IMG/VR virus record: IMGVR_UViG_3300000203_000003
Location: 32,001-96,000 of that record
Direction: 5' to 3' (one strand)
DNA length: 64,000 nucleotides
Source of the DNA: a virus
Lineage: Duplodnaviria; Caudoviricetes
Part shown: one piece after another, positions 1-64,000 of the stretch
Position numbering within the stretch: the first letter of the stretch is position 1
Layout: every line of letters starts with the position of its first letter
The notes under the pieces: generated by a model
The model's input: only the letters and a program-made list of their open reading frames with translations
Database searches by the model: none
What the model was told of the DNA's origin: nothing
Program-made: the position numbers and the translations under genes

Positions 1-14
1 GTGATCTTACTCCG

Positions 15-290
15 GTGGTAGTGGATAGAACCCGGATATTAACAAATGTCCGTACTCTACGTCCGTTGCGAAAGTTTGATGTGAAGCGCAAGTTACACTA
101 TAAGCATGAATACTGGTTCAAGGATGAACAGGATCGTGCAGTCTTGATCATGCTGGAGCATATCAACTCATGTAAATCTTTGTTTGAGCGAGAGTTCAAA
201 AAGGAATCAACTGTGATGCGAATCACCGGCTTCGCAACATCACAAGATGACCATTCTTACTTCAAAGTAAATAAATGGGAAGTTGAATAA
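15..290 (+). CDS. hypothetical protein, probably 5'-truncated by the window edge
   Basis: ORF track; stop abuts the next gene start. Confidence 0.5.
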   Translation: MVVDRTRILTNVRTLRPLRKFDVKRKLHYKHEYWFKDEQDRAVLIMLEHINSCKSLFEREFKKESTVMRITGFATSQDDHSYFKVNKWEVE

Positions 291-782
291 ATGAGTGGTT
301 ATGTATATTTAATCGGCTCACCGTTATTCGGTTGGTATAAGATTGGAAAATCTAAAACACCCGAGATTCGTGTAAACCACCTTGGTATTTTATTACCATT
401 CAAGATTCATATCATTGGAGTATGGAGTGCTAAAAATCATAGTCTCCTAGAAACAACATTACATGAAAAATATAGGGATCAGGCGATTAATGGTGAATGG
501 TTTGAATTCACGAAAAGGGGAGTGTACGATGTTTTCAATTCACTCCCAGTTGAGGCCAGAGTATATCCGATAGAAAATACAGTGCATCCGTTGGATAGAT
601 TTTCAAATATAGTGGAAGATACAAAAGATACATCTAAAGGAATACGAAAAATTTTAGGATTAAAAGTCCAAAAACTACGAGGGAATTTCACTTCTGCTGA
701 ACGAGAAGAAAAGCGTTTTGCTTCGATGGCAGAGCGAAAGGCAAAGAAGGAACATAAAAATAGTCTGCATAATCCAGACTAA
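291..782 (+). CDS. T5orf172/MUG113-like GIY-YIG domain protein
   Basis: GYVYLI..YKIGKS...R...LETTLH...GEWF motif. Confidence 0.8.
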   Translation: MSGYVYLIGSPLFGWYKIGKSKTPEIRVNHLGILLPFKIHIIGVWSAKNHSLLETTLHEKYRDQAINGEWFEFTKRGVYDVFNSLPVEARVYPIENTVHPLDRFSNIVEDTKDTSKGIRKILGLKVQKLRGNFTSAEREEKRFASMAERKAKKEHKNSLHNPD

Positions 783-867
783 ATAGAATTGTGCTGATAG
801 GCAGCACAACTTAACAGAGTTTAATGTGGGCCCTTACTCTGTGGGCCGTTACAATAAGGAAGTAAAA

Positions 868-1758
868 ATGATGTATAATCAAAAATTAGTCGCCTCTTTA
901 AAGGCAAACGGGCGCATCCTCAGAGAAATCAAAGACAATGTTCTTCTCCCTTTCGGATGTGAATACTCTCTGCTACTGAAAAATCTCAATACAGTTCGTG
1001 CTGTGGTCAATGTGTTCATTGACGGTGAAGATCAATGCCCCGGTGGCCTTGTTCTTAACGCCGGCCAAGAAATTGATCTGGAACGCTCAATCAAAAACAA
1101 CAATCTGAACGAGGGCAACCGATTCAAGTTCATTGAACGAACCGGAGCAGTAGAAGCCGGCCCCCGTGGTATCAAGTTGGAAGACGGTATCATCCGAATT
1201 GAATTTCAATTTGAAAAGTATGTCGCTCCCTCTCAAACACTATGGGGTTCAACGTGGAACGATCAATGGAAGAACAGCAACCTTTGTTACCCAGCTGGTG
1301 CCCGAAACATAGGCAGCACATCAGGCTCTCTAGGGAACTTCACTAATGTCGGCGGTGTGATGCGTTCGATTGATACCAGTAAAGGTGAGTTCGTTAAGAC
1401 ACAGGCATCGCAAAACATAAACCAATATTGTGCTGACAACAACATCCAATGTAGCGCCCAGAGTATTCACGATGGCTTGGCGACAATGGATTCGTATAGT
1501 CCGCCGAAGAACGACATTGGCATCACTGTACCAGGTAGCAAGAGTGAACAAAAGTTTTACACAGCAACGATGGGCGCGCTTGATCCAGAGAAACATTCTA
1601 TCGTGTTGAAACTACTCGGTGAAATGGCAGGCGGCGAGAAGATTCTGTCTCCACTGACTGTACATTACAAACCGAAGTGTCAGACATGCGGCAAACAGAA
1701 TAAAGCAACGGCGCATTTCTGTTCGGAATGCGGCACTGCGTTAGAAATTTTTGCGTAA
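868..1758 (+). CDS. hypothetical protein with C-terminal double zinc ribbon
   Basis: CQTCG...FCSECG at C-terminus; AAGGA RBS before ATG 868. Confidence 0.7.
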   Translation: MMYNQKLVASLKANGRILREIKDNVLLPFGCEYSLLLKNLNTVRAVVNVFIDGEDQCPGGLVLNAGQEIDLERSIKNNNLNEGNRFKFIERTGAVEAGPRGIKLEDGIIRIEFQFEKYVAPSQTLWGSTWNDQWKNSNLCYPAGARNIGSTSGSLGNFTNVGGVMRSIDTSKGEFVKTQASQNINQYCADNNIQCSAQSIHDGLATMDSYSPPKNDIGITVPGSKSEQKFYTATMGALDPEKHSIVLKLLGEMAGGEKILSPLTVHYKPKCQTCGKQNKATAHFCSECGTALEIFA

Positions 1759-1762
1759 AATC

Positions 1763-1782
1763 AGCCCCGGAAACGGGGCTTT
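1763..1782 (+). terminator. intrinsic terminator
   Basis: AGCCCC-GGAAAC-GGGGCT hairpin plus short T run just after stop. Confidence 0.65.
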
Positions 1783-1789
1783 CCTACGG

Positions 1790-1818
1790 TTGACATTTAA
1801 TCATTTTGGGTATATAAT
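1790..1818 (+). promoter_or_regulatory. sigma70-type early promoter
   Basis: TTGACA-N17-TATAAT perfect consensus. Confidence 0.85.
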
Positions 1819-1848
1819 ACTAACATCAACTCGCAAAACGGAACTAAA

Positions 1849-2085
1849 ATGAAACAATTTAATCAATCCCAGAAGATTCGGGTCATCGTCAGCGGTGTCG
1901 GCTTCTATACGACTGTTAAAGAAATTCGGAACAGTTTGTTCTGCTTCACCGCGCAAAATGCAGCGGTGCAAAAGGCAGTCTGTGCGCTTGAGTTCATTCG
2001 CTCAGGCAAAGGCGCTGCTGACAAATGCGCGTCTGGTCTCGGCGGAACCTGGGAAGGTCTGCAAGTTCAAATTGATTTGATCTAG
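1849..2085 (+). CDS. small early hypothetical protein
   Basis: ORF downstream of consensus promoter, GGA RBS. Confidence 0.7.
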   Translation: MKQFNQSQKIRVIVSGVGFYTTVKEIRNSLFCFTAQNAAVQKAVCALEFIRSGKGAADKCASGLGGTWEGLQVQIDLI

Positions 2086-2093
2086 GAAACAAA

Positions 2094-2339
2094 ATGCTTA
2101 CAAACGATCTGAAAAAAGGTGCCCGCGTTAAACTACGCAACGGCTGGATGGCTACTGTCATGGACAACGCCCGAGGCAACACCCGCATGTGTGAGGTCGA
2201 AGGACTCTACACCGAGACAGGTTCTGTATATGCTCACGACATTGTGACATGCTACCTCTTCGACGGATCATGTGTTCCTGTGGAGCACACTGAAAAGCAA
2301 ATGAAACTCCGTGAACAAGCCGCAGTTTTTGGATTCTGA
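2094..2339 (+). CDS. small early hypothetical protein
   Basis: AGGA RBS, operon packing. Confidence 0.7.
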   Translation: MLTNDLKKGARVKLRNGWMATVMDNARGNTRMCEVEGLYTETGSVYAHDIVTCYLFDGSCVPVEHTEKQMKLREQAAVFGF

Positions 2340-2563
2340 TGGAAGACTTCCTGAAACGACCACTGATGATTGGGGACAGCGTTGTCCTCATGCACCCCTT
2401 TTACAAATGTTTGCTTTTGGCCCGAGTGACCAAGTTTACCGCAAAGGGAAATGATTGCTACGTTAGTTGGGGACCAAGTCCATACCAAGAAAAACGTCAA
2501 CGTGGCGAACAACTCGTAAAGGTTGATGGCCCCGATTTAACAGCGTACCTACTGAAAAAATGA
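2339..2563 (+). CDS. small hypothetical protein
   Basis: TGATG coupling with upstream ORF. Confidence 0.65.
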   Translation: MEDFLKRPLMIGDSVVLMHPFYKCLLLARVTKFTAKGNDCYVSWGPSPYQEKRQRGEQLVKVDGPDLTAYLLKK

Positions 2564-2799
2564 TGACTCACCAAGAAAAAGTTGACGCCAACGTTCTGGC
2601 ACTGCAAGCAAAGATGCAGCAGAAAAACGCTGATCGCCCAAGCGCGAACTGGCAGACAATCGCCGACGTTGACTGGGAAGACCTGGAATACTACATCGGA
2701 AAATGTCGCCTGACGCGAGACAAGGATTCCTTTGGCATGGCGATCACCATCCTGACCGCTCTGAAAGATCAGGTTCTGAACCGAAAACCCAATGGTTGA
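2560..2799 (+). CDS. small hypothetical protein
   Basis: ATGA overlap. Confidence 0.65.
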   Translation: MMTHQEKVDANVLALQAKMQQKNADRPSANWQTIADVDWEDLEYYIGKCRLTRDKDSFGMAITILTALKDQVLNRKPNG

Positions 2800-2846
2800 C
2801 ATTAAATGGGTTTTCTGATATAATTGATACTTCAATCGAAACAAGG
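2796..2846 (+). repeat. 51-bp direct repeat copy 1 containing a sigma70 promoter and RBS
   Basis: identical to 3082..3132; TTGACA-N17-TATAAT. Confidence 0.9.
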
Positions 2847-2852
2847 TCTCAA

Positions 2853-3065
2853 ATGCTTACAACTCTTGCACAATTCATCCGGGAAGTAAACACTATCGTC
2901 GGCCCCACAGGAAAGTTTACTGCTAATACCAATGACAAGATCATTGATGTGTTTGAGTATGACTGTACCGACGACCTCATGGACGATATCTACGGATACA
3001 GTGACCTAGTAACGCCCGAACCTTTCCGCAGCGCAATGTTCAATCTGGGCTTCAAAGAGTTCTGA
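2853..3065 (+). CDS. small hypothetical protein between the promoter repeats
   Basis: ATG 2853 follows AAGG at end of repeat. Confidence 0.7.
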   Translation: MLTTLAQFIREVNTIVGPTGKFTANTNDKIIDVFEYDCTDDLMDDIYGYSDLVTPEPFRSAMFNLGFKEF

Positions 3066-3081
3066 TACTCGGACCCGTTTA

Positions 3082-3132
3082 TTGACATTAAATGGGTTTT
3101 CTGATATAATTGATACTTCAATCGAAACAAGG
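3082..3132 (+). repeat. 51-bp direct repeat copy 2 containing a sigma70 promoter and RBS
   Basis: identical to 2796..2846. Confidence 0.9.
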
Positions 3133-3141
3133 AATTAATAA

Positions 3142-4188
3142 ATGGCTACAGTTCGTATTCTCAATGGCTCATATCGCAATCAACCTGTGGTCAATCAAAC
3201 ATTCACCTTGGTGAAAGGTTTCCAAACAGGTAAGACGGGTAGCTGGGTCACTGTAAAGAACGAAGGACAGTTCCCGCAGTTCGCTATTGACGAGGTCAAG
3301 ATCAAGGTCGGTAGCATCCAGGAACTCACATTCAACGGCGTCACGGTTGCTGATCAAATTGAAGATCATATCGAACTGGCGCCGGCCAAGCAAGTACAAG
3401 TTGAAACTGACGAGGCAGCAATGGATCGCATTGCTACTCGTTTCTCTGTTTTGGACGACATGTCCAAAGCTGCAATCAACGGCGACATTCGTGCAATGAT
3501 CGTCAGCGGTCCTCCTGGCGTCGGCAAGTCTTTCGGAGTCGAAACGCAACTGAACAAGGCGATCATGTTTGATCAGATCGCAGGCAAGAAGGTTCGCTTC
3601 AACATCGTTAAGGGTGCGATGACCGCGCTTGGTCTTTACGCTCAACTTTACAAATACAGTGACAAGAAAAACGTTCTGGTGTTCGATGACTGTGATTCAG
3701 TTTTCGCTGATGATCTGTCCCTGAACATTCTGAAGGCTGCGCTCGACTCTGGCAAGAATCGCAAGATTTGCTGGAACTCTGATTCGCGTCTGTTGCGCGA
3801 AGAAGGCATCCCGAATCAATTCAACTTCGCAGGCTCTGCGATTTTCATCACCAATTTGAAGTTCTCCAGTGTCAAGTCCAAGAAGTTGCAGGATCACTTG
3901 GAGGCTCTCCAATCTCGTTGTCACTTTCTTGACCTGACCGTGGATTCGGTAAGGGATAAACTTCTGCGTATCAAACAGGTCAATCGGGATGCTGATGGTG
4001 GTCTGTTCGTTGATTATGACTTTGATAACGGTGAGGGTGATATGATTATTGAATACATGGAGCAAAATCAAACCTCGTTAAATGAGATTTCAATGCGTAT
4101 GTGTTTGAAGATCGCCGACCTTGTCAAGATCAGTCCTAGTAACTGGCGCAATCTGGCCAATGTCACTTGCTGTAAAAATAAGCATTGA
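3142..4188 (+). CDS. AAA-family ATPase
   Basis: Walker A GPPGVGKS, Walker B VLVFDD, sensor FITN, ALQSR arginine finger. Confidence 0.85.
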   Translation: MATVRILNGSYRNQPVVNQTFTLVKGFQTGKTGSWVTVKNEGQFPQFAIDEVKIKVGSIQELTFNGVTVADQIEDHIELAPAKQVQVETDEAAMDRIATRFSVLDDMSKAAINGDIRAMIVSGPPGVGKSFGVETQLNKAIMFDQIAGKKVRFNIVKGAMTALGLYAQLYKYSDKKNVLVFDDCDSVFADDLSLNILKAALDSGKNRKICWNSDSRLLREEGIPNQFNFAGSAIFITNLKFSSVKSKKLQDHLEALQSRCHFLDLTVDSVRDKLLRIKQVNRDADGGLFVDYDFDNGEGDMIIEYMEQNQTSLNEISMRMCLKIADLVKISPSNWRNLANVTCCKNKH

Positions 4189-4830
4189 TTTACAATTAGT
4201 GAAGTGGAAACGCTTCATATTTCCTTGACCCCCTGTTTGCCCACATTGTGGGCAAACCAATATTTGCTGTGGTTTGTGCTTTTGTCCGCGATTTGAGTTT
4301 GCTATCTTGGCAACCATTTCCGGAGATTTAGATACACCTAGCATCCTCAAACTTTTCCTTTTATTGGCTTCTGCGGAGTGTTTTGATATTTTCTTACCTG
4401 TCCGTGTGAGGGAGCGTTTCACCATAGAAGCCGCCGACATTTTCCTGCCTAACTGGGCCTTCCGCATTTTCTCTTTGGTAGCGTCAGACAGGGATTTCCC
4501 GGATAGTGCCGTGCGGCGCATCTCACTAAATTCATGTTTCAATGTCTCATATACTCTAGGCGCCATTCGATGAGATCCTGTGTGACACATCAATTTAATA
4601 GCATAAATCATTTTTTCGCGTGCCGCACCTTCAAGCATTTTAGGTAATAACCAGTGGCAGATGAAGTGTTCTCTGGCAGTTAGTTTGACGAGATTATTTT
4701 GGGTGTTATCTCAGCCAATAGACTTGGGTACGATGTGATGCCGTTCTGTATAACAGGGCAATATTCGGTTTTTGGCTCGTTCTATTATTCGGTAATAAGT
4801 TGCGGTATATTTGTTGTTGATAAATATCAT
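4090..4830 (-). pseudogene. HNH homing endonuclease with NUMOD3-like repeats, in-frame TGA at 4711-4713
   Basis: Frame from ATG 4830 reads ...ERHHIVPKSIG*DNTQNNLVKLTAREHFICHWLL, matching the intact paralogue at 14094..14894. Confidence 0.85.
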
Positions 4831-4831
4831 T

Positions 4832-4897
4832 GCTGGTGTCCTCTACGACATTAGAGAGGGCGGAGATTGCAGTCTCGTGGCTCTCACTTCTATTTAT
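4832..4897 (+). ncRNA. endonuclease-associated two-hairpin element, copy 1
   Basis: GCTG-stem-TAG A GAGGGC G stem GTG GCTCTC ACTTCTATTTAT; covaries with four other copies. Confidence 0.7.
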
Positions 4898-4941
4898 TCC
4901 GTTTCTATTGCTTCTATGAATTCAGTAGTGTATAATAAGTA

Positions 4942-6423
4942 ATGACAAAAAAATGTATTATACATATAGCCGATGAAGTGAACCTCAAGATTACCGGCCT
5001 GGAACTTTCGGAGCGAAAGGCCCTGATGAAGCTATTCTCCTTCGATGTGCCGGGAGCGCGATATATGCCAAGTGTCCGATTGGGGCGCTGGGATGGCAAG
5101 GTCAGCTTCTTCTCACTGGGTGGGTCAAGCTACATCAATCTGCTTGAAGAAATCATCCCCGTAGTTGATCGCGCAGGATACGACATTGAAGTAGAAGATA
5201 CCCGAGACTATTCAACATCGTTTACATTCGACATGGTCAAAGAAGATACATATTCCTCGACACTATGGCCCAAGGGGCATCCGGTTGAAGGCACGCCGAT
5301 CATGCTACGTGACTATCAAGTTGAAATCGTGAATAACTTCCTGGCGAACCCACAATGTCTCCAGGAGATTGCCACAGGTGCTGGCAAGACTTTGATGACA
5401 GCATCGTTAAGCAAGAGCGTTGAAGCATATGGACGATCAATCGTTATCGTCCCTAACATTAGTCTGGTCACACAAACAGAAGCAGATTACATCAACATGG
5501 GACTTGACGTTGGGGTATACTTCGGCGGCAGAAAAGAGATTGGCAAAACGCACACAATCTGCACCTGGCAATCATTAAATGTTCTGCTGAAGAATACTAA
5601 AGCGGGTACCGGTGACACAACTATCGGTGAGTTTCTTGAAGGTGTTGTCTGTGTCATTGTTGACGAGGTGCACCAGGCCAAGGCAGATGCGCTGAAAACA
5701 TTGCTGACAGGCGTGATGGCGAAGATACCAATCAGATGGGGTCTGACTGGTACGATACCTAAAGCGAAGTTTGAAAGTCAAGCATTGCTTGTCAGTCTTG
5801 GTCCTGTTATTAATAAGTTGGCAGCATCAGAATTACAAGAACAAGGGGTGTTGGCAAATTGCCATGTGAACATCATTCAATTACAAGACAAGGTTGAGTA
5901 TACGAATTATCAGCAAGAGTTAAAATATCTTGTCAGTGATGACACACGAATGACGGCGATTGCCAGTGAGATTGCTAAAGTAAATCGAACCGGTAACACT
6001 CTGGTACTTGTTGACCGAATTGAAGCAGGCGAAATACTGTTGAGTAAACTCGCCGGCCATAGCACACTCAAAGATGATGTGGTGTTCGTATCAGGCGGGA
6101 CCAAGTCATCTACCCGCACAGAACAATATGAAGATGTGGCCACAGCAACAAATAAGATCATCATTGCCACATACGGTGTAGCAGCAGTTGGTATTAATAT
6201 TCCTCGGTTATTCAACGTTGTGTTGATCGAACCAGGGAAGAGTTTTGTCCGAACTATTCAAAGTATCGGACGAGGGTTGCGTATGGCCCACGACAAATCG
6301 TTTGTTCAAATAACGGATATCACTTCAAGTTGTAAGTTCTCTAAGAGGCATCTTACCCAAAGAAAAGCTTTCTACAAGGATGCGAAGTATCCCTTCGATG
6401 TAACTAAAGTCAACTACAAATAA
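4942..6423 (+). CDS. uvsW: UvsW-like SF2 DNA helicase
   Basis: LRDYQ, ATGAGKT, DEVH, LTGT, QSIGRGLR motifs. Confidence 0.9.
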   Translation: MTKKCIIHIADEVNLKITGLELSERKALMKLFSFDVPGARYMPSVRLGRWDGKVSFFSLGGSSYINLLEEIIPVVDRAGYDIEVEDTRDYSTSFTFDMVKEDTYSSTLWPKGHPVEGTPIMLRDYQVEIVNNFLANPQCLQEIATGAGKTLMTASLSKSVEAYGRSIVIVPNISLVTQTEADYINMGLDVGVYFGGRKEIGKTHTICTWQSLNVLLKNTKAGTGDTTIGEFLEGVVCVIVDEVHQAKADALKTLLTGVMAKIPIRWGLTGTIPKAKFESQALLVSLGPVINKLAASELQEQGVLANCHVNIIQLQDKVEYTNYQQELKYLVSDDTRMTAIASEIAKVNRTGNTLVLVDRIEAGEILLSKLAGHSTLKDDVVFVSGGTKSSTRTEQYEDVATATNKIIIATYGVAAVGINIPRLFNVVLIEPGKSFVRTIQSIGRGLRMAHDKSFVQITDITSSCKFSKRHLTQRKAFYKDAKYPFDVTKVNYK

Positions 6424-6424
6424 C

Positions 6425-6454
6425 TTGACAACCCCCTCACTAACCTGCTATAAT
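6425..6454 (+). promoter_or_regulatory. sigma70-type promoter
   Basis: TTGACA-N18-TATAAT, 5 nt before ATG 6460. Confidence 0.7.
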
Positions 6455-6459
6455 ACACT

Positions 6460-6963
6460 ATGTTCATACTTACCCTTGATAATAATTCCAGATACAATCT
6501 TGAAACTCTGCCTGAAGAGATAGATGATTTAAGATTCGCAATTCTGGATAACAGCAATCCTCTCAATGTAGATTATCATTACATTCCGTTGATCTTTCTG
6601 GAATCGTTTAACTCGCCTGCATTAGTTTTGAAGATTGGTAAACACACAATGAAGATGCCTGTTGATTGGCAAATCGTAATCGGCGAAAAAGAACACGGTG
6701 ATCTTGAAACATTGCCACTGACAAGTATCAATGACCGTGGATTCAATGCGTTTGAGTTCAATCCGTTATCTTCATTCTCCCCGACATTTCTGCCTATTGA
6801 AATTGTTGACATTTATAATGATGTGACATGGTATGCCCCGCGATTGAAGAACGGTCAGTTTTTGTGTGTTCCACTAGAAGACGGACCGAAACCGGCATGC
6901 GTTTACTTTGTTAAAGAAGTATCAAGGAACTGTGAAATTATTGACTACGCTCAGGTATTCTGA
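6460..6963 (+). CDS. phage hypothetical protein
   Basis: 167-aa ORF in replication cluster. Confidence 0.75.
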   Translation: MFILTLDNNSRYNLETLPEEIDDLRFAILDNSNPLNVDYHYIPLIFLESFNSPALVLKIGKHTMKMPVDWQIVIGEKEHGDLETLPLTSINDRGFNAFEFNPLSSFSPTFLPIEIVDIYNDVTWYAPRLKNGQFLCVPLEDGPKPACVYFVKEVSRNCEIIDYAQVF

Positions 6964-7262
6964 TGAAAACTCATGCCGAAATTATTAATGAGGTACATGC
7001 TGCTATCGTGAAGGAGTGGCCTACTGAAATGTTAAATGACTTTTTCTTGACAGGCCTGCGAGATGATGATACAATGAGCAAGTATCATATGAATCTAGGT
7101 ATGTACATTCGAAACAAATATAACCTGTGGTCTATTCCATGGACACCGGTAATGGAAGATATGCATGGATGCCAGTGTGATTGTTCACCGTATCATCCTG
7201 ACGCCGTGAGTGGAACTATCATTCAAGAAGTATGGAAAAAGGGAATGCCAAATGGCAACTAA
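6963..7262 (+). CDS. hypothetical protein
   Basis: coupled ORF; YHMNLGMYIRNKYNLW...HPDAVS. Confidence 0.7.
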   Translation: MKTHAEIINEVHAAIVKEWPTEMLNDFFLTGLRDDDTMSKYHMNLGMYIRNKYNLWSIPWTPVMEDMHGCQCDCSPYHPDAVSGTIIQEVWKKGMPNGN

Positions 7263-7842
7263 AGCAAAAGCACCCGGGACAGAAAAGTTCGCTGATCAAG
7301 AGGTTGATCTGTTCGGAATCCTTGCAGCTATTGACAAGAAGGATTACGGATACTATGAACGGCTCAGTGACATTCAACAAAAGAAGGTTGCGCTGTTCAT
7401 TCTTGTTCACTGGACCTCTGCGATAAAAGCATCTGCGGAGATTCAAGGATACTATCTGCGTTCGGTTGATTATCATGCGAACAAGTATCTGTTCAATGAG
7501 AATGTGATGCGTCATCCGAAGTTGATATGGCTGATGTTGTGCGCCAGTTCTCCGGGCCTGGGTAAATATCAGCATCAATGGATTCCGCATATCAGCCCTA
7601 AGGTGTCAACGCTGACAGCGGATGCGAATCTGGCTGATATGAAAAAGTATTACACGAAGCTGTATCCGAAAGCAACAGCAAATGATATCACGGAACTCTC
7701 AAAAGAGTTTGTTCGTGATCAAAAACGAAAACGCTATCTGGCCACAATCTATCCTAATCTGAAACTATCTGATGTTGAAACCCTTAGTCATATCATCACC
7801 GATGAAGAAATCAACCAATACGAAGCCGACCGAGGAAACTAA
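7252..7842 (+). CDS. probable clamp loader small subunit (T4 gp62-like)
   Basis: size, context and FILVHW...ANKY...HQWI pattern reminiscent of gp62. Confidence 0.5.
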   Translation: MATKAKAPGTEKFADQEVDLFGILAAIDKKDYGYYERLSDIQQKKVALFILVHWTSAIKASAEIQGYYLRSVDYHANKYLFNENVMRHPKLIWLMLCASSPGLGKYQHQWIPHISPKVSTLTADANLADMKKYYTKLYPKATANDITELSKEFVRDQKRKRYLATIYPNLKLSDVETLSHIITDEEINQYEADRGN

Positions 7843-8518
7843 ACCGGTATTCTCTTGTGAGTTTTGTCGCAGAGTATTCCTTCGTGAGAAAACCATGTTC
7901 ACGCATATATGTGAGCGGAAACATCGTTGGGCTGAAAAAGATAAACAGGGTCCTCGCATCGGCTTTCAAGCATGGCTACAGTTCTATGCGAAGAATTCAA
8001 TGGGCAAGAAGAATCGCACCCAGGAAGAGTTCATCAAAAGCGCATACTACACGGCGTTCATCAAGTTCGGAACATACTGTGCCGGCGCGAATGTTGTTAA
8101 TGTAAGTAGATACACTGACTGGCTGCTGAAAGAACAGATCCGAATTGACAGTTGGAATCAAGATACCAACTATACCAAATTCCTTATAGAGTATATCCGC
8201 GTCGAGGATCCGATGGATGCGCTGGCCCGCAGCATTGAAACGACAATCAAAATGGCTGAAACGGAACGGATTTTGGCGCATGATATTCTGCGTTATGGGA
8301 ACCCGAATAAGATATGCTATCAAATCACGCTTGGAAAGATAAGTCCCTGGATGCTTTACCAGAGCGAAAGTGGCGTAGAGTTTTTATCAAAACTAAATGC
8401 TGACCAAGTACGAATCATTAATGACTACATAAATCCCGAGCAATGGGCAATCAAGTTTAAACGGGATCCGGAATCAGCAACGCAAGTAAAAGACTTATTG
8501 GTCGCTGCTGGCTATTAA
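7802..8518 (+). CDS. hypothetical protein with N-terminal zinc finger
   Basis: FSCEFC...F...H.C motif. Confidence 0.7.
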   Translation: MKKSTNTKPTEETKPVFSCEFCRRVFLREKTMFTHICERKHRWAEKDKQGPRIGFQAWLQFYAKNSMGKKNRTQEEFIKSAYYTAFIKFGTYCAGANVVNVSRYTDWLLKEQIRIDSWNQDTNYTKFLIEYIRVEDPMDALARSIETTIKMAETERILAHDILRYGNPNKICYQITLGKISPWMLYQSESGVEFLSKLNADQVRIINDYINPEQWAIKFKRDPESATQVKDLLVAAGY

Positions 8519-9087
8519 TTTAGCTGCTTTGGTTGCTTTACATTTAGCAATACTTTCAGCAGTATTAGTATTAAGTGTTCCGTTCTTGCGCCTGCTCTCT
8601 TTTAATTTAGCTTTGCTCTCATCAGTCCAAGTATTGAGATTACCGTTTTTGCGTCTGGTAGCGATTCGCTTGGCGATATTCTCCGGAGTAGGTTTTAATG
8701 TTCCGTTTGCTGCCATTGTTGCTAATCTTTTTTTGGTGCTTTCAGGCTTAGTTAAGTATGTATTGTTAGACCTCCGCGCCGCGACGACCTTGGCAATTAT
8801 TTCGGGGGTAGTACCGCCGTTACCGGATTCCGGTTTTAAGTTGGCCCATTCATCACTCTCGACAACGTTCCATTCTTCACTGTAATGGATTCCCATTCTT
8901 TAAGTTCATCTTTGGATTGGCACTCGCGGATTATTTCGGTTGTTATATCTTTGCCGTGTTTATTTAAATGGCGCTCCCAATGTAAACCTGAACCGAGGTA
9001 TTTGTGAGGATCTTTGCGTTTTGTCTGACAGAGGTATTTTAGACCGGTAATATTATGGGTCTTTACCATGAGGTAATAAATAGTCAT
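8495..9087 (-). pseudogene. GIY-YIG (Seg-like) endonuclease split by a 1-nt frameshift near 8892-8894
   Basis: IYYLMVK..KYLCQT..YLGSG in one frame continues as (W)GIHYSEEWNVVES..WANL in the -1 frame; basic repeats follow. Confidence 0.8.
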
Positions 9088-9161
9088 GCTGGTGCTCCTT
9101 ATTTAGTTATAGCATTAGAGAGGGTGGGAAGTCCAATTCCGCGATCCTCACTTCTATTTAT
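9088..9161 (+). ncRNA. endonuclease-associated two-hairpin element, copy 2
   Basis: CTGGTGCT/AGCATTAG stem; GAGGGT G GGAA..TTCC GCG ATCCTC ACT. Confidence 0.7.
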
Positions 9162-9168
9162 CTTCGGC

Positions 9169-9197
9169 TTGACATTAAATCATTTTTATGTTATAAT
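9169..9197 (+). promoter_or_regulatory. sigma70-type early promoter for the small-gene array
   Basis: TTGACA-N17-TATAAT. Confidence 0.85.
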
Positions 9198-9228
9198 GTA
9201 TTGTACTTAAAACAAGCAGGATACTGAA

Positions 9229-9453
9229 ATGGATTACAGTAGAGATGTTGACATTGATGTTAAAGATGAGAATCACTTTGACGAACTCCTTGATTGGTGC
9301 GAACAAAATGTAGCCGTGTTGCCAGTTAGTGCAAGTTGCTTGCCGTGGACATGGTCTGGTGATGCTACTCATTCGCCAACTACATCACACAACAATACCT
9401 TCTCCTTTGCGCGTCAGAGCGATGCCATGATGTTTATCCTGAGGTGGTTATGA
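9229..9453 (+). CDS. small LRW-family protein 1
   Basis: ends FILRWL. Confidence 0.75.
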   Translation: MDYSRDVDIDVKDENHFDELLDWCEQNVAVLPVSASCLPWTWSGDATHSPTTSHNNTFSFARQSDAMMFILRWL

Positions 9454-9683
9454 ACGCCAAGCAACGCCGACAAATCGAACGCCGACTCTGCCATAAGGTT
9501 GTCTTCCGCTATAAACCATACACTGATTTTGACGAAGACGACCTGGACGAGGAAGTTCAACACCGGTGTAATAAGAATATCGGACGAGAGAACTGGAGAA
9601 GGGATCAAGGTGGCTGGGCATCTCGTGGATACTTCTTTGCTGATCAGAAGCATGTTACCTTGTTTGTATTGAGGTGGTTATGA
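9450..9683 (+). CDS. small LRW-family protein 2
   Basis: ATGA overlap, ends FVLRWL. Confidence 0.75.
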   Translation: MNAKQRRQIERRLCHKVVFRYKPYTDFDEDDLDEEVQHRCNKNIGRENWRRDQGGWASRGYFFADQKHVTLFVLRWL

Positions 9684-9874
9684 CTACTTTTAATTTTAAT
9701 GTAAACGATTTTCCTAATTTACGTGAGGAGTTTGGTCGATCAAACTATACCAATTGGATCACTTTTTTATATGATCTTGGGTATAAATTTCGTTGGAATC
9801 ATTATGCTTCAAATAAAAAATTCGTTGAAATGGATGAGGCTGATTTTGTGTGGTTCTCATTGAGGTGGTCATGA
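9680..9874 (+). CDS. small LRW-family protein 3
   Basis: ends FSLRWS. Confidence 0.75.
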   Translation: MTTFNFNVNDFPNLREEFGRSNYTNWITFLYDLGYKFRWNHYASNKKFVEMDEADFVWFSLRWS

Positions 9875-10119
9875 TATACACTGACATTAACTCATTGTAT
9901 CCAAACATTATGTCATATATACCACAGAAATTCTTCAAAATCGCTGAGGCTGAAGTGGATGGTGCCATGTGGTATACTCTGTTCATTGAACCTGAGGTTA
10001 TGATGTGGTTGAAGTCTATTAACTCATCTCAGTGGGTATATGAGCCCGGCGGCAGCTGGCGGCTGTATGTTGATGTTCACGAACAACTTTATTCGGCACT
10101 GGTGCTGCGCTGGGGTTAA
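9871..10119 (+). CDS. small LRW-family protein 4
   Basis: ends LVLRWG. Confidence 0.75.
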   Translation: MIYTDINSLYPNIMSYIPQKFFKIAEAEVDGAMWYTLFIEPEVMMWLKSINSSQWVYEPGGSWRLYVDVHEQLYSALVLRWG

Positions 10120-10120
10120 T

Positions 10121-10339
10121 ATGGCGAAGTATCATTCAGAAGGCGGCCAGTTTGACCCGGAGTTTAGACACCGGGTAAGCGTTGATCGTCCAACTTATGA
10201 AATGATCGAATGGTGTAATCAGTATCCGACGAAAGGATCCGGTGACCGGTATTACATAAAGTGGAGTCCTCGCACCAGTGCTATTTTTTCGTTTGAAACA
10301 GAGGAACCAAGTATTATGTTTGCGTTGAGGTGGTTATGA
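10121..10339 (+). CDS. small LRW-family protein 5
   Basis: ends FALRWL. Confidence 0.75.
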   Translation: MAKYHSEGGQFDPEFRHRVSVDRPTYEMIEWCNQYPTKGSGDRYYIKWSPRTSAIFSFETEEPSIMFALRWL

Positions 10340-10524
10340 AGGTATATCAAGTTGTGGGTTATCCGAAAAGTCATTACTTCGTCAGAACCTGGTGTGAGTT
10401 TGATGAGATAATGCGCTGGATGCATAAGAACAAAGTGGGCTATCTACATGAATCCTATAGCCATCACGGCATCGGATTCAGTCTTCGTTCTAATGCTGAA
10501 TGGTTTCTATTGAGGTGGGAATGA
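10336..10524 (+). CDS. small LRW-family protein 6
   Basis: ends FLLRWE. Confidence 0.75.
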   Translation: MKVYQVVGYPKSHYFVRTWCEFDEIMRWMHKNKVGYLHESYSHHGIGFSLRSNAEWFLLRWE

Positions 10525-10808
10525 AACTTAAAAAACTTGACAAACGAATGACTGGGTATGGTGACTTTCAATACTCTGTGGACTTCCCGGTTAACCGCGG
10601 TAAGGTCCTGATGGATTTCTTTGAAGTGCGGGAATGGTGCTTTGAACAATGGGGAAGATCCGCAGAGATTGATATATGGCAGAAGTTCCCGCAGATTCAG
10701 AATCCTGCTTGGGCATGGGAACGCGGAGAATACAACAAGATGTATCGGTGCAGAATCTTTCTGGCATCAGATAAAGAAGCTGAATGGTTTCTATTGAGGT
10801 GGTTATGA
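10521..10808 (+). CDS. small LRW-family protein 7
   Basis: ends FLLRWL. Confidence 0.75.
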   Translation: MKLKKLDKRMTGYGDFQYSVDFPVNRGKVLMDFFEVREWCFEQWGRSAEIDIWQKFPQIQNPAWAWERGEYNKMYRCRIFLASDKEAEWFLLRWL

Positions 10809-11089
10809 ATCTCTTTTACGAACTTGCTGATACTATGGTGTGTAAACGACCTGACGGACAAAAGTATCTGGCTCAGTATGGGCTGAAACTCAACAGGGTT
10901 ATGGATCCGGCAACTTTTGAAATGGTTGATACCCTCAACTACAACCGTCGAGCATTGTGGTATTCAGATAGAGTCTGGCTTGAGGGAGACACCGAAGTCA
11001 AGTATTTCAAGAATAGATTTACCGGTGACGATACAGTAGTTGATATGAAGGAATTTATGTGGATTAAACTAAAGGCTCAAACATTATGA
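10805..11089 (+). CDS. small hypothetical protein (possible divergent array member)
   Basis: ATGA overlap; ends EFMWIKLKAQTL. Confidence 0.7.
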   Translation: MNLFYELADTMVCKRPDGQKYLAQYGLKLNRVMDPATFEMVDTLNYNRRALWYSDRVWLEGDTEVKYFKNRFTGDDTVVDMKEFMWIKLKAQTL

Positions 11090-11334
11090 GTTGGCAAAAC
11101 GATTTGATAGAGGCTCAGAATTGGTTTAAGTTTGAACCAATGGACGCACAAACGCTGGCTGAACTTGATAAAGTGTTCCGAGCAAAACGCCCAGGACCCT
11201 GGAAGATGACCTGGAATAGAAACGCCGCGAACTATTCATACAACAGACTACGAGCAATGAATGAGTATCTGGTTTGCATTGTATTTGAAAATGAACAAGA
11301 CGAAGTATGGTGGTTATTACAAAATGGAGACTGA
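11086..11334 (+). CDS. small hypothetical protein (possible divergent array member)
   Basis: ends FENEQDEVWWLLQNGD. Confidence 0.7.
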   Translation: MSWQNDLIEAQNWFKFEPMDAQTLAELDKVFRAKRPGPWKMTWNRNAANYSYNRLRAMNEYLVCIVFENEQDEVWWLLQNGD

Positions 11335-11581
11335 GGAAGAATTCAACAAACGAGTCAGCAGATTCGTTCAACTGGGACTGATGATGGGTGGTAACATGCC
11401 AGTAGATTATATCACTTGTATTGAAGTGAACTGGTATGAATCGTTTGCTCTGCTACCGCACAAAACAATCGCCGGCAAATGGGTATGGTTCAGAAAGATA
11501 TTCAAACGACGAGTATGGAAATGCACCGGCTTCGCTGACGAACCCTTTACTGAATACGGAGAACTATTTGATCTGTTATGA
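11324..11581 (+). CDS. small hypothetical protein
   Basis: overlapping ORF in array. Confidence 0.65.
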   Translation: METEEEFNKRVSRFVQLGLMMGGNMPVDYITCIEVNWYESFALLPHKTIAGKWVWFRKIFKRRVWKCTGFADEPFTEYGELFDLL

Positions 11582-11976
11582 TTACCTATATCAAAGATAA
11601 AACTCGGCAGTTTTTTCATGCCCGTGATTTGAAACGGATGGGAATAACGCAGGCACAATATGATCGTGCGTATGATCCTGATATCAATTTCCGTGCCACC
11701 AGAGTGAGAGATATGTATCCGGGCTATCCGTATGTTTTTGAAAAACAATACTCTGATGCGTTCTGGAGTCAATTCGGCGACTGGGAACAGGGTCTGACTA
11801 TGATGAGAGTATGGTGCCAGGCGAACTGCCAAAGCAAATGGCGCGATGACTTTCACCGAGTGATGAAAGATTACTGGAGTGAATGGGTGTGTAGTGAAAT
11901 CGGCGGCGGAGATGTTCTGTTCTTCGCTTTCAAAAGTGAGCAAGAGTATATGTGGTTTACACTGAGGTGGGCATGA
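11578..11976 (+). CDS. LRW-family protein 8
   Basis: ends WFTLRWA. Confidence 0.75.
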   Translation: MITYIKDKTRQFFHARDLKRMGITQAQYDRAYDPDINFRATRVRDMYPGYPYVFEKQYSDAFWSQFGDWEQGLTMMRVWCQANCQSKWRDDFHRVMKDYWSEWVCSEIGGGDVLFFAFKSEQEYMWFTLRWA

Positions 11977-12206
11977 AATACAGAGAATACGAATTACTCA
12001 ATGATCCGGGATATGTTGATGAATATTGCGTCGATCTATCACCGTATCCAGTGGATCGGACCGAGGAAGAACGGGCTAAATTGTGGCAGATTTCAGTTGA
12101 TGCTATAGATAATTTTAACGCCGACTCATTGGGTTCAAGATTGTTTTTCAAATCTGATGATGACCGACAGAAGTTTTTAACTTGGTATACATTGAGGTGG
12201 ACATGA
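11973..12206 (+). CDS. small LRW-family protein 9
   Basis: ends WYTLRWT. Confidence 0.75.
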   Translation: MKYREYELLNDPGYVDEYCVDLSPYPVDRTEEERAKLWQISVDAIDNFNADSLGSRLFFKSDDDRQKFLTWYTLRWT

Positions 12207-12454
12207 AGTTCTGGAACAAAGATAAAGATATTCGGCGCAGATGCTGGACCAAAGTGAATCACCCTCTGAGGACTGCTCGTTGGGTGCTGAACTCAGGTGA
12301 TGCTATCTTTACCGAGCGTCTTCTCTATGAGGATTTGAAGCGTTGGTGTCAGCAACAGGCAAGCCCCGGACGATTCTATCACTACTACGGTGCAGATTCA
12401 TGGTGGTTTGAGAACCCACATGACGCCACGCACTTTCTATTGAGGTGGGCATAA
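12203..12454 (+). CDS. small LRW-family protein 10
   Basis: ends HFLLRWA. Confidence 0.75.
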   Translation: MKFWNKDKDIRRRCWTKVNHPLRTARWVLNSGDAIFTERLLYEDLKRWCQQQASPGRFYHYYGADSWWFENPHDATHFLLRWA

Positions 12455-12466
12455 CAAAGTAAATAT

Positions 12467-13681
12467 ATGATGAATAAACCTATCTTCTGCGCTTTAGCCT
12501 TCGGATCCGTAAACATAACCACTGAAAATAAGTATTTACCTTGTTGTAATGTTGTACACGGGGAATACAAGTCTAACTACCTTGATCTAGACTCGCCGGG
12601 CGTGCCAACGGCCCGTCTTAATAATTCATGGTTAGTTGATGTGCGGCGGCACCTGAATCAGGGAATATGGCATGAATCTTGTTCATTGTGCGAACACTCA
12701 GAAAAACAAGGCGGTCAGTCGATGCGTAATATTTGGAATATTGCTCTTGCTGACTATTATATTCCCGCTGACTCGGTCGTGAATCCGGACCATGTCAGAT
12801 ATATTAGTGTGGCGTTTAGCAATAAGTGCAATAGCAAGTGCATGACTTGTTCTCCGGATAGCAGTAGCCTTTGGTATGAAGAATTCAATGAGATATCTCA
12901 GGATAAATACATTTACCAGATAATACCGTCGACGGACAGAATACATAGCACCCCGGCCGCACTTCTCAAAACTTTTCCAAATGCTGAACATATCTCTTTG
13001 TTGGGCGGCGAACCGACTATCGCATTTGAGCATGATTCTCTTATAAATGAATTAGTTACTTCTAACAGAAGTAAAAATGTCAGCTTGACGTATGTAACCA
13101 ATCTCACGGGAATCACAGACGAACTCTTAGAAACCTGGAAAAAATTTAAACATGTTACTATTATGGCGTCGATTGACGGGGTGGGGCTGAGTAATGAGTA
13201 TATACGATATCCATTTAAATGGGAAAAAATTGAAAGAAATCTAACACGCCTTTTTGAGTTATCAAAAACTGATCAAATATCAGTTGGATTAAGTTGTACT
13301 GCTGGCATGTTTAACTGCATTGATATTGCTGATTTATTGTTGTATTGGTATAATAAAAGTAAAGAATATGGAATTGATTTCGGAGTATATGTAAATATAG
13401 TGACTAATCCTGAATATGTCGTATCTAACATAATGACAGATAAACACAGATCCGAGGGAATAGAACGATTAAAAATCGTAAAGGAATTATTCGATGCTGA
13501 TACCAATTTAAATACATCCTATTCCGCAGCAGTATCTTTATTGATTACTCATTTGTCATTGCCCAGAGCGAACTCTGACCTTATTAATACTGCAAAGCAT
13601 TTCATATTAGCATCCGATAAATTTAGAAATAGGAGTATCAAAGACTATATTCCGAAAGTATGGCAAGACCTATTTGAATGA
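12467..13681 (+). CDS. radical SAM protein with N-terminal SPASM/twitch-like Cys cluster
   Basis: CNSKCMTC (CxxxCxxC), GGEP, SIDG, YIRYP; N-terminal C..PCC..CxxC. Confidence 0.85.
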   Translation: MMNKPIFCALAFGSVNITTENKYLPCCNVVHGEYKSNYLDLDSPGVPTARLNNSWLVDVRRHLNQGIWHESCSLCEHSEKQGGQSMRNIWNIALADYYIPADSVVNPDHVRYISVAFSNKCNSKCMTCSPDSSSLWYEEFNEISQDKYIYQIIPSTDRIHSTPAALLKTFPNAEHISLLGGEPTIAFEHDSLINELVTSNRSKNVSLTYVTNLTGITDELLETWKKFKHVTIMASIDGVGLSNEYIRYPFKWEKIERNLTRLFELSKTDQISVGLSCTAGMFNCIDIADLLLYWYNKSKEYGIDFGVYVNIVTNPEYVVSNIMTDKHRSEGIERLKIVKELFDADTNLNTSYSAAVSLLITHLSLPRANSDLINTAKHFILASDKFRNRSIKDYIPKVWQDLFE

Positions 13682-13866
13682 GAAAGACATATAGATACGA
13701 CCATAAGATCAGCGGTAAAGAGGATAAGATCACCCTCGTCAAATGGCTACGGAGAAACTTAGGGAACAGAGGTGAAGGATGGGACTTTACTTTATCCGGA
13801 GGATATGTTACAATAGACATATGGGATTCGAGGCTCCAGACAATGTACGAAATGTGGAAAGAATGA
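13678..13866 (+). CDS. small hypothetical protein
   Basis: ATGA-coupled ORF. Confidence 0.65.
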   Translation: MRKTYRYDHKISGKEDKITLVKWLRRNLGNRGEGWDFTLSGGYVTIDIWDSRLQTMYEMWKE

Positions 13867-14090
13867 GAACAGACAAGCATACAAAACAGGACACCTGGCG
13901 ACAGCTAAAAGGGTTGGAGCCAGTACAATCTTGGAAATGTAGATTGGGCATTCATCAGTGGACAAATTGGGAATTGTTTGAAGATGAATATGAACGCGGC
14001 AGAGTATCAGTGGCACAATGCTATTGTGCCCGATGTGGCATGCCCCGACGAGAATCCCCACTGACACGAAAAACAAAGAAAGCAACATAA
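13863..14090 (+). CDS. small Cys/His-containing hypothetical protein
   Basis: CRLGIHQW...CARCG. Confidence 0.65.
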   Translation: MRTDKHTKQDTWRQLKGLEPVQSWKCRLGIHQWTNWELFEDEYERGRVSVAQCYCARCGMPRRESPLTRKTKKAT

Positions 14091-14093
14091 TGG

Positions 14094-14894
14094 CTATTGT
14101 CGATATTTACATTTATCGCCGTGCCACTTTTTAAGATTGGCGACATCCATTGATCTTTGACAATGGGGACAGGTGTCTAATATTTTTCTTTCCCCGAGAC
14201 CGAGAATCCATCCAATATTTAAATACGGACCAGTATCTTCCGGATCAAGTTGTTTTCTCTCGCTCGGATTGTTTGGATTATGTATCCATTGTTTCCCGGT
14301 GTTCGCTTCTTTGATTTTTTGTTTGTCTGCGTCAGTCCGACTTATTCCGATGTTCCATGGTTTTAGCCCGTTGACTACTAGTTTTTTCCTCGTTTCGGAC
14401 ATCTTGTGACACTCGGCCTCAGTTCTAGGGATACCTTTGTTCCATGCAGTTTTACCTCTCTTAGAAGCCGCAATGCGTTCTTTCCATTCTGGAGTGAATA
14501 TTTCAGTCGTTCTTTCAGGATGTTTTTTACCAAAGTTAGGATGGGCCTCTCCTCGTCGGCCCCGAAGAATCGCAGCCCGTTGTTCTTTGACTTGTTCGTA
14601 TATCCTAGATGATGGCTTGTATCTTTTGCCCAACTTCTTTGTATTAGACATGAACCACAGCGCATGAACCATTTTATATCTATTGTTACCTGTTGTAAAC
14701 TTTGGTAGAAGCAGATGACAGATGAAATGTTCCCGTGCAGTAAGTTTTACTATATTTGATGCGGCGTCCGTTCCGCCTAGGCTTCTAGGCAGAATATGGT
14801 GTTTCTCGGTATAGGCGTTCGGGTCATTTACCCTTGACAAGGCTACATTGATTATGTTATAATAACATTTATTATATTTGTTTAGTAAGTTCAT
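14094..14894 (-). CDS. HNH homing endonuclease with NUMOD3-like repeats
   Basis: EKHHILPRSLGG..NIVKLTAREHFICHLLL; AWNKG repeats; CPHC tail. Confidence 0.9.
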   Translation of the reverse strand: MNLLNKYNKCYYNIINVALSRVNDPNAYTEKHHILPRSLGGTDAASNIVKLTAREHFICHLLLPKFTTGNNRYKMVHALWFMSNTKKLGKRYKPSSRIYEQVKEQRAAILRGRRGEAHPNFGKKHPERTTEIFTPEWKERIAASKRGKTAWNKGIPRTEAECHKMSETRKKLVVNGLKPWNIGISRTDADKQKIKEANTGKQWIHNPNNPSERKQLDPEDTGPYLNIGWILGLGERKILDTCPHCQRSMDVANLKKWHGDKCKYRQ

Positions 14895-14940
14895 GTGGTT
14901 CTTTCTATTACAATGTATTTATACTTAAAGGAAAATAAAA

Positions 14941-15483
14941 GTGTCCCACATTATGATCGACTGCGAAACGCTTGACACAAGCCCGTTTTGCGTATTACTT
15001 ACAATCGGCGCAGTGATCTTTGATCCTAAGGGAACAGGCATCATTGACAAAATTGATCTGCGTCCAACGATGGAAGATCAACTTGAACTGGGACGAGTTA
15101 TCAACGATGACACTGTTCGGTGGTGGGGTAATCAATCTGTTGCTGCTCAGGAGGAAGCACTCGGTGACCGTGATCGTATTCCGTTCAAAGAATGTATGGA
15201 GAAACTATACAAGTTCTGCTGGAATCGAAACTATGTCTGGAGTCACGGTGCAGCGTTTGACGTTGTGGCAATGGAAACATCGTGGGCATCTCTTGGCATG
15301 AGTGAACCTTGGTTGTTCCATACAGTGCGAGACACCAGAACTCTGTTTGATGTAACCGGTGTCAGTCTGAAAGATGATGGATATGTCACAACTCACAAGG
15401 CATCAGAAGATGCAGCGCGACAGGCATTCATTGTGCAGAAAGCATATCAAAAACTGATCAAGGCAGGAGTTACCCCTCCGTGA
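14941..15483 (+). CDS. DEDDh 3'-5' exonuclease (DexA-like)
   Basis: MIDCETL, WSHGAAFD, RDTRT, HKASEDA. Confidence 0.85.
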   Translation: MSHIMIDCETLDTSPFCVLLTIGAVIFDPKGTGIIDKIDLRPTMEDQLELGRVINDDTVRWWGNQSVAAQEEALGDRDRIPFKECMEKLYKFCWNRNYVWSHGAAFDVVAMETSWASLGMSEPWLFHTVRDTRTLFDVTGVSLKDDGYVTTHKASEDAARQAFIVQKAYQKLIKAGVTPP

Positions 15484-16064
15484 AGTTTCAAGGTGACGTA
15501 GATATAGATTTTGCTTCCCGAGAATTGATACTGGAGCATATCAAGCATATCCCTGCAGCGATGCGTAATGTCACTCCGATTCGCAAACATGCCACTGGTG
15601 TTCATATCACCGATGTGCCATACGATCCTGTCCATGACATGGCTGCGATTGATTATTCTAAAGCAGAGAAGCGCGGCTACTTTAAGTTAGACTTGTTGAA
15701 TGTTCATGTATATGAGAAGGTCCGTGACGAAGCGCATTTGAAGTATCTGATGCGTGAGCCCAATTGGAATCTGTTGAACGACAGTAAGTTTGTCAGCGAA
15801 TTGATCCACTTGAGTAATCACTTTCATTCTATACAACGCATGCCAGAACCGATTGACAGTGTGCCTCGACTGGCAATGTTTTTGGCACTAATCAGGCCTG
15901 CTAAAAAGCACCTAATAGGAAAACGATGGAGTGAAGTAGCGAAAGAAGTGTGGGAGAAGGATGCTGACGGTGGCTATAGTTTCAAGAAGTCGCATAGTGT
16001 CGGCTACGCGCACCTTGTAATCGTTCACATGAACTTGCTCAGGGCAGACGCCGAACCAGTGTGA
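15480..16064 (+). CDS. miniature DNA polymerase III alpha (DnaE)-like protein
   Basis: DVDIDF, KHATG, FKLDLL, ALIRP, YSFKKSHSVGYA. Confidence 0.8.
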   Translation: MKFQGDVDIDFASRELILEHIKHIPAAMRNVTPIRKHATGVHITDVPYDPVHDMAAIDYSKAEKRGYFKLDLLNVHVYEKVRDEAHLKYLMREPNWNLLNDSKFVSELIHLSNHFHSIQRMPEPIDSVPRLAMFLALIRPAKKHLIGKRWSEVAKEVWEKDADGGYSFKKSHSVGYAHLVIVHMNLLRADAEPV

Positions 16065-16419
16065 TACTGCGGCGTTTAGATCGTCGTTTAGTAAGTTCAG
16101 TCATACTACAGACTGGACCATGAAGAACAACTAAACTCTTATTGTTGAATGTTCTGATATACGGTTTGAATGGTGCCCAGTCATCTTTAAGAAATAGATT
16201 GATTGGGATAAGTCTGTTTGATTCCCACCACCATATATCACCGAGAGATAGAAACTTCTCTTTCAACACTCCGTCGAGTATAGATCCGTAATCATATATA
16301 GTGGTTACCACATCATCACGATTCTGAACTATGCCAACGTAGTCTTGACCGGCATAACTGACGATGGTGATGAATGGGTGATTTTCAGTTAGACGCAGGA
16401 AGAAATCGTTAGCAGACAT
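16039..16419 (-). CDS. hypothetical protein
   Basis: 126-aa ORF, WWWESNRLIPINLFL. Confidence 0.7.
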   Translation of the reverse strand: MSANDFFLRLTENHPFITIVSYAGQDYVGIVQNRDDVVTTIYDYGSILDGVLKEKFLSLGDIWWWESNRLIPINLFLKDDWAPFKPYIRTFNNKSLVVLHGPVCSMTELTKRRSKRRSITLVRRLP

Positions 16420-16478
16420 TAAGTTTATTTATCGGGCAAAAGGTTAATCGATTTAATAGTTTGCAGACTAAATACAAG

Positions 16479-17249
16479 ATGTATTCCACACAAGTATTCC
16501 TATACACTCAGCGCCAGATAGTTGTTTTGCTATCTGGCACTTCACCGAGGTCATATATGCCCCAATACGCTAAACCACTTACGCTGCATCGCGGCGTTGA
16601 CAATCAACTCCAATTCAAGTTTCTGAACCAAGAACAAAAACCCGTGGACATCACTGGTCTGGAGATTACCTGTAGAATCATCAACGCTGACGGAACCGCT
16701 GTGCTATTCAACAAAGCACTTACCCTGACGCTACCATTGACCGGCCTTGCCGTGCTGACCATGAATGCTGCGGACCTTGAAGATATTGACGCACAGAAAT
16801 GCTCTTACTCTCTGGAGATACCAGTTAACAGTCTGGGTCTTCCCGTATTCGTTGATCAGAACGCAGGTGCCCGCGGCGACATGTTCATTGTGAACTCAGT
16901 GATGCCAAGCTTTGTTCCGTCTTTCTCTGTCTCTATCCCGTCAGGTCAGCCGTTCCCGAATATCTCTAATACGGCAAACGCCAACTCGCCGGGACAGACT
17001 TACTTCTCCAGTGTGCTTGATAATAACAGCAACCCGGTTCTGACCCTACAGTCAACATACGACGGTTACTATGGTAATGTTTCCATTCAAGGTTCGGTGA
17101 TCGAATCCGCAGATTGGTATGTCATTGATACCTATTCATACGCTAACGCAGCAGATACCAAAGGCTACACTGTTAAAGGATTCCATCCTTATATCCGTGT
17201 TGAGTATGTAAGCAACTGTGGCGCGGTCACGAACATATTGGCAAGATAG
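16479..17249 (+). CDS. putative virion structural protein
   Basis: beta-rich sequence; TAAATA box 4 nt before ATG. Confidence 0.6.
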
Positions 17250-17251
17250 GA

Positions 17252-17320
17252 ATAAATAGAAGTGTAGTCCACGAGTCTCTTACCTCTCCGACTACTCTAC
17301 TGCTAAAAAGGAGCACCAGC
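17252..17320 (-). ncRNA. endonuclease-associated two-hairpin element, copy 3 (inverted)
   Basis: reverse complement GCTGGTGCT..AGCAGTAG A GTAGTC G GAG..CTC GTG GACTAC ACTTCTATTTAT. Confidence 0.7.
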
Positions 17321-18000
17321 ATGAGTATTTATTCAAAAACCAATCCTCCCGAAGATTCCTATTTATACGCCTATTTACGAGAAGATGGGACGCCTTATTA
17401 TATCGGCAAAGGGACTTACAGACGAGCCTGGGAAAAGGGTAGAGGAGAAATTCAACTTCCTAGCGATAGAAACAGGATAGTAATATTAGAAGCCGGGTTG
17501 AACGAAGTAGGTGCGTTGGCGTTAGAGCGCCGATATATACGTTGGTACGGACGAATGGATAAGAATACAGGAATCCTTCGGAATATGACGGATGGCGGTG
17601 ACGGGGCAGCGGCGCAGTTCGTTCCGACGATTGTAAATTGTTACATAAAGTTATCACAACTAACTACCATGCTGCCTTATCCGAAACGCAGATAAAAACA
17701 AGGGCTAATAATTGTTCAGCCGGCCAACGAAATCGTTTTAAATTAACGCCCGAGTCAGTATTAACTAAAGAACGAAAGAGCAAATCGCATCAAGGTAAAT
17801 ATCTGATAATTAGTCCGGCCGGTGAATCTCATTCCGCGGCGTCGGGATTAAAAGAATTTGCCCTAATACATGGTGATCTATTGCAGGTAACATATTGGCA
17901 ATTATTCAACGCATATAGAAAATCTTATCATACAATCCCAACCAAAAGAATACGAAGTGATGCAAATAATTGGAAAGTAACCCGCATTGATAACGACTGA
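17321..18000 (+). pseudogene. GIY-YIG endonuclease split by a 1-nt frameshift at GGGG 17603-17606
   Basis: [18 protein letters not shown]...[10 protein letters not shown], then continues in the -1 frame into ORF 17638..18000. Confidence 0.75.
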
Positions 18001-18044
18001 CCATTTGCGATTGCTTTACGAGAGTGTTTAGTGTATAATAACTA

Positions 18045-19031
18045 ATGCTTAACATAGCCTCTATTATTCCCGGAAAGAAAAAGAATACCAGTACTGGGTG
18101 GTTAACTTTTAATTCAGTATGTTGTCAGCACCGCGGTCACAAAGCTGACAGGCGAATGCGCGGTGGTATTAAAGTAGAAGGAAATACCCAAATATACCAT
18201 TGTTTCAATTGTGGATACAGTTGCGCCTTTACTATGGGCCGGAGCATCAATCAAAAGACAACTAATCTTCTCAACTGGTGCGGGATAGACACTGAACAAA
18301 TTCAGCGATGGTCATTTGAGTCGCTTCAACGCAAAGACTTGTTAGACTTTACACATACGAAGAAGCATAAATCAAAGATAACATTCAAAGAGTTCAAGGT
18401 GCCACCAGAGGCAACTCTTCTGGATCAAACAAATCCCGAACACCAGCACTATGTTGACTATCTTCTAAAGAGACACATCAATCCAGCAGAGTATCCATTC
18501 ATGATTACTCCGGGCATGCCGGGACGATACAGAAATCGGATCGTTATCCCGTATACATACAATAACAAGATCGTCGGACAGACAAGTAGATTTTTAGATA
18601 CGCTGACACCAAAGTATCTCAATGAACAGCAACCGGGATATGTATTTGGTATCGACTTTCAGAAGCCTGAGTGGCAAGTATGTATTCTGGTCGAAGGGAT
18701 ATTTGATGCGCTGAGTATCAATGGCTGTGCCCTCACACATAACACGATCAATGAGGATCAGGCCAGGTTACTTGCACAGTTGAACAGACGCATCATTGTA
18801 GTACCAGACAGAGACTTGACTGGTATGGATATATGCGACCGAGCATTAGAGTTAGGATACAGCGTCAGCATACCTGATTGGGCACCGTACATAAAAGATG
18901 TGAATGACGCAGTAGTAGAATATGGGAAGTTGCCGACGCTGTTAAGCATATTAGAAGCGGCAACTTCATCAAAGATAAGAGTAGAAATTCAAAGGAACAA
19001 AATTGTCAAAAGATTACAAAAAGGAAGATAA
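18045..19031 (+). CDS. DNA primase (T4 gp61-like)
   Basis: Zn-binding C..H..CFNC; TOPRIM VEGIFDA, PDRD, KDVND. Confidence 0.9.
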   Translation: MLNIASIIPGKKKNTSTGWLTFNSVCCQHRGHKADRRMRGGIKVEGNTQIYHCFNCGYSCAFTMGRSINQKTTNLLNWCGIDTEQIQRWSFESLQRKDLLDFTHTKKHKSKITFKEFKVPPEATLLDQTNPEHQHYVDYLLKRHINPAEYPFMITPGMPGRYRNRIVIPYTYNNKIVGQTSRFLDTLTPKYLNEQQPGYVFGIDFQKPEWQVCILVEGIFDALSINGCALTHNTINEDQARLLAQLNRRIIVVPDRDLTGMDICDRALELGYSVSIPDWAPYIKDVNDAVVEYGKLPTLLSILEAATSSKIRVEIQRNKIVKRLQKGR

Positions 19032-20451
19032 GCAGGTAGAATACACCCCTGAGGTGCAGACATTATTTTTAAGGATGATGCTTACCAACGCGGTGTTGTA
19101 TACTCGCGTGGCAAACATTATGAATGCCGCAAACTTTGATAAGACGCTGCGCCCTGTTGCTGAGATGTTCAAGGAGCATGGTGAGAAATACAATGTGTTA
19201 CCAGATGCCTCACAGATCAAAGCATTGACGGGTCAAGACATTGAACCAATCCCCGAACTGAATGAAGGGCACTATCAATGGTTTCTGGATGAGTTTGAGA
19301 AATTCACAAAGAAGCAAGAACTTGAACGCGCAATCCTGAAGAGTGCTGATTTGTTAGAGAAGGGCGGGGACTTCTCCCCAGTCGAAAAGCTGATCAAAGA
19401 TGCAGTTCAAATCAGTCTGCAAAAAGATATGGGCACTGATTACTTTGCTGATCCGCGTGGACGATTGCTGGCACTGAAAACTAACAACGGACAGAATAGC
19501 ACAGGGTGGCCTACTATGGACAGGGCCCTATACGGTGGATTCAACCGCGGCGAACTTCAAATCTTTGCGGGTGGATCTGGTTCCGGCAAGTCTTTGTTTC
19601 TTCAAAATCTTGCTGTCAACTGGTCACAAGCAGGATTCAACGGAGCATACATCACACTTGAATTGGCTGAAGGTCTCTGTTCAATGCGTATCGATTCGAT
19701 GATGACCGATACATCGTCACGAAACATCTTCAAAGACATTGACAACGTTGAGATGAAGGTCAAGATGATGGCGAAGAAGTCTGGTAAGATGCGTATCAAG
19801 TATATGCCCGCACAGTCGAATGTGAATGATATTCGGGCATACTGTAAAGAGTTGATGATTCAAACTGGAGTCAAAGTTGACTATTTGTGCGTAGATTATC
19901 TTGATCTGATCATGCCAGTCTCTGTTAAAGTATCACCAGAAAATCTGTTCATCAAGGACAAATATGTCGCAGAAGAATTGCGTAATCTGGCAAAAGAATT
20001 GAATGTTCTGTTTGTGACAGCATCACAGCTTAATCGTTCGGCAGTTGAAGAAATTGAATTTGATCACAGTCATATCTCAGGTGGTATCAGTAAGATTAAT
20101 ACTGCGGATAACGTTATGGGTATTTTTACTAGTCGTGCTATGCGTGAACGTGGACAGTATCAACTTCAACTGATGAAAACTCGTTCCAGTTCGGGTGTTG
20201 GTCAGAAGATTGAGTTACAATTCAATGTGGAAACTCTGCGAATCACTGATGATGGCGGCGGAGAAGATGAATCAAGCTACAGACCACAGACAGCGCCGAC
20301 TCCGTCCCCGTTAGAAACAATAACAGGGGTGAAGCCTACTCCGTTTACTGACATATCACAACTTGCCGAAGTTGAACCCTGGACTAAGCACGTTGTCTCT
20401 GACGTTCAAGGCTCTAAGTTAAAGTCTCTGTTAAATTCCCTGAAGAAATGA
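19003..20451 (+). CDS. DnaB-like replicative helicase (T4 gp41-like)
   Basis: GGSGSGKS, ITLEL, VDYLD, ASQLNR. Confidence 0.9.
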   Translation: MSKDYKKEDKQVEYTPEVQTLFLRMMLTNAVLYTRVANIMNAANFDKTLRPVAEMFKEHGEKYNVLPDASQIKALTGQDIEPIPELNEGHYQWFLDEFEKFTKKQELERAILKSADLLEKGGDFSPVEKLIKDAVQISLQKDMGTDYFADPRGRLLALKTNNGQNSTGWPTMDRALYGGFNRGELQIFAGGSGSGKSLFLQNLAVNWSQAGFNGAYITLELAEGLCSMRIDSMMTDTSSRNIFKDIDNVEMKVKMMAKKSGKMRIKYMPAQSNVNDIRAYCKELMIQTGVKVDYLCVDYLDLIMPVSVKVSPENLFIKDKYVAEELRNLAKELNVLFVTASQLNRSAVEEIEFDHSHISGGISKINTADNVMGIFTSRAMRERGQYQLQLMKTRSSSGVGQKIELQFNVETLRITDDGGGEDESSYRPQTAPTPSPLETITGVKPTPFTDISQLAEVEPWTKHVVSDVQGSKLKSLLNSLKK

Positions 20452-20470
20452 TGACAAAGATAAATACTTG

Positions 20471-20710
20471 ATGCAGCCAAAAACCAAAAGTCTACTGGAA
20501 GAATTAGAAGCCCTCAGCGTCAATCGTGATACCTCTCATGTTATTGAGTCGAGGGCTAATAACATCATTACCAGTGCTATCAATCTTCTTGAAATGATTA
20601 GCAAGCATTATACCGCCGAACAAACTGAAGTTTTAGAACGAAAGTTACTCGGCGCTATAAAGAGCAGAGACCAGACTAGGTTTGCAAAATCATTAAGGAA
20701 GAATAAATGA
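20471..20710 (+). CDS. hypothetical late protein
   Basis: TAAATA box 4 nt upstream. Confidence 0.7.
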   Translation: MQPKTKSLLEELEALSVNRDTSHVIESRANNIITSAINLLEMISKHYTAEQTEVLERKLLGAIKSRDQTRFAKSLRKNK

Positions 20711-21303
20711 AGATTGACGAAATTATTGTAGAAGGTCAACAACTAGACGAAGCTAATCCATATGGATTGCTGCAACGCGCCGGATCAGCTATCATGGGTA
20801 AGCTGGGCAGCACAAAGGCGCAAGCTTCCGGCGATGTTGGTAAACGTGCAAATGAATTGTACAGGGGCTTTACGAATTGGGCAATGCGAGCTGGCGTAGA
20901 TATGAGTGCAGTACCTAAACTAACACTTACTAAGTGGCTATCCTCGCAACATTTACCCACTAAACTACCACCTACACTAGCATCGCTGCCGTCACTTGAT
21001 TTAGAAGATCCTAATGTCTCTAAAACTCTCTGGACAGCATTGGCTCAAGGAACATACAGTGCGGCTGGACAGCCAGCCAGCCGGCCTACTTTGGGAGCAA
21101 ACTACGGGATTCCTCAACCGACAAAGCGGCCGAGGACACCGGCCCCTAGTCCTACGCCAGCCCCCGGTCCTACACCGGCCCCTAGTCCTGCACCAGCTCC
21201 AGCCCCGGCTGATTTGCTATCTGAAATTCAAGCCAAGATTGCTCAACTTAAAAAGACAGATAGAACAGCATATAACAACTTACTCAGTAGCCTGATGCCG
21301 TAA
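20707..21303 (+). CDS. hypothetical protein with Pro/Ala/Thr linker
   Basis: PAPSPTPAPGPTPAPSPAPAP. Confidence 0.7.
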   Translation: MKIDEIIVEGQQLDEANPYGLLQRAGSAIMGKLGSTKAQASGDVGKRANELYRGFTNWAMRAGVDMSAVPKLTLTKWLSSQHLPTKLPPTLASLPSLDLEDPNVSKTLWTALAQGTYSAAGQPASRPTLGANYGIPQPTKRPRTPAPSPTPAPGPTPAPSPAPAPAPADLLSEIQAKIAQLKKTDRTAYNNLLSSLMP

Positions 21304-21367
21304 CTATTAAATGTGACGGTATCCTGCTTATTTAACTATTAGACATAAATACATCAGAGGAAATATT

Positions 21368-22015
21368 ATGCTAATAGAAATAACACCGGCGATTGAAGAA
21401 ACTATAATCCGATTATACACCGAAACATATTCGGTAACTGATGTCCTGCTTGATCCCTTGATCAAGGGAATAGGAAGATTACGAATAGTAGAGGTATTGA
21501 AAGATGCCAATATCTATGAGGGTATTCGTGGAAAAAATCAGCAGGCAAAAAAACAAGAAAAAATAAAAAACACTATGCTTTCTAGATATGGTGTTGAGAA
21601 CAATGGGCAGCGACCTGGCCAGGGGTTTGGGGAACGTAATAAAATTCCATATACTAACGTGGAGTTTTTGGATGAAGGTTATAAACTATATAGAAAAGCG
21701 GTAGAGCATCAAACCAATAAAACGATACATTCTATGGTAAAACCGGATACATGTTTTTATACCGGGATTAGATTTGCTGACGTTGACGCGGAACATGTTA
21801 ATCCTAACGACCAGCGAAAGAGAACAATCGATCATAAGATACCGGTAATCATCGGATACTTGCAAGGACGAACGGTAGAAGAAATATCATCTCCGGAGAA
21901 CATAACATTTGTATTGCGATATGTAAATACTATAAAGGGTAATACACTACATGAGAACTTTTTACCTATCGCAGAATATATCAAACTAGCATTTATCAAA
22001 AGGGATACTAAATGA
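21368..22015 (+). CDS. putative HNH-type endonuclease
   Basis: KNTMLSRYGVEN repeat unit; TIDHKIP...N...NTIKGN. Confidence 0.65.
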   Translation: MLIEITPAIEETIIRLYTETYSVTDVLLDPLIKGIGRLRIVEVLKDANIYEGIRGKNQQAKKQEKIKNTMLSRYGVENNGQRPGQGFGERNKIPYTNVEFLDEGYKLYRKAVEHQTNKTIHSMVKPDTCFYTGIRFADVDAEHVNPNDQRKRTIDHKIPVIIGYLQGRTVEEISSPENITFVLRYVNTIKGNTLHENFLPIAEYIKLAFIKRDTK

Positions 22016-23166
22016 AAGCCGAAGACTTCAGAAAAACATCTAACATCTTAACCAAACTGTCTTTAACAGAGGATAAAGGTCATTTAGATCATCCCGAAGA
22101 CCTAATATTCTTAGAAGGATCAACGGGGGCATCCCGAGCCTTGCGCTCAATACTTGATACTGTAAAAAATCCACATAAGATAACCATAAAGTTCGATGGT
22201 TACCCAGCCTTAATATTTGGTCGTAACGCCAATGGTCGATTCAGCATCATGGACAAGCACATGTTCAACAAGAAAGACGGCACTGGAAGAAATGTATTCA
22301 GTCCGGAACAGTTCAGACAATATGATCTGGCCCGCGGTGTTGACCGATCTGATCTGCATCGTCTTATCAATGAAATCTGGCCCGGGCTTGATCATGCATC
22401 AAAGACTGCGCCGGGATACTATTGGGGCGATCTGCTGTTTAGCAAGCCTCTTCAGAAAAACTCTCATGGGCTGTACCAGTTCAAGGCAAACCCGAATGGA
22501 CTTGCTTACACGGTACAAGTTGACAGCGAAGTAGGCGAACTAATGGCTGGCAAGACCGCAGGGGTAGCGGTCCATCAACAACTGTCACCTGATGCTCAAA
22601 CGACTGACCAGGCACAGTCATTAGATGGAACTATTGGTCAATTACAAAACAACTCTAATGTGGCAATCATACCAAGCGCAATGCCATATAAACCGAATCT
22701 GCACCTTGAACCTACCCTAGTTCAGAACGTAAACGCTGCTATCGGACGATATGGCAAAGCAGTCGATAAAATGATGGACGAGGCCCCTCAATCGCGTCCG
22801 GCGTTTAATGGTCTGTTTACCACATACATCAATAAGAAGATAGTATCAGGCAATCTTGACAATCTGATTGCAGGGTTCATGGAGCACTTTGAGAACAAAA
22901 ATAAGAACCCCGGCGGCATGGAGATGCAGTTGTCGAATCACTTTCACGAAAACGAAGAGGGTCTCGTCGGTGCGTTCACTATCTGGATCGAAATATACAA
23001 ACTGAAGATGTCCGTAGTGGCTCAGTTAAACAAAGCCGCAGAAGAATCGCCGGTTAAGGGTTATCTCCAAGACGGCACTGAAACACACGAAGGATTCGTC
23101 AGCAACGGGCTGAAATTCGTGGATAGAATGGGATTCAGTCGCCAAAATCTAGCCGGTCAGCGATAA
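22012..23166 (+). CDS. phage protein with KxDG motif
   Basis: HLDHPED, TIKFDGYPA, HEGFV, KFVDR; nucleotidyltransferase-like motifs. Confidence 0.6.
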   Translation: MKAEDFRKTSNILTKLSLTEDKGHLDHPEDLIFLEGSTGASRALRSILDTVKNPHKITIKFDGYPALIFGRNANGRFSIMDKHMFNKKDGTGRNVFSPEQFRQYDLARGVDRSDLHRLINEIWPGLDHASKTAPGYYWGDLLFSKPLQKNSHGLYQFKANPNGLAYTVQVDSEVGELMAGKTAGVAVHQQLSPDAQTTDQAQSLDGTIGQLQNNSNVAIIPSAMPYKPNLHLEPTLVQNVNAAIGRYGKAVDKMMDEAPQSRPAFNGLFTTYINKKIVSGNLDNLIAGFMEHFENKNKNPGGMEMQLSNHFHENEEGLVGAFTIWIEIYKLKMSVVAQLNKAAEESPVKGYLQDGTETHEGFVSNGLKFVDRMGFSRQNLAGQR

Positions 23167-23247
23167 TAAACCACCCTTTTTTGCCATATGGCATAAATAC
23201 TTTTATGCGATTCTATACGGAGCGCAAACATTTTAAAGGAAACTATC

Positions 23248-23664
23248 ATGTCAGGATTTACAAGAGTTAACGGCGATGCACAACCAGTATTCGCCATCGA
23301 TACACAAAACGGCCCAATCGCTCCAGCAACACTAGCTACAGGCAACGGCATCACAACCAACTTCATCGGCCCAGCGTTAGATTTCTTCGCTATCGATGTC
23401 AAGGCTGATCCAGCTGCTGAACTAGGCGTCGGCGAAATGGTCTCTTTACTGATGACTAACATCGCTCAGATGGCTACAGTTATGATGTATCAAGTGTCTG
23501 TTACTAACACCCGTGTTAGCGTTGCTGTATACCCAATCGGTGCTTACACTGCTGGTACATTACAGACTCAAGTTCAAGCAATGGGCGCAACAGTTGGTCC
23601 AAACAACTTTGACTTGTCAAGTGCTACAGTTACTAACGTTGGCTTCAAGTTAGCAATCGCTTAA
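23248..23664 (+). CDS. putative abundant virion protein
   Basis: late box, strong RBS, terminator after. Confidence 0.6.
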   Translation: MSGFTRVNGDAQPVFAIDTQNGPIAPATLATGNGITTNFIGPALDFFAIDVKADPAAELGVGEMVSLLMTNIAQMATVMMYQVSVTNTRVSVAVYPIGAYTAGTLQTQVQAMGATVGPNNFDLSSATVTNVGFKLAIA

Positions 23665-23682
23665 TCAATTCATTGATTGAAA

Positions 23683-23712
23683 GAACCCGAGATTTATTCT
23701 TGGGTTTTTTTT
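23683..23712 (+). terminator. intrinsic terminator
   Basis: AACCCGAGA-TTTAT-TCTTGGGTT plus T run. Confidence 0.8.
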
Positions 23713-23728
23713 CCTCTATAAATAGCAT

Positions 23729-24187
23729 ATGAGTTTCAGAATCACATGTTACACGCTTTTCGACATAACGCAGACCGGCGTAATGAACCGGTCCCGTCCT
23801 GGTATCGATGAGGATATGTCTACTTGGCTTCACAAACGAAACACTCAATGTAACTTCGACACTATTCTACAATCTATATCGCTGCGCTCACAGCCTGAGG
23901 TGGTAAACTCCCCGACAAGAACTGACATACAGTTTGACAACTTCACTGAGTTTGGCTTTCTGTTCAATCAACAAGATGATGAAGTTTATTCTTGCTGGTC
24001 ATTTGAGTTTGATGTTCATCATACAGGTGTATTTGACAACGGAATCACGGAGCTTGGTGCTCTATACAGCGATTGTGACATGGTCCCGATGATCAAATGC
24101 GGGACTGAGTGGGACAAACTACCTGCGTTCCTTGATACATCAGACGAACTACGAAATATATACTTTAAGGTAACTGAGAATGGCTAA
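23729..24187 (+). CDS. hypothetical protein
   Basis: TATAAATA 4 nt before ATG. Confidence 0.7.
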   Translation: MSFRITCYTLFDITQTGVMNRSRPGIDEDMSTWLHKRNTQCNFDTILQSISLRSQPEVVNSPTRTDIQFDNFTEFGFLFNQQDDEVYSCWSFEFDVHHTGVFDNGITELGALYSDCDMVPMIKCGTEWDKLPAFLDTSDELRNIYFKVTENG

Positions 24188-24662
24188 AAAGAAAATCCAA
24201 TTTGATAAACTTCAGAAAATGATCCCGAATTCGGAGATGAAATCTCTGCAGGATCTTATTATCTATCAAGAGTCTGATGGTAGCTATCAGTTGTTTAACA
24301 GATATGTCATCAACAAGAAATCTGTATCCGAGTATGTTGTCACAACTACATTCTCTGATGACCCCAGTATGTTTAACACATTGAAGAACGCAACCGCTTG
24401 GTGTATCTTTGATAAGCGTGATAAGTTCTATGAGGCCCGACGTATTCTTGAGTTAGATAATAAGTTGGGCGGGGTAGACGTTGACATTATGATTCATCAA
24501 AAGCTATTCAACAAGTCAAAGACCGACGAAGATAAGCTGATCTATATTGCTAAACTGAACGAGGATCGTATCAAGAAGCAAATGATCATAGACGAACTAG
24601 ATTCGTATGTGTCTGAGTCTAAGATTTGGCAGGAAAGACGGTTTGAACGGAAATCCGCATAA
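24180..24662 (+). CDS. hypothetical protein
   Basis: overlapping ORF, coiled-coil C-terminus. Confidence 0.7.
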   Translation: MAKKKIQFDKLQKMIPNSEMKSLQDLIIYQESDGSYQLFNRYVINKKSVSEYVVTTTFSDDPSMFNTLKNATAWCIFDKRDKFYEARRILELDNKLGGVDVDIMIHQKLFNKSKTDEDKLIYIAKLNEDRIKKQMIIDELDSYVSESKIWQERRFERKSA

Positions 24663-24707
24663 TAATCGCAGAATGATAAATACTCTATAAGTTTTGGAAT
24701 CACAACT

Positions 24708-25409
24708 ATGAAATTAAACGAACTAAATTACTCCTCGATAATCACTGCTAAAAAAGCATTGAAAGAGCATTACAACATGCCTCTTAACCTGGACAGAATG
24801 AACGGGTCAGAGACACGTGCTATGCTCCAGAAGGTGCGTAAGCTTGTAGCTGAGACAAAGCAATCTGGCAACTTTTACCGAAGTCAGAATAATCACTCGT
24901 ATCTAAAACTTGTGTTTATGGAACAGGCGCTAACTCAACATCTTGCTGCTATCCCCAGAGCAAATGTTATGCTTGAGAACGAAAAGATTGAAGAATCCCA
25001 AGTTTATCTGGCGGCGCAGGCCCTTGTTGACAGCATTCAGAAAATGCTTGAAGAAGTCGGTCAGATGCAAGTTAAAGAGCTACCTGCTCTTGTTTCAAGT
25101 ATCGAATCTGAGCTTGATGTAAACGAAAGTGAAACCTTCAATGAGCAAGTTTCTCAATCGCTTGACAGTTTAAGTGCTGGTCTTAAAGAAACACTTGTCG
25201 GCTTAAAAGAAGCAGTCAAGATGCTTACTAACCCTGATGAAGCCGGCGCATTTAGTCCGGATGCTATGGGTGGTGAAGAAGACCTTGGCATGGGAGACGA
25301 AACAGGTATGGATGCCGGTGCTGACATGGGCGGCGGTGAGTTTCCTGAAGAGGAACCCGAAGAACCTGAAGCAGAGCCGGTCGCTGGTGTAGGTCGTCCG
25401 CTTCGATAA
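24708..25409 (+). CDS. putative prohead core/scaffold-like protein
   Basis: helical with acidic C-terminal tail; late box upstream. Confidence 0.5.
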   Translation: MKLNELNYSSIITAKKALKEHYNMPLNLDRMNGSETRAMLQKVRKLVAETKQSGNFYRSQNNHSYLKLVFMEQALTQHLAAIPRANVMLENEKIEESQVYLAAQALVDSIQKMLEEVGQMQVKELPALVSSIESELDVNESETFNEQVSQSLDSLSAGLKETLVGLKEAVKMLTNPDEAGAFSPDAMGGEEDLGMGDETGMDAGADMGGGEFPEEEPEEPEAEPVAGVGRPLR

Positions 25410-25410
25410 T

Positions 25411-25749
25411 ATGCTACTATCTGAGTTTACTTCCGTTGATCCGTTGCTCATTAACTTAGTCGCCGTAATCGGTCAACTAAAGAGTGAAATTGACGCCGGA
25501 CAGGAAAAACCTGACTGGACAGTTGATGAGCTACTTCAACATCTGAAGAATAGCAACGTCATCATTGACAAAGAAGACCTGTATGATATGATCAAAGGTC
25601 CTCCTCTTAATCATTCTATCGAAAACATCCAAGGCGACACGATTATCTTCAAAGGTCAACAGGGTGCAATCGACGGTGAAGCAGGTGCTCACGACGAAGA
25701 AGAAAACAAAAAGATAGTTAAGCAAATGGCCCAGACTGCTGTAAAATAA
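25411..25749 (+). CDS. hypothetical protein
   Basis: adjacent ORF. Confidence 0.7.
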   Translation: MLLSEFTSVDPLLINLVAVIGQLKSEIDAGQEKPDWTVDELLQHLKNSNVIIDKEDLYDMIKGPPLNHSIENIQGDTIIFKGQQGAIDGEAGAHDEEENKKIVKQMAQTAVK

Positions 25750-25758
25750 ATCATAATT

Positions 25759-26499
25759 ATGGAAATAACGCATCTCGTAGTTAACGGGTGTAGTTGGACA
25801 TATTGTCAAGGACTAGATGATCCTAAAACTCAAGGATGGCCTGCACTAGTTGCCAAAGAGTTGGGGGTCCCTGTTGTGAATATAGCTGTCCCGGGCTCCG
25901 GAAACGATTCTATTCACCGAAGAACGTATGAATACGTTTATCAAAACTTACCGACCGGAAGTAACCCTTTATTTTTAATTTTCTGGAGTCAATATTGGCG
26001 CAGAGAAGCTTGGTGTGAGTTTGGATTCGGTGTTAAAGACTACAGAAATGTAAATGTTAATCAATATAGGACAGTTGAACATGAGAATGCATTGCTGGCT
26101 CACTGGAGCGAGGAAGATTTTCTTAGAAGAACTATGCTATATAAGTTATCAACAATAAACTTATTTACTGCGAATAATATTCCATTTTTGATGTCTGATT
26201 ATTGCCCGGCATTCACTGAGAATATGCAACCCGGCATCGAACATAAAATGCTATCATCGATCAATAATAATCCTAACCATTTAATAAGTCCGGAGCTATA
26301 TACTATTAGAAGGTCCTATCCCGAGTTACCATGCGGTCACGACGGCGCCCTGGCTCAAATAGCAATAGCCGGATGGTGGATCAGACATATTAATATGCGT
26401 TATAACGGGCTGACATTTAGCCCTAACCCCACTGAATCATTTATCACACTTGATACCTTTATTATAGAAAAGGATTCTGAACATGTCCATTGGAAATAA
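25759..26499 (+). CDS. SGNH/GDSL hydrolase-like protein
   Basis: NGCSWT, NIAVPGSGN, CGH. Confidence 0.7.
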   Translation: MEITHLVVNGCSWTYCQGLDDPKTQGWPALVAKELGVPVVNIAVPGSGNDSIHRRTYEYVYQNLPTGSNPLFLIFWSQYWRREAWCEFGFGVKDYRNVNVNQYRTVEHENALLAHWSEEDFLRRTMLYKLSTINLFTANNIPFLMSDYCPAFTENMQPGIEHKMLSSINNNPNHLISPELYTIRRSYPELPCGHDGALAQIAIAGWWIRHINMRYNGLTFSPNPTESFITLDTFIIEKDSEHVHWK

Positions 26500-27687
26500 A
26501 TGAAATCTTTTGAAACTATAGTTATTGAAAAATTTAAATTCCGAGACTCGGATGATGCATTGGTTATCGAATACAATGGACTTACCCCCGAAGACCTCAC
26601 TGATGATGTTACTAAATATTTAGCCGGTTATATTAATAATAGGCTTCACGAAACCAAACAAAAGAATGTGACCTTTTTTATATCAGGTGAGGGCATTCCG
26701 TTAAACCCCTTTCTATTCACGACAGCTATAGTAAGGTGCTTGGTATATGAGTATCGTATTCCACATTATGCGTTCGTGATAGTGAGTGGGGCTGTTCCTA
26801 CTCTGTCAAATATCGAATTTTATAAACATCATATTAAGAAGTATGCACTAGAACAGATTAAAATTAGCTTTTGGAATAGTTTTGAAAATTCAGCTTCACA
26901 AGTTCAATTATATCGTAATACATCTACGTGTGATCCGTTTTATAGTAAATTTGATACTACTCCCAGAATCAAACCTAAGTTGTTTCTATCCTATAATAGG
27001 AATGCAAGTAGAATACATCGATTATACTTGACCGCAGAAGTGGTTAGTCGGAATTTACTAGACCGCGCCTTTTTTTCGATGTATCTAGGTGGGGTATCAA
27101 ATAGTAAACCATCGATAGCAGCCGGAGAACTTGATTATGTCTTTAAACATGCAGCCCTCTTCATCCCCGAATCATGTAATCGTATCCGACAAATTCTTGA
27201 CGACAACATCGACTTATTTCCATTAAGACTTAATTTATGTAATACTCCCAGCGATACTAACGAGCAACCATTTCACATAGATAATGATCTACATTATTAT
27301 AATAATAGTTATTTCAGTGTAGTAACCGAAACAAAGTTCTTTGCTGATGTTGATGGGGTCTATGATACACAATTGGACTGCTACTTATTTTCAGAGAAAA
27401 CCTATAAACCTATTTTAGGTAAACACCCGTTTATCTATATGGGCATGCCCGGGTCGCTTCATGTAATGCGTGATTCGGGATACAGAACGTTTCATCCATA
27501 TATAGATGAAACATATGATACGATAGTAAATGATGAATACAGACTAGAAGCTATCATAGATGAAATAGAACGACTGTCGAAGTTCACGGATGATCAGTGG
27601 TTAGAATGGCAAACAAACATACAGAACATTGTCGAACACAACTTCAATGTGCTAAAAGAGCATAGACCTACTTACTTGACTTATTAA
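26500..27687 (+). CDS. glycosyltransferase-like protein (GT10-like C-terminus)
   Basis: SYNR..HR, SVVTET, SEKTYKPI..HPFI, GYRTF..IDETYD. Confidence 0.6.
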   Translation: MKSFETIVIEKFKFRDSDDALVIEYNGLTPEDLTDDVTKYLAGYINNRLHETKQKNVTFFISGEGIPLNPFLFTTAIVRCLVYEYRIPHYAFVIVSGAVPTLSNIEFYKHHIKKYALEQIKISFWNSFENSASQVQLYRNTSTCDPFYSKFDTTPRIKPKLFLSYNRNASRIHRLYLTAEVVSRNLLDRAFFSMYLGGVSNSKPSIAAGELDYVFKHAALFIPESCNRIRQILDDNIDLFPLRLNLCNTPSDTNEQPFHIDNDLHYYNNSYFSVVTETKFFADVDGVYDTQLDCYLFSEKTYKPILGKHPFIYMGMPGSLHVMRDSGYRTFHPYIDETYDTIVNDEYRLEAIIDEIERLSKFTDDQWLEWQTNIQNIVEHNFNVLKEHRPTYLTY

Positions 27688-27740
27688 ATAGGCTAACCAA
27701 ACGACTTGCTTTTTTCTAGCAAATCATCTATAATAATTAG

Positions 27741-28424
27741 ATGTTCAACCCCAAATTCAATTATGTCCCTATCAGCCGCGAAACTATCGATGGCGTCAGA
27801 AAATACGCCACGCCAGATGGTGAAAAACTCCCCTCAGTGACAACTATTCTTAGTGCTACTTCTCCACCAGAGAAGATGCAGGCACTCAATGAATGGCGCA
27901 AGCGTATGGGCGCTGCTAAAGCACAAGAGATTACAACAGAAGCAGCAGGTCGCGGCACCAGGATGCACAAGTATCTTGAAGATTACATTATGACTGGAGA
28001 GTTGAAGGCTCCGGGAAGCAACCCCTACAGCATACAAAGCAATGCGATGGCAAAGACTATCATGGAACAAGGTCTTGTCAACTGTTCAGAATATTGGGGC
28101 ACTGAGATTCCAGTATACTACCCTAAAGTATATGCAGGTACAACTGACTTAGCAGGTGTTCACTCTGGTTCAGAGGCTATCATGGATCATAAGCAAACGA
28201 ACAAGCCGAAGAAGCGCGAATGGATCGATGATTACTTCATTCAACTGGCAGCATATGCCGCAGCACATGATGAAGTTCATGGCACTAAGATCCGCAAGGG
28301 TGTCATTTTCATGTGCGACCCTACTTGCGTGTACCAAGAGTTCGTGATTGAGGGTGCTGAGTTTGACAAATACAGCAATCTGTGGTTTAAACGAGTCGAA
28401 CAATATTACATGGCGTTTTTATAG
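27741..28424 (+). CDS. PD-(D/E)XK exonuclease
   Basis: PSVTTIL, GTRMH, AGTTD, MDHKQ, QLAAY. Confidence 0.85.
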   Translation: MFNPKFNYVPISRETIDGVRKYATPDGEKLPSVTTILSATSPPEKMQALNEWRKRMGAAKAQEITTEAAGRGTRMHKYLEDYIMTGELKAPGSNPYSIQSNAMAKTIMEQGLVNCSEYWGTEIPVYYPKVYAGTTDLAGVHSGSEAIMDHKQTNKPKKREWIDDYFIQLAAYAAAHDEVHGTKIRKGVIFMCDPTCVYQEFVIEGAEFDKYSNLWFKRVEQYYMAFL

Positions 28425-28474
28425 ACCAAACTTTCTCAAATAGATAAATAGTATGATAAAGCGAAGATCATACT

Positions 28475-29170
28475 ATGATAATTTACAAAACAGTCAATCT
28501 CATAACCGGTAAATGGTATATCGGGAAGGACGCCGCCAATCTCAATTCTTACTTGGGATCCGGAAAGGCATTAAAAAATGCTATCCGGAAATATGGTGTG
28601 CAAAATTTCAAAAAAGAAATTATTGAAGAATGTGCCGACTTGACACACATGTCGGCCCGAGAAGCGCATTGGATATCGATATCCAATGCGGTAAATGATC
28701 CCATGAGTTACAATCTAGTGCCTGGTGGTGAAGGCGGGGACCGTAGTAAATTCATAGATTATGCTGCGGTAGATCGCACTAACTATAAAATGACCGGGAC
28801 CAAAGCATGGTTTGAGGCCCTCTCAGAGGTCCAGCGGTCAGCATGGCATGCTAAACAAGGTCTGGCCCGGTGTAAGGGCTGGTATGTAAGTAAAGTAGAT
28901 AACACTGATGAAATTTATGTGCTTAATATAGCGAAATGGTGTAGAGAGAATAATATAGATATCGGTATGCCTACTAAAATGAATGATCCTGCTGATAGTT
29001 GTTATCAACGAGCAGCAAAGGGTTGGAGAATTAGGCGTGCTGATATGCCGATCTTACCAGTATATGTTAAATATATCAGGCAAGGTTATCCTAATGTGGC
29101 CTGTAGGGGCAAGTCATGGAAGATGATCGATGGCAAACGCATTTGGATAAATAAAGAGGAGAAGGCATAA
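28475..29170 (+). CDS. GIY-YIG (Seg-like) homing endonuclease
   Basis: IIYKTVN..WYIGK..YLGSG..YN. Confidence 0.85.
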   Translation: MIIYKTVNLITGKWYIGKDAANLNSYLGSGKALKNAIRKYGVQNFKKEIIEECADLTHMSAREAHWISISNAVNDPMSYNLVPGGEGGDRSKFIDYAAVDRTNYKMTGTKAWFEALSEVQRSAWHAKQGLARCKGWYVSKVDNTDEIYVLNIAKWCRENNIDIGMPTKMNDPADSCYQRAAKGWRIRRADMPILPVYVKYIRQGYPNVACRGKSWKMIDGKRIWINKEEKA

Positions 29171-31653
29171 TGGCAATCATACAGATAAGCCGGATACAGC
29201 ACCGATCAGGTAACCTGGTAGACTTACCACAATTGTCTGACGCAGAGTTTGGTTGGGCTACCGACACTAAACGACTGTTCATCGGCAAGTCTTCACCCAA
29301 TGAAAATATAGAGGTGTTAACCTCATACTCTAACGTAAACTTCAGTCAGATCATCGGTGCGCAAGGTAATCTGAACATAACAGGTGCGCTAGCTGGACAA
29401 GTTTTGTCATATGATGGTAATAACTGGGTTAACTATGCAGGAACCGGGTTATCGGGTAACATCAATCTCGGTGTTGTTGGTAATGTAAAGATTCAAGGCG
29501 GCGCGATTGGATATGTGCTAGAAACAGATGGCACCGGCACTCTATCTTGGGCGCCAAAAGGAACTCAATATACCCATATACAATCATTGTCAGCAGCTAC
29601 TCCTATTATAATGAAGGTCGCAAATACGGTACCGTATGTTAACGGTGCAGAGGTTACTATCACTAACGCAGACGGCACACATGCAAACACTATTGTTAAC
29701 GGTAAATCATTCTTCATTACATTATCAGTAGATTATGCATCATCTGGTAACGTGCAGTTATATACTGATATCGGCAGAACATTGGCCGCGAACGGCACAG
29801 GCTTGGGCGCGTCAACACCAAATATAGCGGTAGCAACTTCCGTAATATCAACCGGAAGTGGCGGAGGTGCAAGCGTCGGAGGATCAAATACTACTATACA
29901 GTTCAATAACAATAATATTCTTGATGGTAATACCGGTTTCACTTACGATTATACTACAAACCTGCTGACGTTAAACGGCAATGCTAATTTTGGTAATCTA
30001 AATGCCACTGGTGTTGTTACATCAAGCAGATTGATATCTAAAGCAACAACAGGAACAACCCCTATTCAAGTTGCTAGCACCACATTAGTGCCGAATCTTT
30101 ATGTTGCGCGGGCGAATGTATCTGATTATAGTGTGGTGTCAACACAAACAACTGGTGTATTCTATCCTACCCTAGTCGGAGCAAATACAACGGCTAACTA
30201 TTTTCTTGCGTCCAATTCAAACCTCTCATTCAACGCTGCATCAGGTGCACTGTCAGCAACACTACTGACTGGCACTTTAACTACTGCGGCACAGCCAAAT
30301 GTTACTTCAGTTGGCACTCTAACAGGGGTAGTCGTCAGTGGACATATTACCCCGAGTGCAAATATTACATACAATCTAGGTAACAATACAAATAGATTTA
30401 ATGATTTGTGGTTGGCAAATAGCACAATTTATATAGGCGCACAGACTATTAGTGCCAATAGTAACTCCGTTATTATCTCCGGTGCTATTGTAGGTAATAT
30501 GTCAGGTAATGCTACCACAGCAGGTACAGTCACCGCAGCGGCACAACCTAATATTACATCGGTCGGCACATTAACATCACTGTCCGTAACAGGGACTGCA
30601 TCAGCAGGCAATTTAAGTACAGGCGGAACGCTAAGTGTAACTGGTAATGCGAATGTAGGTAATTTAGGAACCACAGGATTAATAGCAATCGGCAACATAT
30701 CAGGTGCAAATCTGACAGGTAATCACTACGGGTCAGCTAGTGCGTTATCATCGTTGACTGGTGCTAACGTGACCGGTCAAGTAAACTATGCTGCAACAGC
30801 AAATGCAGTAGCAGGTGCTAATGTGTCTGGACAAGTTTCTTTTGCAGCAACAGCAAATGCAGTTGCAGGTGGAAATGTCAGTGGTCAAGTTTCTTTTGCA
30901 GCAACAGCAAATGCAGTTGCAGGTGGAAATGTCAGTGGTGCAGTAGGACTTGCTACTTATGCCACAACAGCAAATGCAGTTGCAGGTGGAAATGTCAGTG
31001 GTGCAGTAGGACTTGCTACTTATGCCACAACAGCAAATGCAGTTGCAGGTGGAAATGTCAGTGGTCAAGTTTCTTTTGCAGCAACAGCAAATGCAGTAGC
31101 AGGTGGAAATGTCTCGGGCACTGTTGCAAATGCGACTTATGCAGTGACAGCAGGATCAACTACTACTGTTACAATTGGTGGATCAGTAACTACTACAACT
31201 CTTACTACTGGCGCAACAGCAACAGCAGGCACTATCACAGGTAACTGGTCATTAGCTGCAGGCTCACAGTTAAGAGCTACATACGCTGACTTAGCTGAGT
31301 GCTATAAAGCTGATGCTTATTACGAAGCAGGGACAGTCCTGGAGTTCGGTGGATTGAATGAAGTCACTCTGGCATCAGACTCAACAAACAGAGTAGCAGG
31401 TGTTGTATCAACTAACCCTGCGTATGTGATGAACTCTCAGTGCGAAGGCGAATACATCGTGCAACTTGCTTTACAGGGCCGTGCGCCGTGTAAGGTCAGA
31501 GGTGTGGTACGAAAAGGTGATATGATGGTAAGCGGTGGCGATGGCTTCGCACGACCTTCAGCAACACCGTTAATGGGAACAGTAATCGGTAAGTCTCTGG
31601 AAGACTTCGCTGGCACATCAGGTGTCATCGAAGTAGCAGTGGGCAGATTATAA
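29170..31653 (+). CDS. tail fibre/baseplate-associated protein
   Basis: MAIIQISRIQHRSG..LPQL N-terminus; AAQPNITSVGTL and ANAVAGGNVSG repeats; YADLAE..GVVS..PA C-terminal domain. Confidence 0.75.
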   Translation: MAIIQISRIQHRSGNLVDLPQLSDAEFGWATDTKRLFIGKSSPNENIEVLTSYSNVNFSQIIGAQGNLNITGALAGQVLSYDGNNWVNYAGTGLSGNINLGVVGNVKIQGGAIGYVLETDGTGTLSWAPKGTQYTHIQSLSAATPIIMKVANTVPYVNGAEVTITNADGTHANTIVNGKSFFITLSVDYASSGNVQLYTDIGRTLAANGTGLGASTPNIAVATSVISTGSGGGASVGGSNTTIQFNNNNILDGNTGFTYDYTTNLLTLNGNANFGNLNATGVVTSSRLISKATTGTTPIQVASTTLVPNLYVARANVSDYSVVSTQTTGVFYPTLVGANTTANYFLASNSNLSFNAASGALSATLLTGTLTTAAQPNVTSVGTLTGVVVSGHITPSANITYNLGNNTNRFNDLWLANSTIYIGAQTISANSNSVIISGAIVGNMSGNATTAGTVTAAAQPNITSVGTLTSLSVTGTASAGNLSTGGTLSVTGNANVGNLGTTGLIAIGNISGANLTGNHYGSASALSSLTGANVTGQVNYAATANAVAGANVSGQVSFAATANAVAGGNVSGQVSFAATANAVAGGNVSGAVGLATYATTANAVAGGNVSGAVGLATYATTANAVAGGNVSGQVSFAATANAVAGGNVSGTVANATYAVTAGSTTTVTIGGSVTTTTLTTGATATAGTITGNWSLAAGSQLRATYADLAECYKADAYYEAGTVLEFGGLNEVTLASDSTNRVAGVVSTNPAYVMNSQCEGEYIVQLALQGRAPCKVRGVVRKGDMMVSGGDGFARPSATPLMGTVIGKSLEDFAGTSGVIEVAVGRL
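30790..31120 (+). repeat. intragenic tandem repeats (51/60-nt units)
   Basis: six copies of ACAGCAAATGCAGT(T/A)GCAGGTG. Confidence 0.85.
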
Positions 31654-31671
31654 AATATCAAAGGAAGAAAC

Positions 31672-31956
31672 ATGGCATCATATATACAAACTCCAGCAGC
31701 CGGTAGTCTAAGGATTGGACCGATTGCAACAGACAAAGTTCGAATCGCAACTACCTCATGCGCGATTGCGTTCAACATCGGTAACTCAGCAGTAACAGCT
31801 AATACAACCGCATGCGAAATCATTCCAGCTAGCACAGTAGAACGTAGCATCTTGGTGCTCCAAGGTAACTATATTGCTTATATTCTTGCTGATGGTACAG
31901 CAGCACCATTCAGTGTAACTGAACTAGGCGCCCCGCATCTGGTCACTGGTACGTAA
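31672..31956 (+). CDS. small putative structural protein
   Basis: AAGGA RBS, beta-rich. Confidence 0.65.
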   Translation: MASYIQTPAAGSLRIGPIATDKVRIATTSCAIAFNIGNSAVTANTTACEIIPASTVERSILVLQGNYIAYILADGTAAPFSVTELGAPHLVTGT

Positions 31957-31980
31957 CCCATCATTTTTCGCCCAAAGCGA

Positions 31981-32069
31981 TAAATAAACTCATACACTCT
32001 CATTCTGAGAGTTTATGCTGTAACCCACAGCGTAGGACTAGAACTCCACACAACCTAAAGGAAAAACAA
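31981..32069 (+). promoter_or_regulatory. late promoter plus structured 5' leader
   Basis: TAAATA, then ACTCTC/GAGAGT and TATGCTGT/ACAGCGTA hairpins. Confidence 0.55.
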
Positions 32070-33251
32070 ATGGGACGCCCTCTTAAAATCGCCAAATCAC
32101 AATTCGTTGGCACAATCACCGGAACAACAACCGGTACAAACATCGTTACTTTCATCCCTGCTATAACTGCTACTGTTAACTTCACTGTAGGCATGCCTGT
32201 CGTTGTATCAACTACCGTCAGTAACATCATCGCCGGAACAACATATTGGGTACTAACTATGCCAAGCACATCGTCTATGACGTTAAGCTCGACCCCGTTA
32301 GATGCTAATATCAATAGGACACCGCTTGCACTTGGCACAGTCGGCCCGGTCACTGTTGGTTTCACTGTCAATTTAGTTGACTATGGTTTCAACAATCCAA
32401 ATGGTGCAGCTAACACATACAGCGTTGTCGGTGGCAACACCGGAAGCTATGGCAAGCAAGTTCTTGCTGATGTTGCTATCGGTCGCGTGGGCGCCGGAAC
32501 AGTAACATTGAACGGTACGGCTGGTAAAGAAATGTGGGGCGCTGGTACAGACTTTGCTAACACGTTGTCAGTTGGATCGTCAGTTGAACTGGCAGACGGC
32601 ACTATAGCAGGTCATGTCGCAGTGATTCCTGGCTACATCGTAGTCGCAGTTACAGATACAGAAGCAGTCGGTAGTATTGTTGTTGCAGTTAGCACAGCAG
32701 CAATGAACGCTCTTCAACCAATCGTGTTCAATGCTGATATCGGTAATTTAACAGCCGGCACAGTGTATTGGGTTCGTGATATTCTGAGTGTGACAGATTT
32801 TACTGTCAGTATGCAGCGCAACGGTTCTTTAGTAACGCTTGCTGATGATTCAGCAGTTGTGACTGGTCATCAAGATTATGTCGTGATGGGCGCTATCACT
32901 CCGCAACATTATGCACTGTCTGCTTGGACATATGCTGATAACGAATCTGGTTTCATCGTCAGACAAAAAGGTCGTAGCAAGTTCCTTGTAACTGGTCTGA
33001 CTTCAGGTCTAACTGGTGTTTGCTACACAGCAGATTTAGCAGCAGCAGCACTTGTGCCCGGCACAATGCGAGTCTCTGCAACAACAGCGGCACCGGCAAC
33101 TGTATTATTAGAAAGATTAGCTGATCATACAGCCAGAGGATTTGGTAACACTGATACTGCTACAGCATACTACGCATCGTTTAACGCAGCGATTGCAGCA
33201 AATGCAACGCCAAGTCAACCGTACGGAGTGATTACTGTTAATAACTCTTAA
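32070..33251 (+). CDS. putative virion structural protein
   Basis: MGRPLK start, Thr/Val/Gly-rich, IVRQKGRSKFLV. Confidence 0.65.
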   Translation: MGRPLKIAKSQFVGTITGTTTGTNIVTFIPAITATVNFTVGMPVVVSTTVSNIIAGTTYWVLTMPSTSSMTLSSTPLDANINRTPLALGTVGPVTVGFTVNLVDYGFNNPNGAANTYSVVGGNTGSYGKQVLADVAIGRVGAGTVTLNGTAGKEMWGAGTDFANTLSVGSSVELADGTIAGHVAVIPGYIVVAVTDTEAVGSIVVAVSTAAMNALQPIVFNADIGNLTAGTVYWVRDILSVTDFTVSMQRNGSLVTLADDSAVVTGHQDYVVMGAITPQHYALSAWTYADNESGFIVRQKGRSKFLVTGLTSGLTGVCYTADLAAAALVPGTMRVSATTAAPATVLLERLADHTARGFGNTDTATAYYASFNAAIAANATPSQPYGVITVNNS

Positions 33252-33260
33252 GGATGATGT

Positions 33261-33725
33261 ATGGCAACTGGTTTTTCAGATACACAAATGGGGAGCATGG
33301 GCTGGCGTGGGCGTGACGGGCCCGGCACTCTCGACATTTCGCAGATGATTGCGAATGAGGATGATCCCAAACAACGGGCATTCCTTATTGTTCTCCATAG
33401 CATTAACCAAGCTCTGGAAGCAAATACAAGTACCGTAAGGGAAATTAGTGATAAGTTAGAAATTCACCTCGAAGCATTTAACGAACATACTGCTGAAGGA
33501 GAGAAAATGATGAATCAAGGGCGCGGTGCCTGGAAGATAGTAGCATGGGTTATTGGATTCGCACAAATATTAGCAACTGGTGCTTGGGTCACACAACGAA
33601 GTGAGATGACTCAACTTTCAGCAACAATTAATACTGAGGTATTACAAGGGGCTGAAATGAAGGGCAGGATTGATGTAATAGAAAGAACTATTCAAACTCA
33701 TATATCGGACTCGTCAAAGAAATAA
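33261..33725 (+). CDS. hypothetical membrane protein
   Basis: coiled coils flanking one hydrophobic segment. Confidence 0.6.
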   Translation: MATGFSDTQMGSMGWRGRDGPGTLDISQMIANEDDPKQRAFLIVLHSINQALEANTSTVREISDKLEIHLEAFNEHTAEGEKMMNQGRGAWKIVAWVIGFAQILATGAWVTQRSEMTQLSATINTEVLQGAEMKGRIDVIERTIQTHISDSSKK

Positions 33726-33749
33726 AAAGAGCACTTCGGTGCTCTTTTT
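33724..33749. terminator. bidirectional intrinsic terminator
   Basis: AAAAAGAGCAC-TTCG-GTGCTCTTTTT between convergent genes. Confidence 0.9.
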
Positions 33750-34156
33750 CATTTACTGGTTAGTGCTTTAAGCTTGTCGATCACAACATCAAAGTTGACG
33801 GTGTTGAACAGTCCCGGATGTAATGGTTTAGGGTATTGATTATCGCCTACCCAAGCATATCCGCAATGCTCATCGTTCAACACCGGGGTAAACTCATCTT
33901 CAATCTGGCAGAAGAAAGTATGATAGGTGAACGAGCGATTGATAAACTTCTGAATAGGAATCAGCTTCGCATCTTTAGGGAAGTGACTTATTTCTTCTTG
34001 ACACTCACGCACAACACCCTCTAATAGAGTTTCGCCCTTCTCAACCTTGCCGCCGGGTATGCCCCAGTTGCCAGGGTTCTTGGCGTCTGTGCGAAGTAGA
34101 TATAGATAGCGTTTAGTTTTCGTGGCGTAAAAGAACACGCCGGCAGATTGATTCAT
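33749..34156 (-). CDS. NUDIX hydrolase
   Basis: GGKVEKGETLLEGVVRECQEEI Nudix box. Confidence 0.9.
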   Translation of the reverse strand: MNQSAGVFFYATKTKRYLYLLRTDAKNPGNWGIPGGKVEKGETLLEGVVRECQEEISHFPKDAKLIPIQKFINRSFTYHTFFCQIEDEFTPVLNDEHCGYAWVGDNQYPKPLHPGLFNTVNFDVVIDKLKALTSK

Positions 34157-34163
34157 ATACTAT

Positions 34164-34763
34164 TTAGACTATGCCATGATGTGCCCTACATTTATCAAAG
34201 TGCCATCTACCCATGGCACTTGCGCCCCCTGATGTGCCGCAATGAGGACATTCTACAATCGGTTTAGGTATACCGGATAACGCCTCGCTGATTTTAGGAT
34301 TCTTTCGACCAGTAAGGGTGGCGCTCACCCAGGGCTGTTTCTTTCCGCGCTGTCTTTCACTCTTTGCGGTATTCTGGTCAGCAGTGTGTTTTCCACCAAC
34401 TAATTTTTGTCTAATCTTTTCTTTAACACATTCAGTTACTTTTTTGCCCAAGTTAGCTTTTCTAATTTTATCAGTATGTGATTTAGATTGTTTATAACCA
34501 CTAGTGCCTTCTCCACCATCTGTTAGGTTACGAAGTACCCCGGTCCCTAAATCTTTTCTACCGTACCACTTAATTAGTTGTCGTTCTAGTGCGAAAGCAC
34601 CTATCTCGGTTAAGTTCCGTTCTATTATAATAATTCTAGATTTTTCAGGTACTTTAATACGGTGGTTAATAGAGTCATATGCTCTACTGCCTTTTCCCTT
34701 GCCTATATAATACACGGTGTTGTTGGTTTTACGCAAATATGCATAAACATAATAAATAGTCAT
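34164..34763 (-). CDS. GIY-YIG homing endonuclease with NUMOD3-like repeats
   Basis: YVYAYLR..YYIGKG..NLTDGGEG; start placed at ATG 34763 after AAGGA RBS. Confidence 0.88.
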   Translation of the reverse strand: MTIYYVYAYLRKTNNTVYYIGKGKGSRAYDSINHRIKVPEKSRIIIIERNLTEIGAFALERQLIKWYGRKDLGTGVLRNLTDGGEGTSGYKQSKSHTDKIRKANLGKKVTECVKEKIRQKLVGGKHTADQNTAKSERQRGKKQPWVSATLTGRKNPKISEALSGIPKPIVECPHCGTSGGASAMGRWHFDKCRAHHGIV

Positions 34764-34829
34764 GCTGTGATTCCTTTCAATCATAGAGTAGTTGGGGAGT
34801 GGACGCCCGCGAACTACACTTTTATTTAT
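34764..34829 (+). ncRNA. endonuclease-associated two-hairpin element, copy 4
   Basis: CTGTGATT/AATCATAG; GTAGTT G GGG..CCC GCG AACTAC ACT. Confidence 0.7.
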
Positions 34830-36199
34830 CAAATAACAATAGAATAGTCCCCGGCCGCATAAAAGCCTTCCCAAGACTTCATCCAAGTATCATCAGTGAA
34901 GCGATACTGAACCGCAGTGGTGAGATTAGTGACATACTGAACATCAGCAAGCAATGAACTGTCAAAACTGACGAACCATTTGCCCAGTGCGCTGCTGTAT
35001 TCAATAATATCATTAGCTTGAGCGATTAGATCACCCCAGCCGATTGTTGTGTCGCCCACATGACCGATACTCTCAACGATCAGATAGCGTCTGCCATTGA
35101 CTGGTGCAGGTAGTCCGGCGTTAGGACCAGAGACTAGCGGATTGATTACACTGTCAACAGGAGCAAGTGTATTCTGCGGCAGAGTATCAGGGTCGATACT
35201 GTAAATCAACAGACGATCATCATTTGGATCAGGAACAATCGTGCCAACAATCTCTGTTGTCATATAGGGATTCTGTAACCAGATTTGCGAGATGCCTGGA
35301 CGAATCGTGCCGTATACATTCAGCACACTGGCCCAATAGACTGAGGTGTCTGGGTTAGGTGGCAAGTTCAGATCATCGTTCTCAGGATAGAAGTCCCGAT
35401 TAGCAGGAAGTATTTGCAGAGCATTGCTGATCAACAATAACTTATAACCGTAAGGCGTAATCTTTTGTCTGGTCCCTAACAACAGATCATCATCTTGAAT
35501 GTCAGTAAGCGCATGACCTTTGAAGATAGACGCAATGATTTTCTCAATGACGCCGTACTTTTTAAGTTTCGCTGCGGTGCTCAACCATATAGGCATGTAG
35601 AACTTCCAAGTCAGCACATCGATAGGATTGCCTGAACCTTGTGGAATAGTTCGTGATGACCAGTTCAGTGACTCTTGATAGACAACGCTCAATGAAGTCC
35701 AGTCAATGAAGTTATCAGTTGATTGTATTTCAAGCGCAGGGTTAAACAGGGTACCCAGCTGCTCAACTAATTCAAGCTTTTGATTGTAGTTTGTTGTCCA
35801 GAAGTCTACTGTTATTTTAAGTGTATACGGCACTGGCATTAGTCGTTCAACTGTAAATGCTTGCCCCTGTGTAGTTTCATAAGTCTGAGTGTCACTATTG
35901 TATGCACGTTGTCTGATGCTGATTCTGTCAGTATATGTAGGATCCTGAGTTCGTTTCTGATCATACTCAAGCCCGCTGATGTAATATGAAATCATCGGAG
36001 CACTTGGCAGGTTGCTTGCGGTGTTGTTAGAGATGATGTTTGCTGCTTGTCTGCTGCTGTCACCATACATCACCGGTACTCTGACCATGATATCATTGCC
36101 TGCAGGGTCTTTGCCCCTGGTGACTTGCCAGTTAGAAAATATCTTCGCAAACTGTAGTAGAAAACGGCGAATCTGATTATCGTAGAAGAATGCGGCCAA
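34829..36199 (-). CDS. tail sheath stabilizer/terminator (T4 gp15-like)
   Basis: FFYDNQIRR..F..VPVMYG..PVPY..EQLGTLFNP. Confidence 0.8.
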   Translation of the reverse strand: MAAFFYDNQIRRFLLQFAKIFSNWQVTRGKDPAGNDIMVRVPVMYGDSSRQAANIISNNTASNLPSAPMISYYISGLEYDQKRTQDPTYTDRISIRQRAYNSDTQTYETTQGQAFTVERLMPVPYTLKITVDFWTTNYNQKLELVEQLGTLFNPALEIQSTDNFIDWTSLSVVYQESLNWSSRTIPQGSGNPIDVLTWKFYMPIWLSTAAKLKKYGVIEKIIASIFKGHALTDIQDDDLLLGTRQKITPYGYKLLLISNALQILPANRDFYPENDDLNLPPNPDTSVYWASVLNVYGTIRPGISQIWLQNPYMTTEIVGTIVPDPNDDRLLIYSIDPDTLPQNTLAPVDSVINPLVSGPNAGLPAPVNGRRYLIVESIGHVGDTTIGWGDLIAQANDIIEYSSALGKWFVSFDSSLLADVQYVTNLTTAVQYRFTDDTWMKSWEGFYAAGDYSIVI

Positions 36200-36209
36200 A
36201 ATAAATCCT

Positions 36210-37856
36210 TTAAAGTATAGGTGGCAACGGATCGGGTGCCAGTTTTAAAATAGTTGACAGTGCTTGCTTCTGCGGAACGAATGTCCCATCTGTAAGTTCT
36301 GTCTCATTTGAGTTATTGATGTATCCAGATAGCAATGAAGTATCAGCTGGGGTGAAGCCAGTATATGTTCGCACATCAGTTGAGATTCTGACCCACAATT
36401 GGCCGTCCCATCTGAATAGCATCTGCGGCAGATAGTCAGTGCGAAGAAAGTAGTCACCAAGCTGAGGTGCCAGTGGGAAGGTGATACCAGCGCCAGTTGG
36501 GAAACCATTTGGTGCTTCACTTGATCCTGACAGATATCCTGCTGTGTAGCTAAACGACAGCGGACTGTATCTGGCAATGTAAGTGAATGCAGGGTCTGCG
36601 TCAGCCGTGAAGTCCATCGCTCCTGTGATTGTTCCGTCAAACCCTGGTGACATGAGGTCAGAGTCAGCAGTCACATCGATTGAATCTACTGTGCCGTAAG
36701 GACCGACTCCGGAACCCAATGAGTATACTGACAGAACTTTCTCACCCGTGACCGGACCCGATCCGCTGCCTATCTTCTTGGCAGGTAGCGTCACTGACTG
36801 TAAGATCATCTGCAGGAATGCAGTGATATCCGTGTTCTTCGGCAGACGAATAGCTGGGCTGGCGTTTCTGTATTTAGGTGACTTCATCAGCACCACAGTG
36901 CCGACTACAATAGGTGGTCCACTACTTGTTATCGTCAAGTCATAAGGCGGAGCAGGTTGTCCAACTTTGTCGGACTCTGGACCGTATTTAGGAACGATGT
37001 ATAACTTGGTGTTATCATATCCCGATTTAGGTAGTTGTCGCGCTGCCTCAGCTAATACAGCATCATTGATGGCGATGTTCTTATTGTACGTTGACAGAAT
37101 ATCTTTAAGATTCTGTTGTGTATCCAGCGCCCAGTAAGTAGCGTTAGGTGGCATGGTGCCAGCTGGAACTTCTTGAGTTGAGGTGTAGTTAGTGTCGCCA
37201 AATGTGACGACATAACCTGCCGGATATGTTTGTGTAGCATTCCACTGACCAACATAGTTGTCAGTGTTTGCGGGTTGAGCAAGAATTTGACTGAACTCTT
37301 GACTGTTAACTAACGGTTCGCACTTGACACGCCACAGATGCGGATACCAAGTAGGAGAGAAACCTTCGCTGGCATAGTTTCCGTCAGTGACTTGATAGAA
37401 TCGTCTTAGCGACACCGGGATCACTTCGTTCAGCGGGTTGTAGTCAAGTAAATGAGGAAGTTCCAGTACATCACCGACCATCAGCTTCCGACCGACCAAT
37501 TCAATCATCGTGTTATAATGAATGGTGATGAATAAAATATCGTTGTTTAGGAACAGACCGAATTGACTTAGGTCGAAGTCCAGATTCTGTACTCCATATT
37601 GACCGCGCAGCCTGATGATGTCCGGTTCGTATGTCCTATCGCGGTTTTCCTGAAATAACAGGTCCTGGATATTCATTGGATTCAGTGAATCATATTGTGG
37701 TTGAGTAGCATCAATCGATGTACCCTGATTTGTCGGTCCGAGATATTTATGAATATACAGATCAGTTCCGCCTGCGGTCAATTGTTCGGCAACGGCCCGA
37801 TCAAAGTATCGATAATCATTGCTTTTGGTGGGATGGTACAGACTCAATCGTGGCAT
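36210..37856 (-). CDS. neck protein (T4 gp14-like)
   Basis: DLLFQENRDR, LSQFGLF, GDVLELP; adjacent to gp15-like gene. Confidence 0.7.
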   Translation of the reverse strand: MPRLSLYHPTKSNDYRYFDRAVAEQLTAGGTDLYIHKYLGPTNQGTSIDATQPQYDSLNPMNIQDLLFQENRDRTYEPDIIRLRGQYGVQNLDFDLSQFGLFLNNDILFITIHYNTMIELVGRKLMVGDVLELPHLLDYNPLNEVIPVSLRRFYQVTDGNYASEGFSPTWYPHLWRVKCEPLVNSQEFSQILAQPANTDNYVGQWNATQTYPAGYVVTFGDTNYTSTQEVPAGTMPPNATYWALDTQQNLKDILSTYNKNIAINDAVLAEAARQLPKSGYDNTKLYIVPKYGPESDKVGQPAPPYDLTITSSGPPIVVGTVVLMKSPKYRNASPAIRLPKNTDITAFLQMILQSVTLPAKKIGSGSGPVTGEKVLSVYSLGSGVGPYGTVDSIDVTADSDLMSPGFDGTITGAMDFTADADPAFTYIARYSPLSFSYTAGYLSGSSEAPNGFPTGAGITFPLAPQLGDYFLRTDYLPQMLFRWDGQLWVRISTDVRTYTGFTPADTSLLSGYINNSNETELTDGTFVPQKQALSTILKLAPDPLPPIL

Positions 37857-37860
37857 ATAT

Positions 37861-38523
37861 TTATGTATTTGTTAGTAAACACCATCCTCCGACGCGAAGT
37901 TGTTTATGGTTGACGACACTGCTCATACTTGTAATGTTGAGGTTATATTTTTTAGTGAGTTCGGATTGGGTGCAACTTTCCTTTTCACCATTTTGGTGAA
38001 CGAAAGAATAGATAGTTAGATCGAAATTGGGATTGTTCCCGCCAAACCTGGTAATATTCCATTTTTGTTTTTCTGGAGTTAGTCTCCATCCGCGATGTGT
38101 CTTTGCTTTATTAGTAACCAATCCCGTAACACCAGAAATATTCAATGAATGTTTTTTGACCATGTCATATCTCGTACAATGCTCAACTCTTCCATCAGAG
38201 TGAAAAAATGTATATAAGGTTGTATCCCAAGGACACCCTGCTTTACCTTCTCCACCATCAGTTCTATTGTGCAGAATCCCAGTGAGATTATCTTTTCTAC
38301 CATACCATCTTATCAATCTTCGCTCCAGAGCATATGCCCATAACTCAGTTAGTCCGGTTGCGATGACTATTATCCTGTTTCTATCGGCTGGCAGCGGAAT
38401 GCTGTGCTTTTCGGTTGCTCGTTTGCCAATGCCCTTTCCGATATAGTATGGCGTGCCGGATTCTCGCAAATAGGCGTATACATAAAATCCTTCTTTGGTG
38501 TGTTGTCGGCCAAATATGTGCAT
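37861..38523 (-). CDS. GIY-YIG homing endonuclease
   Basis: [27 protein letters not shown]; two C-terminal repeated domains. Confidence 0.85.
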
Positions 38524-38592
38524 AGAGTATTTATCACTTGACAATAAACCCGTAATCTGTTACACTGAAAGTGTAGAAAGAAGGAGTAGGAA

Positions 38593-38781
38593 ATGTCTGA
38601 AGTTAAACTAAACGGTCCCCTGTTCAAAGTGACGATGACTGAACACGAACGTGGTTATGGTCAGCGCCCGATGGGTGAGAAATTTTTTGACAACGAGGAA
38701 GAGGCCAAAAAGTTCTGCGAGGAATACTTCGGCGGCGACTCAGAGTGCTATTTCAGGGCAGAGTATCGCAAAGTGGCGTAG
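38593..38781 (+). CDS. small early hypothetical protein
   Basis: TTGACA-N17-TACACT promoter at 38538 and AGGAG RBS. Confidence 0.7.
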   Translation: MSEVKLNGPLFKVTMTEHERGYGQRPMGEKFFDNEEEAKKFCEEYFGGDSECYFRAEYRKVA

Positions 38782-38782
38782 G

Positions 38783-38811
38783 TTGACAATAAATCAGTTT
38801 GGGTATATAAT
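38783..38811 (+). promoter_or_regulatory. sigma70-type early promoter
   Basis: TTGACA-N17-TATAAT, similar to 1790..1818. Confidence 0.85.
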
Positions 38812-38840
38812 ACACTCATACACTGAAAACGGAGAAACAA

Positions 38841-39194
38841 ATGGCTTACACTTTTGACGAAAACATCGTTTCTGATCTTCACAAAGACGCTTTCGGCTTC
38901 CGCCCGAGTCAGTCTTGGTGGTACGGTTGGACTCATGCTTCCGACGAAGGCAAGCAACATGAGTGGGACTATATGCTCAAGATTCTGGATAACACCATGG
39001 CAGAAGATGCCCGCCGGGAACAAGACGCTATCGTGGCGTTCGAGGTGCTCGTCACCAAGACGATCAACTCAGGTGCCAAGACCCGCGAAGTTGCCCTGCG
39101 CTGGATCATGGAAGCAAGCACCTGTGACGGTGATTGGGAATATCTCTGCTACACTCACGGTCTCCCCTACTCTTACTTTCGCAAGGTGGCATAA
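38841..39194 (+). CDS. early hypothetical protein
   Basis: SDLHKDAFGFRP motif, GGAG RBS. Confidence 0.75.
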   Translation: MAYTFDENIVSDLHKDAFGFRPSQSWWYGWTHASDEGKQHEWDYMLKILDNTMAEDARREQDAIVAFEVLVTKTINSGAKTREVALRWIMEASTCDGDWEYLCYTHGLPYSYFRKVA

Positions 39195-39325
39195 TGGCGT
39201 GGATTGCTGTAATCATCCTAGTTCTTACAGGTAATCCAGGACTAGCATTTATCGTTGCAATGCTGTTGATCTTGTTCGGTTGACACTTCATCTAAATAGT
39301 GCTACAATATCACAAAGGAAAACTA

Positions 39326-40531
39326 ATGGCAACTCGTAAACACAAAAAGACAGAAGACCACAGTCAAGTCAAGGCGCTGAACCCGCGTGATGTTGATCAA
39401 AAATATCTCGGCGACGAACCTCTGTTCGCCGAACAACCTGCAGCCGAGAATCGCAACTCAGCGATTGCCCGCGGTCTCGCATGGTATCATCGTTTCTACA
39501 CTCGCAAAGATGCCCGCGATATGCTGGCAACTTATCTTGACATTCATGAACGGACAGCAGATGCCAAAGTCATGCGTAAAGTCGATGAGGGCGAGTTCCG
39601 ACTGCCCACATTCGCATGGCTGTCTCGCATGGTCCTACGTGGTCTTGAACTGACAGAGCATGAAATGCTGTCATTGGAAAACGAAATCTCCAGGCTGCTG
39701 TTGACTATCAACAAGCCCGAAGTTAAGGTGACAAGCAAATTCACAACTGCGGCAAAGACTCCTGAACAGGCTGCAACTGCTAAGACAAACATCCAGGAGA
39801 CAATGCGTGAAAAGGCGCGTGAGGCTGCAGGTGAATTGGAGGGACTGTTTGATGACTACCTCACAGCAGGACAACCCACAAAACATTCGCTGCGTCCAAT
39901 GGATGAAGTGGCTAAGAAGAATGTCATGGTTCAACACATATCCATGCTCCGTGAAGTCTGGAACAAGAAACTTGCTGAAATGAATGAACTGCTCGAAGGC
40001 AAGGACGCTCAATTGGTTCAAGCGTACAGTCATTACAGCAAGCAACAAGTCAAGAATACGATCAAATTCATTGAGTTAATCATCAATGACCTCAATAGTT
40101 ATGTCAGTCTCAAAAAGACAACGAAAGCACCGCGCGCTCGTAAGGCGAGCCCGGTGGAAAAAACGGTCTCAAAAATGAAATATATGAAGGCGTTCAATGA
40201 CCCGGCAACAAAAGTAGATTTGATCAGTATCAGTCCTATTAAGGTACATAACGCCGAAGAAGTGTATCTGTATGATACCCAACTACGGAAGTTAACATAC
40301 CTAGTAGCCGATGAATATAGCAAAACTATGACTGTCAAAGGCACAACTATTTTGGGCTTCGACACAGCAAAAAGCCAGACAAAGACACTGCGTAAACCGG
40401 CAGAACAACTAAAGGAATTTCTGAAGTTGGGCAAACCGGCCGGACGAAAGTTTTTCGAGGCTATTCGGGCAGTAGCAACTATTCCCAAAGGTCGAACAAG
40501 CGACCGGACTATTATTTTGAAGGCGTCGTAA
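39326..40531 (+). CDS. phage hypothetical protein
   Basis: TTGACA-N17-TACAAT promoter at 39280; VKGTTILGFD..KTLRKP C-terminus. Confidence 0.75.
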   Translation: MATRKHKKTEDHSQVKALNPRDVDQKYLGDEPLFAEQPAAENRNSAIARGLAWYHRFYTRKDARDMLATYLDIHERTADAKVMRKVDEGEFRLPTFAWLSRMVLRGLELTEHEMLSLENEISRLLLTINKPEVKVTSKFTTAAKTPEQAATAKTNIQETMREKAREAAGELEGLFDDYLTAGQPTKHSLRPMDEVAKKNVMVQHISMLREVWNKKLAEMNELLEGKDAQLVQAYSHYSKQQVKNTIKFIELIINDLNSYVSLKKTTKAPRARKASPVEKTVSKMKYMKAFNDPATKVDLISISPIKVHNAEEVYLYDTQLRKLTYLVADEYSKTMTVKGTTILGFDTAKSQTKTLRKPAEQLKEFLKLGKPAGRKFFEAIRAVATIPKGRTSDRTIILKAS

Positions 40532-41234
40532 TCAACTGCCAACCCTTCACTGTCCTTACGGCACCGCGCACCATCTTATTGACGTTGCGCGATTCCAATT
40601 TATGACTGGTATAAAAATCGTGACGAGTTGTAAAAACTTCCTCTCCTGTATCTTTATGCCTAAAACCATATATTGTGTGATCATAACTGTGGTGCCTTCG
40701 CCCAGCAAAAGGGGATGTGCCATCCGGTTTGCGTGAAAAAGGATTGACATATCCCGGTATTAATGTTTTGGTTTTACTAACACTAGAACCATCTTCCCTC
40801 TTAAGGAGATTGTGTGTTTTATTCAGTACACGATCAATATTATGATTACTACCGTCCGGTCTAGTTTGCCATGGATGTGTTCCTTTCGTTACACGATCAG
40901 TTTGTACATTTGTTCCATCCGGTCTTGTCTGCCATGGATGTGTACCATTAATCACTTGTTGTAAATTTCTAGCCCGGTTGAGTTCAGATAATATTTCTGC
41001 AGGCATTGTCATTTTGCGCCCTATAAGCAGACATGCTCCGAAGTCTGATTGCCTATAATGAATATCATAATGCTCCTGGATACTTAGGGCTGCTAAATTA
41101 GATGGGCCATTGTTAGTACGATCACCATCTAAATGATGAATGTCATATGTGCGTCCGGTTACATCTTTTGGGATCGGACCGATATGGTTCTCGTATATTT
41201 TACGATACTTAGTTGTTCCACAATAAATACACAT
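40512..41234 (-). CDS. HNH homing endonuclease
   Basis: YDIHHLDGDRTNNGPSNLAALSIQEHYDIH; GTHPWQ repeats. Confidence 0.88.
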   Translation of the reverse strand: MCIYCGTTKYRKIYENHIGPIPKDVTGRTYDIHHLDGDRTNNGPSNLAALSIQEHYDIHYRQSDFGACLLIGRKMTMPAEILSELNRARNLQQVINGTHPWQTRPDGTNVQTDRVTKGTHPWQTRPDGSNHNIDRVLNKTHNLLKREDGSSVSKTKTLIPGYVNPFSRKPDGTSPFAGRRHHSYDHTIYGFRHKDTGEEVFTTRHDFYTSHKLESRNVNKMVRGAVRTVKGWQLITTPSK

Positions 41235-41299
41235 GCTGATGCCCTTTCACGGCGTTAGAGAGGGTGGGCCTGCCAGCCGCGACTCTCACTTTTATTTAT
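41235..41299 (+). ncRNA. endonuclease-associated two-hairpin element, copy 5
   Basis: CTGATGCC/GGCGTTAG; GAGGGT G GGC..GCC GCG ACTCTC ACT. Confidence 0.7.
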
Positions 41300-41355
41300 T
41301 CCGTTTTGATTGATTTCCTGTAAAAGATTATGTATAATCAAGTTTTAGGAATAAT

Positions 41356-41787
41356 ATGATCGATCTGAATAAGTATACCGAATTTGTCGAGGCTATTACA
41401 AGCCAAGCAAGCAATGATCTAACATCATTCACCAACTCAATATCCAGGGTTGATGCGAATTATGATGCCAATCAAGATAAGTATGGTCCCGATGTGAATG
41501 TGCCTTTGCTGATTACTGGTGCTATGGGTTTGTGTGGCGAAGCCGGTGAATTCAGTGAGATTGTCAAGAAGGTTTTATTTCATGGCAAAGAACTGAATGA
41601 AGAGGTCCATGCTCATCTGGTCAAAGAATTGGGTGATGTAATCTGGTACTGGACCAACACTTGTCGGGCACTCGGCGTTAACCCTAACGATGTGATCGCT
41701 CTCAATGTTTCAAAACTACAATCACGCTACCCGGGCGGAACATTCTCCGCTGCTGCCAGCGAGACTCGCAAAGAAGGCGACATCTAA
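41356..41787 (+). CDS. mazG: MazG-like nucleotide pyrophosphohydrolase
   Basis: GLCGEAGEFSEIVKK..KELGDVIWY..NVSKLQSRY. Confidence 0.88.
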   Translation: MIDLNKYTEFVEAITSQASNDLTSFTNSISRVDANYDANQDKYGPDVNVPLLITGAMGLCGEAGEFSEIVKKVLFHGKELNEEVHAHLVKELGDVIWYWTNTCRALGVNPNDVIALNVSKLQSRYPGGTFSAAASETRKEGDI

Positions 41788-42005
41788 TGATTAAATGGGA
41801 TGACGATCTTGTCCTCTTCAATGAGGAAGAATACAACAAACTCCCCGACGGAACTGAATTGACCTGCATTGACAAGTCGACCGTTATTAAGGGTAAGGAT
41901 GTTATCGACATGGATACTCGCGGTGGTCATATCGCTTTCGGTGTGAAGGATCCATGGAATCATCCCCTCAAGGATCTGTTCCTGATCTTTAAGTTAGTGC
42001 AATAG
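41787..42005 (+). CDS. small hypothetical protein
   Basis: TAATG coupling. Confidence 0.65.
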   Translation: MIKWDDDLVLFNEEEYNKLPDGTELTCIDKSTVIKGKDVIDMDTRGGHIAFGVKDPWNHPLKDLFLIFKLVQ

Positions 42006-42009
42006 CAGT

Positions 42010-42495
42010 AATAACTTGGCAATAGGTCGGCACACCTCGAAGTGTCCTACAACCTCGTCCTCAACCCATGGTGTGACGGTAGAAGCGCGCCAACGCTAAA
42101 TTTATAGGACTACCCTTCGGGATGCCTAAACGCCTGCTCACAGCAGTTCACGTTTCCTATACCTTAACGGTTGTGATAGAGTAATCTACGAAAAGTTTGT
42201 CACGCCAGAGTAATTGCGGTAGAGGGCGTGGGCTGGTTGAATCTCCTCGATGAACCACGGTTCAACATAACAGCGAATACAGCAAATCCCAGAAATGGTT
42301 AGTGAGACATAGACAATCCTCCACTATAATATTTGAATTCATCGTCGCACCTTCGGGCCTCAAGAATAGACCTATGGCGTAGTGGATTTATATCTACTCG
42401 CCATGCCTAAGAATAGATGTGAAGTCCCCGTTTAAGATATCATTAAAAAGACCCGAGCGAAAAAGCGAAGGGTTAAAGACCCGTAGGGTCTGTGT
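42010..42495 (+). ncRNA. candidate large structured non-coding RNA (unidentified)
   Basis: no ORF of 60 aa or more; nested long-range helices, two C(UUCG)G motifs, several hairpins. Confidence 0.5.
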
Positions 42496-42541
42496 TAAGA
42501 TGCGTGAATAAATGAATAGATCCGGGATGAAAAATCAAGGA

Positions 42542-42569
42542 AAATACTATGGCAACAGGACTCACTTTA
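42542..42569 (+). repeat. duplicated 5' end of neck gene (28 nt, 1 mismatch to 43833..43860)
   Basis: AAATACTATGGCAACAGGACTYACTTTA. Confidence 0.8.
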
Positions 42570-42612
42570 AAAGGTGTTATTTAACTGGACCTTTTTTCGT
42601 AATAAATATGTT

Positions 42613-43200
42613 ATGGCACATAACATATTAATATGCGGAGATAGTTTTGCTGCGGACTGGACAGTAAAGAGAGCAGGCATCGGCTGGCCCAATTTGTTAG
42701 CGAAAGATTTTAGCGTTACCAATCTAGCGCAAGCTGGGTGCAGCGAGTATAAAATCTTTAAACAAATTACGTCAGTTGATATTACCGCCTTCTCCCATGT
42801 GATAATATCACACACAAGCCCCCTTCGATTGGTGGTGAGGGAACATCCGGTGCATAAGACAGATTCGCTTCATCATAGCAGCGACCTAATATATGCTGAT
42901 ATAAAAGAACATAGCAAAAAATTCAAAAATCTACTTCCTATCGTTGATTATTTCGAGAATTATTTCGACATGGAATCTGCTGTGTTTATGCACACCTTAT
43001 TGTGTGAAAAGATATGTTCAATAACCAATGTGATCTATCCGAAAATTATTCACGTGGTTAATTCAGAATGGAGTAACCTTTACCAGTTTAAAGATATGCT
43101 GAATTTTGCTGAGGTGCACCGGGATAACCCAGGATATTTCAACCACTACTCCGCTATAGGTAATCACATAATATATGACATCATCAAACAACACTTATAA
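42613..43200 (+). CDS. SGNH hydrolase-like protein
   Basis: CGDSF, NLAQAGCSE, NHYS..GN. Confidence 0.7.
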   Translation: MAHNILICGDSFAADWTVKRAGIGWPNLLAKDFSVTNLAQAGCSEYKIFKQITSVDITAFSHVIISHTSPLRLVVREHPVHKTDSLHHSSDLIYADIKEHSKKFKNLLPIVDYFENYFDMESAVFMHTLLCEKICSITNVIYPKIIHVVNSEWSNLYQFKDMLNFAEVHRDNPGYFNHYSAIGNHIIYDIIKQHL

Positions 43201-43822
43201 GCGATTAATAGCGTTCGGGGCATCCGTAACATTCGGACACGGTTTAATCGATTGCTATAACTTCGACACCGCTGGCTCAGGCCAGACTCCTAGTAGGTTG
43301 TCATGGCCGGCTTTAGTAGCTGATGCTATGAATATAGAATGTGATAATCGGGCCGAGTGCGGCGCACCGAACTTAAAGATTTTATTAAACGTATTAAGCG
43401 CGGATACCTGCACTGCTGATCTTGTTATTATTTTATGGAATATTTCTGATCTTAGTATTCTATTTGACGATGTGGGGGAAATTATTCGCCTCGGCCCTAA
43501 TGAAAAAAATCAGATGCATCTGTGCAAAGAATTTTATATGGCCCATTCCGAATATGATTTAAGCGTGAGAACTCTACTGGACATTGGTCATTCAACTAAC
43601 TATTTGGAAAATAAAAACGTAACCGTATATAATTTTTATAATGATGAAAATTTACATAATTTTATTGCCGGCGCCGCCCTACCACTGCCACTAACCGGTT
43701 CTATCAGATACCTCGACGCATCAGTTAATCTAGATCAGGGTCTAGACGGTATCCACCCCGGTCCTCTCTCGCATGCAGCTATTGCAGACTTGATACTGAC
43801 ACACATAAGAACTGATAAATAG
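43175..43822 (+). CDS. SGNH hydrolase-like protein
   Basis: FGASVTFG, NRAECGAPN, DGIHPG..SH. Confidence 0.72.
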   Translation: MTSSNNTYKRLIAFGASVTFGHGLIDCYNFDTAGSGQTPSRLSWPALVADAMNIECDNRAECGAPNLKILLNVLSADTCTADLVIILWNISDLSILFDDVGEIIRLGPNEKNQMHLCKEFYMAHSEYDLSVRTLLDIGHSTNYLENKNVTVYNFYNDENLHNFIAGAALPLPLTGSIRYLDASVNLDQGLDGIHPGPLSHAAIADLILTHIRTDK

Positions 43823-43839
43823 AATATCAGGGAAATACT

Positions 43840-44604
43840 ATGGCAACAGGACTTACTTTAGAAGAACGCAAGCAACAACTATTCGATAACCTCAGCAACA
43901 GACTTGGTGCTGGGATTATCGATTTGGAAATCGATCCTGCTCACTATGAGACGGCATTCAATTACGCCGTTCAGGTGTATCGTCAACGGGCGCAGAACGC
44001 CACGGAAGAAACGTATACTCTGTTCACCACTGAAATCAACGTTGATACATACACGCTTCCGGAGCAGTTCATCAACGTCAGATCGTTATTCAGACGCACG
44101 GTTGGTCTTGATACTGGCCCTTCATCATCCTCATTCGATCCTTTCAGCAGTGCTATTCTTAACACATATTTGTTGAACTACAACGCCGCAGGTGGTCTGG
44201 CAACGTATGACTTCTATGCAGGCTACGTTGAGTTAGCGGCAAGAATGTTCGGTGGATATGTTATTTATACCTTCAACCCAGTCAGCAAAGTGCTGCGTAT
44301 CGTGCGTGACCCTAAATCGACTGGTGAGAAGATTCTTATCTGGGCCGACGTTCTGAAAACAGAAGAAACACTGCTACAAGACTTGGGTTCAGGTCCATGG
44401 ATCGGTGACTGGACTCTTGCTGAACTGAAGATCATCATTGGTAGTGCGCGTGAAAAGTTCAGCACAATCGCAGGTCCAGGCGGCGGCACCACTCTCAACG
44501 GTGCAGCAATGAAAGCAGACGGAGAGAAAATGAAAGAAACTCTTTTAGAAGACCTGAAACGCTTCGTTGACTATTCACAACCCCTAACCTGGGTAATCGG
44601 TTAA
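43840..44604 (+). CDS. neck protein (T4 gp13-like)
   Basis: RLGAGIIDLEID..REKFSTIAGPGGGTTLNG..WVIG. Confidence 0.8.
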   Translation: MATGLTLEERKQQLFDNLSNRLGAGIIDLEIDPAHYETAFNYAVQVYRQRAQNATEETYTLFTTEINVDTYTLPEQFINVRSLFRRTVGLDTGPSSSSFDPFSSAILNTYLLNYNAAGGLATYDFYAGYVELAARMFGGYVIYTFNPVSKVLRIVRDPKSTGEKILIWADVLKTEETLLQDLGSGPWIGDWTLAELKIIIGSAREKFSTIAGPGGGTTLNGAAMKADGEKMKETLLEDLKRFVDYSQPLTWVIG

Positions 44605-44661
44605 TAAAACACTTGCTTTTTCTGTAAGAAGGTTGTATAATCAACTCTCTACAGGAGTAGC

Positions 44662-45306
44662 ATGAATAAAATAATCTCAGTAAGCGGTTTCATTGGCAGC
44701 GGGAAAGATTCTGTTGCCGACTATCTAATCGCCAAACATGGCTTCAAAAAAGTAAGCTTTGCAGGAAGTCTCAAAGACGCAGTTGCATCAATCTTTAGTT
44801 GGGACAGAACTTTACTCGACGGTCTTACTGCTGAAAGTCGTGAGTGGCGTGATCAAATTGACCCATGGTGGGCAGAACGTCTTTCTATCCCAAAACTCAC
44901 ACCACGCTGGGTTCTTCAACAATGGGGCACAGAGGTATGTCGCCTGCACTTTCATATGGACATATGGGTAACAAGCGTAGAAAACAAGCTGCGAACCTCT
45001 GATCAAAACATCGTGATCACCGATTCCCGATTCAAGAATGAACTCACTTCAATCAAGAATGTCAACGGCACAACGATCAGGGTTCATCGCGGCGCAGAAC
45101 CTCATTGGTATGATGATGCAGTAGCTTACAACAAAGGGCCTGATGGTAATACCGGTTGGGCAACAGGGAAAGCGGTGCTTGATCGCCATCATGTTCATGC
45201 CAGTGAGTATAGCAGTGTTGGGTTACGATACGACTTCCATCTTGACAACAATGACACTCTGGTTGAACTCTACAAGAATGTAGATCACATTCTTAATCGA
45301 CTATAA
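44662..45306 (+). CDS. deoxynucleoside monophosphate kinase (T4 gp1-like)
   Basis: GFIGSGKD, SFAGSLKD, PRWVLQQWGTE, ITDSRFKNE, HASE. Confidence 0.9.
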   Translation: MNKIISVSGFIGSGKDSVADYLIAKHGFKKVSFAGSLKDAVASIFSWDRTLLDGLTAESREWRDQIDPWWAERLSIPKLTPRWVLQQWGTEVCRLHFHMDIWVTSVENKLRTSDQNIVITDSRFKNELTSIKNVNGTTIRVHRGAEPHWYDDAVAYNKGPDGNTGWATGKAVLDRHHVHASEYSSVGLRYDFHLDNNDTLVELYKNVDHILNRL

Positions 45307-46159
45307 GATCACCCCGGCGCCAAGTCACCTCTTTGCGCTTGACAACCTCGACACAGCACAGACAAATTGTTCTCAGGTTTGACAGTTCGATATTCTCCAG
45401 ATTCCCATCAGTGTGATAAACTAGAAGTTGACTTGGATAAATGGCGCGAAAACCGCATAGGTCACACACTACTTTCTTTTTATACTTGCTTCGTTGCCAG
45501 TTCGCCTTACGAGGCCGGAGATTGGCCTTCTTTCGGCCACACTCATCACATCTACTTCGATAGTGTGTGACTCCTGCACGGATATAGTTCACCGCACAGA
45601 AGTTCTTATTACATGTAGGGCAGATGGGTCTCAAATACAAAGCACAATCTGTCAGTGGTTCGTTTGCTGACATATGTAATTGATATTTTTTGTTATGTAT
45701 TGCTTTTTCTTTCTCTTTTTGTAGATAGTTACGATCCAATTCTGTGGGTATTCCATTTGCTATTCTGTCATTTCGCTCCTTGTTTATTCTTTCTTTTTCA
45801 ATCTTTCGCCGCTCAAGTAGTTTTTTATTTTTTGGTACCCCAAATCTTCCTCCTGCACCCATACGTCCGCCTTCAGCGATGTTCCATCCTATGTTCGGAC
45901 CAGGCCTCATGTCATTCTCAACCTCATAACAAAATACCTCTTGTCCTGTCATAATTATATCTTTGATGATAGCATTTTTTCCATAGTCCCGGATGGCTTC
46001 GATAAGATTAATATTATGATGTCTATTTTCAGATGCTCTGCGAATATGAGTAGCCATCCTGGATTCTGGATTCTTAGAAACACCAATGTAACCTTCATTC
46101 AATGGATCAGTGTGTTCAATAAGGTGTAACCAATAGACAGATGCTTCAGAATAATTCAT
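45293..46159 (-). CDS. GIY-YIG domain fused to a Cys-rich HNH-like domain
   Basis: SVYW..GYIGVS..GWNIAEGG; C-terminal CDLCGF..VYHTDGNLEN..NLRTICLCC. Confidence 0.75.
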   Translation of the reverse strand: MNYSEASVYWLHLIEHTDPLNEGYIGVSKNPESRMATHIRRASENRHHNINLIEAIRDYGKNAIIKDIIMTGQEVFCYEVENDMRPGPNIGWNIAEGGRMGAGGRFGVPKNKKLLERRKIEKERINKERNDRIANGIPTELDRNYLQKEKEKAIHNKKYQLHMSANEPLTDCALYLRPICPTCNKNFCAVNYIRAGVTHYRSRCDECGRKKANLRPRKANWQRSKYKKKVVCDLCGFRAIYPSQLLVYHTDGNLENIELSNLRTICLCCVEVVKRKEVTWRRGDLIVD

Positions 46160-46310
46160 GTCTTTATTTATCATTCTGGAAACAATTAACAATTAAACAT
46201 TAAAGGCACGGTTATCGACAATAACCGAACTTTTTTCAGCAAAAAGATAAATATTAGTATCATGCAAACAGGCCGTAAGCCTCAAAATTTTACTTAAAGG
46301 AAACAATAAA

Positions 46311-49300
46311 ATGGCATTAACATCACCAGGCGTAGAAGTCACAATCATTGACCAAAGCCAATATCTACCAGCACCGGGCGGTTCAGTTCCTCTTGTTATT
46401 TTGGCAACAGCGCAAAATAAGTCTGATGCTTCTGGTACTGCTGTTGCTGCTGCAACAACTGCAACAAACGCAGGCAAGCTGTTCCAAGTTACAAGTCAAC
46501 GCGACCTGGTCAACTTGTACGGTTCACCGTTCTTCTATTCTACAACGAATGGTACTCCTATTCAGGGTTACGAGTTGAACGAATACGGTCTACTTGCTGC
46601 TTACTCGTTACTCGGAGTTACTAATCGTTGCTACGTTTTACGTGCAGACATTGATCTGGCCAGCTTAGTTGGTCAAACAGGTCGTCCTACTGGTTTTGTT
46701 GATAACGGAACATACTGGTTAGACACAACTGATTCTACTTGGGGCATCTATCAGTTCAATGCGGGTACAGGCAAGTTCACACTTCAAAGCCCGATCGTTA
46801 TCACTAATCCCGATGATTTAACTGGCGGTGTTCCTCTGAACAGCATCGGTAATATTGGTGACTATGCAGTAAATACACTGCACACTTCGTCTTATCCTAG
46901 TGACCCTACATCAAGACAGTATTTTTACAAAACTACTCAAAATATTTGGACAACACTGGGTGGCGGATTATGGCGCGGCGACATTCCTACGGTTATCGGG
47001 AACAATGCGGTACCTTCCAATACTTTAGTCGCCGGTCAGTCATTCAATATCCATTGCAATGGTCTATATACTGCAACAATTACTGTGCCAGATGATGGCG
47101 GCGGCTTCGGTTCAGTGGGGAGCGTGGCCGGTGTTATCCAGACTCTGGGTTGGTCAACTTTAACTGCTTCAGTTCGAAGCGGTAAATTATGTGTATTTTC
47201 AAAACAGCCAAAAACAGGCGCGCCCGTATATTTAAATTTTAGTTCCAGTTCTGGTTCAGTACTGGCTGATATCGGAATTGCTGCAAACACAAATTTATAT
47301 CAACCTAGTCTAATTTACGGCACTTCTGCGGAAATGCCGCTGTGGTCGAGCAGTCAGACGTACCCAAGACCAACCGGGTCTGTATGGATTAAAGTCGGGG
47401 CAGCGGGTAACGGACTGCAACCAGTCGTATCTAAATTTAATTCTACCACTCAACTATGGGTGAACAAGAATGTTTCTTTATACACATCAGACTGGGCTGC
47501 TAATGCAGAATTAGATGGATCAGGCGGTGCCGGCATTGCTGCTGGTACGGTGTATGCTCAATACAACTTTGATCTTCAATACCCTTTAGGACCAGTTTAT
47601 CTATACGAAAGATTGGCGACCGGCCCGACAGTAGTTACAGGAACAACAATTCCTACAACGTTCAGTGCAGGCACTATTACAGTACAAGTTAGCACCCCTA
47701 GCGGCCCTAACTTAACAACCGCGCAAACAGTAACTATTACAGCACCGCTAGGCGCACAAGGCGCTGTCGGCTTCGTTACAGCATGGTCCGCTGCTAATAT
47801 TCTTTATACGACAGCAAGCGTTACTACAGACGGCGCAATTCAACTAACTCACACTGAAGGCGGAGCAATTGTTCTAGATGACTCGATCGGCGGGGTTAGT
47901 AACGGAATAATCGCTGCAGCAGGATTTGTAGTTAATTCTACTACTGGATGCAAATATGGGCCTAGTGTTACCGCTGTCTTCAGTAATGCACCGTTAGTCG
48001 GCGGCCCCGGTACAAATGGTGAAGCAAGTGTCACCTCAGTCACAGGATCATATATTTTAAACGGTGCTGGTGTCGGTGGAAATGCGGGCACCGGTTACAC
48101 AGTGGGAGATGTGCTTACTGTGCTAGGTTCTTCGCTAGGCGGAATTACTGGAGTAAACGATCTAGTAGTTGAGGTTGCCGCAGTCGGCGGATCGACTAAT
48201 ATCACAGCATTGGCATATGTGTCAGGTGCACCTTCTGCAATGTATACTACTCAATTGAGTAATTGGGTTGATTTTGACTATATCTCGAACGAGGGCCCGC
48301 CTGTCGCTGACCCTGTTAACAACAAGAACTGGTTCTACAGCGTCACTGACGAAGTTGATATCATGGTTCAAAAGGGCGGCGCATGGGTTGGTTATGGCCA
48401 GACTAACTACGATAGTTCGGGTTTCCCGACGACAGGTGTTAACGCAACTGACCCGATGGGCCCGATCATTTCTGCATCTTCCCCGACTGTTCAGAATGAT
48501 GGATCAGTATTAGTTTATGGTGATCTTTGGATCGATACAAGTGATCTTGAAAACTATCCAGTTATCTCTCGTTGGGAAGCAGTAGGTGATGTTGGTAGTC
48601 AAGTTGATCAATGGGTTCTGTTAGATAACTCTGACCAGACTAGTTCAACTGGTGTTCTATTTGCAGATGCTCGTTGGGCAACGGCTGATACAGTAAGTCC
48701 TACTCAGGATCCGATGGCAACTATCCCAGCATTGCTACAAAGCAGATATCTTGATCTGGATGCTCCTCAGGCAACTCTGTATCCACAAGGCATGTTATTA
48801 TTCAACACACGCCGCTCAGGTTACAACGTCAAGCAATATCGTTCAGCATACTTCAACATGACTGACTTCCCAGGAGAAACACTTCCTACAGAGAAGGCAG
48901 CATGGGTTACAGTAAGCGGTAATCAATCAAATGGTTCACCGTACATGGGTCGCAAGGCACAACGTGCTATGGTTGTTGAAGCAATGAACGCAATAGTGTC
49001 TACTAACACAGACATCCGTGATGACGATAACTTCTTCAATCTGATGGCAGCACCTAACTACCCAGAACTACAACCTGGTATGGTTACGCTGAACAATGAT
49101 CGTGGTATGACTGGCTACATCATCGGTGACACACCGCTAAGATTAGCAGCAAGCGCAACTGACATTCAAGCTTGGGCTACTAATGCAGCTGGTGCTACTG
49201 GAACAGGCGAAGCAGGTTGCGTAACACGCGACACTTACTTAGGTCTGTTCTATCCAAGTGGTATTACATCTGACTTGTCAGGTAACTTGGTTGCAGTGCC

Positions 49301-49886
49301 ATCGTCACACATGATGCTCCGTACATTCTTGCGTAACGACAGTATCGCTTATCCTTGGTTAGCTGCTGCTGGTACTCGTCGTGGTATCATCGACAATGCT
49401 TCTAACATTGGTTATCTTGATGCTGCAACAGGCGAGTTCCAGACTATTAAAACAAGTCTTGGTCTTCGTGATGTGCTGTATACAAACTTCATCAACCCAA
49501 TGGTGTTCTTCACCGGAGTTGGTCTGTTGAACTACGGTAACAAGACAAGTTTCAACTCGTCTAGTGCCCTTGACAGAACTAACGTTGCTCGTTTAGTTGC
49601 GTACATTCGTCGTCAGTTGACATTAGCGGCTCGTCCGTTTGTGTTCGAACCGAACGATGCAGTGACACGTAATCAAATTGGCGGTGTTGTTCAGACATTG
49701 ATGGCTGACTTGGTTGCAAAACGTGGTCTATATGACTATCTGGTTGTGTGTGATGAATCAAACAACACACCTGCTAGAATTGACAGAAATGAACTTTGGA
49801 TTGATGTTGCGGTTGAACCCGTGAAAGCTGCTGAATTCATTTACATCCCGGTTCGTATTCTGAACACGGGTGAATTGAGCGCATAA
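46311..49886 (+). CDS. contractile tail sheath protein (T4 gp18-like, with large insertions)
   Basis: MALTSPGVEVTIIDQS; PWLAAAGTRRG; FEPND; CDESNNTPARIDRNEL..P.KAAEFIYI. Confidence 0.95.
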   Translation: MALTSPGVEVTIIDQSQYLPAPGGSVPLVILATAQNKSDASGTAVAAATTATNAGKLFQVTSQRDLVNLYGSPFFYSTTNGTPIQGYELNEYGLLAAYSLLGVTNRCYVLRADIDLASLVGQTGRPTGFVDNGTYWLDTTDSTWGIYQFNAGTGKFTLQSPIVITNPDDLTGGVPLNSIGNIGDYAVNTLHTSSYPSDPTSRQYFYKTTQNIWTTLGGGLWRGDIPTVIGNNAVPSNTLVAGQSFNIHCNGLYTATITVPDDGGGFGSVGSVAGVIQTLGWSTLTASVRSGKLCVFSKQPKTGAPVYLNFSSSSGSVLADIGIAANTNLYQPSLIYGTSAEMPLWSSSQTYPRPTGSVWIKVGAAGNGLQPVVSKFNSTTQLWVNKNVSLYTSDWAANAELDGSGGAGIAAGTVYAQYNFDLQYPLGPVYLYERLATGPTVVTGTTIPTTFSAGTITVQVSTPSGPNLTTAQTVTITAPLGAQGAVGFVTAWSAANILYTTASVTTDGAIQLTHTEGGAIVLDDSIGGVSNGIIAAAGFVVNSTTGCKYGPSVTAVFSNAPLVGGPGTNGEASVTSVTGSYILNGAGVGGNAGTGYTVGDVLTVLGSSLGGITGVNDLVVEVAAVGGSTNITALAYVSGAPSAMYTTQLSNWVDFDYISNEGPPVADPVNNKNWFYSVTDEVDIMVQKGGAWVGYGQTNYDSSGFPTTGVNATDPMGPIISASSPTVQNDGSVLVYGDLWIDTSDLENYPVISRWEAVGDVGSQVDQWVLLDNSDQTSSTGVLFADARWATADTVSPTQDPMATIPALLQSRYLDLDAPQATLYPQGMLLFNTRRSGYNVKQYRSAYFNMTDFPGETLPTEKAAWVTVSGNQSNGSPYMGRKAQRAMVVEAMNAIVSTNTDIRDDDNFFNLMAAPNYPELQPGMVTLNNDRGMTGYIIGDTPLRLAASATDIQAWATNAAGATGTGEAGCVTRDTYLGLFYPSGITSDLSGNLVAVPSSHMMLRTFLRNDSIAYPWLAAAGTRRGIIDNASNIGYLDAATGEFQTIKTSLGLRDVLYTNFINPMVFFTGVGLLNYGNKTSFNSSSALDRTNVARLVAYIRRQLTLAARPFVFEPNDAVTRNQIGGVVQTLMADLVAKRGLYDYLVVCDESNNTPARIDRNELWIDVAVEPVKAAEFIYIPVRILNTGELSA

Positions 49887-49888
49887 GA

Positions 49889-49906
49889 AATGCCCTTCGG
49901 GGCATT
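49889..49906 (+). terminator. stem-loop after sheath gene
   Basis: AATGCCC-TTCG-GGGCATT; weak T tail. Confidence 0.6.
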
Positions 49907-49935
49907 ATGATAAATAATATTAACAGGAGATTTAT

Positions 49936-50571
49936 ATGGCAACAGGATCAGCATCAATCGCAAACATGACAGTACCAAATGGCGGCGCTGGTGAAACACT
50001 ATTAATGCCTAAGCTACAGTTCCGCTTCAGAGTTCGTTTCAACGGATTCGGCTCAGGCGATGTAGGTACATTAACAAGACAGGTCATTGATTGTTCAAGA
50101 CCCAACGTCACTTTCCAAGAAATTACAATGCCGATTTACAACTCGACAATGTATCTATCTGGAAAACATCAGTGGCAACCAATGACACTCAACCTTAGAG
50201 ATGACGCCAGCGGCAAAATCTCTGCGGCAGTTGGTTCACAACTTCAGAAACAGTTAGACTTCGCTGAACAAGCAAGTGCAACAGCTGGTATCGATTACAA
50301 GTTTGAAACAGTTATTGAAATGCTAGACGGTGGCAATGGCGGAACAGAGCCGACAGTTCTTGAAACTTGGAGTCTTGCTGGTTGTTTTGTACAAGTAGCA
50401 AACTACAATACGTTGAACTACGCAACAAATGATGTGGTTACTATCGCATTGACTATTCGTTTCGACAACGCAGAGCAATATGCAGGCCCATCAAGTTCAG
50501 CTACACTAAGCGGTTCAGTCGGCGCAGCAGTAAGAACAGCATCGACAACAGCAACTGGCAACGGCAAGTAA
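49936..50571 (+). CDS. tail tube protein (T4 gp19-like)
   Basis: follows sheath; PKLQFRFRV, GKHQWQP, ETWSLAGCF. Confidence 0.85.
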   Translation: MATGSASIANMTVPNGGAGETLLMPKLQFRFRVRFNGFGSGDVGTLTRQVIDCSRPNVTFQEITMPIYNSTMYLSGKHQWQPMTLNLRDDASGKISAAVGSQLQKQLDFAEQASATAGIDYKFETVIEMLDGGNGGTEPTVLETWSLAGCFVQVANYNTLNYATNDVVTIALTIRFDNAEQYAGPSSSATLSGSVGAAVRTASTTATGNGK

Positions 50572-50589
50572 TTTCAGTTAGACTGAAAT

Positions 50590-51723
50590 ATGTCAGGTCC
50601 AGTATCAGACTTTCTACAGGGTGTCGCCGGAGGATTCTTCGGCGGCCCTGTTTTACGGGATTACACCCACGCCTCTAAAACATTCCGAGTAAACAACTTT
50701 GAGAATGCGCCGAAGCTAAAATTTCTGTTCCATGTGAACTTTGAAGTCAACACCGAAGCTCTTCCTAACTGTCCTAGTGCTAACTGGGGGCTGGCGGTGA
50801 AGTCGATTAAGCTACCATCGTTCACTATGACTACTCATGAGATGAACCAGTACAATCGTAAGCGAATCGTTCAGTCAAAGATCAAATATGATCCAGTGGA
50901 TATCACGTTCCATGATGATGCTGGTACTGCCCAGAACGGCGGAATGATCAGAAATCTATGGAAGCTTTACTATCAGTATTACTATTCAGATTCAAAGAAC
51001 CCTAAGATAATGATAGCGTCTAAAGCAGTCAACAGCGATAGTTCTAAGGGCTCGGGGTACAACAACAGAACGCAATATGACAAGTCAATCACCGGCGATG
51101 AAAACTGGGGATATTCGGGAGAAGCATCTCCGTCAATGCCCGGATTAGTTAAAGTTCCGTTCTTTAAATCAATCCGTATATTCGGATTCAATCAGCATAA
51201 CTACGTCACATACGTTCTTGTTAATCCGATGATTACACGCTTTGGTCACGACACATATAACTATGCTGAAGGCAACGGCACCATGGAGAACACCATGACG
51301 CTTGATTACGAAACAGTAGTGTATGACTCTGGTGCAATATCAGGTGCTAACCCAGGTAACATGGTTCCGGGCTTCGGTGATGTTGCTAACTATGACAAAA
51401 CCCTGAGCCCTATATCTCGCCCTGGATCAAATTCTACTATATTAGGCCCCGGCGGGTTAGTAGAAGGTGTAGAAGGGTTCTCTCAGGCAATATCAGAAGG
51501 CAACTATCTAGGTGCCCTTGGCATCGCAGGACAATCATACAATACATTTAAGAACGCAAACCTAGGTCAGGTTCTAAAGAGTGATGTGACTTCACAGATA
51601 CTTGGCGCGATGAATAGTACACCTAATGCGAACAATCCATTCAAGATTCCATCTGGTTCTGATATAGGTGCAGCAGCAGCGAACCTTATAAATAAGCCAC
51701 CCGCTATTCCACCTGATAAATAA
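50590..51723 (+). CDS. tail tube-like baseplate junction protein (gp54/gp48-like)
   Basis: VKSIKLP..NQYNRKR..YDPVDITFHDD tube fold. Confidence 0.65.
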   Translation: MSGPVSDFLQGVAGGFFGGPVLRDYTHASKTFRVNNFENAPKLKFLFHVNFEVNTEALPNCPSANWGLAVKSIKLPSFTMTTHEMNQYNRKRIVQSKIKYDPVDITFHDDAGTAQNGGMIRNLWKLYYQYYYSDSKNPKIMIASKAVNSDSSKGSGYNNRTQYDKSITGDENWGYSGEASPSMPGLVKVPFFKSIRIFGFNQHNYVTYVLVNPMITRFGHDTYNYAEGNGTMENTMTLDYETVVYDSGAISGANPGNMVPGFGDVANYDKTLSPISRPGSNSTILGPGGLVEGVEGFSQAISEGNYLGALGIAGQSYNTFKNANLGQVLKSDVTSQILGAMNSTPNANNPFKIPSGSDIGAAAANLINKPPAIPPDK

Positions 51724-51727
51724 TATT

Positions 51728-52087
51728 ATGGCACGAATATTAGACACTCGCACAGCACTTGATAAAACAATCAGAATCTTTGATTCCTTTTACGCCTTCG
51801 ATGCGGTAGTTAACGGCGATGAGTTTGATGTTGTCAGAGGCTACTTCAGATCAGTCTGTGGTAGTTTCAACATCGCTGACAACATGACTGCGGTGCTATT
51901 CAGAATCGCGCAAGAGACTCACATTCCTGTGTTAGACTTGCTCGGATACATCAAGGGAACAACTAAGCTGGAGATGAATCAGGTCATCTGCTACTATCTT
52001 AACAGCTTCAAATCAAAGACTTCTCTATACGGAGTAAGTGTGGTCCCGCTGGCAAATCAGCCGGCGTCACGAAACATCGTTCAGTAA
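51728..52087 (+). CDS. hypothetical late protein
   Basis: TAAATA upstream. Confidence 0.7.
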   Translation: MARILDTRTALDKTIRIFDSFYAFDAVVNGDEFDVVRGYFRSVCGSFNIADNMTAVLFRIAQETHIPVLDLLGYIKGTTKLEMNQVICYYLNSFKSKTSLYGVSVVPLANQPASRNIVQ

Positions 52088-52088
52088 C

Positions 52089-52526
52089 ATGGCTAAGTAT
52101 GCCCAAGGTATCTTCACTCCTAAATTTCCTGAGAAGTATATAGGAAAGAAGGCACCGAAGTATCGTAGTTCGTGGGAGATGGCCATTATGACCTTCTTCG
52201 ATAACAACAAAAACATATTGAAGTGGGCCAGCGAGTCAATCGCTATTCAATATATTCACCCATACACCGGACGACCCACCAACTATATACCTGACTTCTT
52301 TGTTGTGTATGTGAACAACACTGGTAAGCAATACGCTGAAGTTATCGAAGTCAAACCAAGATCACAAACTATAATGTCTGAAGCCAAGAGTAAAGGCGAT
52401 CAGCAGCAAGTCGTTATCAACACGGCTAAATGGCAAGCAGCAAAAGCATACTGTAATCAGCACGGCTTTGCCTTCAGAATAATCACGGAGCATGATATTT
52501 TTAGTAACGGCAGACCCAAACGATAA
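52089..52526 (+). CDS. head completion nuclease (T4 gp4-like)
   Basis: YRSSWE..WASE..YIPDF..EVKP..NTAKW..FRIITE. Confidence 0.88.
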   Translation: MAKYAQGIFTPKFPEKYIGKKAPKYRSSWEMAIMTFFDNNKNILKWASESIAIQYIHPYTGRPTNYIPDFFVVYVNNTGKQYAEVIEVKPRSQTIMSEAKSKGDQQQVVINTAKWQAAKAYCNQHGFAFRIITEHDIFSNGRPKR

Positions 52527-52533
52527 ATATCAT

Positions 52534-53007
52534 ATGACTAAAAAACTATCAGAACTTTTCCAGTTGCCAATTGACGATGAAGAAACTATCGTTCCAGAAC
52601 GAGCACAGGAAATAACAACAGCAGCCTATTCAAATCTTGAGAAGATTGAAGCAGCACTGCCCCAGGTCAGAGGGCTTGATTCTGCTGACAACGAGATGGA
52701 CGACCTTGCGCTACTTGCTCAAGAAAGCTACAAGGATCTAATGGATCTGGGCCTACAAGTGGAAGCACGATTCTCTGCTGAAATCTTCAACTCGGCCAGC
52801 ACATTCCTGGGACATGCTATCACTGCTAAGACTGCGAAGATCAACAAGAAACTGAAGATGATAGATTTACAGCTTAAAAAGTTGAGTCTGGATCAAAAAA
52901 CAGCATCAAACAATGAAGAAATCGAAGCAACACCAGTCGGTGAAGCCAGATTACTTGATCGTAATGAGATGCTAAAGGCGTTGACCGGCAAAACAACTCA
53001 ACAATGA
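52534..53007 (+). CDS. possible terminase small subunit (gp16-like)
   Basis: helical, size and context only. Confidence 0.45.
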   Translation: MTKKLSELFQLPIDDEETIVPERAQEITTAAYSNLEKIEAALPQVRGLDSADNEMDDLALLAQESYKDLMDLGLQVEARFSAEIFNSASTFLGHAITAKTAKINKKLKMIDLQLKKLSLDQKTASNNEEIEATPVGEARLLDRNEMLKALTGKTTQQ

Positions 53008-53032
53008 TAAATATATAATACAGGAATATTCC

Positions 53033-53647
53033 ATGATTAGCTTAAAAACATACATCGCAGAAAGCGTCAGATCGTATAACTATACGATTAAGATCGCCGG
53101 AGAGGTCGATAAAAACTTTATCGATTTGTTCAAGTACAACCTTAATAAGTTCGACCCGATCAAGATCAGTGACCCGACCACTACGCCAGTTCAAAAGGAC
53201 CCGTACGGTTTCCCGGGATTATCTAACCAGCCAGTAACGATCATCAAAGCTGAGTTTAGATACCCAGCAACTGAGCCGATGATTCAACAGATTGCTATGC
53301 TACTTGGTCACAACATCAACATGGTCAGAGCAACGACTACTGACTTCAATGACAGCATCAACGCAGAGAATGACCAGTTTGCTAATCAAGCTGATCACAA
53401 TCCGTTGCTACTTCACGGTGAGTTGGAAGACAACGGCAAAGAAGCTGCAAAAGAATATGGTGAATCATATCTGAGTTCTATCAAGAAACAATCAGAAGGA
53501 TCGAAGATCGACATTCCGTATGAAGGTAAAAAGACCCCGGATTCGTTTGATCCGTTCAAGCAACCAGTCATTGATAAGAAGGGCACTGAAAGCCCTATGA
53601 GTAAGATTACTCGTCCCGCTAAGCCTGCGACAGGCGCTCGAAAATAA
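53033..53647 (+). CDS. hypothetical late protein
   Basis: MISLKTYIAES start, AGGA RBS. Confidence 0.7.
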   Translation: MISLKTYIAESVRSYNYTIKIAGEVDKNFIDLFKYNLNKFDPIKISDPTTTPVQKDPYGFPGLSNQPVTIIKAEFRYPATEPMIQQIAMLLGHNINMVRATTTDFNDSINAENDQFANQADHNPLLLHGELEDNGKEAAKEYGESYLSSIKKQSEGSKIDIPYEGKKTPDSFDPFKQPVIDKKGTESPMSKITRPAKPATGARK

Positions 53648-53660
53648 ATAAGGAAATAAC

Positions 53661-56390
53661 ATGAACATTTTAGACATGATGAATAAGTTGACGGCGCTGT
53701 CACAACCACTTACTGAAGCAAAGAAGCCTTCTGAAGGAAATGCTTTTGATCTGAAAACAAAGACTACCCCTGAAAAAGAAAAAGCAAAGAGCTTTGTTCA
53801 CAAGGGCAAGTATGGTATGGAATACCAAGGTGATCCTGATGATGAAGAACTAGATGACAATGGCAAGAAGAAAAAGAAAGCTGCTCCTGCTGCTGACGAA
53901 AAGCGTGGTCGTGGCCGTCCTAAGAAGGGCGCTGATAATGCAGGTAATGTCACTAAGCCTGACTGGTCTGCATTCGGTGCCAAGAAGGATGTCAAGCTAC
54001 CTAAGTGGGACAAGAAAGCAACTAAGAAGCACTCGCTCAAAGACTGGATAGAAAATCTTGACACAGCACTTAACGAAGATGGTCAATACACTTCGTCGCC
54101 GCTACCAGGCGCGACTGCTATCAAGAACCCACAAGGTCAACAAGTAGCAACAGCAACAACCCCTCAGGCTACTGCTGCTATGACTACTATGATTAACAAG
54201 GGTGATGTTGATCTTACAGATCCTAATAAGGCACTGAAAGAAGTCGGTAAAAATCACATGGGTGAAACAGAATATCATGGCTACTACAAGTGGCGCGTTG
54301 CTTGCCGTAAAGCAGGTGCCGTAGAGTTTGTTGGTGACAAAGACATTGACGAAGGGCACGACGCCAGTGGTCAGGCAGTCGGCGAATGGGACGGCGTAGT
54401 CGGTTCAGTATACGGTGACGCACACAAATCTCGTCCGGTACCAGCTGGAATGAATGAAGCAAAAGCTAAGAAAGATTACGACCAAGATGGTAAAGTCGAA
54501 GATGAAACAGCAGAGTATAAAGGTCTGTCTGGTAAAGTAGCCGCTGCTAAGAAAGCTAAACAAGTTGAAGAAGCTAAGAAAGCTAAGCCAGACTTCCTTG
54601 ATGTAGATAAAGACAAGAATAAGACAGAGCCGTTCAAGAAAGCTGTCAAAGATGCAGCTAAGAAAGTAGAAGAATCTTCCACCGTCAACGGAAAAACCGA
54701 AGATCCTAAGTCATTGAGATGGAAACAGACCAGCATGAGCCCAGACGCTGCAACTGCGAAGTATGGCAAAGCAAACGTCAAGGTAACCAAAGGTGGGTTG
54801 AATAACGGTAAGGACATGGTTGAAGTTAAAGTTCCATTAGGTGAAGGTAAAGATGAAGGCAAACCAGGTAAGAATTTTGCTAAGATCGCTAAGTCAGCTG
54901 GTGAAAAATACGGTTCAAAAGCAGCAGGCGAAAGAGTCGCCGGTGCTGTCAAAGCAAAGCTTGCTAAACAAGGTAAGCTAGAAGAAGGCAAAGTAAAAGA
55001 ACTCTCTATGGATCTTGAAGACCGTACAATGAAGGACGCAGAGTTCAAAAAGAAATATGGAAAGTCGAAGGCCGATATGCAAAAGAGTTTGAAACCCGCT
55101 GACGCTAAGAAGCCAGCAAGCAAGATTAAAGAGAGTATCCTACGTGAATCACACGACACGATGAAACACATCATCAACAAGTTCAAGCACGAAGTCAAGA
55201 AGTTCGTAGCCGGCGGTGACTTGGATGAGGATCTGTATGACGCACTGTATGATTACTATTGTGATCAAGGCGAAATGCCTTACGGCACTATGAAGGCACG
55301 TGATGGTGATCCATATGAATGGGTTACACAACGCTTTGATACTGATGTTCAAGACCATGATGTTCCAGTTGATGAAGGTGCGTATTCACAAGATTACTTC
55401 ACTGCTAATAAGCCAAGTCCAGTGCGTCAAGCTGCTCAAGTACCAGCTAAACCTGCTCAGACTCCATGGAGCAGAGATCCTATCGCTGCTGCTACAGACA
55501 GAGTGTATGACGTATTCAACAGACCTAAGGCAGGGACAGGTGATGTTCAGTTCGAAAGTTGGGCAAAGAGTCTTGACAATCTGTTAAGCGAAGGCATGAA
55601 TGTTGTTGCTAACACTGGATTAGGCGACGGTCCTGATTCAGTTACTATCTCGGCAACTGACGAAGATGCTTTGAAACTTCTGGCAATCGTTAAGTCTGCT
55701 GGTTTAGGTATGTTCGCCAATGATGATCAAGTAGGAGATGAAGGTTCACCTCAAATGTCTATTCAACCACAGAACAACCCTGATGCAGAGATTGGTGTAG
55801 TTGATGATCACGATGATATGCTCGGACTCATTCGTAAGATGACGGGTCAAGGTAATGCAGGTCAACAACCCGGTGCTATGGAAGTCGAAGTAGACGAAGA
55901 ACAAGGAATGAATCCTGGCGAAGCACAAGGATATCAGGATGAAGAAATGGCTGCAGAAAACACTCCTACATTCGGTGAAGTCGAGCCTGATCAAGAAGGA
56001 TCATCAGAGGAAGAAGTTCAACAAGCTACTGACAAACTAGAAAAAGTACATGATGTATGGAGTCAGGCAGATTCTGACGACGGTGAAGAATCTTCTGAAG
56101 ACGAAGGTGAAGAATCAGCCGAGGAAGAAGAATCCGCTGAAGAAGAAGATGAAGAATCCGCTGAAGAAGAATCCGCTGAAGAAGAGGAAGAGGATCTAGA
56201 CGAAGCATACGCAAATGGTGCTGAAGATACTTTTGAATCTGACATCGACTTCATGCAGAACGTCATCTCTGGTGGTGTTAACGGCAGAAAGCGCACACAA
56301 TCAGTTGGCAACCCCGTGACAATCGCATCGACTCCGATGAAAGAATCGACTGATTTACTGTCTGACTGGAAAAAGTTAGCAGGCTTCTAA
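53661..56390 (+). CDS. large low-complexity protein, putative prohead core/internal protein
   Basis: Lys-rich modules, AT-hook KRGRGRPKK, acidic EEES tail. Confidence 0.65.
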   Translation: MNILDMMNKLTALSQPLTEAKKPSEGNAFDLKTKTTPEKEKAKSFVHKGKYGMEYQGDPDDEELDDNGKKKKKAAPAADEKRGRGRPKKGADNAGNVTKPDWSAFGAKKDVKLPKWDKKATKKHSLKDWIENLDTALNEDGQYTSSPLPGATAIKNPQGQQVATATTPQATAAMTTMINKGDVDLTDPNKALKEVGKNHMGETEYHGYYKWRVACRKAGAVEFVGDKDIDEGHDASGQAVGEWDGVVGSVYGDAHKSRPVPAGMNEAKAKKDYDQDGKVEDETAEYKGLSGKVAAAKKAKQVEEAKKAKPDFLDVDKDKNKTEPFKKAVKDAAKKVEESSTVNGKTEDPKSLRWKQTSMSPDAATAKYGKANVKVTKGGLNNGKDMVEVKVPLGEGKDEGKPGKNFAKIAKSAGEKYGSKAAGERVAGAVKAKLAKQGKLEEGKVKELSMDLEDRTMKDAEFKKKYGKSKADMQKSLKPADAKKPASKIKESILRESHDTMKHIINKFKHEVKKFVAGGDLDEDLYDALYDYYCDQGEMPYGTMKARDGDPYEWVTQRFDTDVQDHDVPVDEGAYSQDYFTANKPSPVRQAAQVPAKPAQTPWSRDPIAAATDRVYDVFNRPKAGTGDVQFESWAKSLDNLLSEGMNVVANTGLGDGPDSVTISATDEDALKLLAIVKSAGLGMFANDDQVGDEGSPQMSIQPQNNPDAEIGVVDDHDDMLGLIRKMTGQGNAGQQPGAMEVEVDEEQGMNPGEAQGYQDEEMAAENTPTFGEVEPDQEGSSEEEVQQATDKLEKVHDVWSQADSDDGEESSEDEGEESAEEEESAEEEDEESAEEESAEEEEEDLDEAYANGAEDTFESDIDFMQNVISGGVNGRKRTQSVGNPVTIASTPMKESTDLLSDWKKLAGF

Positions 56391-56403
56391 GAAGATAGAA
56401 CAT

Positions 56404-56434
56404 AAAATAGCTCGGTTCGCCGAGCTATTTTTTT
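56404..56434 (+). terminator. intrinsic terminator
   Basis: AAAATAGCTCGG-TTCG-CCGAGCTATTTTTTT. Confidence 0.9.
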
Positions 56435-56469
56435 GGATACAGTGTTTAGAGACAAACGATAAATACTTG

Positions 56470-57030
56470 ATGAGCGAATATTATGTATATGCCTACTTGA
56501 GAGATGACGGAAGTCCGTATTATATAGGCAAGGGTAAAGGAAATCGAGCCTACACTAAAAGTAAGGGCGAGATAAGTAAACCCGTTGACAAAACAAGAAT
56601 CGTTATTTTAGAACAAGGATTAGCGGAAGTTGATGCCTTCACATTAGAGAAACAGATGATTGGCCAGTATGGACGTAAAGATAATAACACCGGAATACTT
56701 CGTAATAAAACGGACGGTGGTGAAGGCCCGGGCGGAATAAAACAATCACCGGAAGTTATTGCCCGACGAGTGGAGTCCTCTAGAGGAAAATCAATGGGTA
56801 TGACAGGAAAGAAACATCGTCCGGAATCAAATGAAAAACGAAGGCTATCGATGCTAGGTAAAAATACCGGGACACATACGATTGAACATTGTATTGCTAG
56901 TGGACTACCCAAACGCGGAATGAAATATAAATCACAATATAAACTCGTATGCCCGCACTGTGATAAATCAGGCGGTAGCGCAAATATGAAAAGATATCAT
57001 ATGGACAATTGTAAACAAATAGAAAGATAA
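56470..57030 (+). CDS. GIY-YIG homing endonuclease with NUMOD3-like repeats
   Basis: YVYAYLRDDGSPYYIGKG..NKTDGGEG; GKKHRPES; CPHC tail. Confidence 0.88.
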   Translation: MSEYYVYAYLRDDGSPYYIGKGKGNRAYTKSKGEISKPVDKTRIVILEQGLAEVDAFTLEKQMIGQYGRKDNNTGILRNKTDGGEGPGGIKQSPEVIARRVESSRGKSMGMTGKKHRPESNEKRRLSMLGKNTGTHTIEHCIASGLPKRGMKYKSQYKLVCPHCDKSGGSANMKRYHMDNCKQIER

Positions 57031-57039
57031 GGTTATCCC

Positions 57040-60000
57040 ATGCAGCAAAACATAGACTTCGGTACGTTCCCAGATGATCCTGATGCGGATGCGATACGAA
57101 CAGCCTTTCAGAAGGTACAGACAAACTTTGATGAGTTGTTTGACGTAACTGCAGGTGCGGCGGTTAACTCTGTTAATAGAACCCCGGGTATAGGTATACA
57201 AGTTAACTCACCTACAGGCAACGTAGTTGTCAGTGCTAACATCGCCACTATCCCGATGGACACAAGTACATTGAGATTACGTCTGGAGAACGGTCTCCCG
57301 GGAGCTAACGGAGTTATCATTACCGGGCCCGGTAGAACAGTTTTTGTCGATCTTCCAAATAGCATCACCACCAATAACTTCACTGCATCAGGCTGGGCGA
57401 ATGTAACAGGTAATGTTATCGGTGGAAATATCAATACCATTGGACAGGTCGTTGCATCAGGTAATGTCACTGGTAGTAACCTAAACACCACTGGCATCGC
57501 CAACGTTATCGGCAACGTCATCGGTGGAAATCTGACTACTAGCGGCAAAGTTGCTGCATCTGGTAATATTATAGGTTCAAATGTCACCGCCAATCTCGGG
57601 TTGTACGGAACCACTGCGAATGTATCCGGTAACGCAAACGTCGGCAACATCGGCTCAACTAATGGTGTATTCACTGGCAATATCACTGCTGGTAACGTGG
57701 GCGGAGCTAATCTAATAACCGCGAATTATCTACAAGGCACGTTGACTACTGCGGCGCAACCGAATGTCACTTCAGTCGGTGCACTATCTGCGCTTACTGT
57801 AACAGGTAATATAGCCGGCGGTAATGTTAATGCTGGAAATCTACTGACAGCTAACTACGTGCAAGGTACACTGACAACAGCAGCACAACCGAACATTACG
57901 TCAACTGGTACATTAACTGGTCTAGGTGTTAATGGAACAGTCACCGCAGTAAACATCACTGCTAACACCGGAGTATTTACTGGCAATGGTTCTGCTCTTA
58001 ATAATCTCACTGGTGCTAATGTAACCGGTACTGTTGCTAATGCGACATATGCCGTCTCATCTGGTACTGCAGGATCAGCTACTACTGCAGGAACAGTCAC
58101 TACTAATGCACAACCAAATATCACCTCAGTTGGCACATTATCTTCTCTGTTGATAACCGGCAATGCTAATGCAGCAAACTTCAACGGAACATTCTACGGA
58201 GCAGGTACAGGACTCACTGCTATCCCGGGTGCTAATGTGACCGGTACTGTTGCTAATGCAACGTATGCAGTGAGCGCCGGCGGTTCAGGAACGGCCAGCA
58301 CAGCAGGTACAGTCACCACAGCAGCCCAACCAAACATCACTTCTACAGGTACATTGACTGGACTGGGAGTAAATGGTACAGTAACCGCAGTTAATATCAC
58401 TGCTAACACCGGTGTATTCGCGGGTAACGGTTCAAGTTTAACTACGCTAACAGGTGCTAATGTAACAGGTACCGTTGCTAATGCGACATACGCAGTTTCA
58501 TCTGGTACTGCGGGAACCGCAGGCACAGTCACTACAGCGGCACAGCCAAATATCACATCGACTGGCACGTTATCTGCATTGACAGTAACGGGCAATATTG
58601 GGGCAGGTAATATAAATGCAGGCAACATGTTGACTGCAAACTATTCGACAGCAGTTCTAACAACCGCTGCCCAACCAAACATTACTTCAACTGGTACATT
58701 AACTGGTCTAGGTGTTAATGGAACAGTCACCGCAGTAAACATCACTGCTAATACCGGTGTGTTCTCTGGCAACGGATCAGGACTTACCCAGCTAGCTGGC
58801 GCCAATGTAACCGGCTATGCACCTAATGCAACCCACGCTAACATCGCTGATGCTGCAAACGCAGTAGCAGGCGGAAATGTCAGCGGTGCAGTAGGCCTTG
58901 CTACATTCGCTACAACAGCAAATGCAGTAGCCGGCGGAAATGTCAGCGGCCAAGTAAATTACGCAGCAACGGCAAATGCAGTAGCAGGTGCTAATGTCAG
59001 CGACCAAGTAAATTACGCAGCAACGGCAAACGCTGTGGCGGGTGGCAACGTCAGTGGACAAGTCGCTAATGCTCTGGTAGCAGGAACTGTTTACACTGCC
59101 GCTCAACCAAACATAACCTCAGTCGGTACTTTAACCGCAGTAACAGTATCTGGTAACGCAAACGTCGGCAACATCGGCTCAACTAATGGTGTATTCACTG
59201 GAAACATCTCGGGTGCTAATTATGTATCTGCTAACTACTTTACTGGTACGCTGACAACTAATGATCAGCCTAACATAACCAGCACAGGTACATTGACTGC
59301 GTTAACTGTTAATGGCAATATAGGCGCCGGCAACGTCAATGCTCCTACATTCGGAGCACATAACGGCACGGTTGGAGCAACTACTGCGAACACAGGTAAC
59401 TTCACAACAGTTACGGCATCTCTGACAGTTGCAGCAACTGGAAATGTATCAGGTGGAAATCTCACTACCGTCGGCGCATTAAGTGCAACGGGCAATGCTA
59501 ATGTTGGTAATCTCGGCACCGCTGGGTTAGTAGTAGCAACTGGCAACATAACTGGTGGCAATTTAGTAACTGGCGGAGCATTGAGCGTAACTGGTAATGC
59601 GAATGTAGGCAACATCGGAGCAACGAATTATGTAGGTACTGCTATCAACATAACTGCTAATGCGAACATCGGCACCACGTTAAATGTAACAGGCAATGCT
59701 AATGTTGGTAATCTCGGTACTGCTGGTTTAGTAGTAGCAACAGGTAACATAACTGGTGGCAATTTAGTAACTGGCGGAGCATTGAGCGTAACTGGTAATG
59801 CGAATGTAGGCAACATTGGTGCCACATCAGGTGTTCTTACAGGAACGCTAAGTGTAACCAGTAACGCCAACGTTGGTAACTTAGGTACTGCTGGACTTAT
59901 CATAGCAACAGGTAACATCTCTGGTGCGAACTTAACAGGAACTCATTACGGCGCAGCAACTGGGTTGACCTCTATTCCAGGTGCGAATGTAACCGGTACT

Positions 60001-63000
60001 GTTGCTAATGCAACGTATGCAGTGTCATCTGGTACAGCAGGTACTGCTGGAACCGTGTCTACGAACGCACAACCGAATATCACATCAGTTGGTACATTAA
60101 GTTCATTGGCAGTAACCGGCAATGTAAATGCAGCAAACTTCAACGGAACCTTCTACGGAGCAGGCACAGGTCTTACTGCTATCCCGGGAGCAAATGTAAC
60201 AGGTACTGTTGCTAATGCAACTTATGCAGTATCAGCAGGTAGTGCTGCTACAGCAGGCAGCGCCGGCTCTGCAACAACCGCCGGCTCTGCAACAACCGCC
60301 GGTACAGTTACTACTAATGCTCAACCGAACATCACCTCAGTAGGCACTCTTTCCTCGCTTGCTGTAACTGCAACCATTAACACTTCTAACTTGTTAATAA
60401 CTGGAACGGGCGGCGCTGGATTCATAACTATCCCCGGTCAATCACTCAATCCGCCTAATCCGACTGCTGGTAACTTGCTGATCCATGCTAGAACGATTAA
60501 TGGATTCACACGAATTGAACAAGATAATGAAGCTCCGACTAATTTAGTATACGGACGAGACACCGCTATCATCTGTCGCAATGACACCGGCGCGACTATC
60601 AACAAGGGTCAAGCAGTCTATACAAGCGGAACAGTGTCTAACTCACCGCAGATTGCGAAAGCATTAGCATCAGGAGTCGCAACAATGCCTGCGATTGGTG
60701 TTGCTATGGACGATATTCTTACTGGTAACTTCGGTCAAGTAATGGTATCTGGTATCTTGGTATTCGATACATCAGCATATGCACCGAGCGCCCAAGTATG
60801 GGTGTCACCTACAACAGCAGGAGCTTTCACCGCAACTCGTCCTTCAGGATCAAATGTTGTCCAACGCATGGGAACTATAATGGTTCAAGGCGGACCTGGT
60901 GTCGGACAGATGTTAGTTCTCACAGCACCTGCACTCCTGAACATGGAAACAGGAACAGCCGCAGCTACTTGGACTGCGAACTCGGCCATCGCTAACTACT
61001 TTAGTGGCAATGGGGCAAATCTGACAGCATTGACAGGTGCTAATGTAACAGGTACAGTTGCTAATGCAACCTACGCACTGACTTCAGGCACGGCAGGTAC
61101 TGTCACAACAGCAGCACAACCAAACGTAACTTCAGTTGGTACGTTGTCTGTTCTGGCAGTAACAGGTAATATCTCGGGCGCGAACTTAACAGGAACTCAT
61201 TACGGAGCAGCAACTGGATTGACCGCAATTCCAGGAGCAAATGTAACAGGAACAGTTGCGAATGCCACATACGCTATTTCAGCTGGATCATCAGGTACCG
61301 CTGGTACGGTAACCACTAATGCACAGCCGAATATCACTTCACTCGGATCACTTACTGGATTGATCGTCAACGGTAATATCAATGCAGGTAATACAGCGGC
61401 AGGCAACATTGTCTCGGCAAACTACGTGCAAGGAACATTAACAACTGCTGCCCAACCTAACATCACATCAGTGGGGTTGTTGACCGGGTTGAACGTAAAT
61501 GATGGTATCACGGCCGCAAATATCACTGCGAATACCGGCGTATTCACTGGTAACGGATCAAGTCTTACGGCACTTACAGGGGCGAATGTAACCGGCACAG
61601 TTGCTAATGCAACATATGCAGTAAGTGCAGGTTCTGCTACGACAGCAGGAACCGTCACAACTGCTGCTCAACCGAATATTACATCAGTTGGCTCGCTAGG
61701 TGCGTTAACTATTACTGGCAATCTATCATCAGGAAACGCTAATCTAGGCAATCTTGCTAAGGCAAACTTCTTCCAAGGTGACGGGTATCTAATCAGCAAT
61801 CTCACGGTATCAGTCGGTAATGTTATTGTCAATGGTAACAGCAATGTTAGTATTGATCTTAACGGCAATGTGCTTATTTCGTCAGGAGGCAATGCGAACA
61901 TCTTTGTGGTAACAGATACTGGCGCAAATGTAAATGGTTATCTTAAAGTGTCAGGCAATGTTGCTGCTGCTCGTTTTACAGGATTATTAGCAGGTGCATT
62001 AACAATCGCTGCACAACCTAACGTAACAACACTGGGCACTATGACAGCATTGAATGTGTCCGGTGTATCTAACCTAAGTGTAGTCAGCAATGTTCGTATC
62101 TTCGGTGGTAGTCTAAACTATTATATGACCACTGATGGTAACGGTAATCTTTCATGGACATCAGGTGCGTTCAGCCCGTGTGGCGGAACGAATACCCAAG
62201 TTCAGTTCAACGACAACGGAAACTTCGGTGGCAGCGCAAATCTTACCTTCAATGGTAATCTGTTGACTATTATTGGTAACGTTCAGTCGACAAACGTGTT
62301 AGGTGGAAATGTTGTCTCGGCAAACTTCTTCACCGGCACAATAACTACAAACGCGCAACCTAATATTACATCAGTGGGAACATTAACTGCGCTGATTGTA
62401 AACGGTAACATCAATGCGGGCAACACTGCAGGTGGCAATCTTGTATCCGCTAACTATATTCAAGGTACATTAATTACAGCAGCGCAACCTAATATTACAT
62501 CAGTGGGCTCATTAAGTTCATTGAATGTAACCGGCAACGCAAATGCAGCAAACTTTAACGGAGCCCATTACGGAGCAGCAACTGGGCTGACAGCAATTCC
62601 GGGAGCAAATGTAACCGGTACCGTTGCTAATGCAACTTATGCAGTGTCATCTGGCAGTGCAACAACTGCAGGAACTGTCACAACTGCTGCTCAACCGAAC
62701 ATCACATCAGTCGGAACACTTACTTCACTTATTGTAACAGGTAATATTCAGGGATCTAACGTAGTTGCTGCTAACTATGTAGGTGGTACCATGACTACCG
62801 CTGCACAACCCAATATTACTTCTGTTGGCACTCTATCTGCGCTTGCTGTGACAGGCAACATATCATCTGGTAATGCTAACCTAGGTAATCTGGCATCAGC
62901 GAACTTCATCACAGGTACGCTTACTACGCCGGCGCAGGGTAACATTACATCATTAGGAACACTGGGATTATTATTCGTTACTGGTAATATTCAAGCAGAA

Positions 63001-64000
63001 AGATTAATTGCTAACAACACACTGAACGTAACTGGTAATGCTAATGTCGGTAATCTGGGAACTGCCGGACTACTTGTAGCAACAGGCAACGTCTCCGGTG
63101 GAAATCTTACAACTGCTGGAATGTTAACAGTTACTGGTAACGCAAACGTAGGCAACATAGGTTCTAATATATTTACCGGTAACTCATTGACTATATCAGG
63201 TAACGCAAACGTTGCTAACCTAGGAGCATCGGGTCTTATCATATCCACAGGCAATGTGTCCGGTGGCAACATAACGACAGCCGGCAATGTAGTAGCCACT
63301 GCGAACATAACAGGTGGCAATCTAATAACAGGCGGAGTTCTATCGGTCACCGGCAACGCAAATGTTGGAAACATAGGCACCCTAGGGTTGATCGTGGCCA
63401 CAGGCAATATCAGCGCCGGCAACTTTATAACATCCGGCTCTATGTCAGTCACCGGAAATGCCAACGTTGGTAATCTAGGAACAGTTGGATTGGTAGTCGG
63501 CACCGGCAACATTACATCGAACGCAAACGTCATAACAAATAGTATTCTTGGCAGAACATCAGGTGTTACTATCACCGCAGTTGGTTCAGATCAAAATATA
63601 TCTCTGGTGCCAACTGGCAACGGCACAGTTGATGTGGGTGGAAAACGCATATCATCATTGAATGACCCGTTTAATGCGACTGACGCGGCGACCAAAGCAT
63701 ATGTTGATGCAACTACTTCATCATTGAAGGTTCTGGCGTCTGTTGTTGCTGCAACCACTGTAACTCTTACTGCGACCTATAACAACGGTGCCAGTGGATT
63801 TGGTGCTACTCTTACTGCAACAACAAACGTAGTTCTGCCGACAATAGACGGATACACTGGGTTAGTTGTTACTAATCGTGTACTTGTTAAAAATCAAGCG
63901 GATCCTATTCAAAACGGTATATATGTTGTCTCAAGTCTCGGTGTAGTAGGAGTTTCTCCTTGGATACTAACCAGAGCGACAGACTTTGATGGTGTGCCAC
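57040..64000 (+). CDS. giant repetitive tail fibre-like protein (>2300 aa, runs off the window)
   Basis: MQQNIDFGTFPDDPDADAIRTAFQK start; AQPNITSVGTL/GNANVGNL repeats; same frame at window end (WILTRATDFD); absent from ORF track, consistent with no stop in window. Confidence 0.85.
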   Translation, partial: MQQNIDFGTFPDDPDADAIRTAFQKVQTNFDELFDVTAGAAVNSVNRTPGIGIQVNSPTGNVVVSANIATIPMDTSTLRLRLENGLPGANGVIITGPGRTVFVDLPNSITTNNFTASGWANVTGNVIGGNINTIGQVVASGNVTGSNLNTTGIANVIGNVIGGNLTTSGKVAASGNIIGSNVTANLGLYGTTANVSGNANVGNIGSTNGVFTGNITAGNVGGANLITANYLQGTLTTAAQPNVTSVGALSALTVTGNIAGGNVNAGNLLTANYVQGTLTTAAQPNITSTGTLTGLGVNGTVTAVNITANTGVFTGNGSALNNLTGANVTGTVANATYAVSSGTAGSATTAGTVTTNAQPNITSVGTLSSLLITGNANAANFNGTFYGAGTGLTAIPGANVTGTVANATYAVSAGGSGTASTAGTVTTAAQPNITSTGTLTGLGVNGTVTAVNITANTGVFAGNGSSLTTLTGANVTGTVANATYAVSSGTAGTAGTVTTAAQPNITSTGTLSALTVTGNIGAGNINAGNMLTANYSTAVLTTAAQPNITSTGTLTGLGVNGTVTAVNITANTGVFSGNGSGLTQLAGANVTGYAPNATHANIADAANAVAGGNVSGAVGLATFATTANAVAGGNVSGQVNYAATANAVAGANVSDQVNYAATANAVAGGNVSGQVANALVAGTVYTAAQPNITSVGTLTAVTVSGNANVGNIGSTNGVFTGNISGANYVSANYFTGTLTTNDQPNITSTGTLTALTVNGNIGAGNVNAPTFGAHNGTVGATTANTGNFTTVTASLTVAATGNVSGGNLTTVGALSATGNANVGNLGTAGLVVATGNITGGNLVTGGALSVTGNANVGNIGATNYVGTAINITANANIGTTLNVTGNANVGNLGTAGLVVATGNITGGNLVTGGALSVTGNANVGNIGATSGVLTGTLSVTSNANVGNLGTAGLIIATGNISGANLTGTHYGAATGLTSIPGANVTGTVANATYAVSSGTAGTAGTVSTNAQPNITSVGTLSSLAVTGNVNAANFNGTFYGAGTGLTAIPGANVTGTVANATYAVSAGSAATAGSAGSATTAGSATTAGTVTTNAQPNITSVGTLSSLAVTATINTSNLLITGTGGAGFITIPGQSLNPPNPTAGNLLIHARTINGFTRIEQDNEAPTNLVYGRDTAIICRNDTGATINKGQAVYTSGTVSNSPQIAKALASGVATMPAIGVAMDDILTGNFGQVMVSGILVFDTSAYAPSAQVWVSPTTAGAFTATRPSGSNVVQRMGTIMVQGGPGVGQMLVLTAPALLNMETGTAAATWTANSAIANYFSGNGANLTALTGANVTGTVANATYALTSGTAGTVTTAAQPNVTSVGTLSVLAVTGNISGANLTGTHYGAATGLTAIPGANVTGTVANATYAISAGSSGTAGTVTTNAQPNITSLGSLTGLIVNGNINAGNTAAGNIVSANYVQGTLTTAAQPNITSVGLLTGLNVNDGITAANITANTGVFTGNGSSLTALTGANVTGTVANATYAVSAGSATTAGTVTTAAQPNITSVGSLGALTITGNLSSGNANLGNLAKANFFQGDGYLISNLTVSVGNVIVNGNSNVSIDLNGNVLISSGGNANIFVVTDTGANVNGYLKVSGNVAAARFTGLLAGALTIAAQPNVTTLGTMTALNVSGVSNLSVVSNVRIFGGSLNYYMTTDGNGNLSWTSGAFSPCGGTNTQVQFNDNGNFGGSANLTFNGNLLTIIGNVQSTNVLGGNVVSANFFTGTITTNAQPNITSVGTLTALIVNGNINAGNTAGGNLVSANYIQGTLITAAQPNITSVGSLSSLNVTGNANAANFNGAHYGAATGLTAIPGANVTGTVANATYAVSSGSATTAGTVTTAAQPNITSVGTLTSLIVTGNIQGSNVVAANYVGGTMTTAAQPNITSVGTLSALAVTGNISSGNANLGNLASANFITGTLTTPAQGNITSLGTLGLLFVTGNIQAERLIANNTLNVTGNANVGNLGTAGLLVATGNVSGGNLTTAGMLTVTGNANVGNIGSNIFTGNSLTISGNANVANLGASGLIISTGNVSGGNITTAGNVVATANITGGNLITGGVLSVTGNANVGNIGTLGLIVATGNISAGNFITSGSMSVTGNANVGNLGTVGLVVGTGNITSNANVITNSILGRTSGVTITAVGSDQNISLVPTGNGTVDVGGKRISSLNDPFNATDAATKAYVDATTSSLKVLASVVAATTVTLTATYNNGASGFGATLTATTNVVLPTIDGYTGLVVTNRVLVKNQADPIQNGIYVVSSLGVVGVSPWILTRATDFDGVP

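Follow-up and report, generated by a model that had tools for sequence, protein, structure and literature searches.

Conserved hairpins together with TATAAATA were described upstream of metagenomic homing endonuclease genes (HEGs) by Dassa et al. 2009, who read them on the sense strand (PMC2677866); these hairpins lie in the 5'UTRs of free-standing GIY-YIG and Vsr-like HEGs at the GOS 'fractured gene' loci. The element described here resembles those loci in coming from metagenomic T4-like phages, in placing a hairpin and a late-promoter box directly 5' of HEGs of several families, Vsr-like ones among them, and in that the hairpin may outlast loss of the HEG, for which one locus found here (L106:1130-1221), with a solo hairpin 2 and box and no HEG alongside, may be compared. 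Unlike our element, theirs was described as a translational hairpin, and the text of the paper reports neither a covariance model nor a strand test, an antisense box or an architecture of two hairpins. Compared by description, the hairpin of Dassa et al. 2009 probably represents our element or one that is sister to it, and since hairpins with a late-promoter box 5' of HEGs of several families were thus on record in 2009, on the sense strand, the sequence-only reading of this DNA overstated the novelty of its find.

A late promoter immediately 5' of the gene is also known for I-TevI, I-TevII, I-TevIII, segB and Aeh1 mobE (PMC2988022), and there too a structure in the leader RNA serves to limit nuclease synthesis. 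Our element differs in that the hairpin with the Shine-Dalgarno (SD) sequence in its loop folds only weakly when read sense, in that both hairpins come downstream of the promoter, and in that selection on the fold acts on the antisense strand. What is previously unnamed in Rfam, as judged from sequence, is a covarying two-hairpin antisense cassette with an outward-facing late box.

Results

The element is a widespread cassette of about 80 nt located at the beginning of HEGs that are carried by uncultured jumbo phages of a T4-like clade. Five copies are present in the window, by which we mean the whole stretch of 64,000 nucleotides that was analysed (Table 1), exactly where the sequence-only reading had placed five copies of ~70 nt, one of them (17252-17320) inverted. 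Each copy so delimited starts with the G located 5 nt past an ATAAATA box and ends with the final base of the opposite box, and the extremities of the element are short inverted repeats. The 13-mer CACTTYTATTTAT has five exact occurrences in the window (0 mismatches), and the reversed pattern gave 0 matches on both strands of the contig. Covariance model R1 found exactly 12 copies in the 142-kb contig (E <= 8e-12) and more than 110 across IMG/VR, nearly all at nuclease genes; the covariation set comprises 117 distinct copies. A search of Rfam for an existing family gave no match even at E <= 1, and no copy was found in cultured phages. The invariance earlier claimed for the linker A and the ACT tail holds in the five window copies and is partly relaxed in copies found without the sequence pattern. 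In copy 4 the sense box overlaps the TGA stop of an upstream gp15-like gene (TGATAAATA).

Table 1. Coordinates of the element copies and of homing endonuclease genes in the window (strand is the folded strand for the element and the coding strand for genes)
Feature	Extent	Strand	Antisense box	Predicted start G	Hairpin 1	Linker A	Hairpin 2	Tail	Sense-box complement	Remarks
Element copy 1	4820-4897	+	4820-4826	4832	4833-4854	4855	4856-4885	4886-4890	4891-4897	Folded strand antisense to nuclease
Element copy 2	9076-9161	+	9076-9082	9088	9089-9118	9119	9120-9149	9150-9154	9155-9161	
Element copy 3	17252-17332	-	17326-17332	17320	17297-17319	17296	17264-17295	17259-17263	17252-17258	
Element copy 4	34752-34829	+	34752-34758	34764	34765-34786	34787	34788-34817	34818-34822	34823-34829	
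Element copy 5	41223-41299	+	41223-41229	41235	41236-41258	41259	41260-41287	41288-41292	41293-41299	
HNH homing endonuclease gene, copy 1	4090-4830	-								ATG at 4830; in-frame TGA within HNH motif (SIG*DN)
Seg-like GIY-YIG gene, copy 2	8495-9087	-								MTIYYLMVKTHNITGLKYL...; start codon at 9087; frameshift after ~83 codons
GIY-YIG gene, copy 3	17321-18000	+								Start codon at 17321; frameshift after ~124 codons
GIY-YIG homing endonuclease gene, copy 4	34164-34763	-								Start codon at 34763; intact, 199 aa
HNH homing endonuclease gene, copy 5	40512-41234	-								Start codon at 41234; intact, 240 aa; MCIYCGTTKYRKIYENH...HHLDGDRTNN
Homing-endonuclease-like gene, no element	14094-14894	-								
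Homing-endonuclease-like gene, no element	28475-29170	+								
Homing-endonuclease-like gene, no element	37861-38544	-								
Homing-endonuclease-like gene, no element	56467-57030	+								

Each window copy abuts the start codon of a nuclease gene, two of them HNH and three GIY-YIG, as had been noted before. In three of the five the element is intact and the nuclease gene is broken, and the HNH gene of copy 1 is likely a pseudogene. The TGA inside its HNH motif and the frameshifts behind copies 2 and 3 had escaped the sequence-only reading. When neighbours were tabulated for the wider set, the element proved to be linked to nuclease genes: in nearly all copies the reading frame that opens with the ATG encodes a nuclease (phrog_314 in 62/106, phrog_655 in 30, NUMOD3 in 28, many HNH phrogs, and Vsr/DUF7487 types). 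The idea of a portable module common to unrelated nuclease families thus stands and now takes in three of them, GIY-YIG, HNH and Vsr-like PD-(D/E)XK. At least four homing-endonuclease-like genes of the window lack the element and carry the same late-promoter box. No common 3' motif was found at the nuclease genes, the element marking their 5' end only.

Pairing across the 117 distinct copies reaches 96.9% in hairpin 1 and 98.1% in hairpin 2, compared with 33-53% in slid-alignment controls, and at 14 pairs both partners have changed. Covariation scores 0.464 in the real alignment and 0.166 in shuffled ones, and 0 of 500 shuffles reach the observed value, so that the covariation proposed from five copies holds in the larger set. 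The outer stem of hairpin 2 occurs in 36 different versions, every one of them pairing, and the hairpin loops are not conserved. The search pattern left the bulged Gs of the G-Y-G motif unconstrained, yet they are invariant in all 117 copies, between stems that covary freely. Such invariant bulged Gs would be unnecessary for a plain antisense RNA.

The strand that carries the conserved two-hairpin fold is the antisense one relative to the nuclease, as it had originally been read, and base-pair asymmetry and minimum free energy (MFE) agree on this. G·U cells on the antisense strand number 277, or 160 once a single invariant pair is set aside, against 19 A·C cells (binomial p = 6e-29), and the outer stem alone has 43 against 0. 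The core has an MFE of -17.6 kcal/mol on the antisense and -11.9 kcal/mol on the sense strand, the antisense being more stable in 108/115 copies; for hairpin 1, which is only 76.8% paired when read on the sense strand, the values are -5.5 and -2.3 kcal/mol. The five window copies range from -19 to -26 kcal/mol on the antisense strand and from -14.6 to -18.5 kcal/mol on the sense strand, with the antisense better in 5/5.

ATAAATA is the predicted late-promoter consensus of this phage; (G)ATAAATA stands upstream of the tail sheath, the tail tube and other + strand genes, with 49 occurrences on the + strand against about 19 expected. The convergent boxes of this type that had been pointed out in the element are both real and conserved at the nucleotide level, facing each other ~65 bp apart. 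The antisense box, which the search pattern did not impose, reads ATAAATA in 96/117 copies and differs by a single A-to-G change in another 18. In 109/114 copies the G of GCTG follows it at a distance of 5 nt, and the box points outward from within nuclease codons 2-4 (xxT ATT TAT). Synonymous sites are fixed there, the third base of codon 2 being T in 93/93 (background 33%), Ile being ATT in 92/93 (background 42%) and Tyr being TAT in 85/93 (background 69%). The copy-1 HNH gene starts MIFI, by which the TATTTAT box falls in a different codon frame, and in this and other MIF... copies the spacing from box to GCTG is constant while the ATG and the reading frame shift. In the contig the antisense box is preceded by A in 11/12 copies; late genes prefer G, a difference that counts against the explanation favoured below.

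Discussion

The explanation that we favour, though tentatively, is that convergent late promoters produce a nuclease mRNA and a structured cis-antisense RNA of ~65 nt lying over the 5'UTR and the SD. With similar caution, we suggest that the element may be a self-contained, portable expression cassette for free-standing HEGs. Driven by the upstream box, the nuclease mRNA would begin with the G at the hairpin-2 foot, and its 5'UTR would comprise the entire element, ahead of the SD and the ATG. Driven by the box in codons 2-4, the antisense RNA would begin with the G at the hairpin-1 foot. Hairpin 1 would display the anti-SD CUCCU in its loop; the bulged hairpin 2 would come next and then the U-rich ACUUUUAUUUAU, which is complementary to the sense promoter. 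Hairpin 2 and this tail probably form an intrinsic terminator that yields the ~65-nt RNA. A simple terminator scan does not call them, the stem being bulged and the U-run beginning 2 nt after it. Fully complementary to the nuclease 5'UTR and SD, the antisense RNA would keep nuclease synthesis low through blocked ribosome binding, duplex cleavage or both, and head-on promoter interference may add to the repression. We infer that both boxes fire, that transcription ends after hairpin 2 and that the effect is repressive. Of the three functions offered by the sequence-only reading, the antisense silencer fits best, and nothing in our analysis speaks specifically for an ssDNA mobility end or a protein scaffold. 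Were the element there solely to hold an active nuclease in check, one would not expect to find it intact next to broken nuclease genes, except where these decayed recently.

The HEG runs opposite to its neighbour in 69/106 contexts, the divergent neighbour lying ~55 nt past the element, and HEGs so placed need a promoter of their own, for which the sense box is the only conserved candidate. This arrangement would also suit a composite promoter-terminator (insulator) cassette, similar to the PeSLs, that serves the host phage or the integration of the cassette rather than nuclease repression: hairpin 2 and the U-rich tail, read antisense, would terminate transcription running backwards through the nuclease gene, and the outward box would give the neighbouring phage gene late transcription with a 5'-stabilising hairpin. 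The antisense box is canonical in 61/69 copies with a divergent neighbour (88%) and in 21/32 co-oriented ones (66%; Fisher p = 0.012, a comparison confounded by relatedness among copies), which hints at a role toward the neighbouring gene. The intact elements next to decayed nuclease genes, the survival of hairpin 2 and box at the locus without a HEG, the promoters for downstream genes that are embedded in T4 HEGs (PMC2988022) and the composite terminator/promoter nature of PeSLs (PMC4122927) point the same way. However, the 32/106 copies without a divergent neighbour retain the full structure and mostly the box as well, hairpin 1, with its anti-SD loop and strong covariation, would have no role, and in copies 1, 2 and 5 the neighbour owns a sigma-70-type promoter between the element and its ATG. 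The restriction of the element to the nuclease 5' end and the negative terminator scan also argue against an insulator, which we regard as rather unlikely. Classical T4-type control on the sense strand, as in I-TevI, segB and Aeh1 mobE, would place the late promoter in the 5' arm of an inhibitory structure and reduce the antisense 'box' to its 3' arm. In early or read-through transcripts AUAAAUA would pair with UAUUUAU after the AUG and enclose the translation start, and late transcripts, lacking the 5' arm, would be translated. HEG 5'UTR hairpins are read in this way in the literature (PMC2988022, PMC2677866), RNAfold closes the structure with an AU helix of 7-8 bp in 4/5 window copies read sense and in 5/5 read antisense, accessibility of the AUG+12 region is somewhat lower in read-through transcripts (0.43) than in late ones (0.58), and upstream genes that run in the same direction, separated by 0-6 nt, would yield read-through in ~30% of contexts. 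Yet SD accessibility is unchanged, at 0.53 in late and 0.51 in read-through transcripts, and the fold is therefore not a T4-type RBS trap, which bears out the earlier judgement that sequestration of the I-TevI type fits poorly. The covarying hairpins are selected on the other strand, by their G·U excess and the poor sense pairing of hairpin 1; the ATAAATA/TATTTAT closing helix has almost no covariation, with pair 6-117 unpaired in 82/117 copies, the A-to-G variants of the antisense box become A·C mismatches when read sense, and a multiloop closed by seven A-U pairs is of marginal thermodynamic stability. As most HEGs face away from their neighbours, sense read-through would be unexpected there, and we consider control of this kind improbable.

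The strand asymmetry would be equally expected if the fold acted as single-stranded DNA, in which G·T wobble pairs explain the same bias, and the short inverted repeats at the element ends and its travelling with mobile genes of three nuclease superfamilies would be consistent with a signal for recombination, priming or mobility carried by the nuclease cassette. Both inverted repeats are, however, the exact late-promoter consensus, each 5 nt from a hairpin-foot G, and so are explained by transcription, not by DNA chemistry; a second end on the 3' side of the genes is absent, no HUH or other ssDNA transposase is associated, and the element contains an SD and a start codon, all of which make a DNA signal very unlikely indeed. 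A protein-bound antisense RNA (a cofactor, decoy or scaffold), recognised by its invariant nucleotides and acting in trans on several nucleases, would account for the unvarying G-Y-G Gs amid freely covarying stems and for the presence of 12 copies within one genome. We find it very unlikely, as no conserved partner protein is evident, the nucleases are unrelated folds with DNA-binding domains of their own (NUMOD3, others), the loops are unconserved and bulges are also usual in plain antisense RNAs.

Comparison with known systems

The PeSLs (PMC2839356, PMC4122927) are likewise small repeated cassettes of a promoter and a stem-loop that mark mobile or variable genes of T4-like phages, but they have early promoters of the sigma-70 type, flank ORFs on both sides and show no tie to nucleases, whereas our element has late boxes on both strands, holds an SD and an ATG, and stands at the 5' end only. 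A precedent for the antisense RNA that we favour is CfrI, which runs opposite a HEG in the T4-like cyanophage S-PM2 and is co-expressed with it (Millard et al. 2010, cited in PMC2984593); unlike our element, CfrI is ~225 nt long and links psbA to F-CphI, and it is not described as a portable, multi-copy, covarying module. The HEARO/omega-RNA of IscB is also a structured RNA beside HNH nuclease genes, but our element does not match it in Rfam, is about 4-fold smaller and, on the opposite strand, extends over the start codon; the nucleases here come with DNA-binding modules of their own. In IS10 the transposase is under cis-antisense control by RNA-OUT, directed against RNA-IN (Rfam RF00240), other transposases are controlled in a similar way, and the logic of the proposed antisense RNA would be the same. 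As in IS10, an outward promoter just inside the 5' end of a mobile nuclease gene would be convergent with the gene's promoter, and a bulged stem-loop antisense RNA of ~65-70 nt, here a predicted one, would lie over the RBS. The two differ in that they share no sequence or model similarity, in that our element has two hairpins against one, and in its use of phage late promoters. If the antisense reading is true, a small RNA keeps a selfish DNA-cutting gene in check.

Copies of the element and their distribution

The element, a cassette of about 80 nt at the start of homing-endonuclease genes (HEGs), is real, widespread, strongly covarying and absent from Rfam. In the window the five copies proposed by the sequence-only reading are found where it had placed them, each adjoining a nuclease ATG, and identification of the ORFs confirmed two HNH and three GIY-YIG nucleases behind them. 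Three of these five nucleases are broken, one by a stop codon in the HNH motif and two by frameshifts, while their 5' elements are intact. A regular-expression search, and later a covariance model, found exactly 12 copies in the contig, every one at a nuclease start.

Nuclease genes preceded by the element in the window
Gene	ATG	Extent	Strand	Condition
HNH gene, copy 1	4830	4090-4830	minus	in-frame TGA in HNH motif (4714-4716)
GIY-YIG gene	9087	8495-9087	minus	frameshifted
GIY-YIG gene	17321	17321-18000	plus	frameshifted
GIY-YIG gene	34763		minus	
HNH gene	41234		minus	

Seven further nuclease genes had been said to lack the element; the absence was confirmed for at least four homing-endonuclease-like genes of the window, in which a plain ATAAATA box takes its place (just 4 nt ahead of the ATG in two of them). 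One element-free HEG (28475-29170, + strand) is preceded by a late box and then directly by a distinct hairpin of 7 perfectly matched bp (GTATGAT...ATCATAC; window 28444-28480, + strand) that ends at its ATG and may be an independent answer to the same regulatory need. At window 34823-34831 (- strand), the sense late-promoter box of the nuclease that lies downstream shares bases with the TGA stop of the gp15-like gene (TGATAAATA).

CheckV estimates the 141,978-bp contig, whose bases 32001-96000 make up the window, to be 41% complete, and on this basis we regard the source as a jumbo phage. Its T4-type core genes encode a UvsW helicase, a gp15 tail-sheath stabiliser, a gp41-like DnaB helicase, a tail sheath and a tail tube, and by DnaB helicase its closest cultured relatives are Pseudomonas phage PA5oct and Agrobacterium phage Atu_ph07 (~51% amino-acid identity). 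Homologues of the gp41-like helicase gene (window 19003-20451) occur in 13 element-bearing loci among those fetched from IMG/VR (L009-L122), so that element nucleases often adjoin replication genes, like the published fractured gp41 loci.

A scan of IMG/VR with a gapped pattern gave more than 114 stretches among the matches listed. From the matches listed, 117 distinct copies were aligned (alignment A2), and a covariance model, R1, was built for further searching; on the fetched loci R1 added seven copies that lie outside the search pattern. The total number of copies exceeds 110 among the IMG/VR matches listed. A complete 349-kb relative has four copies. Non-nuclease proteins are shared with this contig by 75 of 114 loci at a median identity of 57%, and the carriers, whose loci range from 33 to 51% G+C, therefore form a broad, related clade. 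Two copies compared by blastn with 50,697 GenBank phage records gave no match up to E = 1, and megablast with 8 kb of the window likewise gave none. In PA5oct and Atu_ph07, R1 produced a single 23.8-bit match, which lies within a structural CDS of PA5oct and was judged spurious. The expectation that no Rfam family would match held both in the window (cmscan at gathering thresholds) and in eight 3-kb loci (E <= 1). A solo remnant at L106:1130-1221 (- strand) of one fetched locus keeps hairpin 2, the tail and the sense box and is without hairpin 1, the antisense box and a nuclease ORF, which indicates that the element can outlast its gene.

Fold and functional strand

On the strand antisense to the nuclease, the element consists of ATAAATA, 5 nt, G, hairpin 1, A, hairpin 2, ACUUU and UAUUUAU. 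Hairpin 1 has 8 bp and carries a CUCCU anti-Shine-Dalgarno (anti-SD) sequence in its loop, and in hairpin 2 a 6-bp outer stem is followed by an isolated pair, set between two bulged Gs, and then by 4-5 bp of inner stem. Across the 117 copies pairing reaches 96.9% in hairpin 1 and 98.1% in hairpin 2, as compared with 33-53% in slid-partner controls. The covariation first seen among five copies is upheld across the 117: both sides change at 14 pairs, and the score of 0.464 (0.166 when shuffled) was reached by 0 of 500 shuffles. The outer stem of hairpin 2 occurs in 36 different versions, every one of which pairs, and the isolated pair also covaries, being G-C in 78 copies, G·U in 27 and A-U in 11. 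The search pattern itself required CATGCTG, TAGAG, CACT and TATTTA, and their invariance is thus partly by construction; in the copies found outside the pattern the supposedly invariant ACT tail is relaxed and TAAATA is kept.

Three other interpretations of these sequences were rejected. A helix closing the element, in place of two promoter boxes, is unsupported, the AU helix being mostly invariant with one-sided changes only. A short antisense ORF (ATG CTG ...) was ruled out as a conserved peptide because the stems covary. A hammerhead or other small self-cleaving ribozyme was also discarded, since the CUGAUG string lies within a covarying stem and no Rfam ribozyme model matches.

That the structure belongs to the strand antisense to the nuclease, as originally read, is borne out by wobble pairs. 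The antisense strand shows 277 G·U cells (160 when the one invariant pair is set aside) versus 19 A·C cells, the latter being G·U if read on the sense strand (binomial p = 6e-29). In hairpin 2, the outer stem by itself contributes 43 G·U and 0 A·C. The core is more stable as antisense in 108 of 115 copies (-17.6 versus -11.9 kcal/mol for sense), and the corresponding folding energies of hairpin 1 are -5.5 and -2.3 kcal/mol. Together, the G·U excess and the greater antisense stability indicate that selection has acted on the fold in the strand complementary to the nuclease mRNA, which is the key result here.

Putative promoter boxes

The T4 late promoter is TATAAATA (PMC2988022). On the + strand of the contig (G)ATAAATA is found upstream of the tail sheath, the tail tube and many other genes, and occurs 49 times where about 19 copies are expected; for these two reasons we take it to be a late promoter. 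The antisense box in codons 2-4 of the nuclease, which was outside the search pattern, reads ATAAATA in 96 of 117 copies and has a single A-to-G change in 18 others, and it stands 5 nt from the G of GCTG in 109 of 114. The synonymous sites beneath it are fixed: codon 2 has T as its third base in 93/93 genes, Ile is ATT in 92/93 and Tyr is TAT in 85/93, against 33%, 42% and 69%, respectively, in the rest of the same ORFs. In MIF... proteins, whose ATG is displaced by one base, the distance from the box to GCTG is kept and the distance to the ATG is not. The putative sense box, which matches exactly those ahead of the tail genes, is likewise located 5 nt upstream of a G, at the foot of hairpin 2, so that the start of each predicted transcript would coincide with a hairpin. 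In either predicted RNA, the complement of the opposite promoter supplies the U-rich stretch that follows the hairpins.

Many late-promoter boxes, at window 20460, 42602, 51716, 52523 and 56459 (+) and 38534 (-), stand only 4 nt ahead of an ATG (ATAAATActtgATG), leaving no space for a Shine-Dalgarno sequence (SD), which points to late mRNAs that may be leaderless. In front of the UvsW gene, TGTATAAT stands 5 nt from the ATG (window 4931-4944), a placement that suggests an early mRNA of leaderless type. A freshwater-2 RNA (Rfam RF02980) at window 31996-32072 (+) scores 57.2 bits versus a gathering score of 49.9 and begins about 10 nt past a box of the late-promoter type (31980-31986). The final three bases of this RNA coincide with the ATG (32070) of a 393-aa ORF (32070-33251) for which no PHROG match was obtained at E <= 1e-5. 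With this arrangement, the orphan freshwater-2 motif would form part of the 5' leader of a late gene in a jumbo phage that is T4-like.

Nuclease genes behind the element

Most of the 106 ORFs of at least 95 aa that follow the ATG match PHROG homing-endonuclease or HNH families (phrog_314 in 62, phrog_655 in 30, phrog_12324 in 17, and many HNH phrogs). Their Pfam domains include NUMOD3 in 28 and HNH_3 in 13, as well as SegE/GIY-YIG, and a third nuclease fold is represented by DUF7487 with MTES_1575, DUF559 or Vsr-like PD-(D/E)XK domains. The proposal of a module portable across unrelated nucleases is therefore sustained by the PHROG and Pfam matches to GIY-YIG, HNH and Vsr-like proteins. Element-bearing HNH genes have an extra MTIYS... 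N-terminus ahead of the usual start, so the cassette carries the first four codons along with it.

Proposed mechanism and alternatives

The best-supported reading of the sequence is that convergent late promoters would produce the nuclease mRNA and a structured cis-antisense RNA of about 65 nt. We infer that both boxes fire, that the antisense RNA terminates and that repression is the outcome. The antisense RNA would span the 5'UTR and SD of the nuclease mRNA, with a control logic like that of IS10 RNA-OUT and RNA-IN, and promoter interference is a possible extra effect. The G·U asymmetry weakens sense hairpin 1, an effect that would allow read-through of the nuclease mRNA, and hairpin 2 with its U-run could halt the antisense RNA. 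Hairpin 2 has a mean energy of -10.5 kcal/mol and is followed by ACUUUUAUUUAU; a simple terminator scan makes no call on the element.

A real rival is a composite terminator and outward-promoter role like that of the promoter-early stem-loop, PeSL (PMC4122927). A divergent neighbour is present at 69 of 106 copies, and the antisense box is more often canonical at such neighbours (88% vs 66%, p = 0.012, the copies being interrelated, which confounds the test); elements also outlast the decay of adjoining nucleases. No common 3' motif was found among the ends of nine intact nuclease genes. The T4 paradigm of a ribosome-binding-site trap relieved by a late promoter (PMC2988022) fits poorly, as had been anticipated for I-TevI-type sequestration: SD accessibility is alike in late and read-through transcripts (0.53 and 0.51), the predicted start is upstream of both hairpins, and covariation is essentially absent from the supposed AU closing helix. 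Under the antisense reading, the RNA might further be a dedicated structured family, recognised by way of the invariant bulged Gs and the nucleotides at its junctions, and acting in trans on nuclease copies of the same genome or on nuclease mRNAs of a co-infecting phage, which we consider quite unlikely. If true, a trans-acting RNA would be a common 'governor' or antidote accompanying selfish nucleases of three unrelated folds.

Significance

Homing endonucleases are the commonest selfish genes in large phages. To our knowledge their restraint is understood in only a few T4 cases, all of them sense-strand hairpins, and we know of no previous description of IS10-like antisense control for homing endonucleases as a class. 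The mirror-image late promoters and strand-asymmetric fold predict such control. As an RNA family conserved in many copies and devoted to HEGs, the element would be the first of its kind; it is portable across nucleases of the GIY-YIG, HNH and Vsr-like types and widespread among uncultured jumbo phages. It also offers a clear case from nature in which G·U asymmetry tells the functional strand of a palindromic element. The element could be used as a sequence tag to find free-standing homing endonucleases in metagenomes, and as a compact, predicted bidirectional late-promoter/terminator unit for T4-type expression.

Comparison with known systems

Like the T4-type HEGs I-TevI, segB and mobE, the element places a candidate late-promoter box directly upstream of the endonuclease ORF. 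It differs from them in having no stable SD-sequestering sense hairpin, sense hairpin 1 (-2.3 kcal/mol) being 76.8% paired with the SD in its loop, and in a predicted start upstream of both covarying hairpins, so that late transcripts would lose only a marginal 7-bp AU helix. Control of the IS10 RNA-OUT type involves an outward promoter in the first codons and a short, stable, structured antisense transcript over the ribosome-binding site. In the element, the candidate for the former is a promoter-consensus box at fixed spacing with conserved synonymous sites, and the latter is a predicted transcript whose structure is selected on the antisense strand. In cmscan of the window (gathering thresholds) and of eight 3-kb loci (E <= 1), no homology to RF00240 or another Rfam antisense family was found. 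PeSLs combine a sigma-70-type early promoter with a terminator stem-loop on both sides of variable ORFs, whereas the boxes of the element are late-type, a common 3' motif is missing and the early promoters are located beyond the conserved element.

For free-standing HEGs of the GIY-YIG and Vsr-like types at GOS fractured-gene loci, Dassa et al. (2009) described hairpins in 15 of 16 5'UTRs, with TATAAATA in ten of these and two conserved motifs that pair in the stem, and interpreted the hairpins as sense-strand translational hairpins (PMC2677866). Likened by description and not by sequence, the GOS hairpins are probably the same element or a sister. In cyanophage S-PM2 an antisense RNA, CfrI, lies opposite a HEG (PMC2984593). 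New here are the strand of the element, its convergent-promoter architecture and its reading as an antisense RNA.

Follow-up and report, generated by a model that had tools for sequence, protein, structure and literature searches.

In the window, by which we mean the whole 64,000-nt stretch analyzed, five homing-endonuclease genes were found to begin with codons that contain the hexamer TAAATA on the opposite strand. Each gene is headed by a short cassette in which a two-hairpin RNA core separates this box from a second, mirror-image one. The window belongs to a 141,978-bp IMG/VR virus contig with an estimated completeness of 41%. The contig comes from a giant T4-like phage, and its tail sheath protein shares about 45% identity with the tail sheaths of jumbo myoviruses, including Atu_ph07 and PA5oct. 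A pattern scan of the window for TAAATA-N5-GCTG returned five matches, at 4821, 9077, 34753, and 41224 on the plus strand and at 17331 on the minus strand, against 0.19 expected, and none of 100 shuffled sequences reached five. The features of the five copies are as follows:

4821-4826, plus strand: copy 1 antisense TAAATA box (GATAAATA), codons 1-3 (ATG ATA TTT A) of the minus-strand HNH nuclease.
4832-4887, plus strand: copy 1 two-hairpin RNA core (P1 with the anti-Shine-Dalgarno loop, and bipartite P2), predicted +1 G at 4832.
4888-4897, plus strand: copy 1 U-rich tail CUUCUAUUUAU, whose minus strand, ATAAATA-GAAGT-G, is the putative sense late-promoter box of the nuclease.
4090-4830, minus strand: copy 1 nuclease, a phrog_655 homing endonuclease (HNH motif ERHHIVPKS) in two pieces, one of 39 aa (4711-4830) and one of 182 aa (4090-4638).
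9077-9082, plus strand: copy 2 antisense TAAATA box, codons 2-4 (ACT ATT TAT).
9088-9161, plus strand: copy 2 RNA core (9088-9151) with U-tail and putative sense box (TATTTA at 9155-9160).
8495-9087, minus strand: copy 2 nuclease, phrog_314, GIY-YIG-type, with a frameshift dividing it into 8836-9087 and 8495-8896.
17326-17331, minus strand: copy 3 antisense TAAATA box, codons 2-4 (AGT ATT TAT) of the plus-strand nuclease.
17252-17320, minus strand: copy 3 RNA core (17262-17320) with U-tail; the putative sense box TAAATA lies at 17253-17258 on the plus strand.
17321-18000, plus strand: copy 3 nuclease, GIY-YIG-type, phrog_15526, split into 17321-17695 and 17638-18000.
34753-34758, plus strand: copy 4 antisense TAAATA box, codons 2-4 (ACT ATT TAT).
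34764-34829, plus strand: copy 4 RNA core (34764-34819) with U-tail and putative sense box (TATTTA at 34823-34828).
34164-34763, minus strand: copy 4 nuclease, GIY-YIG-type homing endonuclease of 199 aa (P0001), intact.
41224-41229, plus strand: copy 5 antisense TAAATA box, codons 2-4 (TGT ATT TAT).
41235-41299, plus strand: copy 5 RNA core (41235-41289) with U-tail and putative sense box (TATTTA at 41293-41298).
40512-41234, minus strand: copy 5 nuclease, HNH endonuclease of 240 aa (P0002; Pfam HNH_3, phrog_12324), intact.

The nucleases of copies 1, 2, and 3 are thus split by a stop or a frameshift, while those of copies 4 and 5 are intact. According to the PHROG and Pfam profiles, they belong to at least three families: phrog_655; phrog_314; phrog_15526 together with phrog_314 (the GIY-YIG-like nucleases of copies 3 and 4); and phrog_12324/HNH_3. 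Among the Pfam profiles, only HNH_3 gave a match, to the copy 5 nuclease, the other copies being recognized by PHROGs.

The reverse complement of each box forms the first codons of the oppositely directed nuclease gene, so that the proteins of copies 1 to 5 start with MIFI, MTIY, MSIY, MTIY, and MCIY. The initial annotation had traced these five starts to TAAATA on the other strand and had placed the box exactly 5 nt before the G of GCTG; both statements were verified at all five loci, and the positions of the putative +1 G (4832, 9088, 17320, 34764, and 41235) were identical to those given there. On the plus strand, positions 4821-4836 read TAAATA-TCATT-GCTGG. The sense strand of copy 1 carries CAGCAATGATATTTA where the other window copies carry CAGCATGNNTATTTA. 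Since the ATG of copy 1 lies one base farther from the RNA, its hexamer is read in a different frame (ATG ATA TTT), and the 5-nt spacing between box and G is unchanged, exactly as had been described. This M-I-F layout was seen again in at least 12 unrelated contigs; copy 1 is a member of a recurrent subtype and no decayed oddity.

Twelve TAAATA-N5-GCTG copies were found in the whole contig, all 12 with the 5-nt spacing and each antisense within the early codons of a nuclease. Read antisense to the nuclease, the cassette consists of (A/G)ATAAATA, a five-base stretch containing the start-codon complement, G, P1, UAGAG, P2, AC, and UUUUAUUUAU. P1 is an 8-bp hairpin whose loop, CUCC or CCUU, is the complement of the nuclease Shine-Dalgarno sequence, and P2 is a bipartite hairpin followed directly by AC-UUUUAUUUAU. 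On the nuclease strand, the last seven bases of the cassette form ATAAATA, followed by five bases and G, which is the mirror image of the first box, facing the gene. This second box was located 3 nt after CAC in 101 of 117 family cassettes, and in all five window copies the mirror-image TAAATA-N5-G boxes are 65-74 bp apart. Because both boxes keep a fixed spacing, the first base of each predicted transcript would immediately precede a helix. In the majority of copies, the predicted antisense RNA would stop a single base short of the AUG, covering the 5′ UTR and the Shine-Dalgarno sequence and leaving the start codon uncovered.

The fold of the RNA core was assessed with comparative methods. 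RNAalifold applied to a MAFFT alignment of the 12 contig copies gave 18 base pairs, nine of them with compensatory double changes and one that is G-U in 12 of 12 copies. A covariance model built from the RNA core without either box recovered exactly the same 12 copies in the contig, and about 90 in loci fetched from IMG/VR. In 99 distinct homologues, 98.9% of the pair cells were standard and double changes occurred in 13 of the 18 pairs, and when the partners were slid by one to three columns, pairing fell to 32%-42%. G-U or U-G filled 182 of the paired cells versus at most 20 unpaired cells, with the G4-U wobble present in 98 of 99 sequences; this alignment was fitted to the covariance model, which favors structure, and the asymmetry was also present in the independent MAFFT alignment. 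As a G-U pair becomes an A-C mismatch on the complementary strand, the selected fold is that of the RNA antisense to the nuclease. The fold energies of the five window copies ranged from -18.1 to -22.3 kcal/mol for the antisense strand and from -10.2 to -16.6 kcal/mol for the sense strand, with modest single-sequence z-scores of -1.4 to -2.0.

A simple consensus terminator scan left P2 unflagged, because its bipartite loop exceeds the limit of the scan. The predicted cassette RNA is best described as a stable, conserved stem-loop RNA with a U-tract that probably serves as its terminator. Rfam gave no match at gathering scores in the window, and around copy 4 only noise at E values of up to 10. 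The ATG within the palindrome CATG opens a short antisense ORF of two to six codons, which is missing from copy 1; for lack of conservation, this ORF was rejected.

To avoid circularity, homologues were gathered with patterns for hairpin P2 only and then confirmed with the box-free covariance model. After the removal of three chance matches, the sample comprised 130 distinct cassettes from uncultured phages among the matches listed. In 123 of the 130, the first G of the RNA was preceded at 4-6 nt by an exact TAAATA, the distance being 5 nt in 98, 4 nt in 14, and 6 nt in 11; the remaining seven had TAAGTA (five cassettes), CAAATA (one), or no box (one). Homologous elements thus kept the box, at a distance from the RNA that stayed within 4-6 nt; the spacing is not strictly rigid, 25 of the 130 boxes being at 4 or 6 nt. 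TAAGTA, as found in five cassettes, should cripple a T4-type box.

The start codon is less tightly placed. It abuts the RNA in 53 cassettes, is 1 nt off in 31 and 2 nt off in seven, and in three cassettes both it and the Shine-Dalgarno sequence have shifted 9 nt into the RNA. The distance from box to start codon consequently ranges from 0 to 11 nt, versus 4-6 nt from box to RNA. Among 40 cassettes with a displaced start codon, the box was at 5 nt in 22 and always within 4-6 nt.

One explanation for these data is that the hexamer arose as a side effect, either of a conserved protein N-terminus (the peptide M-x-I-Y of GIY-YIG enzymes) or of a chance excess of A and T just past the start codon. 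Bacterial and phage genes often have early codons rich in A and U, and four of the five window copies do encode x-I-Y. However, the hexamer is read in all three frames, as x-I-Y, as I-F, as Y-L, or in codons 5-7 (M-S-S-N-T-I-Y), and it occurs in HNH as well as GIY-YIG proteins. Codon usage in 49 distinct M-x-I-Y genes, which were chosen by P2 sequence only and all differ in codons 5-30, argues in the same direction. Codon 2 ended in T in 47 of the 49 while encoding six different residues (T, S, N, I, R, and H). Isoleucine was encoded by ATT in 44 of 44 cases, against a background ATT share of 0.40 and with ATA being the commonest isoleucine codon elsewhere in these genes, and the tyrosine codon, whose third base lies outside the hexamer and is free, was TAT in 36 and TAC in 11. 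With synonymous positions frozen and the residue at codon 2 free, the frozen letters are exactly T-ATT-TA; as the cassettes share descent, these counts are no independent events. A GIY-YIG paralogue without a cassette (56470-57030), which is 40% identical to copy 4 from residue 1, starts with MSEYYVY and lacks the hexamer, and the five matches in the window greatly exceed the expected number. The frame counts, the codon counts, and this paralogue exclude the peptide explanation, and for the reading as a whole, including chance composition, we see next to no probability. Judged from these sequences, the hexamer is constrained as DNA and not as peptide.

The cassette is present in at least hundreds of copies in uncultured T4-like phages. 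Searching 50,697 phage records with copy 1 by blastn gave no match; a second blastn query gave a match of only 23 nt. Followed up with the covariance model, this match yielded a single weak copy (33.5 bits) in a cultured phage, Rhizobium phage RHph_I1_18, around 80300-80370 of MN988519. In this copy the box is 13 nt from GCTG and still beside the TTG start codon; either its position would be tied to the codons here, or the RNA would be 8 nt longer at its 5′ end.

The initial annotation had likened the box to a T4-type late promoter with initiation near GCTG. T4 late promoters consist of a lone TATAAATA, roughly a helix turn ahead of the transcription start, with no -35 element; the box occupies -13 to -6, with A in place of T at -13 in nine of 50 T4 sites, and late transcripts occur on either strand (PMC2988020). 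The cyanophage late promoter is NATAAATA (PMC2984593). The antisense box of the five window copies is AATAAATA or GATAAATA, and across the family TAAATA is preceded by A in 74, G in 22, T in eight, and C in five cases. The antisense box has six or seven of the eight consensus letters (A/G/T/C-A/G/T-TAAATA), short of the full TATAAATA. With the box placed at -13 to -6, the predicted start falls on the sixth base after it, which is the invariant G one base before helix 1.

The same hexamer was also found at ordinary gene starts of the contig. Outside the cassettes, 49 of 144 TAAATA occurrences lie within -70 to +12 of a start on the coding strand versus about 9% expected, which is the highest share among 15 hexamers of the same composition, and TAAATA precedes the tail sheath gene and its neighbors. 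In 23 contig genes with TAAATA-N4-6-ATG there is no space for a Shine-Dalgarno sequence, and this class suggests a transcription start 5-6 nt past the box. As a sigma-70 -10 element TAAATA was rejected, because the consensus of that element, TATAAT, ends in an invariant T, which is absent here. In the 142-kb contig, estimated as only 41% complete, no gp55 homologue was found with the T4 protein and two PHROG profiles. The gp55-type late sigma factor phrog_234 was detected (E ≤ 1e-22) in all five of the other cassette-bearing genomes, which include two complete ones (349 and 361 kb) and phage RHph_I1_18. The geometry of -13 to -6, the motif at gene starts, and the gp55-type sigma factor in relatives lend indirect support to the proposed likeness of the box to a T4-type late promoter with a putative start near GCTG.

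P1 and P2 types are mixed between the copies; for example, those at contig positions 15281 and 106112 have a common P1 and different P2 hairpins, which shows exchange. This mixing, the presence of the cassette ahead of nucleases from at least three unrelated families, and the coincidence of the boxes with its exact borders would all fit a reading in which the boxes are the DNA ends of a portable cassette, that is, inverted repeats for recombination, gene conversion, or protein binding that move an 80-bp module, with the inner box starting no transcription. We consider this quite improbable, as it leaves unexplained the strand-specific selection of the RNA fold, the placement of the box 5 nt from a G that precedes a helix, and the occurrence of the same hexamer at ordinary contig gene starts. 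Promoter and recombination roles of the boxes are mutually compatible.

The genes around the cassettes bear on whom a promoter at the antisense box would serve. In seven of the 12 contig copies and 88 of the 136 family copies, a gene in the direction of the RNA starts 19-103 nt past the cassette. In the other five and 48 copies, respectively, the nuclease is co-directional with its upstream gene and the cassette points into the 3′ end of an opposing gene. The box could be a real late promoter that serves the neighboring phage gene, much as promoters inside the T4 seg and mob genes drive essential genes downstream, the hairpins being a leader or a leaky attenuator of a longer transcript. Homing-endonuclease genes of T4 do embed promoters for downstream genes (PMC2988022), and the majority arrangement would fit. 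Nevertheless, box and fold are kept in the copies that face an opposing gene end, and a hairpin with a U-tract intervenes between the box and the neighbor. Several neighbors moreover have their own promoter directly past the cassette: a perfect sigma-70 consensus, TTGACA-17-TATAAT, follows copy 2 at 9169-9197, and TGTATAAT follows copies 1 and 5. Neither the G-U design nor the anti-Shine-Dalgarno loop would have a role in serving a neighbor, and we regard the neighbor as an unlikely beneficiary. In the co-directional third of the copies the neighboring gene supplies no antisense read-through, which makes a dedicated promoter the simplest source of an RNA with a conserved fold.

The hexamer might instead act in the sense mRNA, either as a 3′ arm pairing with the upstream AUAAAUA of read-through early transcripts, following the scheme of I-TevI and Aeh1 mobE, or as a translational-repressor site by the AUG. 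The two boxes are perfect inverted repeats that could close a long-range helix of 7-9 A-U pairs, and inhibitory hairpins that carry late promoters are a documented control of phage homing endonucleases (PMC2988022; PMC2677866). Compensation was nevertheless found in none of the six variant 5′ boxes (TAAGTA in five, CAAATA in one), all of which face an unchanged 3′ TATTTA, and outward pairing fails beyond the shared A/T, the second pair being satisfied in 23 of 109 cases, which is below chance. The conserved helices belong to the other strand, as the 182 G-U cells would be A-C on the mRNA, and the Shine-Dalgarno sequence is located in the P1 loop, where it is unsequestered. The repressor-site version is further weakened by the distance of 0-11 nt between hexamer and AUG, which suits a start-codon-defined site poorly. 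Taken together, we hold an action of the hexamer in the sense mRNA to be improbable.

What the sequences show is the constraint on the hexamer, its spacing, which strand folds, how the boxes mirror each other, and that the motif is used at gene starts; that the antisense box is transcribed from, that this occurs late, and that the resulting RNA is repressive are inferred. The promoter reading came through each computational check that might have overturned it. On balance, we favor, with some reserve, an antisense late promoter within the nuclease codons that launches an antisense RNA over the 5′ UTR, and the nuclease genes probably carry their own brake. In the proposed mechanism, the TATTTA in the first nuclease codons would provide, when read from the opposite strand, the core of a late promoter of the T4 type (N-A-TAAATA) recognized by a gp55-type sigma factor. 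This promoter would fire away from the gene, starting at the G five bases downstream of the box, and its product would be an RNA of 60-70 nt comprising the G, P1 with a CUCC loop complementary to the Shine-Dalgarno sequence, the conserved UAGAG joint, the bipartite P2, and a U-tract. The U-tract would be encoded by the second, mirror-image TAAATA box, which would at the same time be the late promoter of the nuclease mRNA with the same N5-G geometry. Accordingly placed, the mRNA would begin at P2′ and expose its Shine-Dalgarno sequence in the loop of a weakened P1′, the G-U wobbles allowing a strong fold of the antisense RNA but only a weak one of the mRNA.

The small RNA would be perfectly complementary to the entire 5′ UTR of the nuclease mRNA, as far as the base that precedes the AUG. 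The initial annotation had predicted full complementarity to the 5′ UTR and ribosome-binding site; for the predicted RNA the match is perfect over the whole 5′ UTR and the Shine-Dalgarno sequence, and the start codon usually falls outside it. Pairing, probably begun by a loop-loop contact between the Shine-Dalgarno sequence and its complement, would keep ribosomes from entering or make the duplex a target for cleavage, with little nuclease being made. The two promoters would face each other, and convergent polymerases may interfere across the gap of about 65 bp. Given the P1 sequences that the copies have in common, the RNA from one copy may also target the mRNA of another. A bolder version, which we put forward tentatively and think may well be wrong, is that the cassette is a portable "two-way late switch" composed of convergent gp55-type promoters, one of which doubles as a terminator tail and the other as codons 2-4, and that the pooled RNA from at least a dozen copies acts in trans to repress every homing endonuclease of the phage. 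In this version, the selfish nucleases of giant T4-like phages would themselves carry a restraint that depends on copy number and is exchanged between unrelated nuclease families.

By analogy, the closest known logic would be that of IS10 pOUT/RNA-OUT, with the cassette as a variant of cis-antisense control. In IS10/Tn10, the outward promoter pOUT in the 5′ end of the transposase gene yields a 69-nt stem-loop RNA, RNA-OUT, that is complementary to the initiation region of RNA-IN; the promoters are convergent, and RNA-OUT acts in trans on other copies, which is termed multi-copy inhibition (PMC5006887). The cassette is similar in its predicted RNAs of about 65 nt, its putative promoters that stand face to face, and its at least 12 copies per genome sharing P1. 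It differs in that it heads a phage homing endonuclease and not a transposase, and has T4-type late boxes in place of sigma-70 promoters. Unlike that of RNA-OUT, its overlap comprises the whole 5′ UTR, usually without the AUG, and the RNA has two hairpins with the anti-Shine-Dalgarno sequence in a loop. The two systems have no sequence relationship.

Homing endonucleases of T4-like phages offer a second comparison. I-TevI, I-TevII, I-TevIII, and segB of T4 and mobE of Aeh1 have a late promoter together with an mRNA hairpin that sequesters the ribosome-binding site and is formed only on the longer early or middle transcripts, and hairpins were also reported upstream of metagenomic GIY-YIG and Vsr-like endonuclease genes (PMC2988022; PMC2677866). 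As in I-TevI and mobE, the sense box of the cassette is a putative late promoter of the TATAAATA type, followed by a structured 5′ region ahead of a homing endonuclease. In contrast to them, the fold of the cassette is on the opposite strand, the Shine-Dalgarno sequence lies within a loop, and the coding region contains a further putative late box that points outward. The metagenomic endonuclease hairpins of Dassa et al. (2009), set beside the cassette by description only, may be the same element.

Antisense RNAs opposite mobile genes have also been reported. In cyanophage S-PM2, CfrI is a detected antisense RNA of about 225 nt that spans a homing-endonuclease gene and psbA, is co-expressed with the endonuclease gene, and is thought to be regulatory (PMC2984593). 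It shares with the cassette the T4-like phage background and an RNA antisense to a homing endonuclease, which for the cassette is predicted. CfrI is, however, a single case, while the cassette is an 80-bp portable module of gene 5′ ends, and no relationship of CfrI to the cassette fold was found. The art200 RNA of IS200 is described as a cis-encoded small RNA opposite the tnpA 5′ UTR that represses translation (PMC4513863). It differs from the cassette in belonging to a bacterial insertion sequence, in its sigma-70 transcription, and in its Hfq dependence, and has no sequence or structural similarity to it.

Homing endonucleases need to be expressed just enough to spread without harming the phage, and the controls known for them are late promoters, inhibitory mRNA hairpins, and autorepression. 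If the proposed reading is true, antisense-RNA control would join this list, and the cassette would provide a rare example of a non-coding RNA with a T4-type late promoter of its own. It would also represent a compact overlapping code, with one set of six bases serving both as the core of a promoter and, in whichever of three frames, as codons. The box can be abolished by synonymous changes that leave the protein untouched. As it heads unrelated nuclease families, the cassette behaves as a mobile regulatory part.

The cassettes, modules of about 80 bp that head homing-endonuclease genes and encode a predicted two-hairpin RNA (P1 and P2), were compared across the contig. The copies at contig positions 15281 and 106112 share an identical P1 and differ in P2, as do those at 26213 and 73224, giving mosaic hairpin types in which P2 is of either the GAGAGGG or the GAGTAGT type. 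Since identical P1 hairpins are joined to different P2 hairpins, these sequences suggest that the cassettes exchange parts with one another. In the window, five nuclease genes are headed by cassettes; three of these genes (4090-4830, 8495-9087, and 17321-18000) are interrupted by a stop codon or a frameshift, and their cassettes are intact. Several decayed nucleases whose boxes are still intact were also found in other contigs (L114, L159, L131, and L203). The sole cultured phage found with a cassette was Rhizobium phage RHph_I1_18, with one copy (33.5 bits):

L220 1430-1525, corresponding to MN988519 about 80300-80370: RHph_I1_18 cassette

This cassette precedes a gene with a TTG start codon whose product is a 205-aa "hypothetical protein"; the box-to-GCTG distance in the cassette is 13 nt, compared with the usual 5.

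In the window, cassette copies 1, 2, and 5 are directly followed by consensus sigma-70-type promoters of the form TTGACA-17-TATAAT with TG, or TGTATAAT, preceding the next plus-strand gene:

9169-9197: promoter after copy 2
4918-4926: promoter after copy 1
41330-41340: promoter after copy 5

At 31996-32072 (plus strand), the Rfam model for the freshwater-2 RNA motif (RF02980) matched with 57.2 bits, above its gathering score; the match directly precedes the gene at 32070. A reading frame at 57040-63999 (plus strand) stays open for more than 2,320 codons and continues past the window end. A sixth homing endonuclease (56470-57030, plus strand), GIY-YIG-like, with 186 aa and 40% identity to that of copy 4, lacks a cassette; a hairpin with a T-run lies upstream (56409-56436), and its start reads TAAATA-N4-ATG.

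Contig-wide, a TAAATA box was found 4-6 nt ahead of the start of 23 genes, with spacers of N4 (14 genes), N5 (7), and N6 (2), including:

Window 51717, 52524, 56460, 20461, 23719, 42603, 16469, 34161 (minus), 38528 (minus), and others: TAAATA-N4-6-ATG

This space is too short for a Shine-Dalgarno sequence. If TAAATA is the late promoter, these genes would yield leaderless late mRNAs, which are unusual for T4-like phages.

Follow-up and report, generated by a model that had tools for sequence, protein, structure and literature searches.

The window analyzed here is a 64,000 nt stretch of viral DNA that covers positions 32,001 to 96,000 of the IMG/VR virus record IMGVR_UViG_3300000203_000003. 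Its longest stretch without an open reading frame of at least 50–60 aa on either strand is at positions 42006–42566, in agreement with the original prediction made from the sequence of this locus, which had named the region the largest non-coding gap of the window. All sequences quoted in that prediction are present where it had placed them. The region is located downstream of mazG and of a 72 aa open reading frame (Table 1). The usual downstream neighbor is the gene for a gp13-like neck protein, which in this window is displaced by a two-gene insertion of 1.3 kb. A free-standing HNH endonuclease gene is found nearby at 40512–41234.

The gap holds a conserved non-coding structured RNA at window positions 42012–42416 of the + strand. 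It is approximately 405 nt long in this phage and 384–495 nt in relatives. The element starts 7 nt past the stop codon of the 72 aa open reading frame and its end precedes a promoter box. The conservation profile of the homologues rises at approximately position 42012 and falls past 42416. The original prediction was correct in that the gene-free region holds an RNA, but it had extended the RNA to 42495 and the conserved sequence stops at 42416. The AGACCC/GGGTCT hairpin that it listed is present as a sequence, but is beyond the conserved RNA in a lineage-specific spacer; one relative (L053) displays a different hairpin at this position.

Table 1. Features of the mazG–gp13 region, in window positions.
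Feature	Positions	Strand	Sequence and remarks
Sigma-70-like promoter match	41310..41338	+	TTGATT-17-TATAAT; ahead of mazG; consensus scan only
mazG	41356-41787	+	Pfam MazG 1.7e-9; PHROG 229 1.8e-43
72 aa open reading frame	41787-42005	+	phrog_34791; upstream neighbor of the RNA
PK3 crossing pairing	42016-20 with 42089-93	+	UUGGC with GCCAA (H3 loop); 90.9% paired, 25 compensatory cells
PK1 H-type pseudoknot	42024..42047	+	AGGU 42024-27/ACCU 42034-37 crossing GCAC 42030-33/GUGU 42042-45; helices 93.8% and 82% paired; both-side changes in 7/8 pairs
H2 hairpin	42056-60/42075-79	+	CGUCC/GACGG; 99.4% paired; GC>CG and UA>AU swaps
H3 hairpin	42084-87/42094-97	+	AGCG/CGCU; self-versus-cross difference -1.9 kcal/mol
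Three-way domain H4-H7	42103..42161	+	H4 encloses H5, H6, H7
H4	42103-09/42155-61	+	UAUAGGA/UCCUAUA; 100% paired; 5/7 pairs compensatory
H5 variable hairpin	42113-21	+	inside H4
H6	42128-32/42151-55	+	AAACG/CGUUU; 99.5% paired
H7	42134-38/42142-46	+	CUGCU/AGCAG; self-versus-cross difference -3.0 kcal/mol
H8 optional hairpin	42177..42188	+	UAGA-GUAA-UCUA, GNRA-type loop; in 16/52 sequences
H9 hairpin	42200..42231	+	UCACGCC/GGCGUGG; conserved 17-18 nt loop L9 (AGAGUAAUUGCGGUAGA); 99.7% paired; 6/7 pairs compensatory
L9 crossing pairing	42216-20 with 42344-48	+	GCGGU with GUCGC; 95.7% paired
H10	42232-35/42271-74	+	GCUG/CAGC; encloses H11; 100% paired, two compensatory pairs
H11	42236-41/42261-66	+	GUUGAA/UUCAAC; all 5 pairs compensatory; self-versus-cross difference -6.4 kcal/mol
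PK2 crossing pairing	42248-54 with 42338-44	+	H11 loop CGAUGAA with UUCAUCG; 99.7% paired
Three-way domain H12-H14	42282..42335	+	H12 CAAAU/AUUUG, 97.5% paired, 3 compensatory pairs; H13 CCA/UGG; H14 AGUGAGA/UCCUCCACU, 97.0% paired, 4 compensatory pairs
H14 loop	42308-19	+	near-invariant 12 nt CAUAGACAAUCC
H15 variable hairpin	42350..42357	+	CC-UUCG-GG in this phage
Direct repeat 3a	42358..42369	+	CCUCAAGAAUAG; changes parallel to 3b across the family
H16 hairpin	42374..42404	+	AUGGCG.AGUGGAU/AUCUACU.CGCCAU; 89.4% paired (MAFFT columns)
Direct repeat 3b	42406..42416	+	CCUAAGAAUAG; 3′ edge of the conserved RNA
Spacer hairpin	42477..42491	+	AGACCC-GUA-GGGUCU; resembles a weak terminator; outside the family
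Late-promoter-like box	42506..42514	+	GAAUAAAUG; ahead of a dead neck-gene start
gp13-like neck/head-tail adaptor gene	43840..44604	+	phrog_211 1.3e-24; synteny in relatives

Homologues were found at 130 phage or metagenome loci by blastn, nhmmer and exact-pattern scans, and these represent 80 distinct sequences; the original prediction had proposed that they be gathered between mazG and the gp13-like gene. E-values from nhmmer in relatives range from 1e-35 to 1e-126 and the contigs that carry the RNA are up to approximately 360 kb. The carriers are a clade of uncultured giant T4-like myoviruses. With the window element and two divergent members as blastn queries, none of 50,697 phage records matched; no homologue was found in cultured phages. 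By neck protein the nearest cultured phages are the Rak2-like phages (K64-1, 121Q), Atu_ph07 and XaC1, where the identity is only about 36–37%. In 185,579 prokaryote genomes (596 Gb) the 17-mer GACATAGACAATCCTCC matches 59 contigs, versus approximately 70 matches expected by chance, and nhmmer detects no homologue among them. Judged by these sequence searches, the RNA is found only in phages and all 59 matches are due to chance. A full-text search of the literature found no description of the RNA.

The differences in element length are not multiples of three and the homologues display no conserved reading frame, thus the RNA is non-coding. The median length of the longest stop-free frame is 61 codons, on strands and in frames that vary.

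The RNA folds into approximately 20 helices, which form a chain of local domains tied by four crossing (pseudoknot-type) pairings. The domains are, in order, a 5′ pseudoknot domain, the three-way domain H4–H7, H9, H10/H11, the three-way domain H12–H14 and the 3′ hairpin H16. The crossing pairings are PK1, that of the 5′ end with loop L3 (PK3), that of L11 with a downstream strand (PK2) and that of L9 with the adjacent downstream strand. Conservation is strong in loops and junctions. RNAalifold recovered only 43 pairs from the full MAFFT alignment because the variable hairpins are misaligned there, per-sequence base-pair probabilities were inconsistent and a naive scan of pair-type counts was too noisy; the model was therefore built by hand. 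It was then tested by pair counting on the alignment and by alignment-free comparison of self versus cross duplex energies. The model has 79 pairs; tested on 52 sequences in an unfitted MAFFT alignment, these are 92.6% paired, versus 36–48% with partners slid. Double-sided changes are present at 47 pairs and in 395 cells, versus 27 and 108 in shuffles, and none of 500 shuffles equals the model on any of five measures, although the homologues are phylogenetically related and the shuffle controls thus overstate significance. Both the slide control and the number of different pair types speak against an artefact of shared ancestry alone. The self-versus-cross energies favor 14 helices.

Several pairings are found with altered sequences in relatives. 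PK1 is present as GGGC/GCCC, GAGU/ACUC and AAGU/ACUU, and PK3 as UUAGUC/GACUAA, UCAAGC/GCUUGA, CUGAUUA/UAAUCAG and UUGAUC/GAUCAA. PK3 is supported on its own: its score is reached by none of 500 shuffles, and its self duplex has an energy of −7.1 versus −4.1 kcal/mol for the cross duplex. Compensatory changes are present in 4 of the 7 PK2 pairs (UA>CG in 17 sequences; GC>AU/UA in 8). The L9 pairing changes from GCGAU/AUCGC to GUGAU/AUCAC in two members (L180 and L200), and here the largely conserved sequence of both strands makes the support weaker. The GUAA loop of H8 is kept in all members with the stems UGUA/UACA, UGCA/UGCA and CCAA/UUGG; the self-versus-cross test gave no support for H8. 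H15 is elsewhere CCC-GCAA-GGG, CUCU-GUAU-AGAG, CUCC-AUAGC-GGAG or CCCC-AUAU-GGGG and is absent from the shortest members. In H16 the 3′ strand is almost invariant and the 5′ strand is variable with many G-U pairs; self and cross duplexes are at −12.9 versus −10.3 kcal/mol. The apparent invariance of loops is biased, as the majority of members were retrieved with the 17-mer, and use of a second independent pattern is a partial correction; members obtained with the different pattern show only slight variation in the H14 loop. Candidate tertiary pairs, i.e. AUCC of L14 with GGAU of J5/6, UCUUA/UAAGA, CCUC/GAGG and GGUAGA/UCUACU, displayed no covariation and are not claimed.

The local hairpins of the original prediction are mostly those of the family. 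AGCG/CGCT (H3), CTGCT/AGCAG (H7) and GTTGAA/TTCAAC (H11) show compensatory changes in relatives, as does ATGGCG.AGTGGAT/ATCTACT.CGCCAT (H16), which is kept. CC-TTCG-GG (H5) persists as a hairpin that varies in sequence and length, but it has no self-versus-cross support. The long-range part of the prediction did not hold. Its nested helices CGTCCTC/GAGGGCG, GGTGTGACG/TGTCACGCC and GTAGA/TCTAC and its closing helix ATAGGTC/GACCTAT are 68.9% paired in the 52 homologues versus 67.5% when shuffled. They can form in the window, with energies of −11.6, −13.9, −3.7 and −9.2 kcal/mol in the same order. Several of their pairs are unpaired in 41–45 of the 52 sequences, and the partner segment of GTAGA/TCTAC is missing from 36. 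Their strands are taken by the covariation-supported local pairings CGUCC/GACGG, UCACGCC/GGCGUGG and UAGA-GUAA-UCUA. The four long-range helices are coincidences of this window and the nested secondary structure is wrong.

A complementary partner for repeats 3a and 3b was sought by a duplex scan inside each element, by mutual information against all columns and by reverse complement in the 142-kb genome fragment, and no consistent site was found by any of the three. In the simplest reading the repeats would be two equivalent single-stranded docking sites, with one partner that co-evolves with both. It is unusual for two direct repeats to co-vary in parallel, and this signature could lead to the partner of the RNA.

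The RNA very probably lies on the + strand, i.e. the strand of the genes, because G-U pairs outnumber A-C pairs 136 to 25 in the covariation-supported helices. This bears out the strand preference read from G-U pairs in the original prediction. The ratio is still approximately 71 versus 18 after two columns that are mostly U-G are dropped. The window fold has a z of −2.47 relative to shuffles on the + strand (0/100) and −0.61 on the − strand. In the three loci of divergent context examined (L145, L138, L193) the element is co-directional with flanking open reading frames. The rival reading is that the functional RNA is the complement, a leftward transcript that begins near the neck gene and ends, in some relatives, at a GC hairpin at the left edge. 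Such a hairpin, with a U-run, ends 2–8 nt ahead of the RNA in 12 of 58 loci; some have flanking A-runs and T-runs and could terminate both ways, and the + strand RNA has no obvious terminator. Whole-molecule MFE does not differ between the strands in 62 members (p = 0.49), a measure that is uninformative on strand. However a − strand RNA would carry the excess of G-U as A-C, an internal U-G of H9 that is kept in 38 of 52 sequences would become a C-A mismatch, and no conserved leftward promoter motif is found to the right of the element. A − strand RNA is most unlikely.

Wherever the RNA occurs in the main clade, its position is between the mazG operon and gp13. The sigma-70-like match ahead of mazG may give rise to a transcript that extends into the RNA, and no terminator-like site is present between this match (41310–41338) and 42012 in the window. 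In relatives a late-promoter-like GATAAATA box is located 8–110 nt past the RNA, before the neck gene, in 54 of 60 loci. The box is also found approximately 20 nt ahead of the gp13 ATG in L004, L005 and L008, even in relatives that do not have the RNA. No promoter or terminator of the RNA's own was identified. Presence of the upstream hairpin and U-run in 12 of 58 loci implies that the RNA arises by read-through, by processing or from an unrecognized promoter. Divergent members are found in other contexts, e.g. in L145 the RNA is 2.2 kb upstream of the large terminase gene with no mazG or gp13 near. A close relative (L004; gp13 99%, mazG 88%) has the order mazG-72aa-gp13 without the RNA. Other inserts are present in the mazG–gp13 slot of L003, L005 and L008, and this slot is an insertion hotspot in this phage group.

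Comparison with Rfam 15 by cmscan (4227 models, which include GOLLD, ROOL, OLE, HEARO, raiA, RNase P, tmRNA, group I/II introns and riboswitches among others) over 41900–42700 with permissive filters and E≤10 gave only a chance miRNA match at 42596–42635, outside of the element. At the gathering threshold the only match in the whole window is freshwater-2 at 31996–32072. Eight diverse homologues at E≤5 gave one unrelated miRNA match and nothing recurrent. ARAGORN, run on the window and on the 142-kb genome fragment, detected neither tRNA nor tmRNA. The original prediction, which had recognized no tRNA, tmRNA, RNase P or intron core and had pointed to cmscan as a check, agrees with these results. 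Its description of an unclassified multi-domain phage RNA is upheld by the 130 loci, the lack of a conserved frame, compensatory changes far above both controls and the blank result with Rfam 15. There is little doubt that this is a real structured RNA and that the family is new to Rfam.

It could still be argued that the RNA belongs to a known large class (group I intron, RNase P RNA, tmRNA, GOLLD or ROOL) but is so diverged or permuted that the Rfam models miss it. Its size, several pseudoknots, GNRA-type loop (GUAA) and phage origin resemble those classes, and its presence and absence among close relatives recall mobile introns. In the case of the T4-like group I introns (td, nrdB, nrdD; RF00028) the likeness extends to a pseudoknotted core and to the HNH endonuclease gene nearby. 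However no intron model matches, the element is intergenic and interrupts no gene, and relatives without the RNA (L004, L008) have separate, complete flanking genes and no fused reading frame. The order of helix strands, compared by eye, appears to depart from P3-P4-P5-P5'-P4'-P6-P6'-P7-P3'-P8-P8'-P7' and to show neither P3-P7 nor P4 topology; no P1/P10 guide-exon context and no conserved G-binding P7 were recognized. A tmRNA (RF00023) is of similar size, about 360 nt, and has four pseudoknots, but the present RNA lacks both a tRNA-like acceptor/T-arm and a reading frame for the tag, and both ARAGORN and Rfam are negative. GOLLD (RF01998) and ROOL (RF03087) are large "ornate" RNAs of phages and prophages that form RNA-only nanocages, and a pairing in ROOL that was first called a tertiary contact from covariation turned out to be intermolecular (bioRxiv 10.1101/2024.12.08.627333). 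By analogy PK2, PK3 or the L9 pairing could be intermolecular. The present RNA is likewise a large, phage-borne, non-coding orphan, and it displays many helices, covariation-supported long-range or kissing pairings and strongly conserved loops. It differs in that it has no sequence or covariance-model similarity to either (no match at E≤10), is approximately 400 nt versus about 580 and above 800 nt, and is found in contigs of lytic-type giant myoviruses in a fixed slot ahead of the neck gene. GOLLD and ROOL are often beside tRNA genes, whereas this RNA is beside mazG and the neck gene and the 142-kb fragment has no tRNA genes. Membership in a known class is highly improbable.

A DNA element, e.g. 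a replication origin, packaging site or recombination hotspot, is scarcely credible. The size of the gene-free gap and the insertion hotspot would be in keeping with it, and 3a/3b with their parallel variation could be protein-binding DNA repeats. However pairing is kept through G-U, which is tolerated on one strand only, 47 base pairs show compensatory double changes and the four crossing pairings covary, which points to an RNA fold and not a DNA site. An AT-rich unwinding region is absent, as are iterons apart from 3a/3b, and GC-skew analysis shows no turning point at 42 kb, which tells against the origin that the original prediction had offered as its alternative. The RNA could also be a cis-acting leader or riboswitch-like element for the neck gene and late structural operon, carried on read-through from the early mazG operon, where it might for instance block premature translation or modify RNA polymerase for processive antitermination. 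Main-clade members always have it directly upstream of gp13 and on the gp13 strand, so that a cis role on read-through transcripts is possible; its position is the boundary of early and late genes, and since it has no terminator of its own, upstream transcripts would run on into gp13. Nevertheless late transcripts would lack the RNA where the GATAAATA box is between it and gp13, and the conserved block ends 40–170 nt short of the gp13 ribosome-binding site. No expression platform is found at the 3′ end of the RNA, i.e. no terminator follows and the ribosome-binding site is outside of the conserved block. Divergent members have other downstream genes, the 1.3-kb cassette separates the RNA from gp13 in this window, and relatives without the RNA keep the identical promoter–gp13 arrangement. 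Approximately 400 nt with four pseudoknots is also far above the size of known leaders. A cis leader is unlikely.

The other gene contexts and the absence from the closest relatives favor an accessory, stand-alone RNA and not a neck-gene leader; the RNA is probably stand-alone and not cis-regulatory. As a whole, it is fairly likely that 42012–42416 of the + strand is a new compact non-coding RNA gene of approximately 405 nt, stand-alone and accessory, in a clade of giant T4-like myoviruses. In this phage the RNA is probably the tail of the mazG operon transcript and would then persist owing to its compact fold. It would act in trans, whether by scaffolding a partner, by catalysis or by self-assembly into a particle, and would be accessory and not essential. 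Assignment of any particular molecular function is doubtful. Its confinement to uncultured giant phages, and its accessory status there, points to phage-host conflict or takeover of the cell and not to basic virion construction.

The pRNA of phi29 is a trans-acting structural part of the virion assembly machinery and has covarying loop-loop pairings. It resembles the present RNA as a phage-encoded structured RNA, and the gene here neighbors neck genes or, in L145, is close to the terminase gene. However pRNA is about 120–174 nt, is found only in phi29-like podoviruses and has another fold. The present RNA is missing from close relatives that package DNA normally, which speaks against a role essential to packaging.

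Large RNAs that combine an intricate fold with conservation are rare. To our knowledge, those of known function are nearly all ribozymes, riboswitches or cores of ribonucleoprotein machines. Three orphan classes, GOLLD, ROOL and OLE, were recently shown to build RNA-only assemblies without precedent. With approximately 400 nt, about 20 helices, four crossing pairings and near-invariant loops, the present RNA is a further class of this caliber. Its novelty is in the family and the fold; orphan ornate phage RNAs have precedents as a concept. A tentative and rather unlikely suggestion is that it founds a new functional class, either a self-assembling RNA-only particle like ROOL and GOLLD or a new ribozyme, used as an accessory weapon or tool in infection. 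If it is a particle, at least one of the L11/UUCAUCG, L9/GUCGC and 5′ end/L3 "pseudoknots" would join separate molecules, with the twin 3′ repeats as docking sites. If it is a ribozyme, an as yet unseen guide would recognize the two co-varying repeats as substrates.

IMG/VR contigs have also been mined for structured RNAs with covariation as evidence, which gave 8,495 unnamed candidates with an average length of 67 nt (PMC10690425). The text of that paper refers neither to mazG nor to neck genes or jumbo phages; parts of the present RNA may be among the candidates. The 80 distinct natural variants already yield a well-supported secondary structure, and their alignment makes the RNA directly testable without a cultured host.

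Positions 42012–42416 of the + strand represent a real RNA family which is new to the catalogues. The sequence lies in 42006–42566, which is the longest stretch in the window without open reading frames of at least 50–60 aa on either strand, as the original prediction had noted. When comparison loci were fetched through MazG and the neck protein gp13, blastn matched 42010–42415 in nine loci with 68–80% identity, and in all nine the element is placed between a small ORF that follows mazG and the gp13 gene, the interval in which the original prediction suggested looking for homologues. An exact scan with a 17-mer that is invariant in the first ten sequences detects 81 viral contigs. A second, independent gapped pattern, taken from the loop of hairpin H9 (L9), adds 18 viral contigs with variant 17-mers, and a metagenome scan adds another 31 (31/31 confirmed). 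In total the element is found in 130 loci, with 80 distinct near-full sequences, and there is one copy in the 142-kb genome fragment. At blastn sensitivity, none of 50,697 deposited phage genomes carries it, and it is also absent from prokaryotes (one genome for each of 185,579 species), where 59 matches to the 17-mer are all due to chance. The distribution is phage-only. Conservation is limited to 42012–42416. Relatives share no conserved reading frame in the element and their lengths, 384–495 nt, are not spaced by three; the element is non-coding.

The fold model comes from inspection of 52 distinct sequences aligned with MAFFT (A1). This alignment, made without fitting to a structure, also served to test the model. 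Pairing reaches 92.6% for the model's 79 pairs (16 helices), versus 36–48% after the 3′ partners are shifted by 1–3 columns. Changes on both sides are seen at 47 pairs (395 cells) versus 27 (108) in column shuffles, and no shuffle out of 500 equals the model on even one of the five measures. With its columns corrected, PK3, the pairing of the 5′ end with loop L3, shows 90.9% pairing and 25 compensatory cells. An alignment-free test compares the duplex energy of a sequence's own two strands with that of strands from different sequences. This favors PK3, PK1b, H2, H3, H4, H6, H7, H9, H10, H11, PK2, H12, H14 and H16 by 1.0–6.4 kcal/mol. H5, H8 and H15 are variable-length hairpins that retain the stem while sequence and length change; H8, with a GUAA loop, is found in 16 of the 52 sequences. 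Four pairings cross others and are thus of the pseudoknot type. They may be intramolecular or join separate copies, as covariation is compatible with either; in ROOL one comparable covariation-based pairing turned out to be intermolecular (bioRxiv 10.1101/2024.12.08.627333).

Positions of the RNA features and of neighboring genes in the window
Feature	Positions	Strand	Remarks
mazG	41356-41787	+	upstream of the RNA
72-aa ORF	41787-42005	+	between mazG and the RNA
PK3	UUGGC 42016-20 / GCCAA 42089-93	+	
PK1	AGGU 42024-27 / ACCU 42034-37	+	crossing GCAC / GUGU
H2	42056-60 / 42075-79	+	
H3	42084-87 / 42094-97	+	
H4-H7	42103-42161	+	three-way domain
H8	42177-88	+	
H9	42200-06 / 42225-31	+	
L9 pairing	GCGGU 42216-20 / GUCGC 42344-48	+	
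H10/H11	42232-42274	+	
PK2	CGAUGAA 42248-54 / UUCAUCG 42338-44	+	
H12-H14	42282-42335	+	three-way domain; near-invariant loop CAUAGACAAUCC
H15	42350-57	+	
Repeat 3a	42358-69	+	
H16	42374-42404	+	
Repeat 3b	42406-16	+	
Two SGNH/GDSL-like ORFs	42613-43200, 43175-43822		downstream of the RNA
Neck gene (gp13-like)	43840-44604	+	after SGNH/GDSL-like ORFs

The sequences quoted in the original prediction are all found where it placed them, and its hairpins AGCG/CGCT (H3), CTGCT/AGCAG (H7), GTTGAA/TTCAAC (H11) and ATGGCG.AGTGGAT/ATCTACT.CGCCAT (H16) belong to the family fold. For CC-TTCG-GG (H5) the stem is kept, but self-versus-cross energies give it no support. The four proposed long-range helices are stable in the window (−11.6, −13.9, −3.7 and −9.2 kcal/mol) but are not features of the family: over the 52 sequences they are 68.9% paired versus 67.5% in shuffles, pairs such as 102–357, 120–331, 123–328 and 63–557 are unpaired in 41–45 sequences, and the partner of GTAGA is missing in 36. 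Their strands take part in the local helices H2, H9 and H8. AGACCC/GGGTCT (42477–42491) forms a hairpin outside the conserved RNA, as the conservation profile ends at 42416.

The + strand, i.e. the direction of mazG and gp13, is favored for the RNA. The predicted G-U bias is present, with 136 G-U versus 25 A-C in the supported helices, and about 71 to 18 when two mostly U-G columns are left out. Inside H9, 38 of 52 sequences have a U-G pair, which alternates with A-U, U-A and C-G and becomes a C-A mismatch if read on the opposite strand. Flanking ORFs also point the same way as the RNA at the three loci of divergent context that were examined (L145, L138, L193). The + strand folds at −140.2 kcal/mol (z −2.47, 0/100 shuffles as good), and the − strand is not better than its shuffles (z −0.61); whole-molecule MFE does not discriminate the strands.

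Rfam 15 models show no match in the RNA region, even at E ≤ 10, or in eight diverse homologues, and ARAGORN finds no tRNA or tmRNA, in agreement with the original prediction, which recognized no tRNA, tmRNA, RNase P or intron core. With its conserved fold and non-coding nature, the description as an unclassified multi-domain phage RNA is appropriate. A group I intron is rejected because the element does not split a gene and, compared by eye, its helices follow another order, tmRNA because a tRNA-like end is also lacking, and GOLLD or ROOL because there are no model matches and no tRNA neighbors. The RNA resembles the orphan "ornate" phage RNAs in being large, phage-borne, pseudoknotted and without assigned function, but it belongs to none of their families. 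Full-text literature searches found no description of it, and the text of a 2023 survey of IMG/VR candidates, elements which average 67 nt, does not mention its locus (PMC10690425).

Two direct repeats, 3a and 3b, lie on either side of H16, and each is preceded by a helix strand ending in UCGCC. They vary in parallel across the family, both copies being AGUAAUG in L117, AAAAGAUAGU in L270, AGAAGAU in L268, AAGCAG in L272 and UGCUGAUU in L145. By mutual information the columns of the two repeats are tied to one another, with no clear third site, and a complementary partner is found neither within the element nor in the 142-kb fragment. The simplest reading of this variation is that a single co-evolving partner may use 3a and 3b as equivalent sites. 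Alternatively, they could serve as two substrates for a guide not yet seen, make contacts within an oligomer, or derive from an internal duplication under concerted evolution.

The T4 late-promoter element is TATAAATA. A GATAAATA box, which resembles it, precedes the gp13 ATG by ~20 nt in relatives whether or not they carry the RNA, and is located at +8 to +110 downstream of the RNA in 54 of 60 loci, most commonly at +13. As the box is between the RNA and gp13, late neck-gene transcripts would not contain the RNA. The RNA is accessory. It is missing in close relatives, e.g. L004 (gp13 99%), where mazG, the 72-aa ORF and gp13 follow directly, and in L003, L005 and L008 the slot is filled by other inserts. 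The divergent members L145, L138 and L193 are placed among other genes, and one of them is 2.2 kb upstream of a large terminase gene, with mazG and gp13 not nearby. Together with the late-promoter-like box, this favors an independent, accessory RNA gene rather than a neck-gene leader. Such an RNA would probably act in trans.

The mazG-to-gp13 interval is a hotspot of gene-content variation: L004 has the 72-aa ORF alone, L008 a 234-nt spacer bearing an ORF, L005/L006 a ~660-nt insert with an ORF, and L003 ~1.4 kb of other DNA, while in L053 the RNA is directly 3′ of mazG.

In 12 of 58 loci (e.g. L146, L189, L134, L153, L194, L203) a GC hairpin and its U-run stop 2–8 nt short of the RNA on its 5′ side, with sequences such as AAACGGGC-CACAGU-GCCCGUUU and UAGGGC-UUCG-GCCCUA; in some relatives the U-run overlaps the 5′ AUUAUU of the RNA. 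These hairpins could terminate transcription of the upstream operon, mark processing sites or belong to the RNA at its 5′ end. None was found left of the RNA in this window and a sigma-70-like match is present upstream of mazG (41310–41338), thus the RNA could be transcribed as the tail of a mazG operon transcript. Another sigma-70-like match, GTGAGA-17-TATAAT, is inside the RNA at 42302–42330 (+), on H14 and the following UAAU. Its second hexamer is TGTAAT, CGTAAT or CTTAAT in relatives, and the match is therefore probably a by-product of conserved RNA sequence.

The window covers bases 32001–96000 of an IMG/VR virus contig that is 142 kb long and was judged to be 41% complete, and it displays the gene set of a giant T4-like myovirus, including a 1191-aa tail sheath, the gp13-like neck protein, a dNMP kinase and MazG. 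Related contigs reach 359–364 kb. By neck protein the closest cultured phages are Rak2-like jumbo phages (K64-1, 121Q), Atu_ph07 and XaC1, at ~36–37% identity.

The RBS and first codons of the neck gene are duplicated (42538–42573 and 43829–43864; 36 nt, 92% identical), and the frame of the first copy dies after MATGLTLKGVI. The cassette between the copies (42574–43828) holds the two SGNH/GDSL-like ORFs and has the appearance of an insertion by recombination in which the neck-gene start was regenerated. Promoter box, RBS and gp13 are present without the cassette in L004, L005 and L008; SGNH-like genes are upstream of mazG in L004 and L053. A free-standing HNH endonuclease gene (40512–41234, − strand; Pfam HNH_3 2.9e-10, PHROG "intron-like DNA endonuclease") lies between a 410-aa gene and mazG. 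It looks like a mobile insertion, since these flanking genes adjoin in L003, L005 and L008, with no space for it. Rfam matches the window only once, with freshwater-2 RNA (RF02980) at 31996–32072 (+; 57.2 bits, gathering 49.9), directly 5′ of an ORF starting at 32070. The tail sheath gene (46311–49886, +) matches its best PHROG model, phrog_10581 (915 positions), end to end, and thus carries ~280 aa of insertions.
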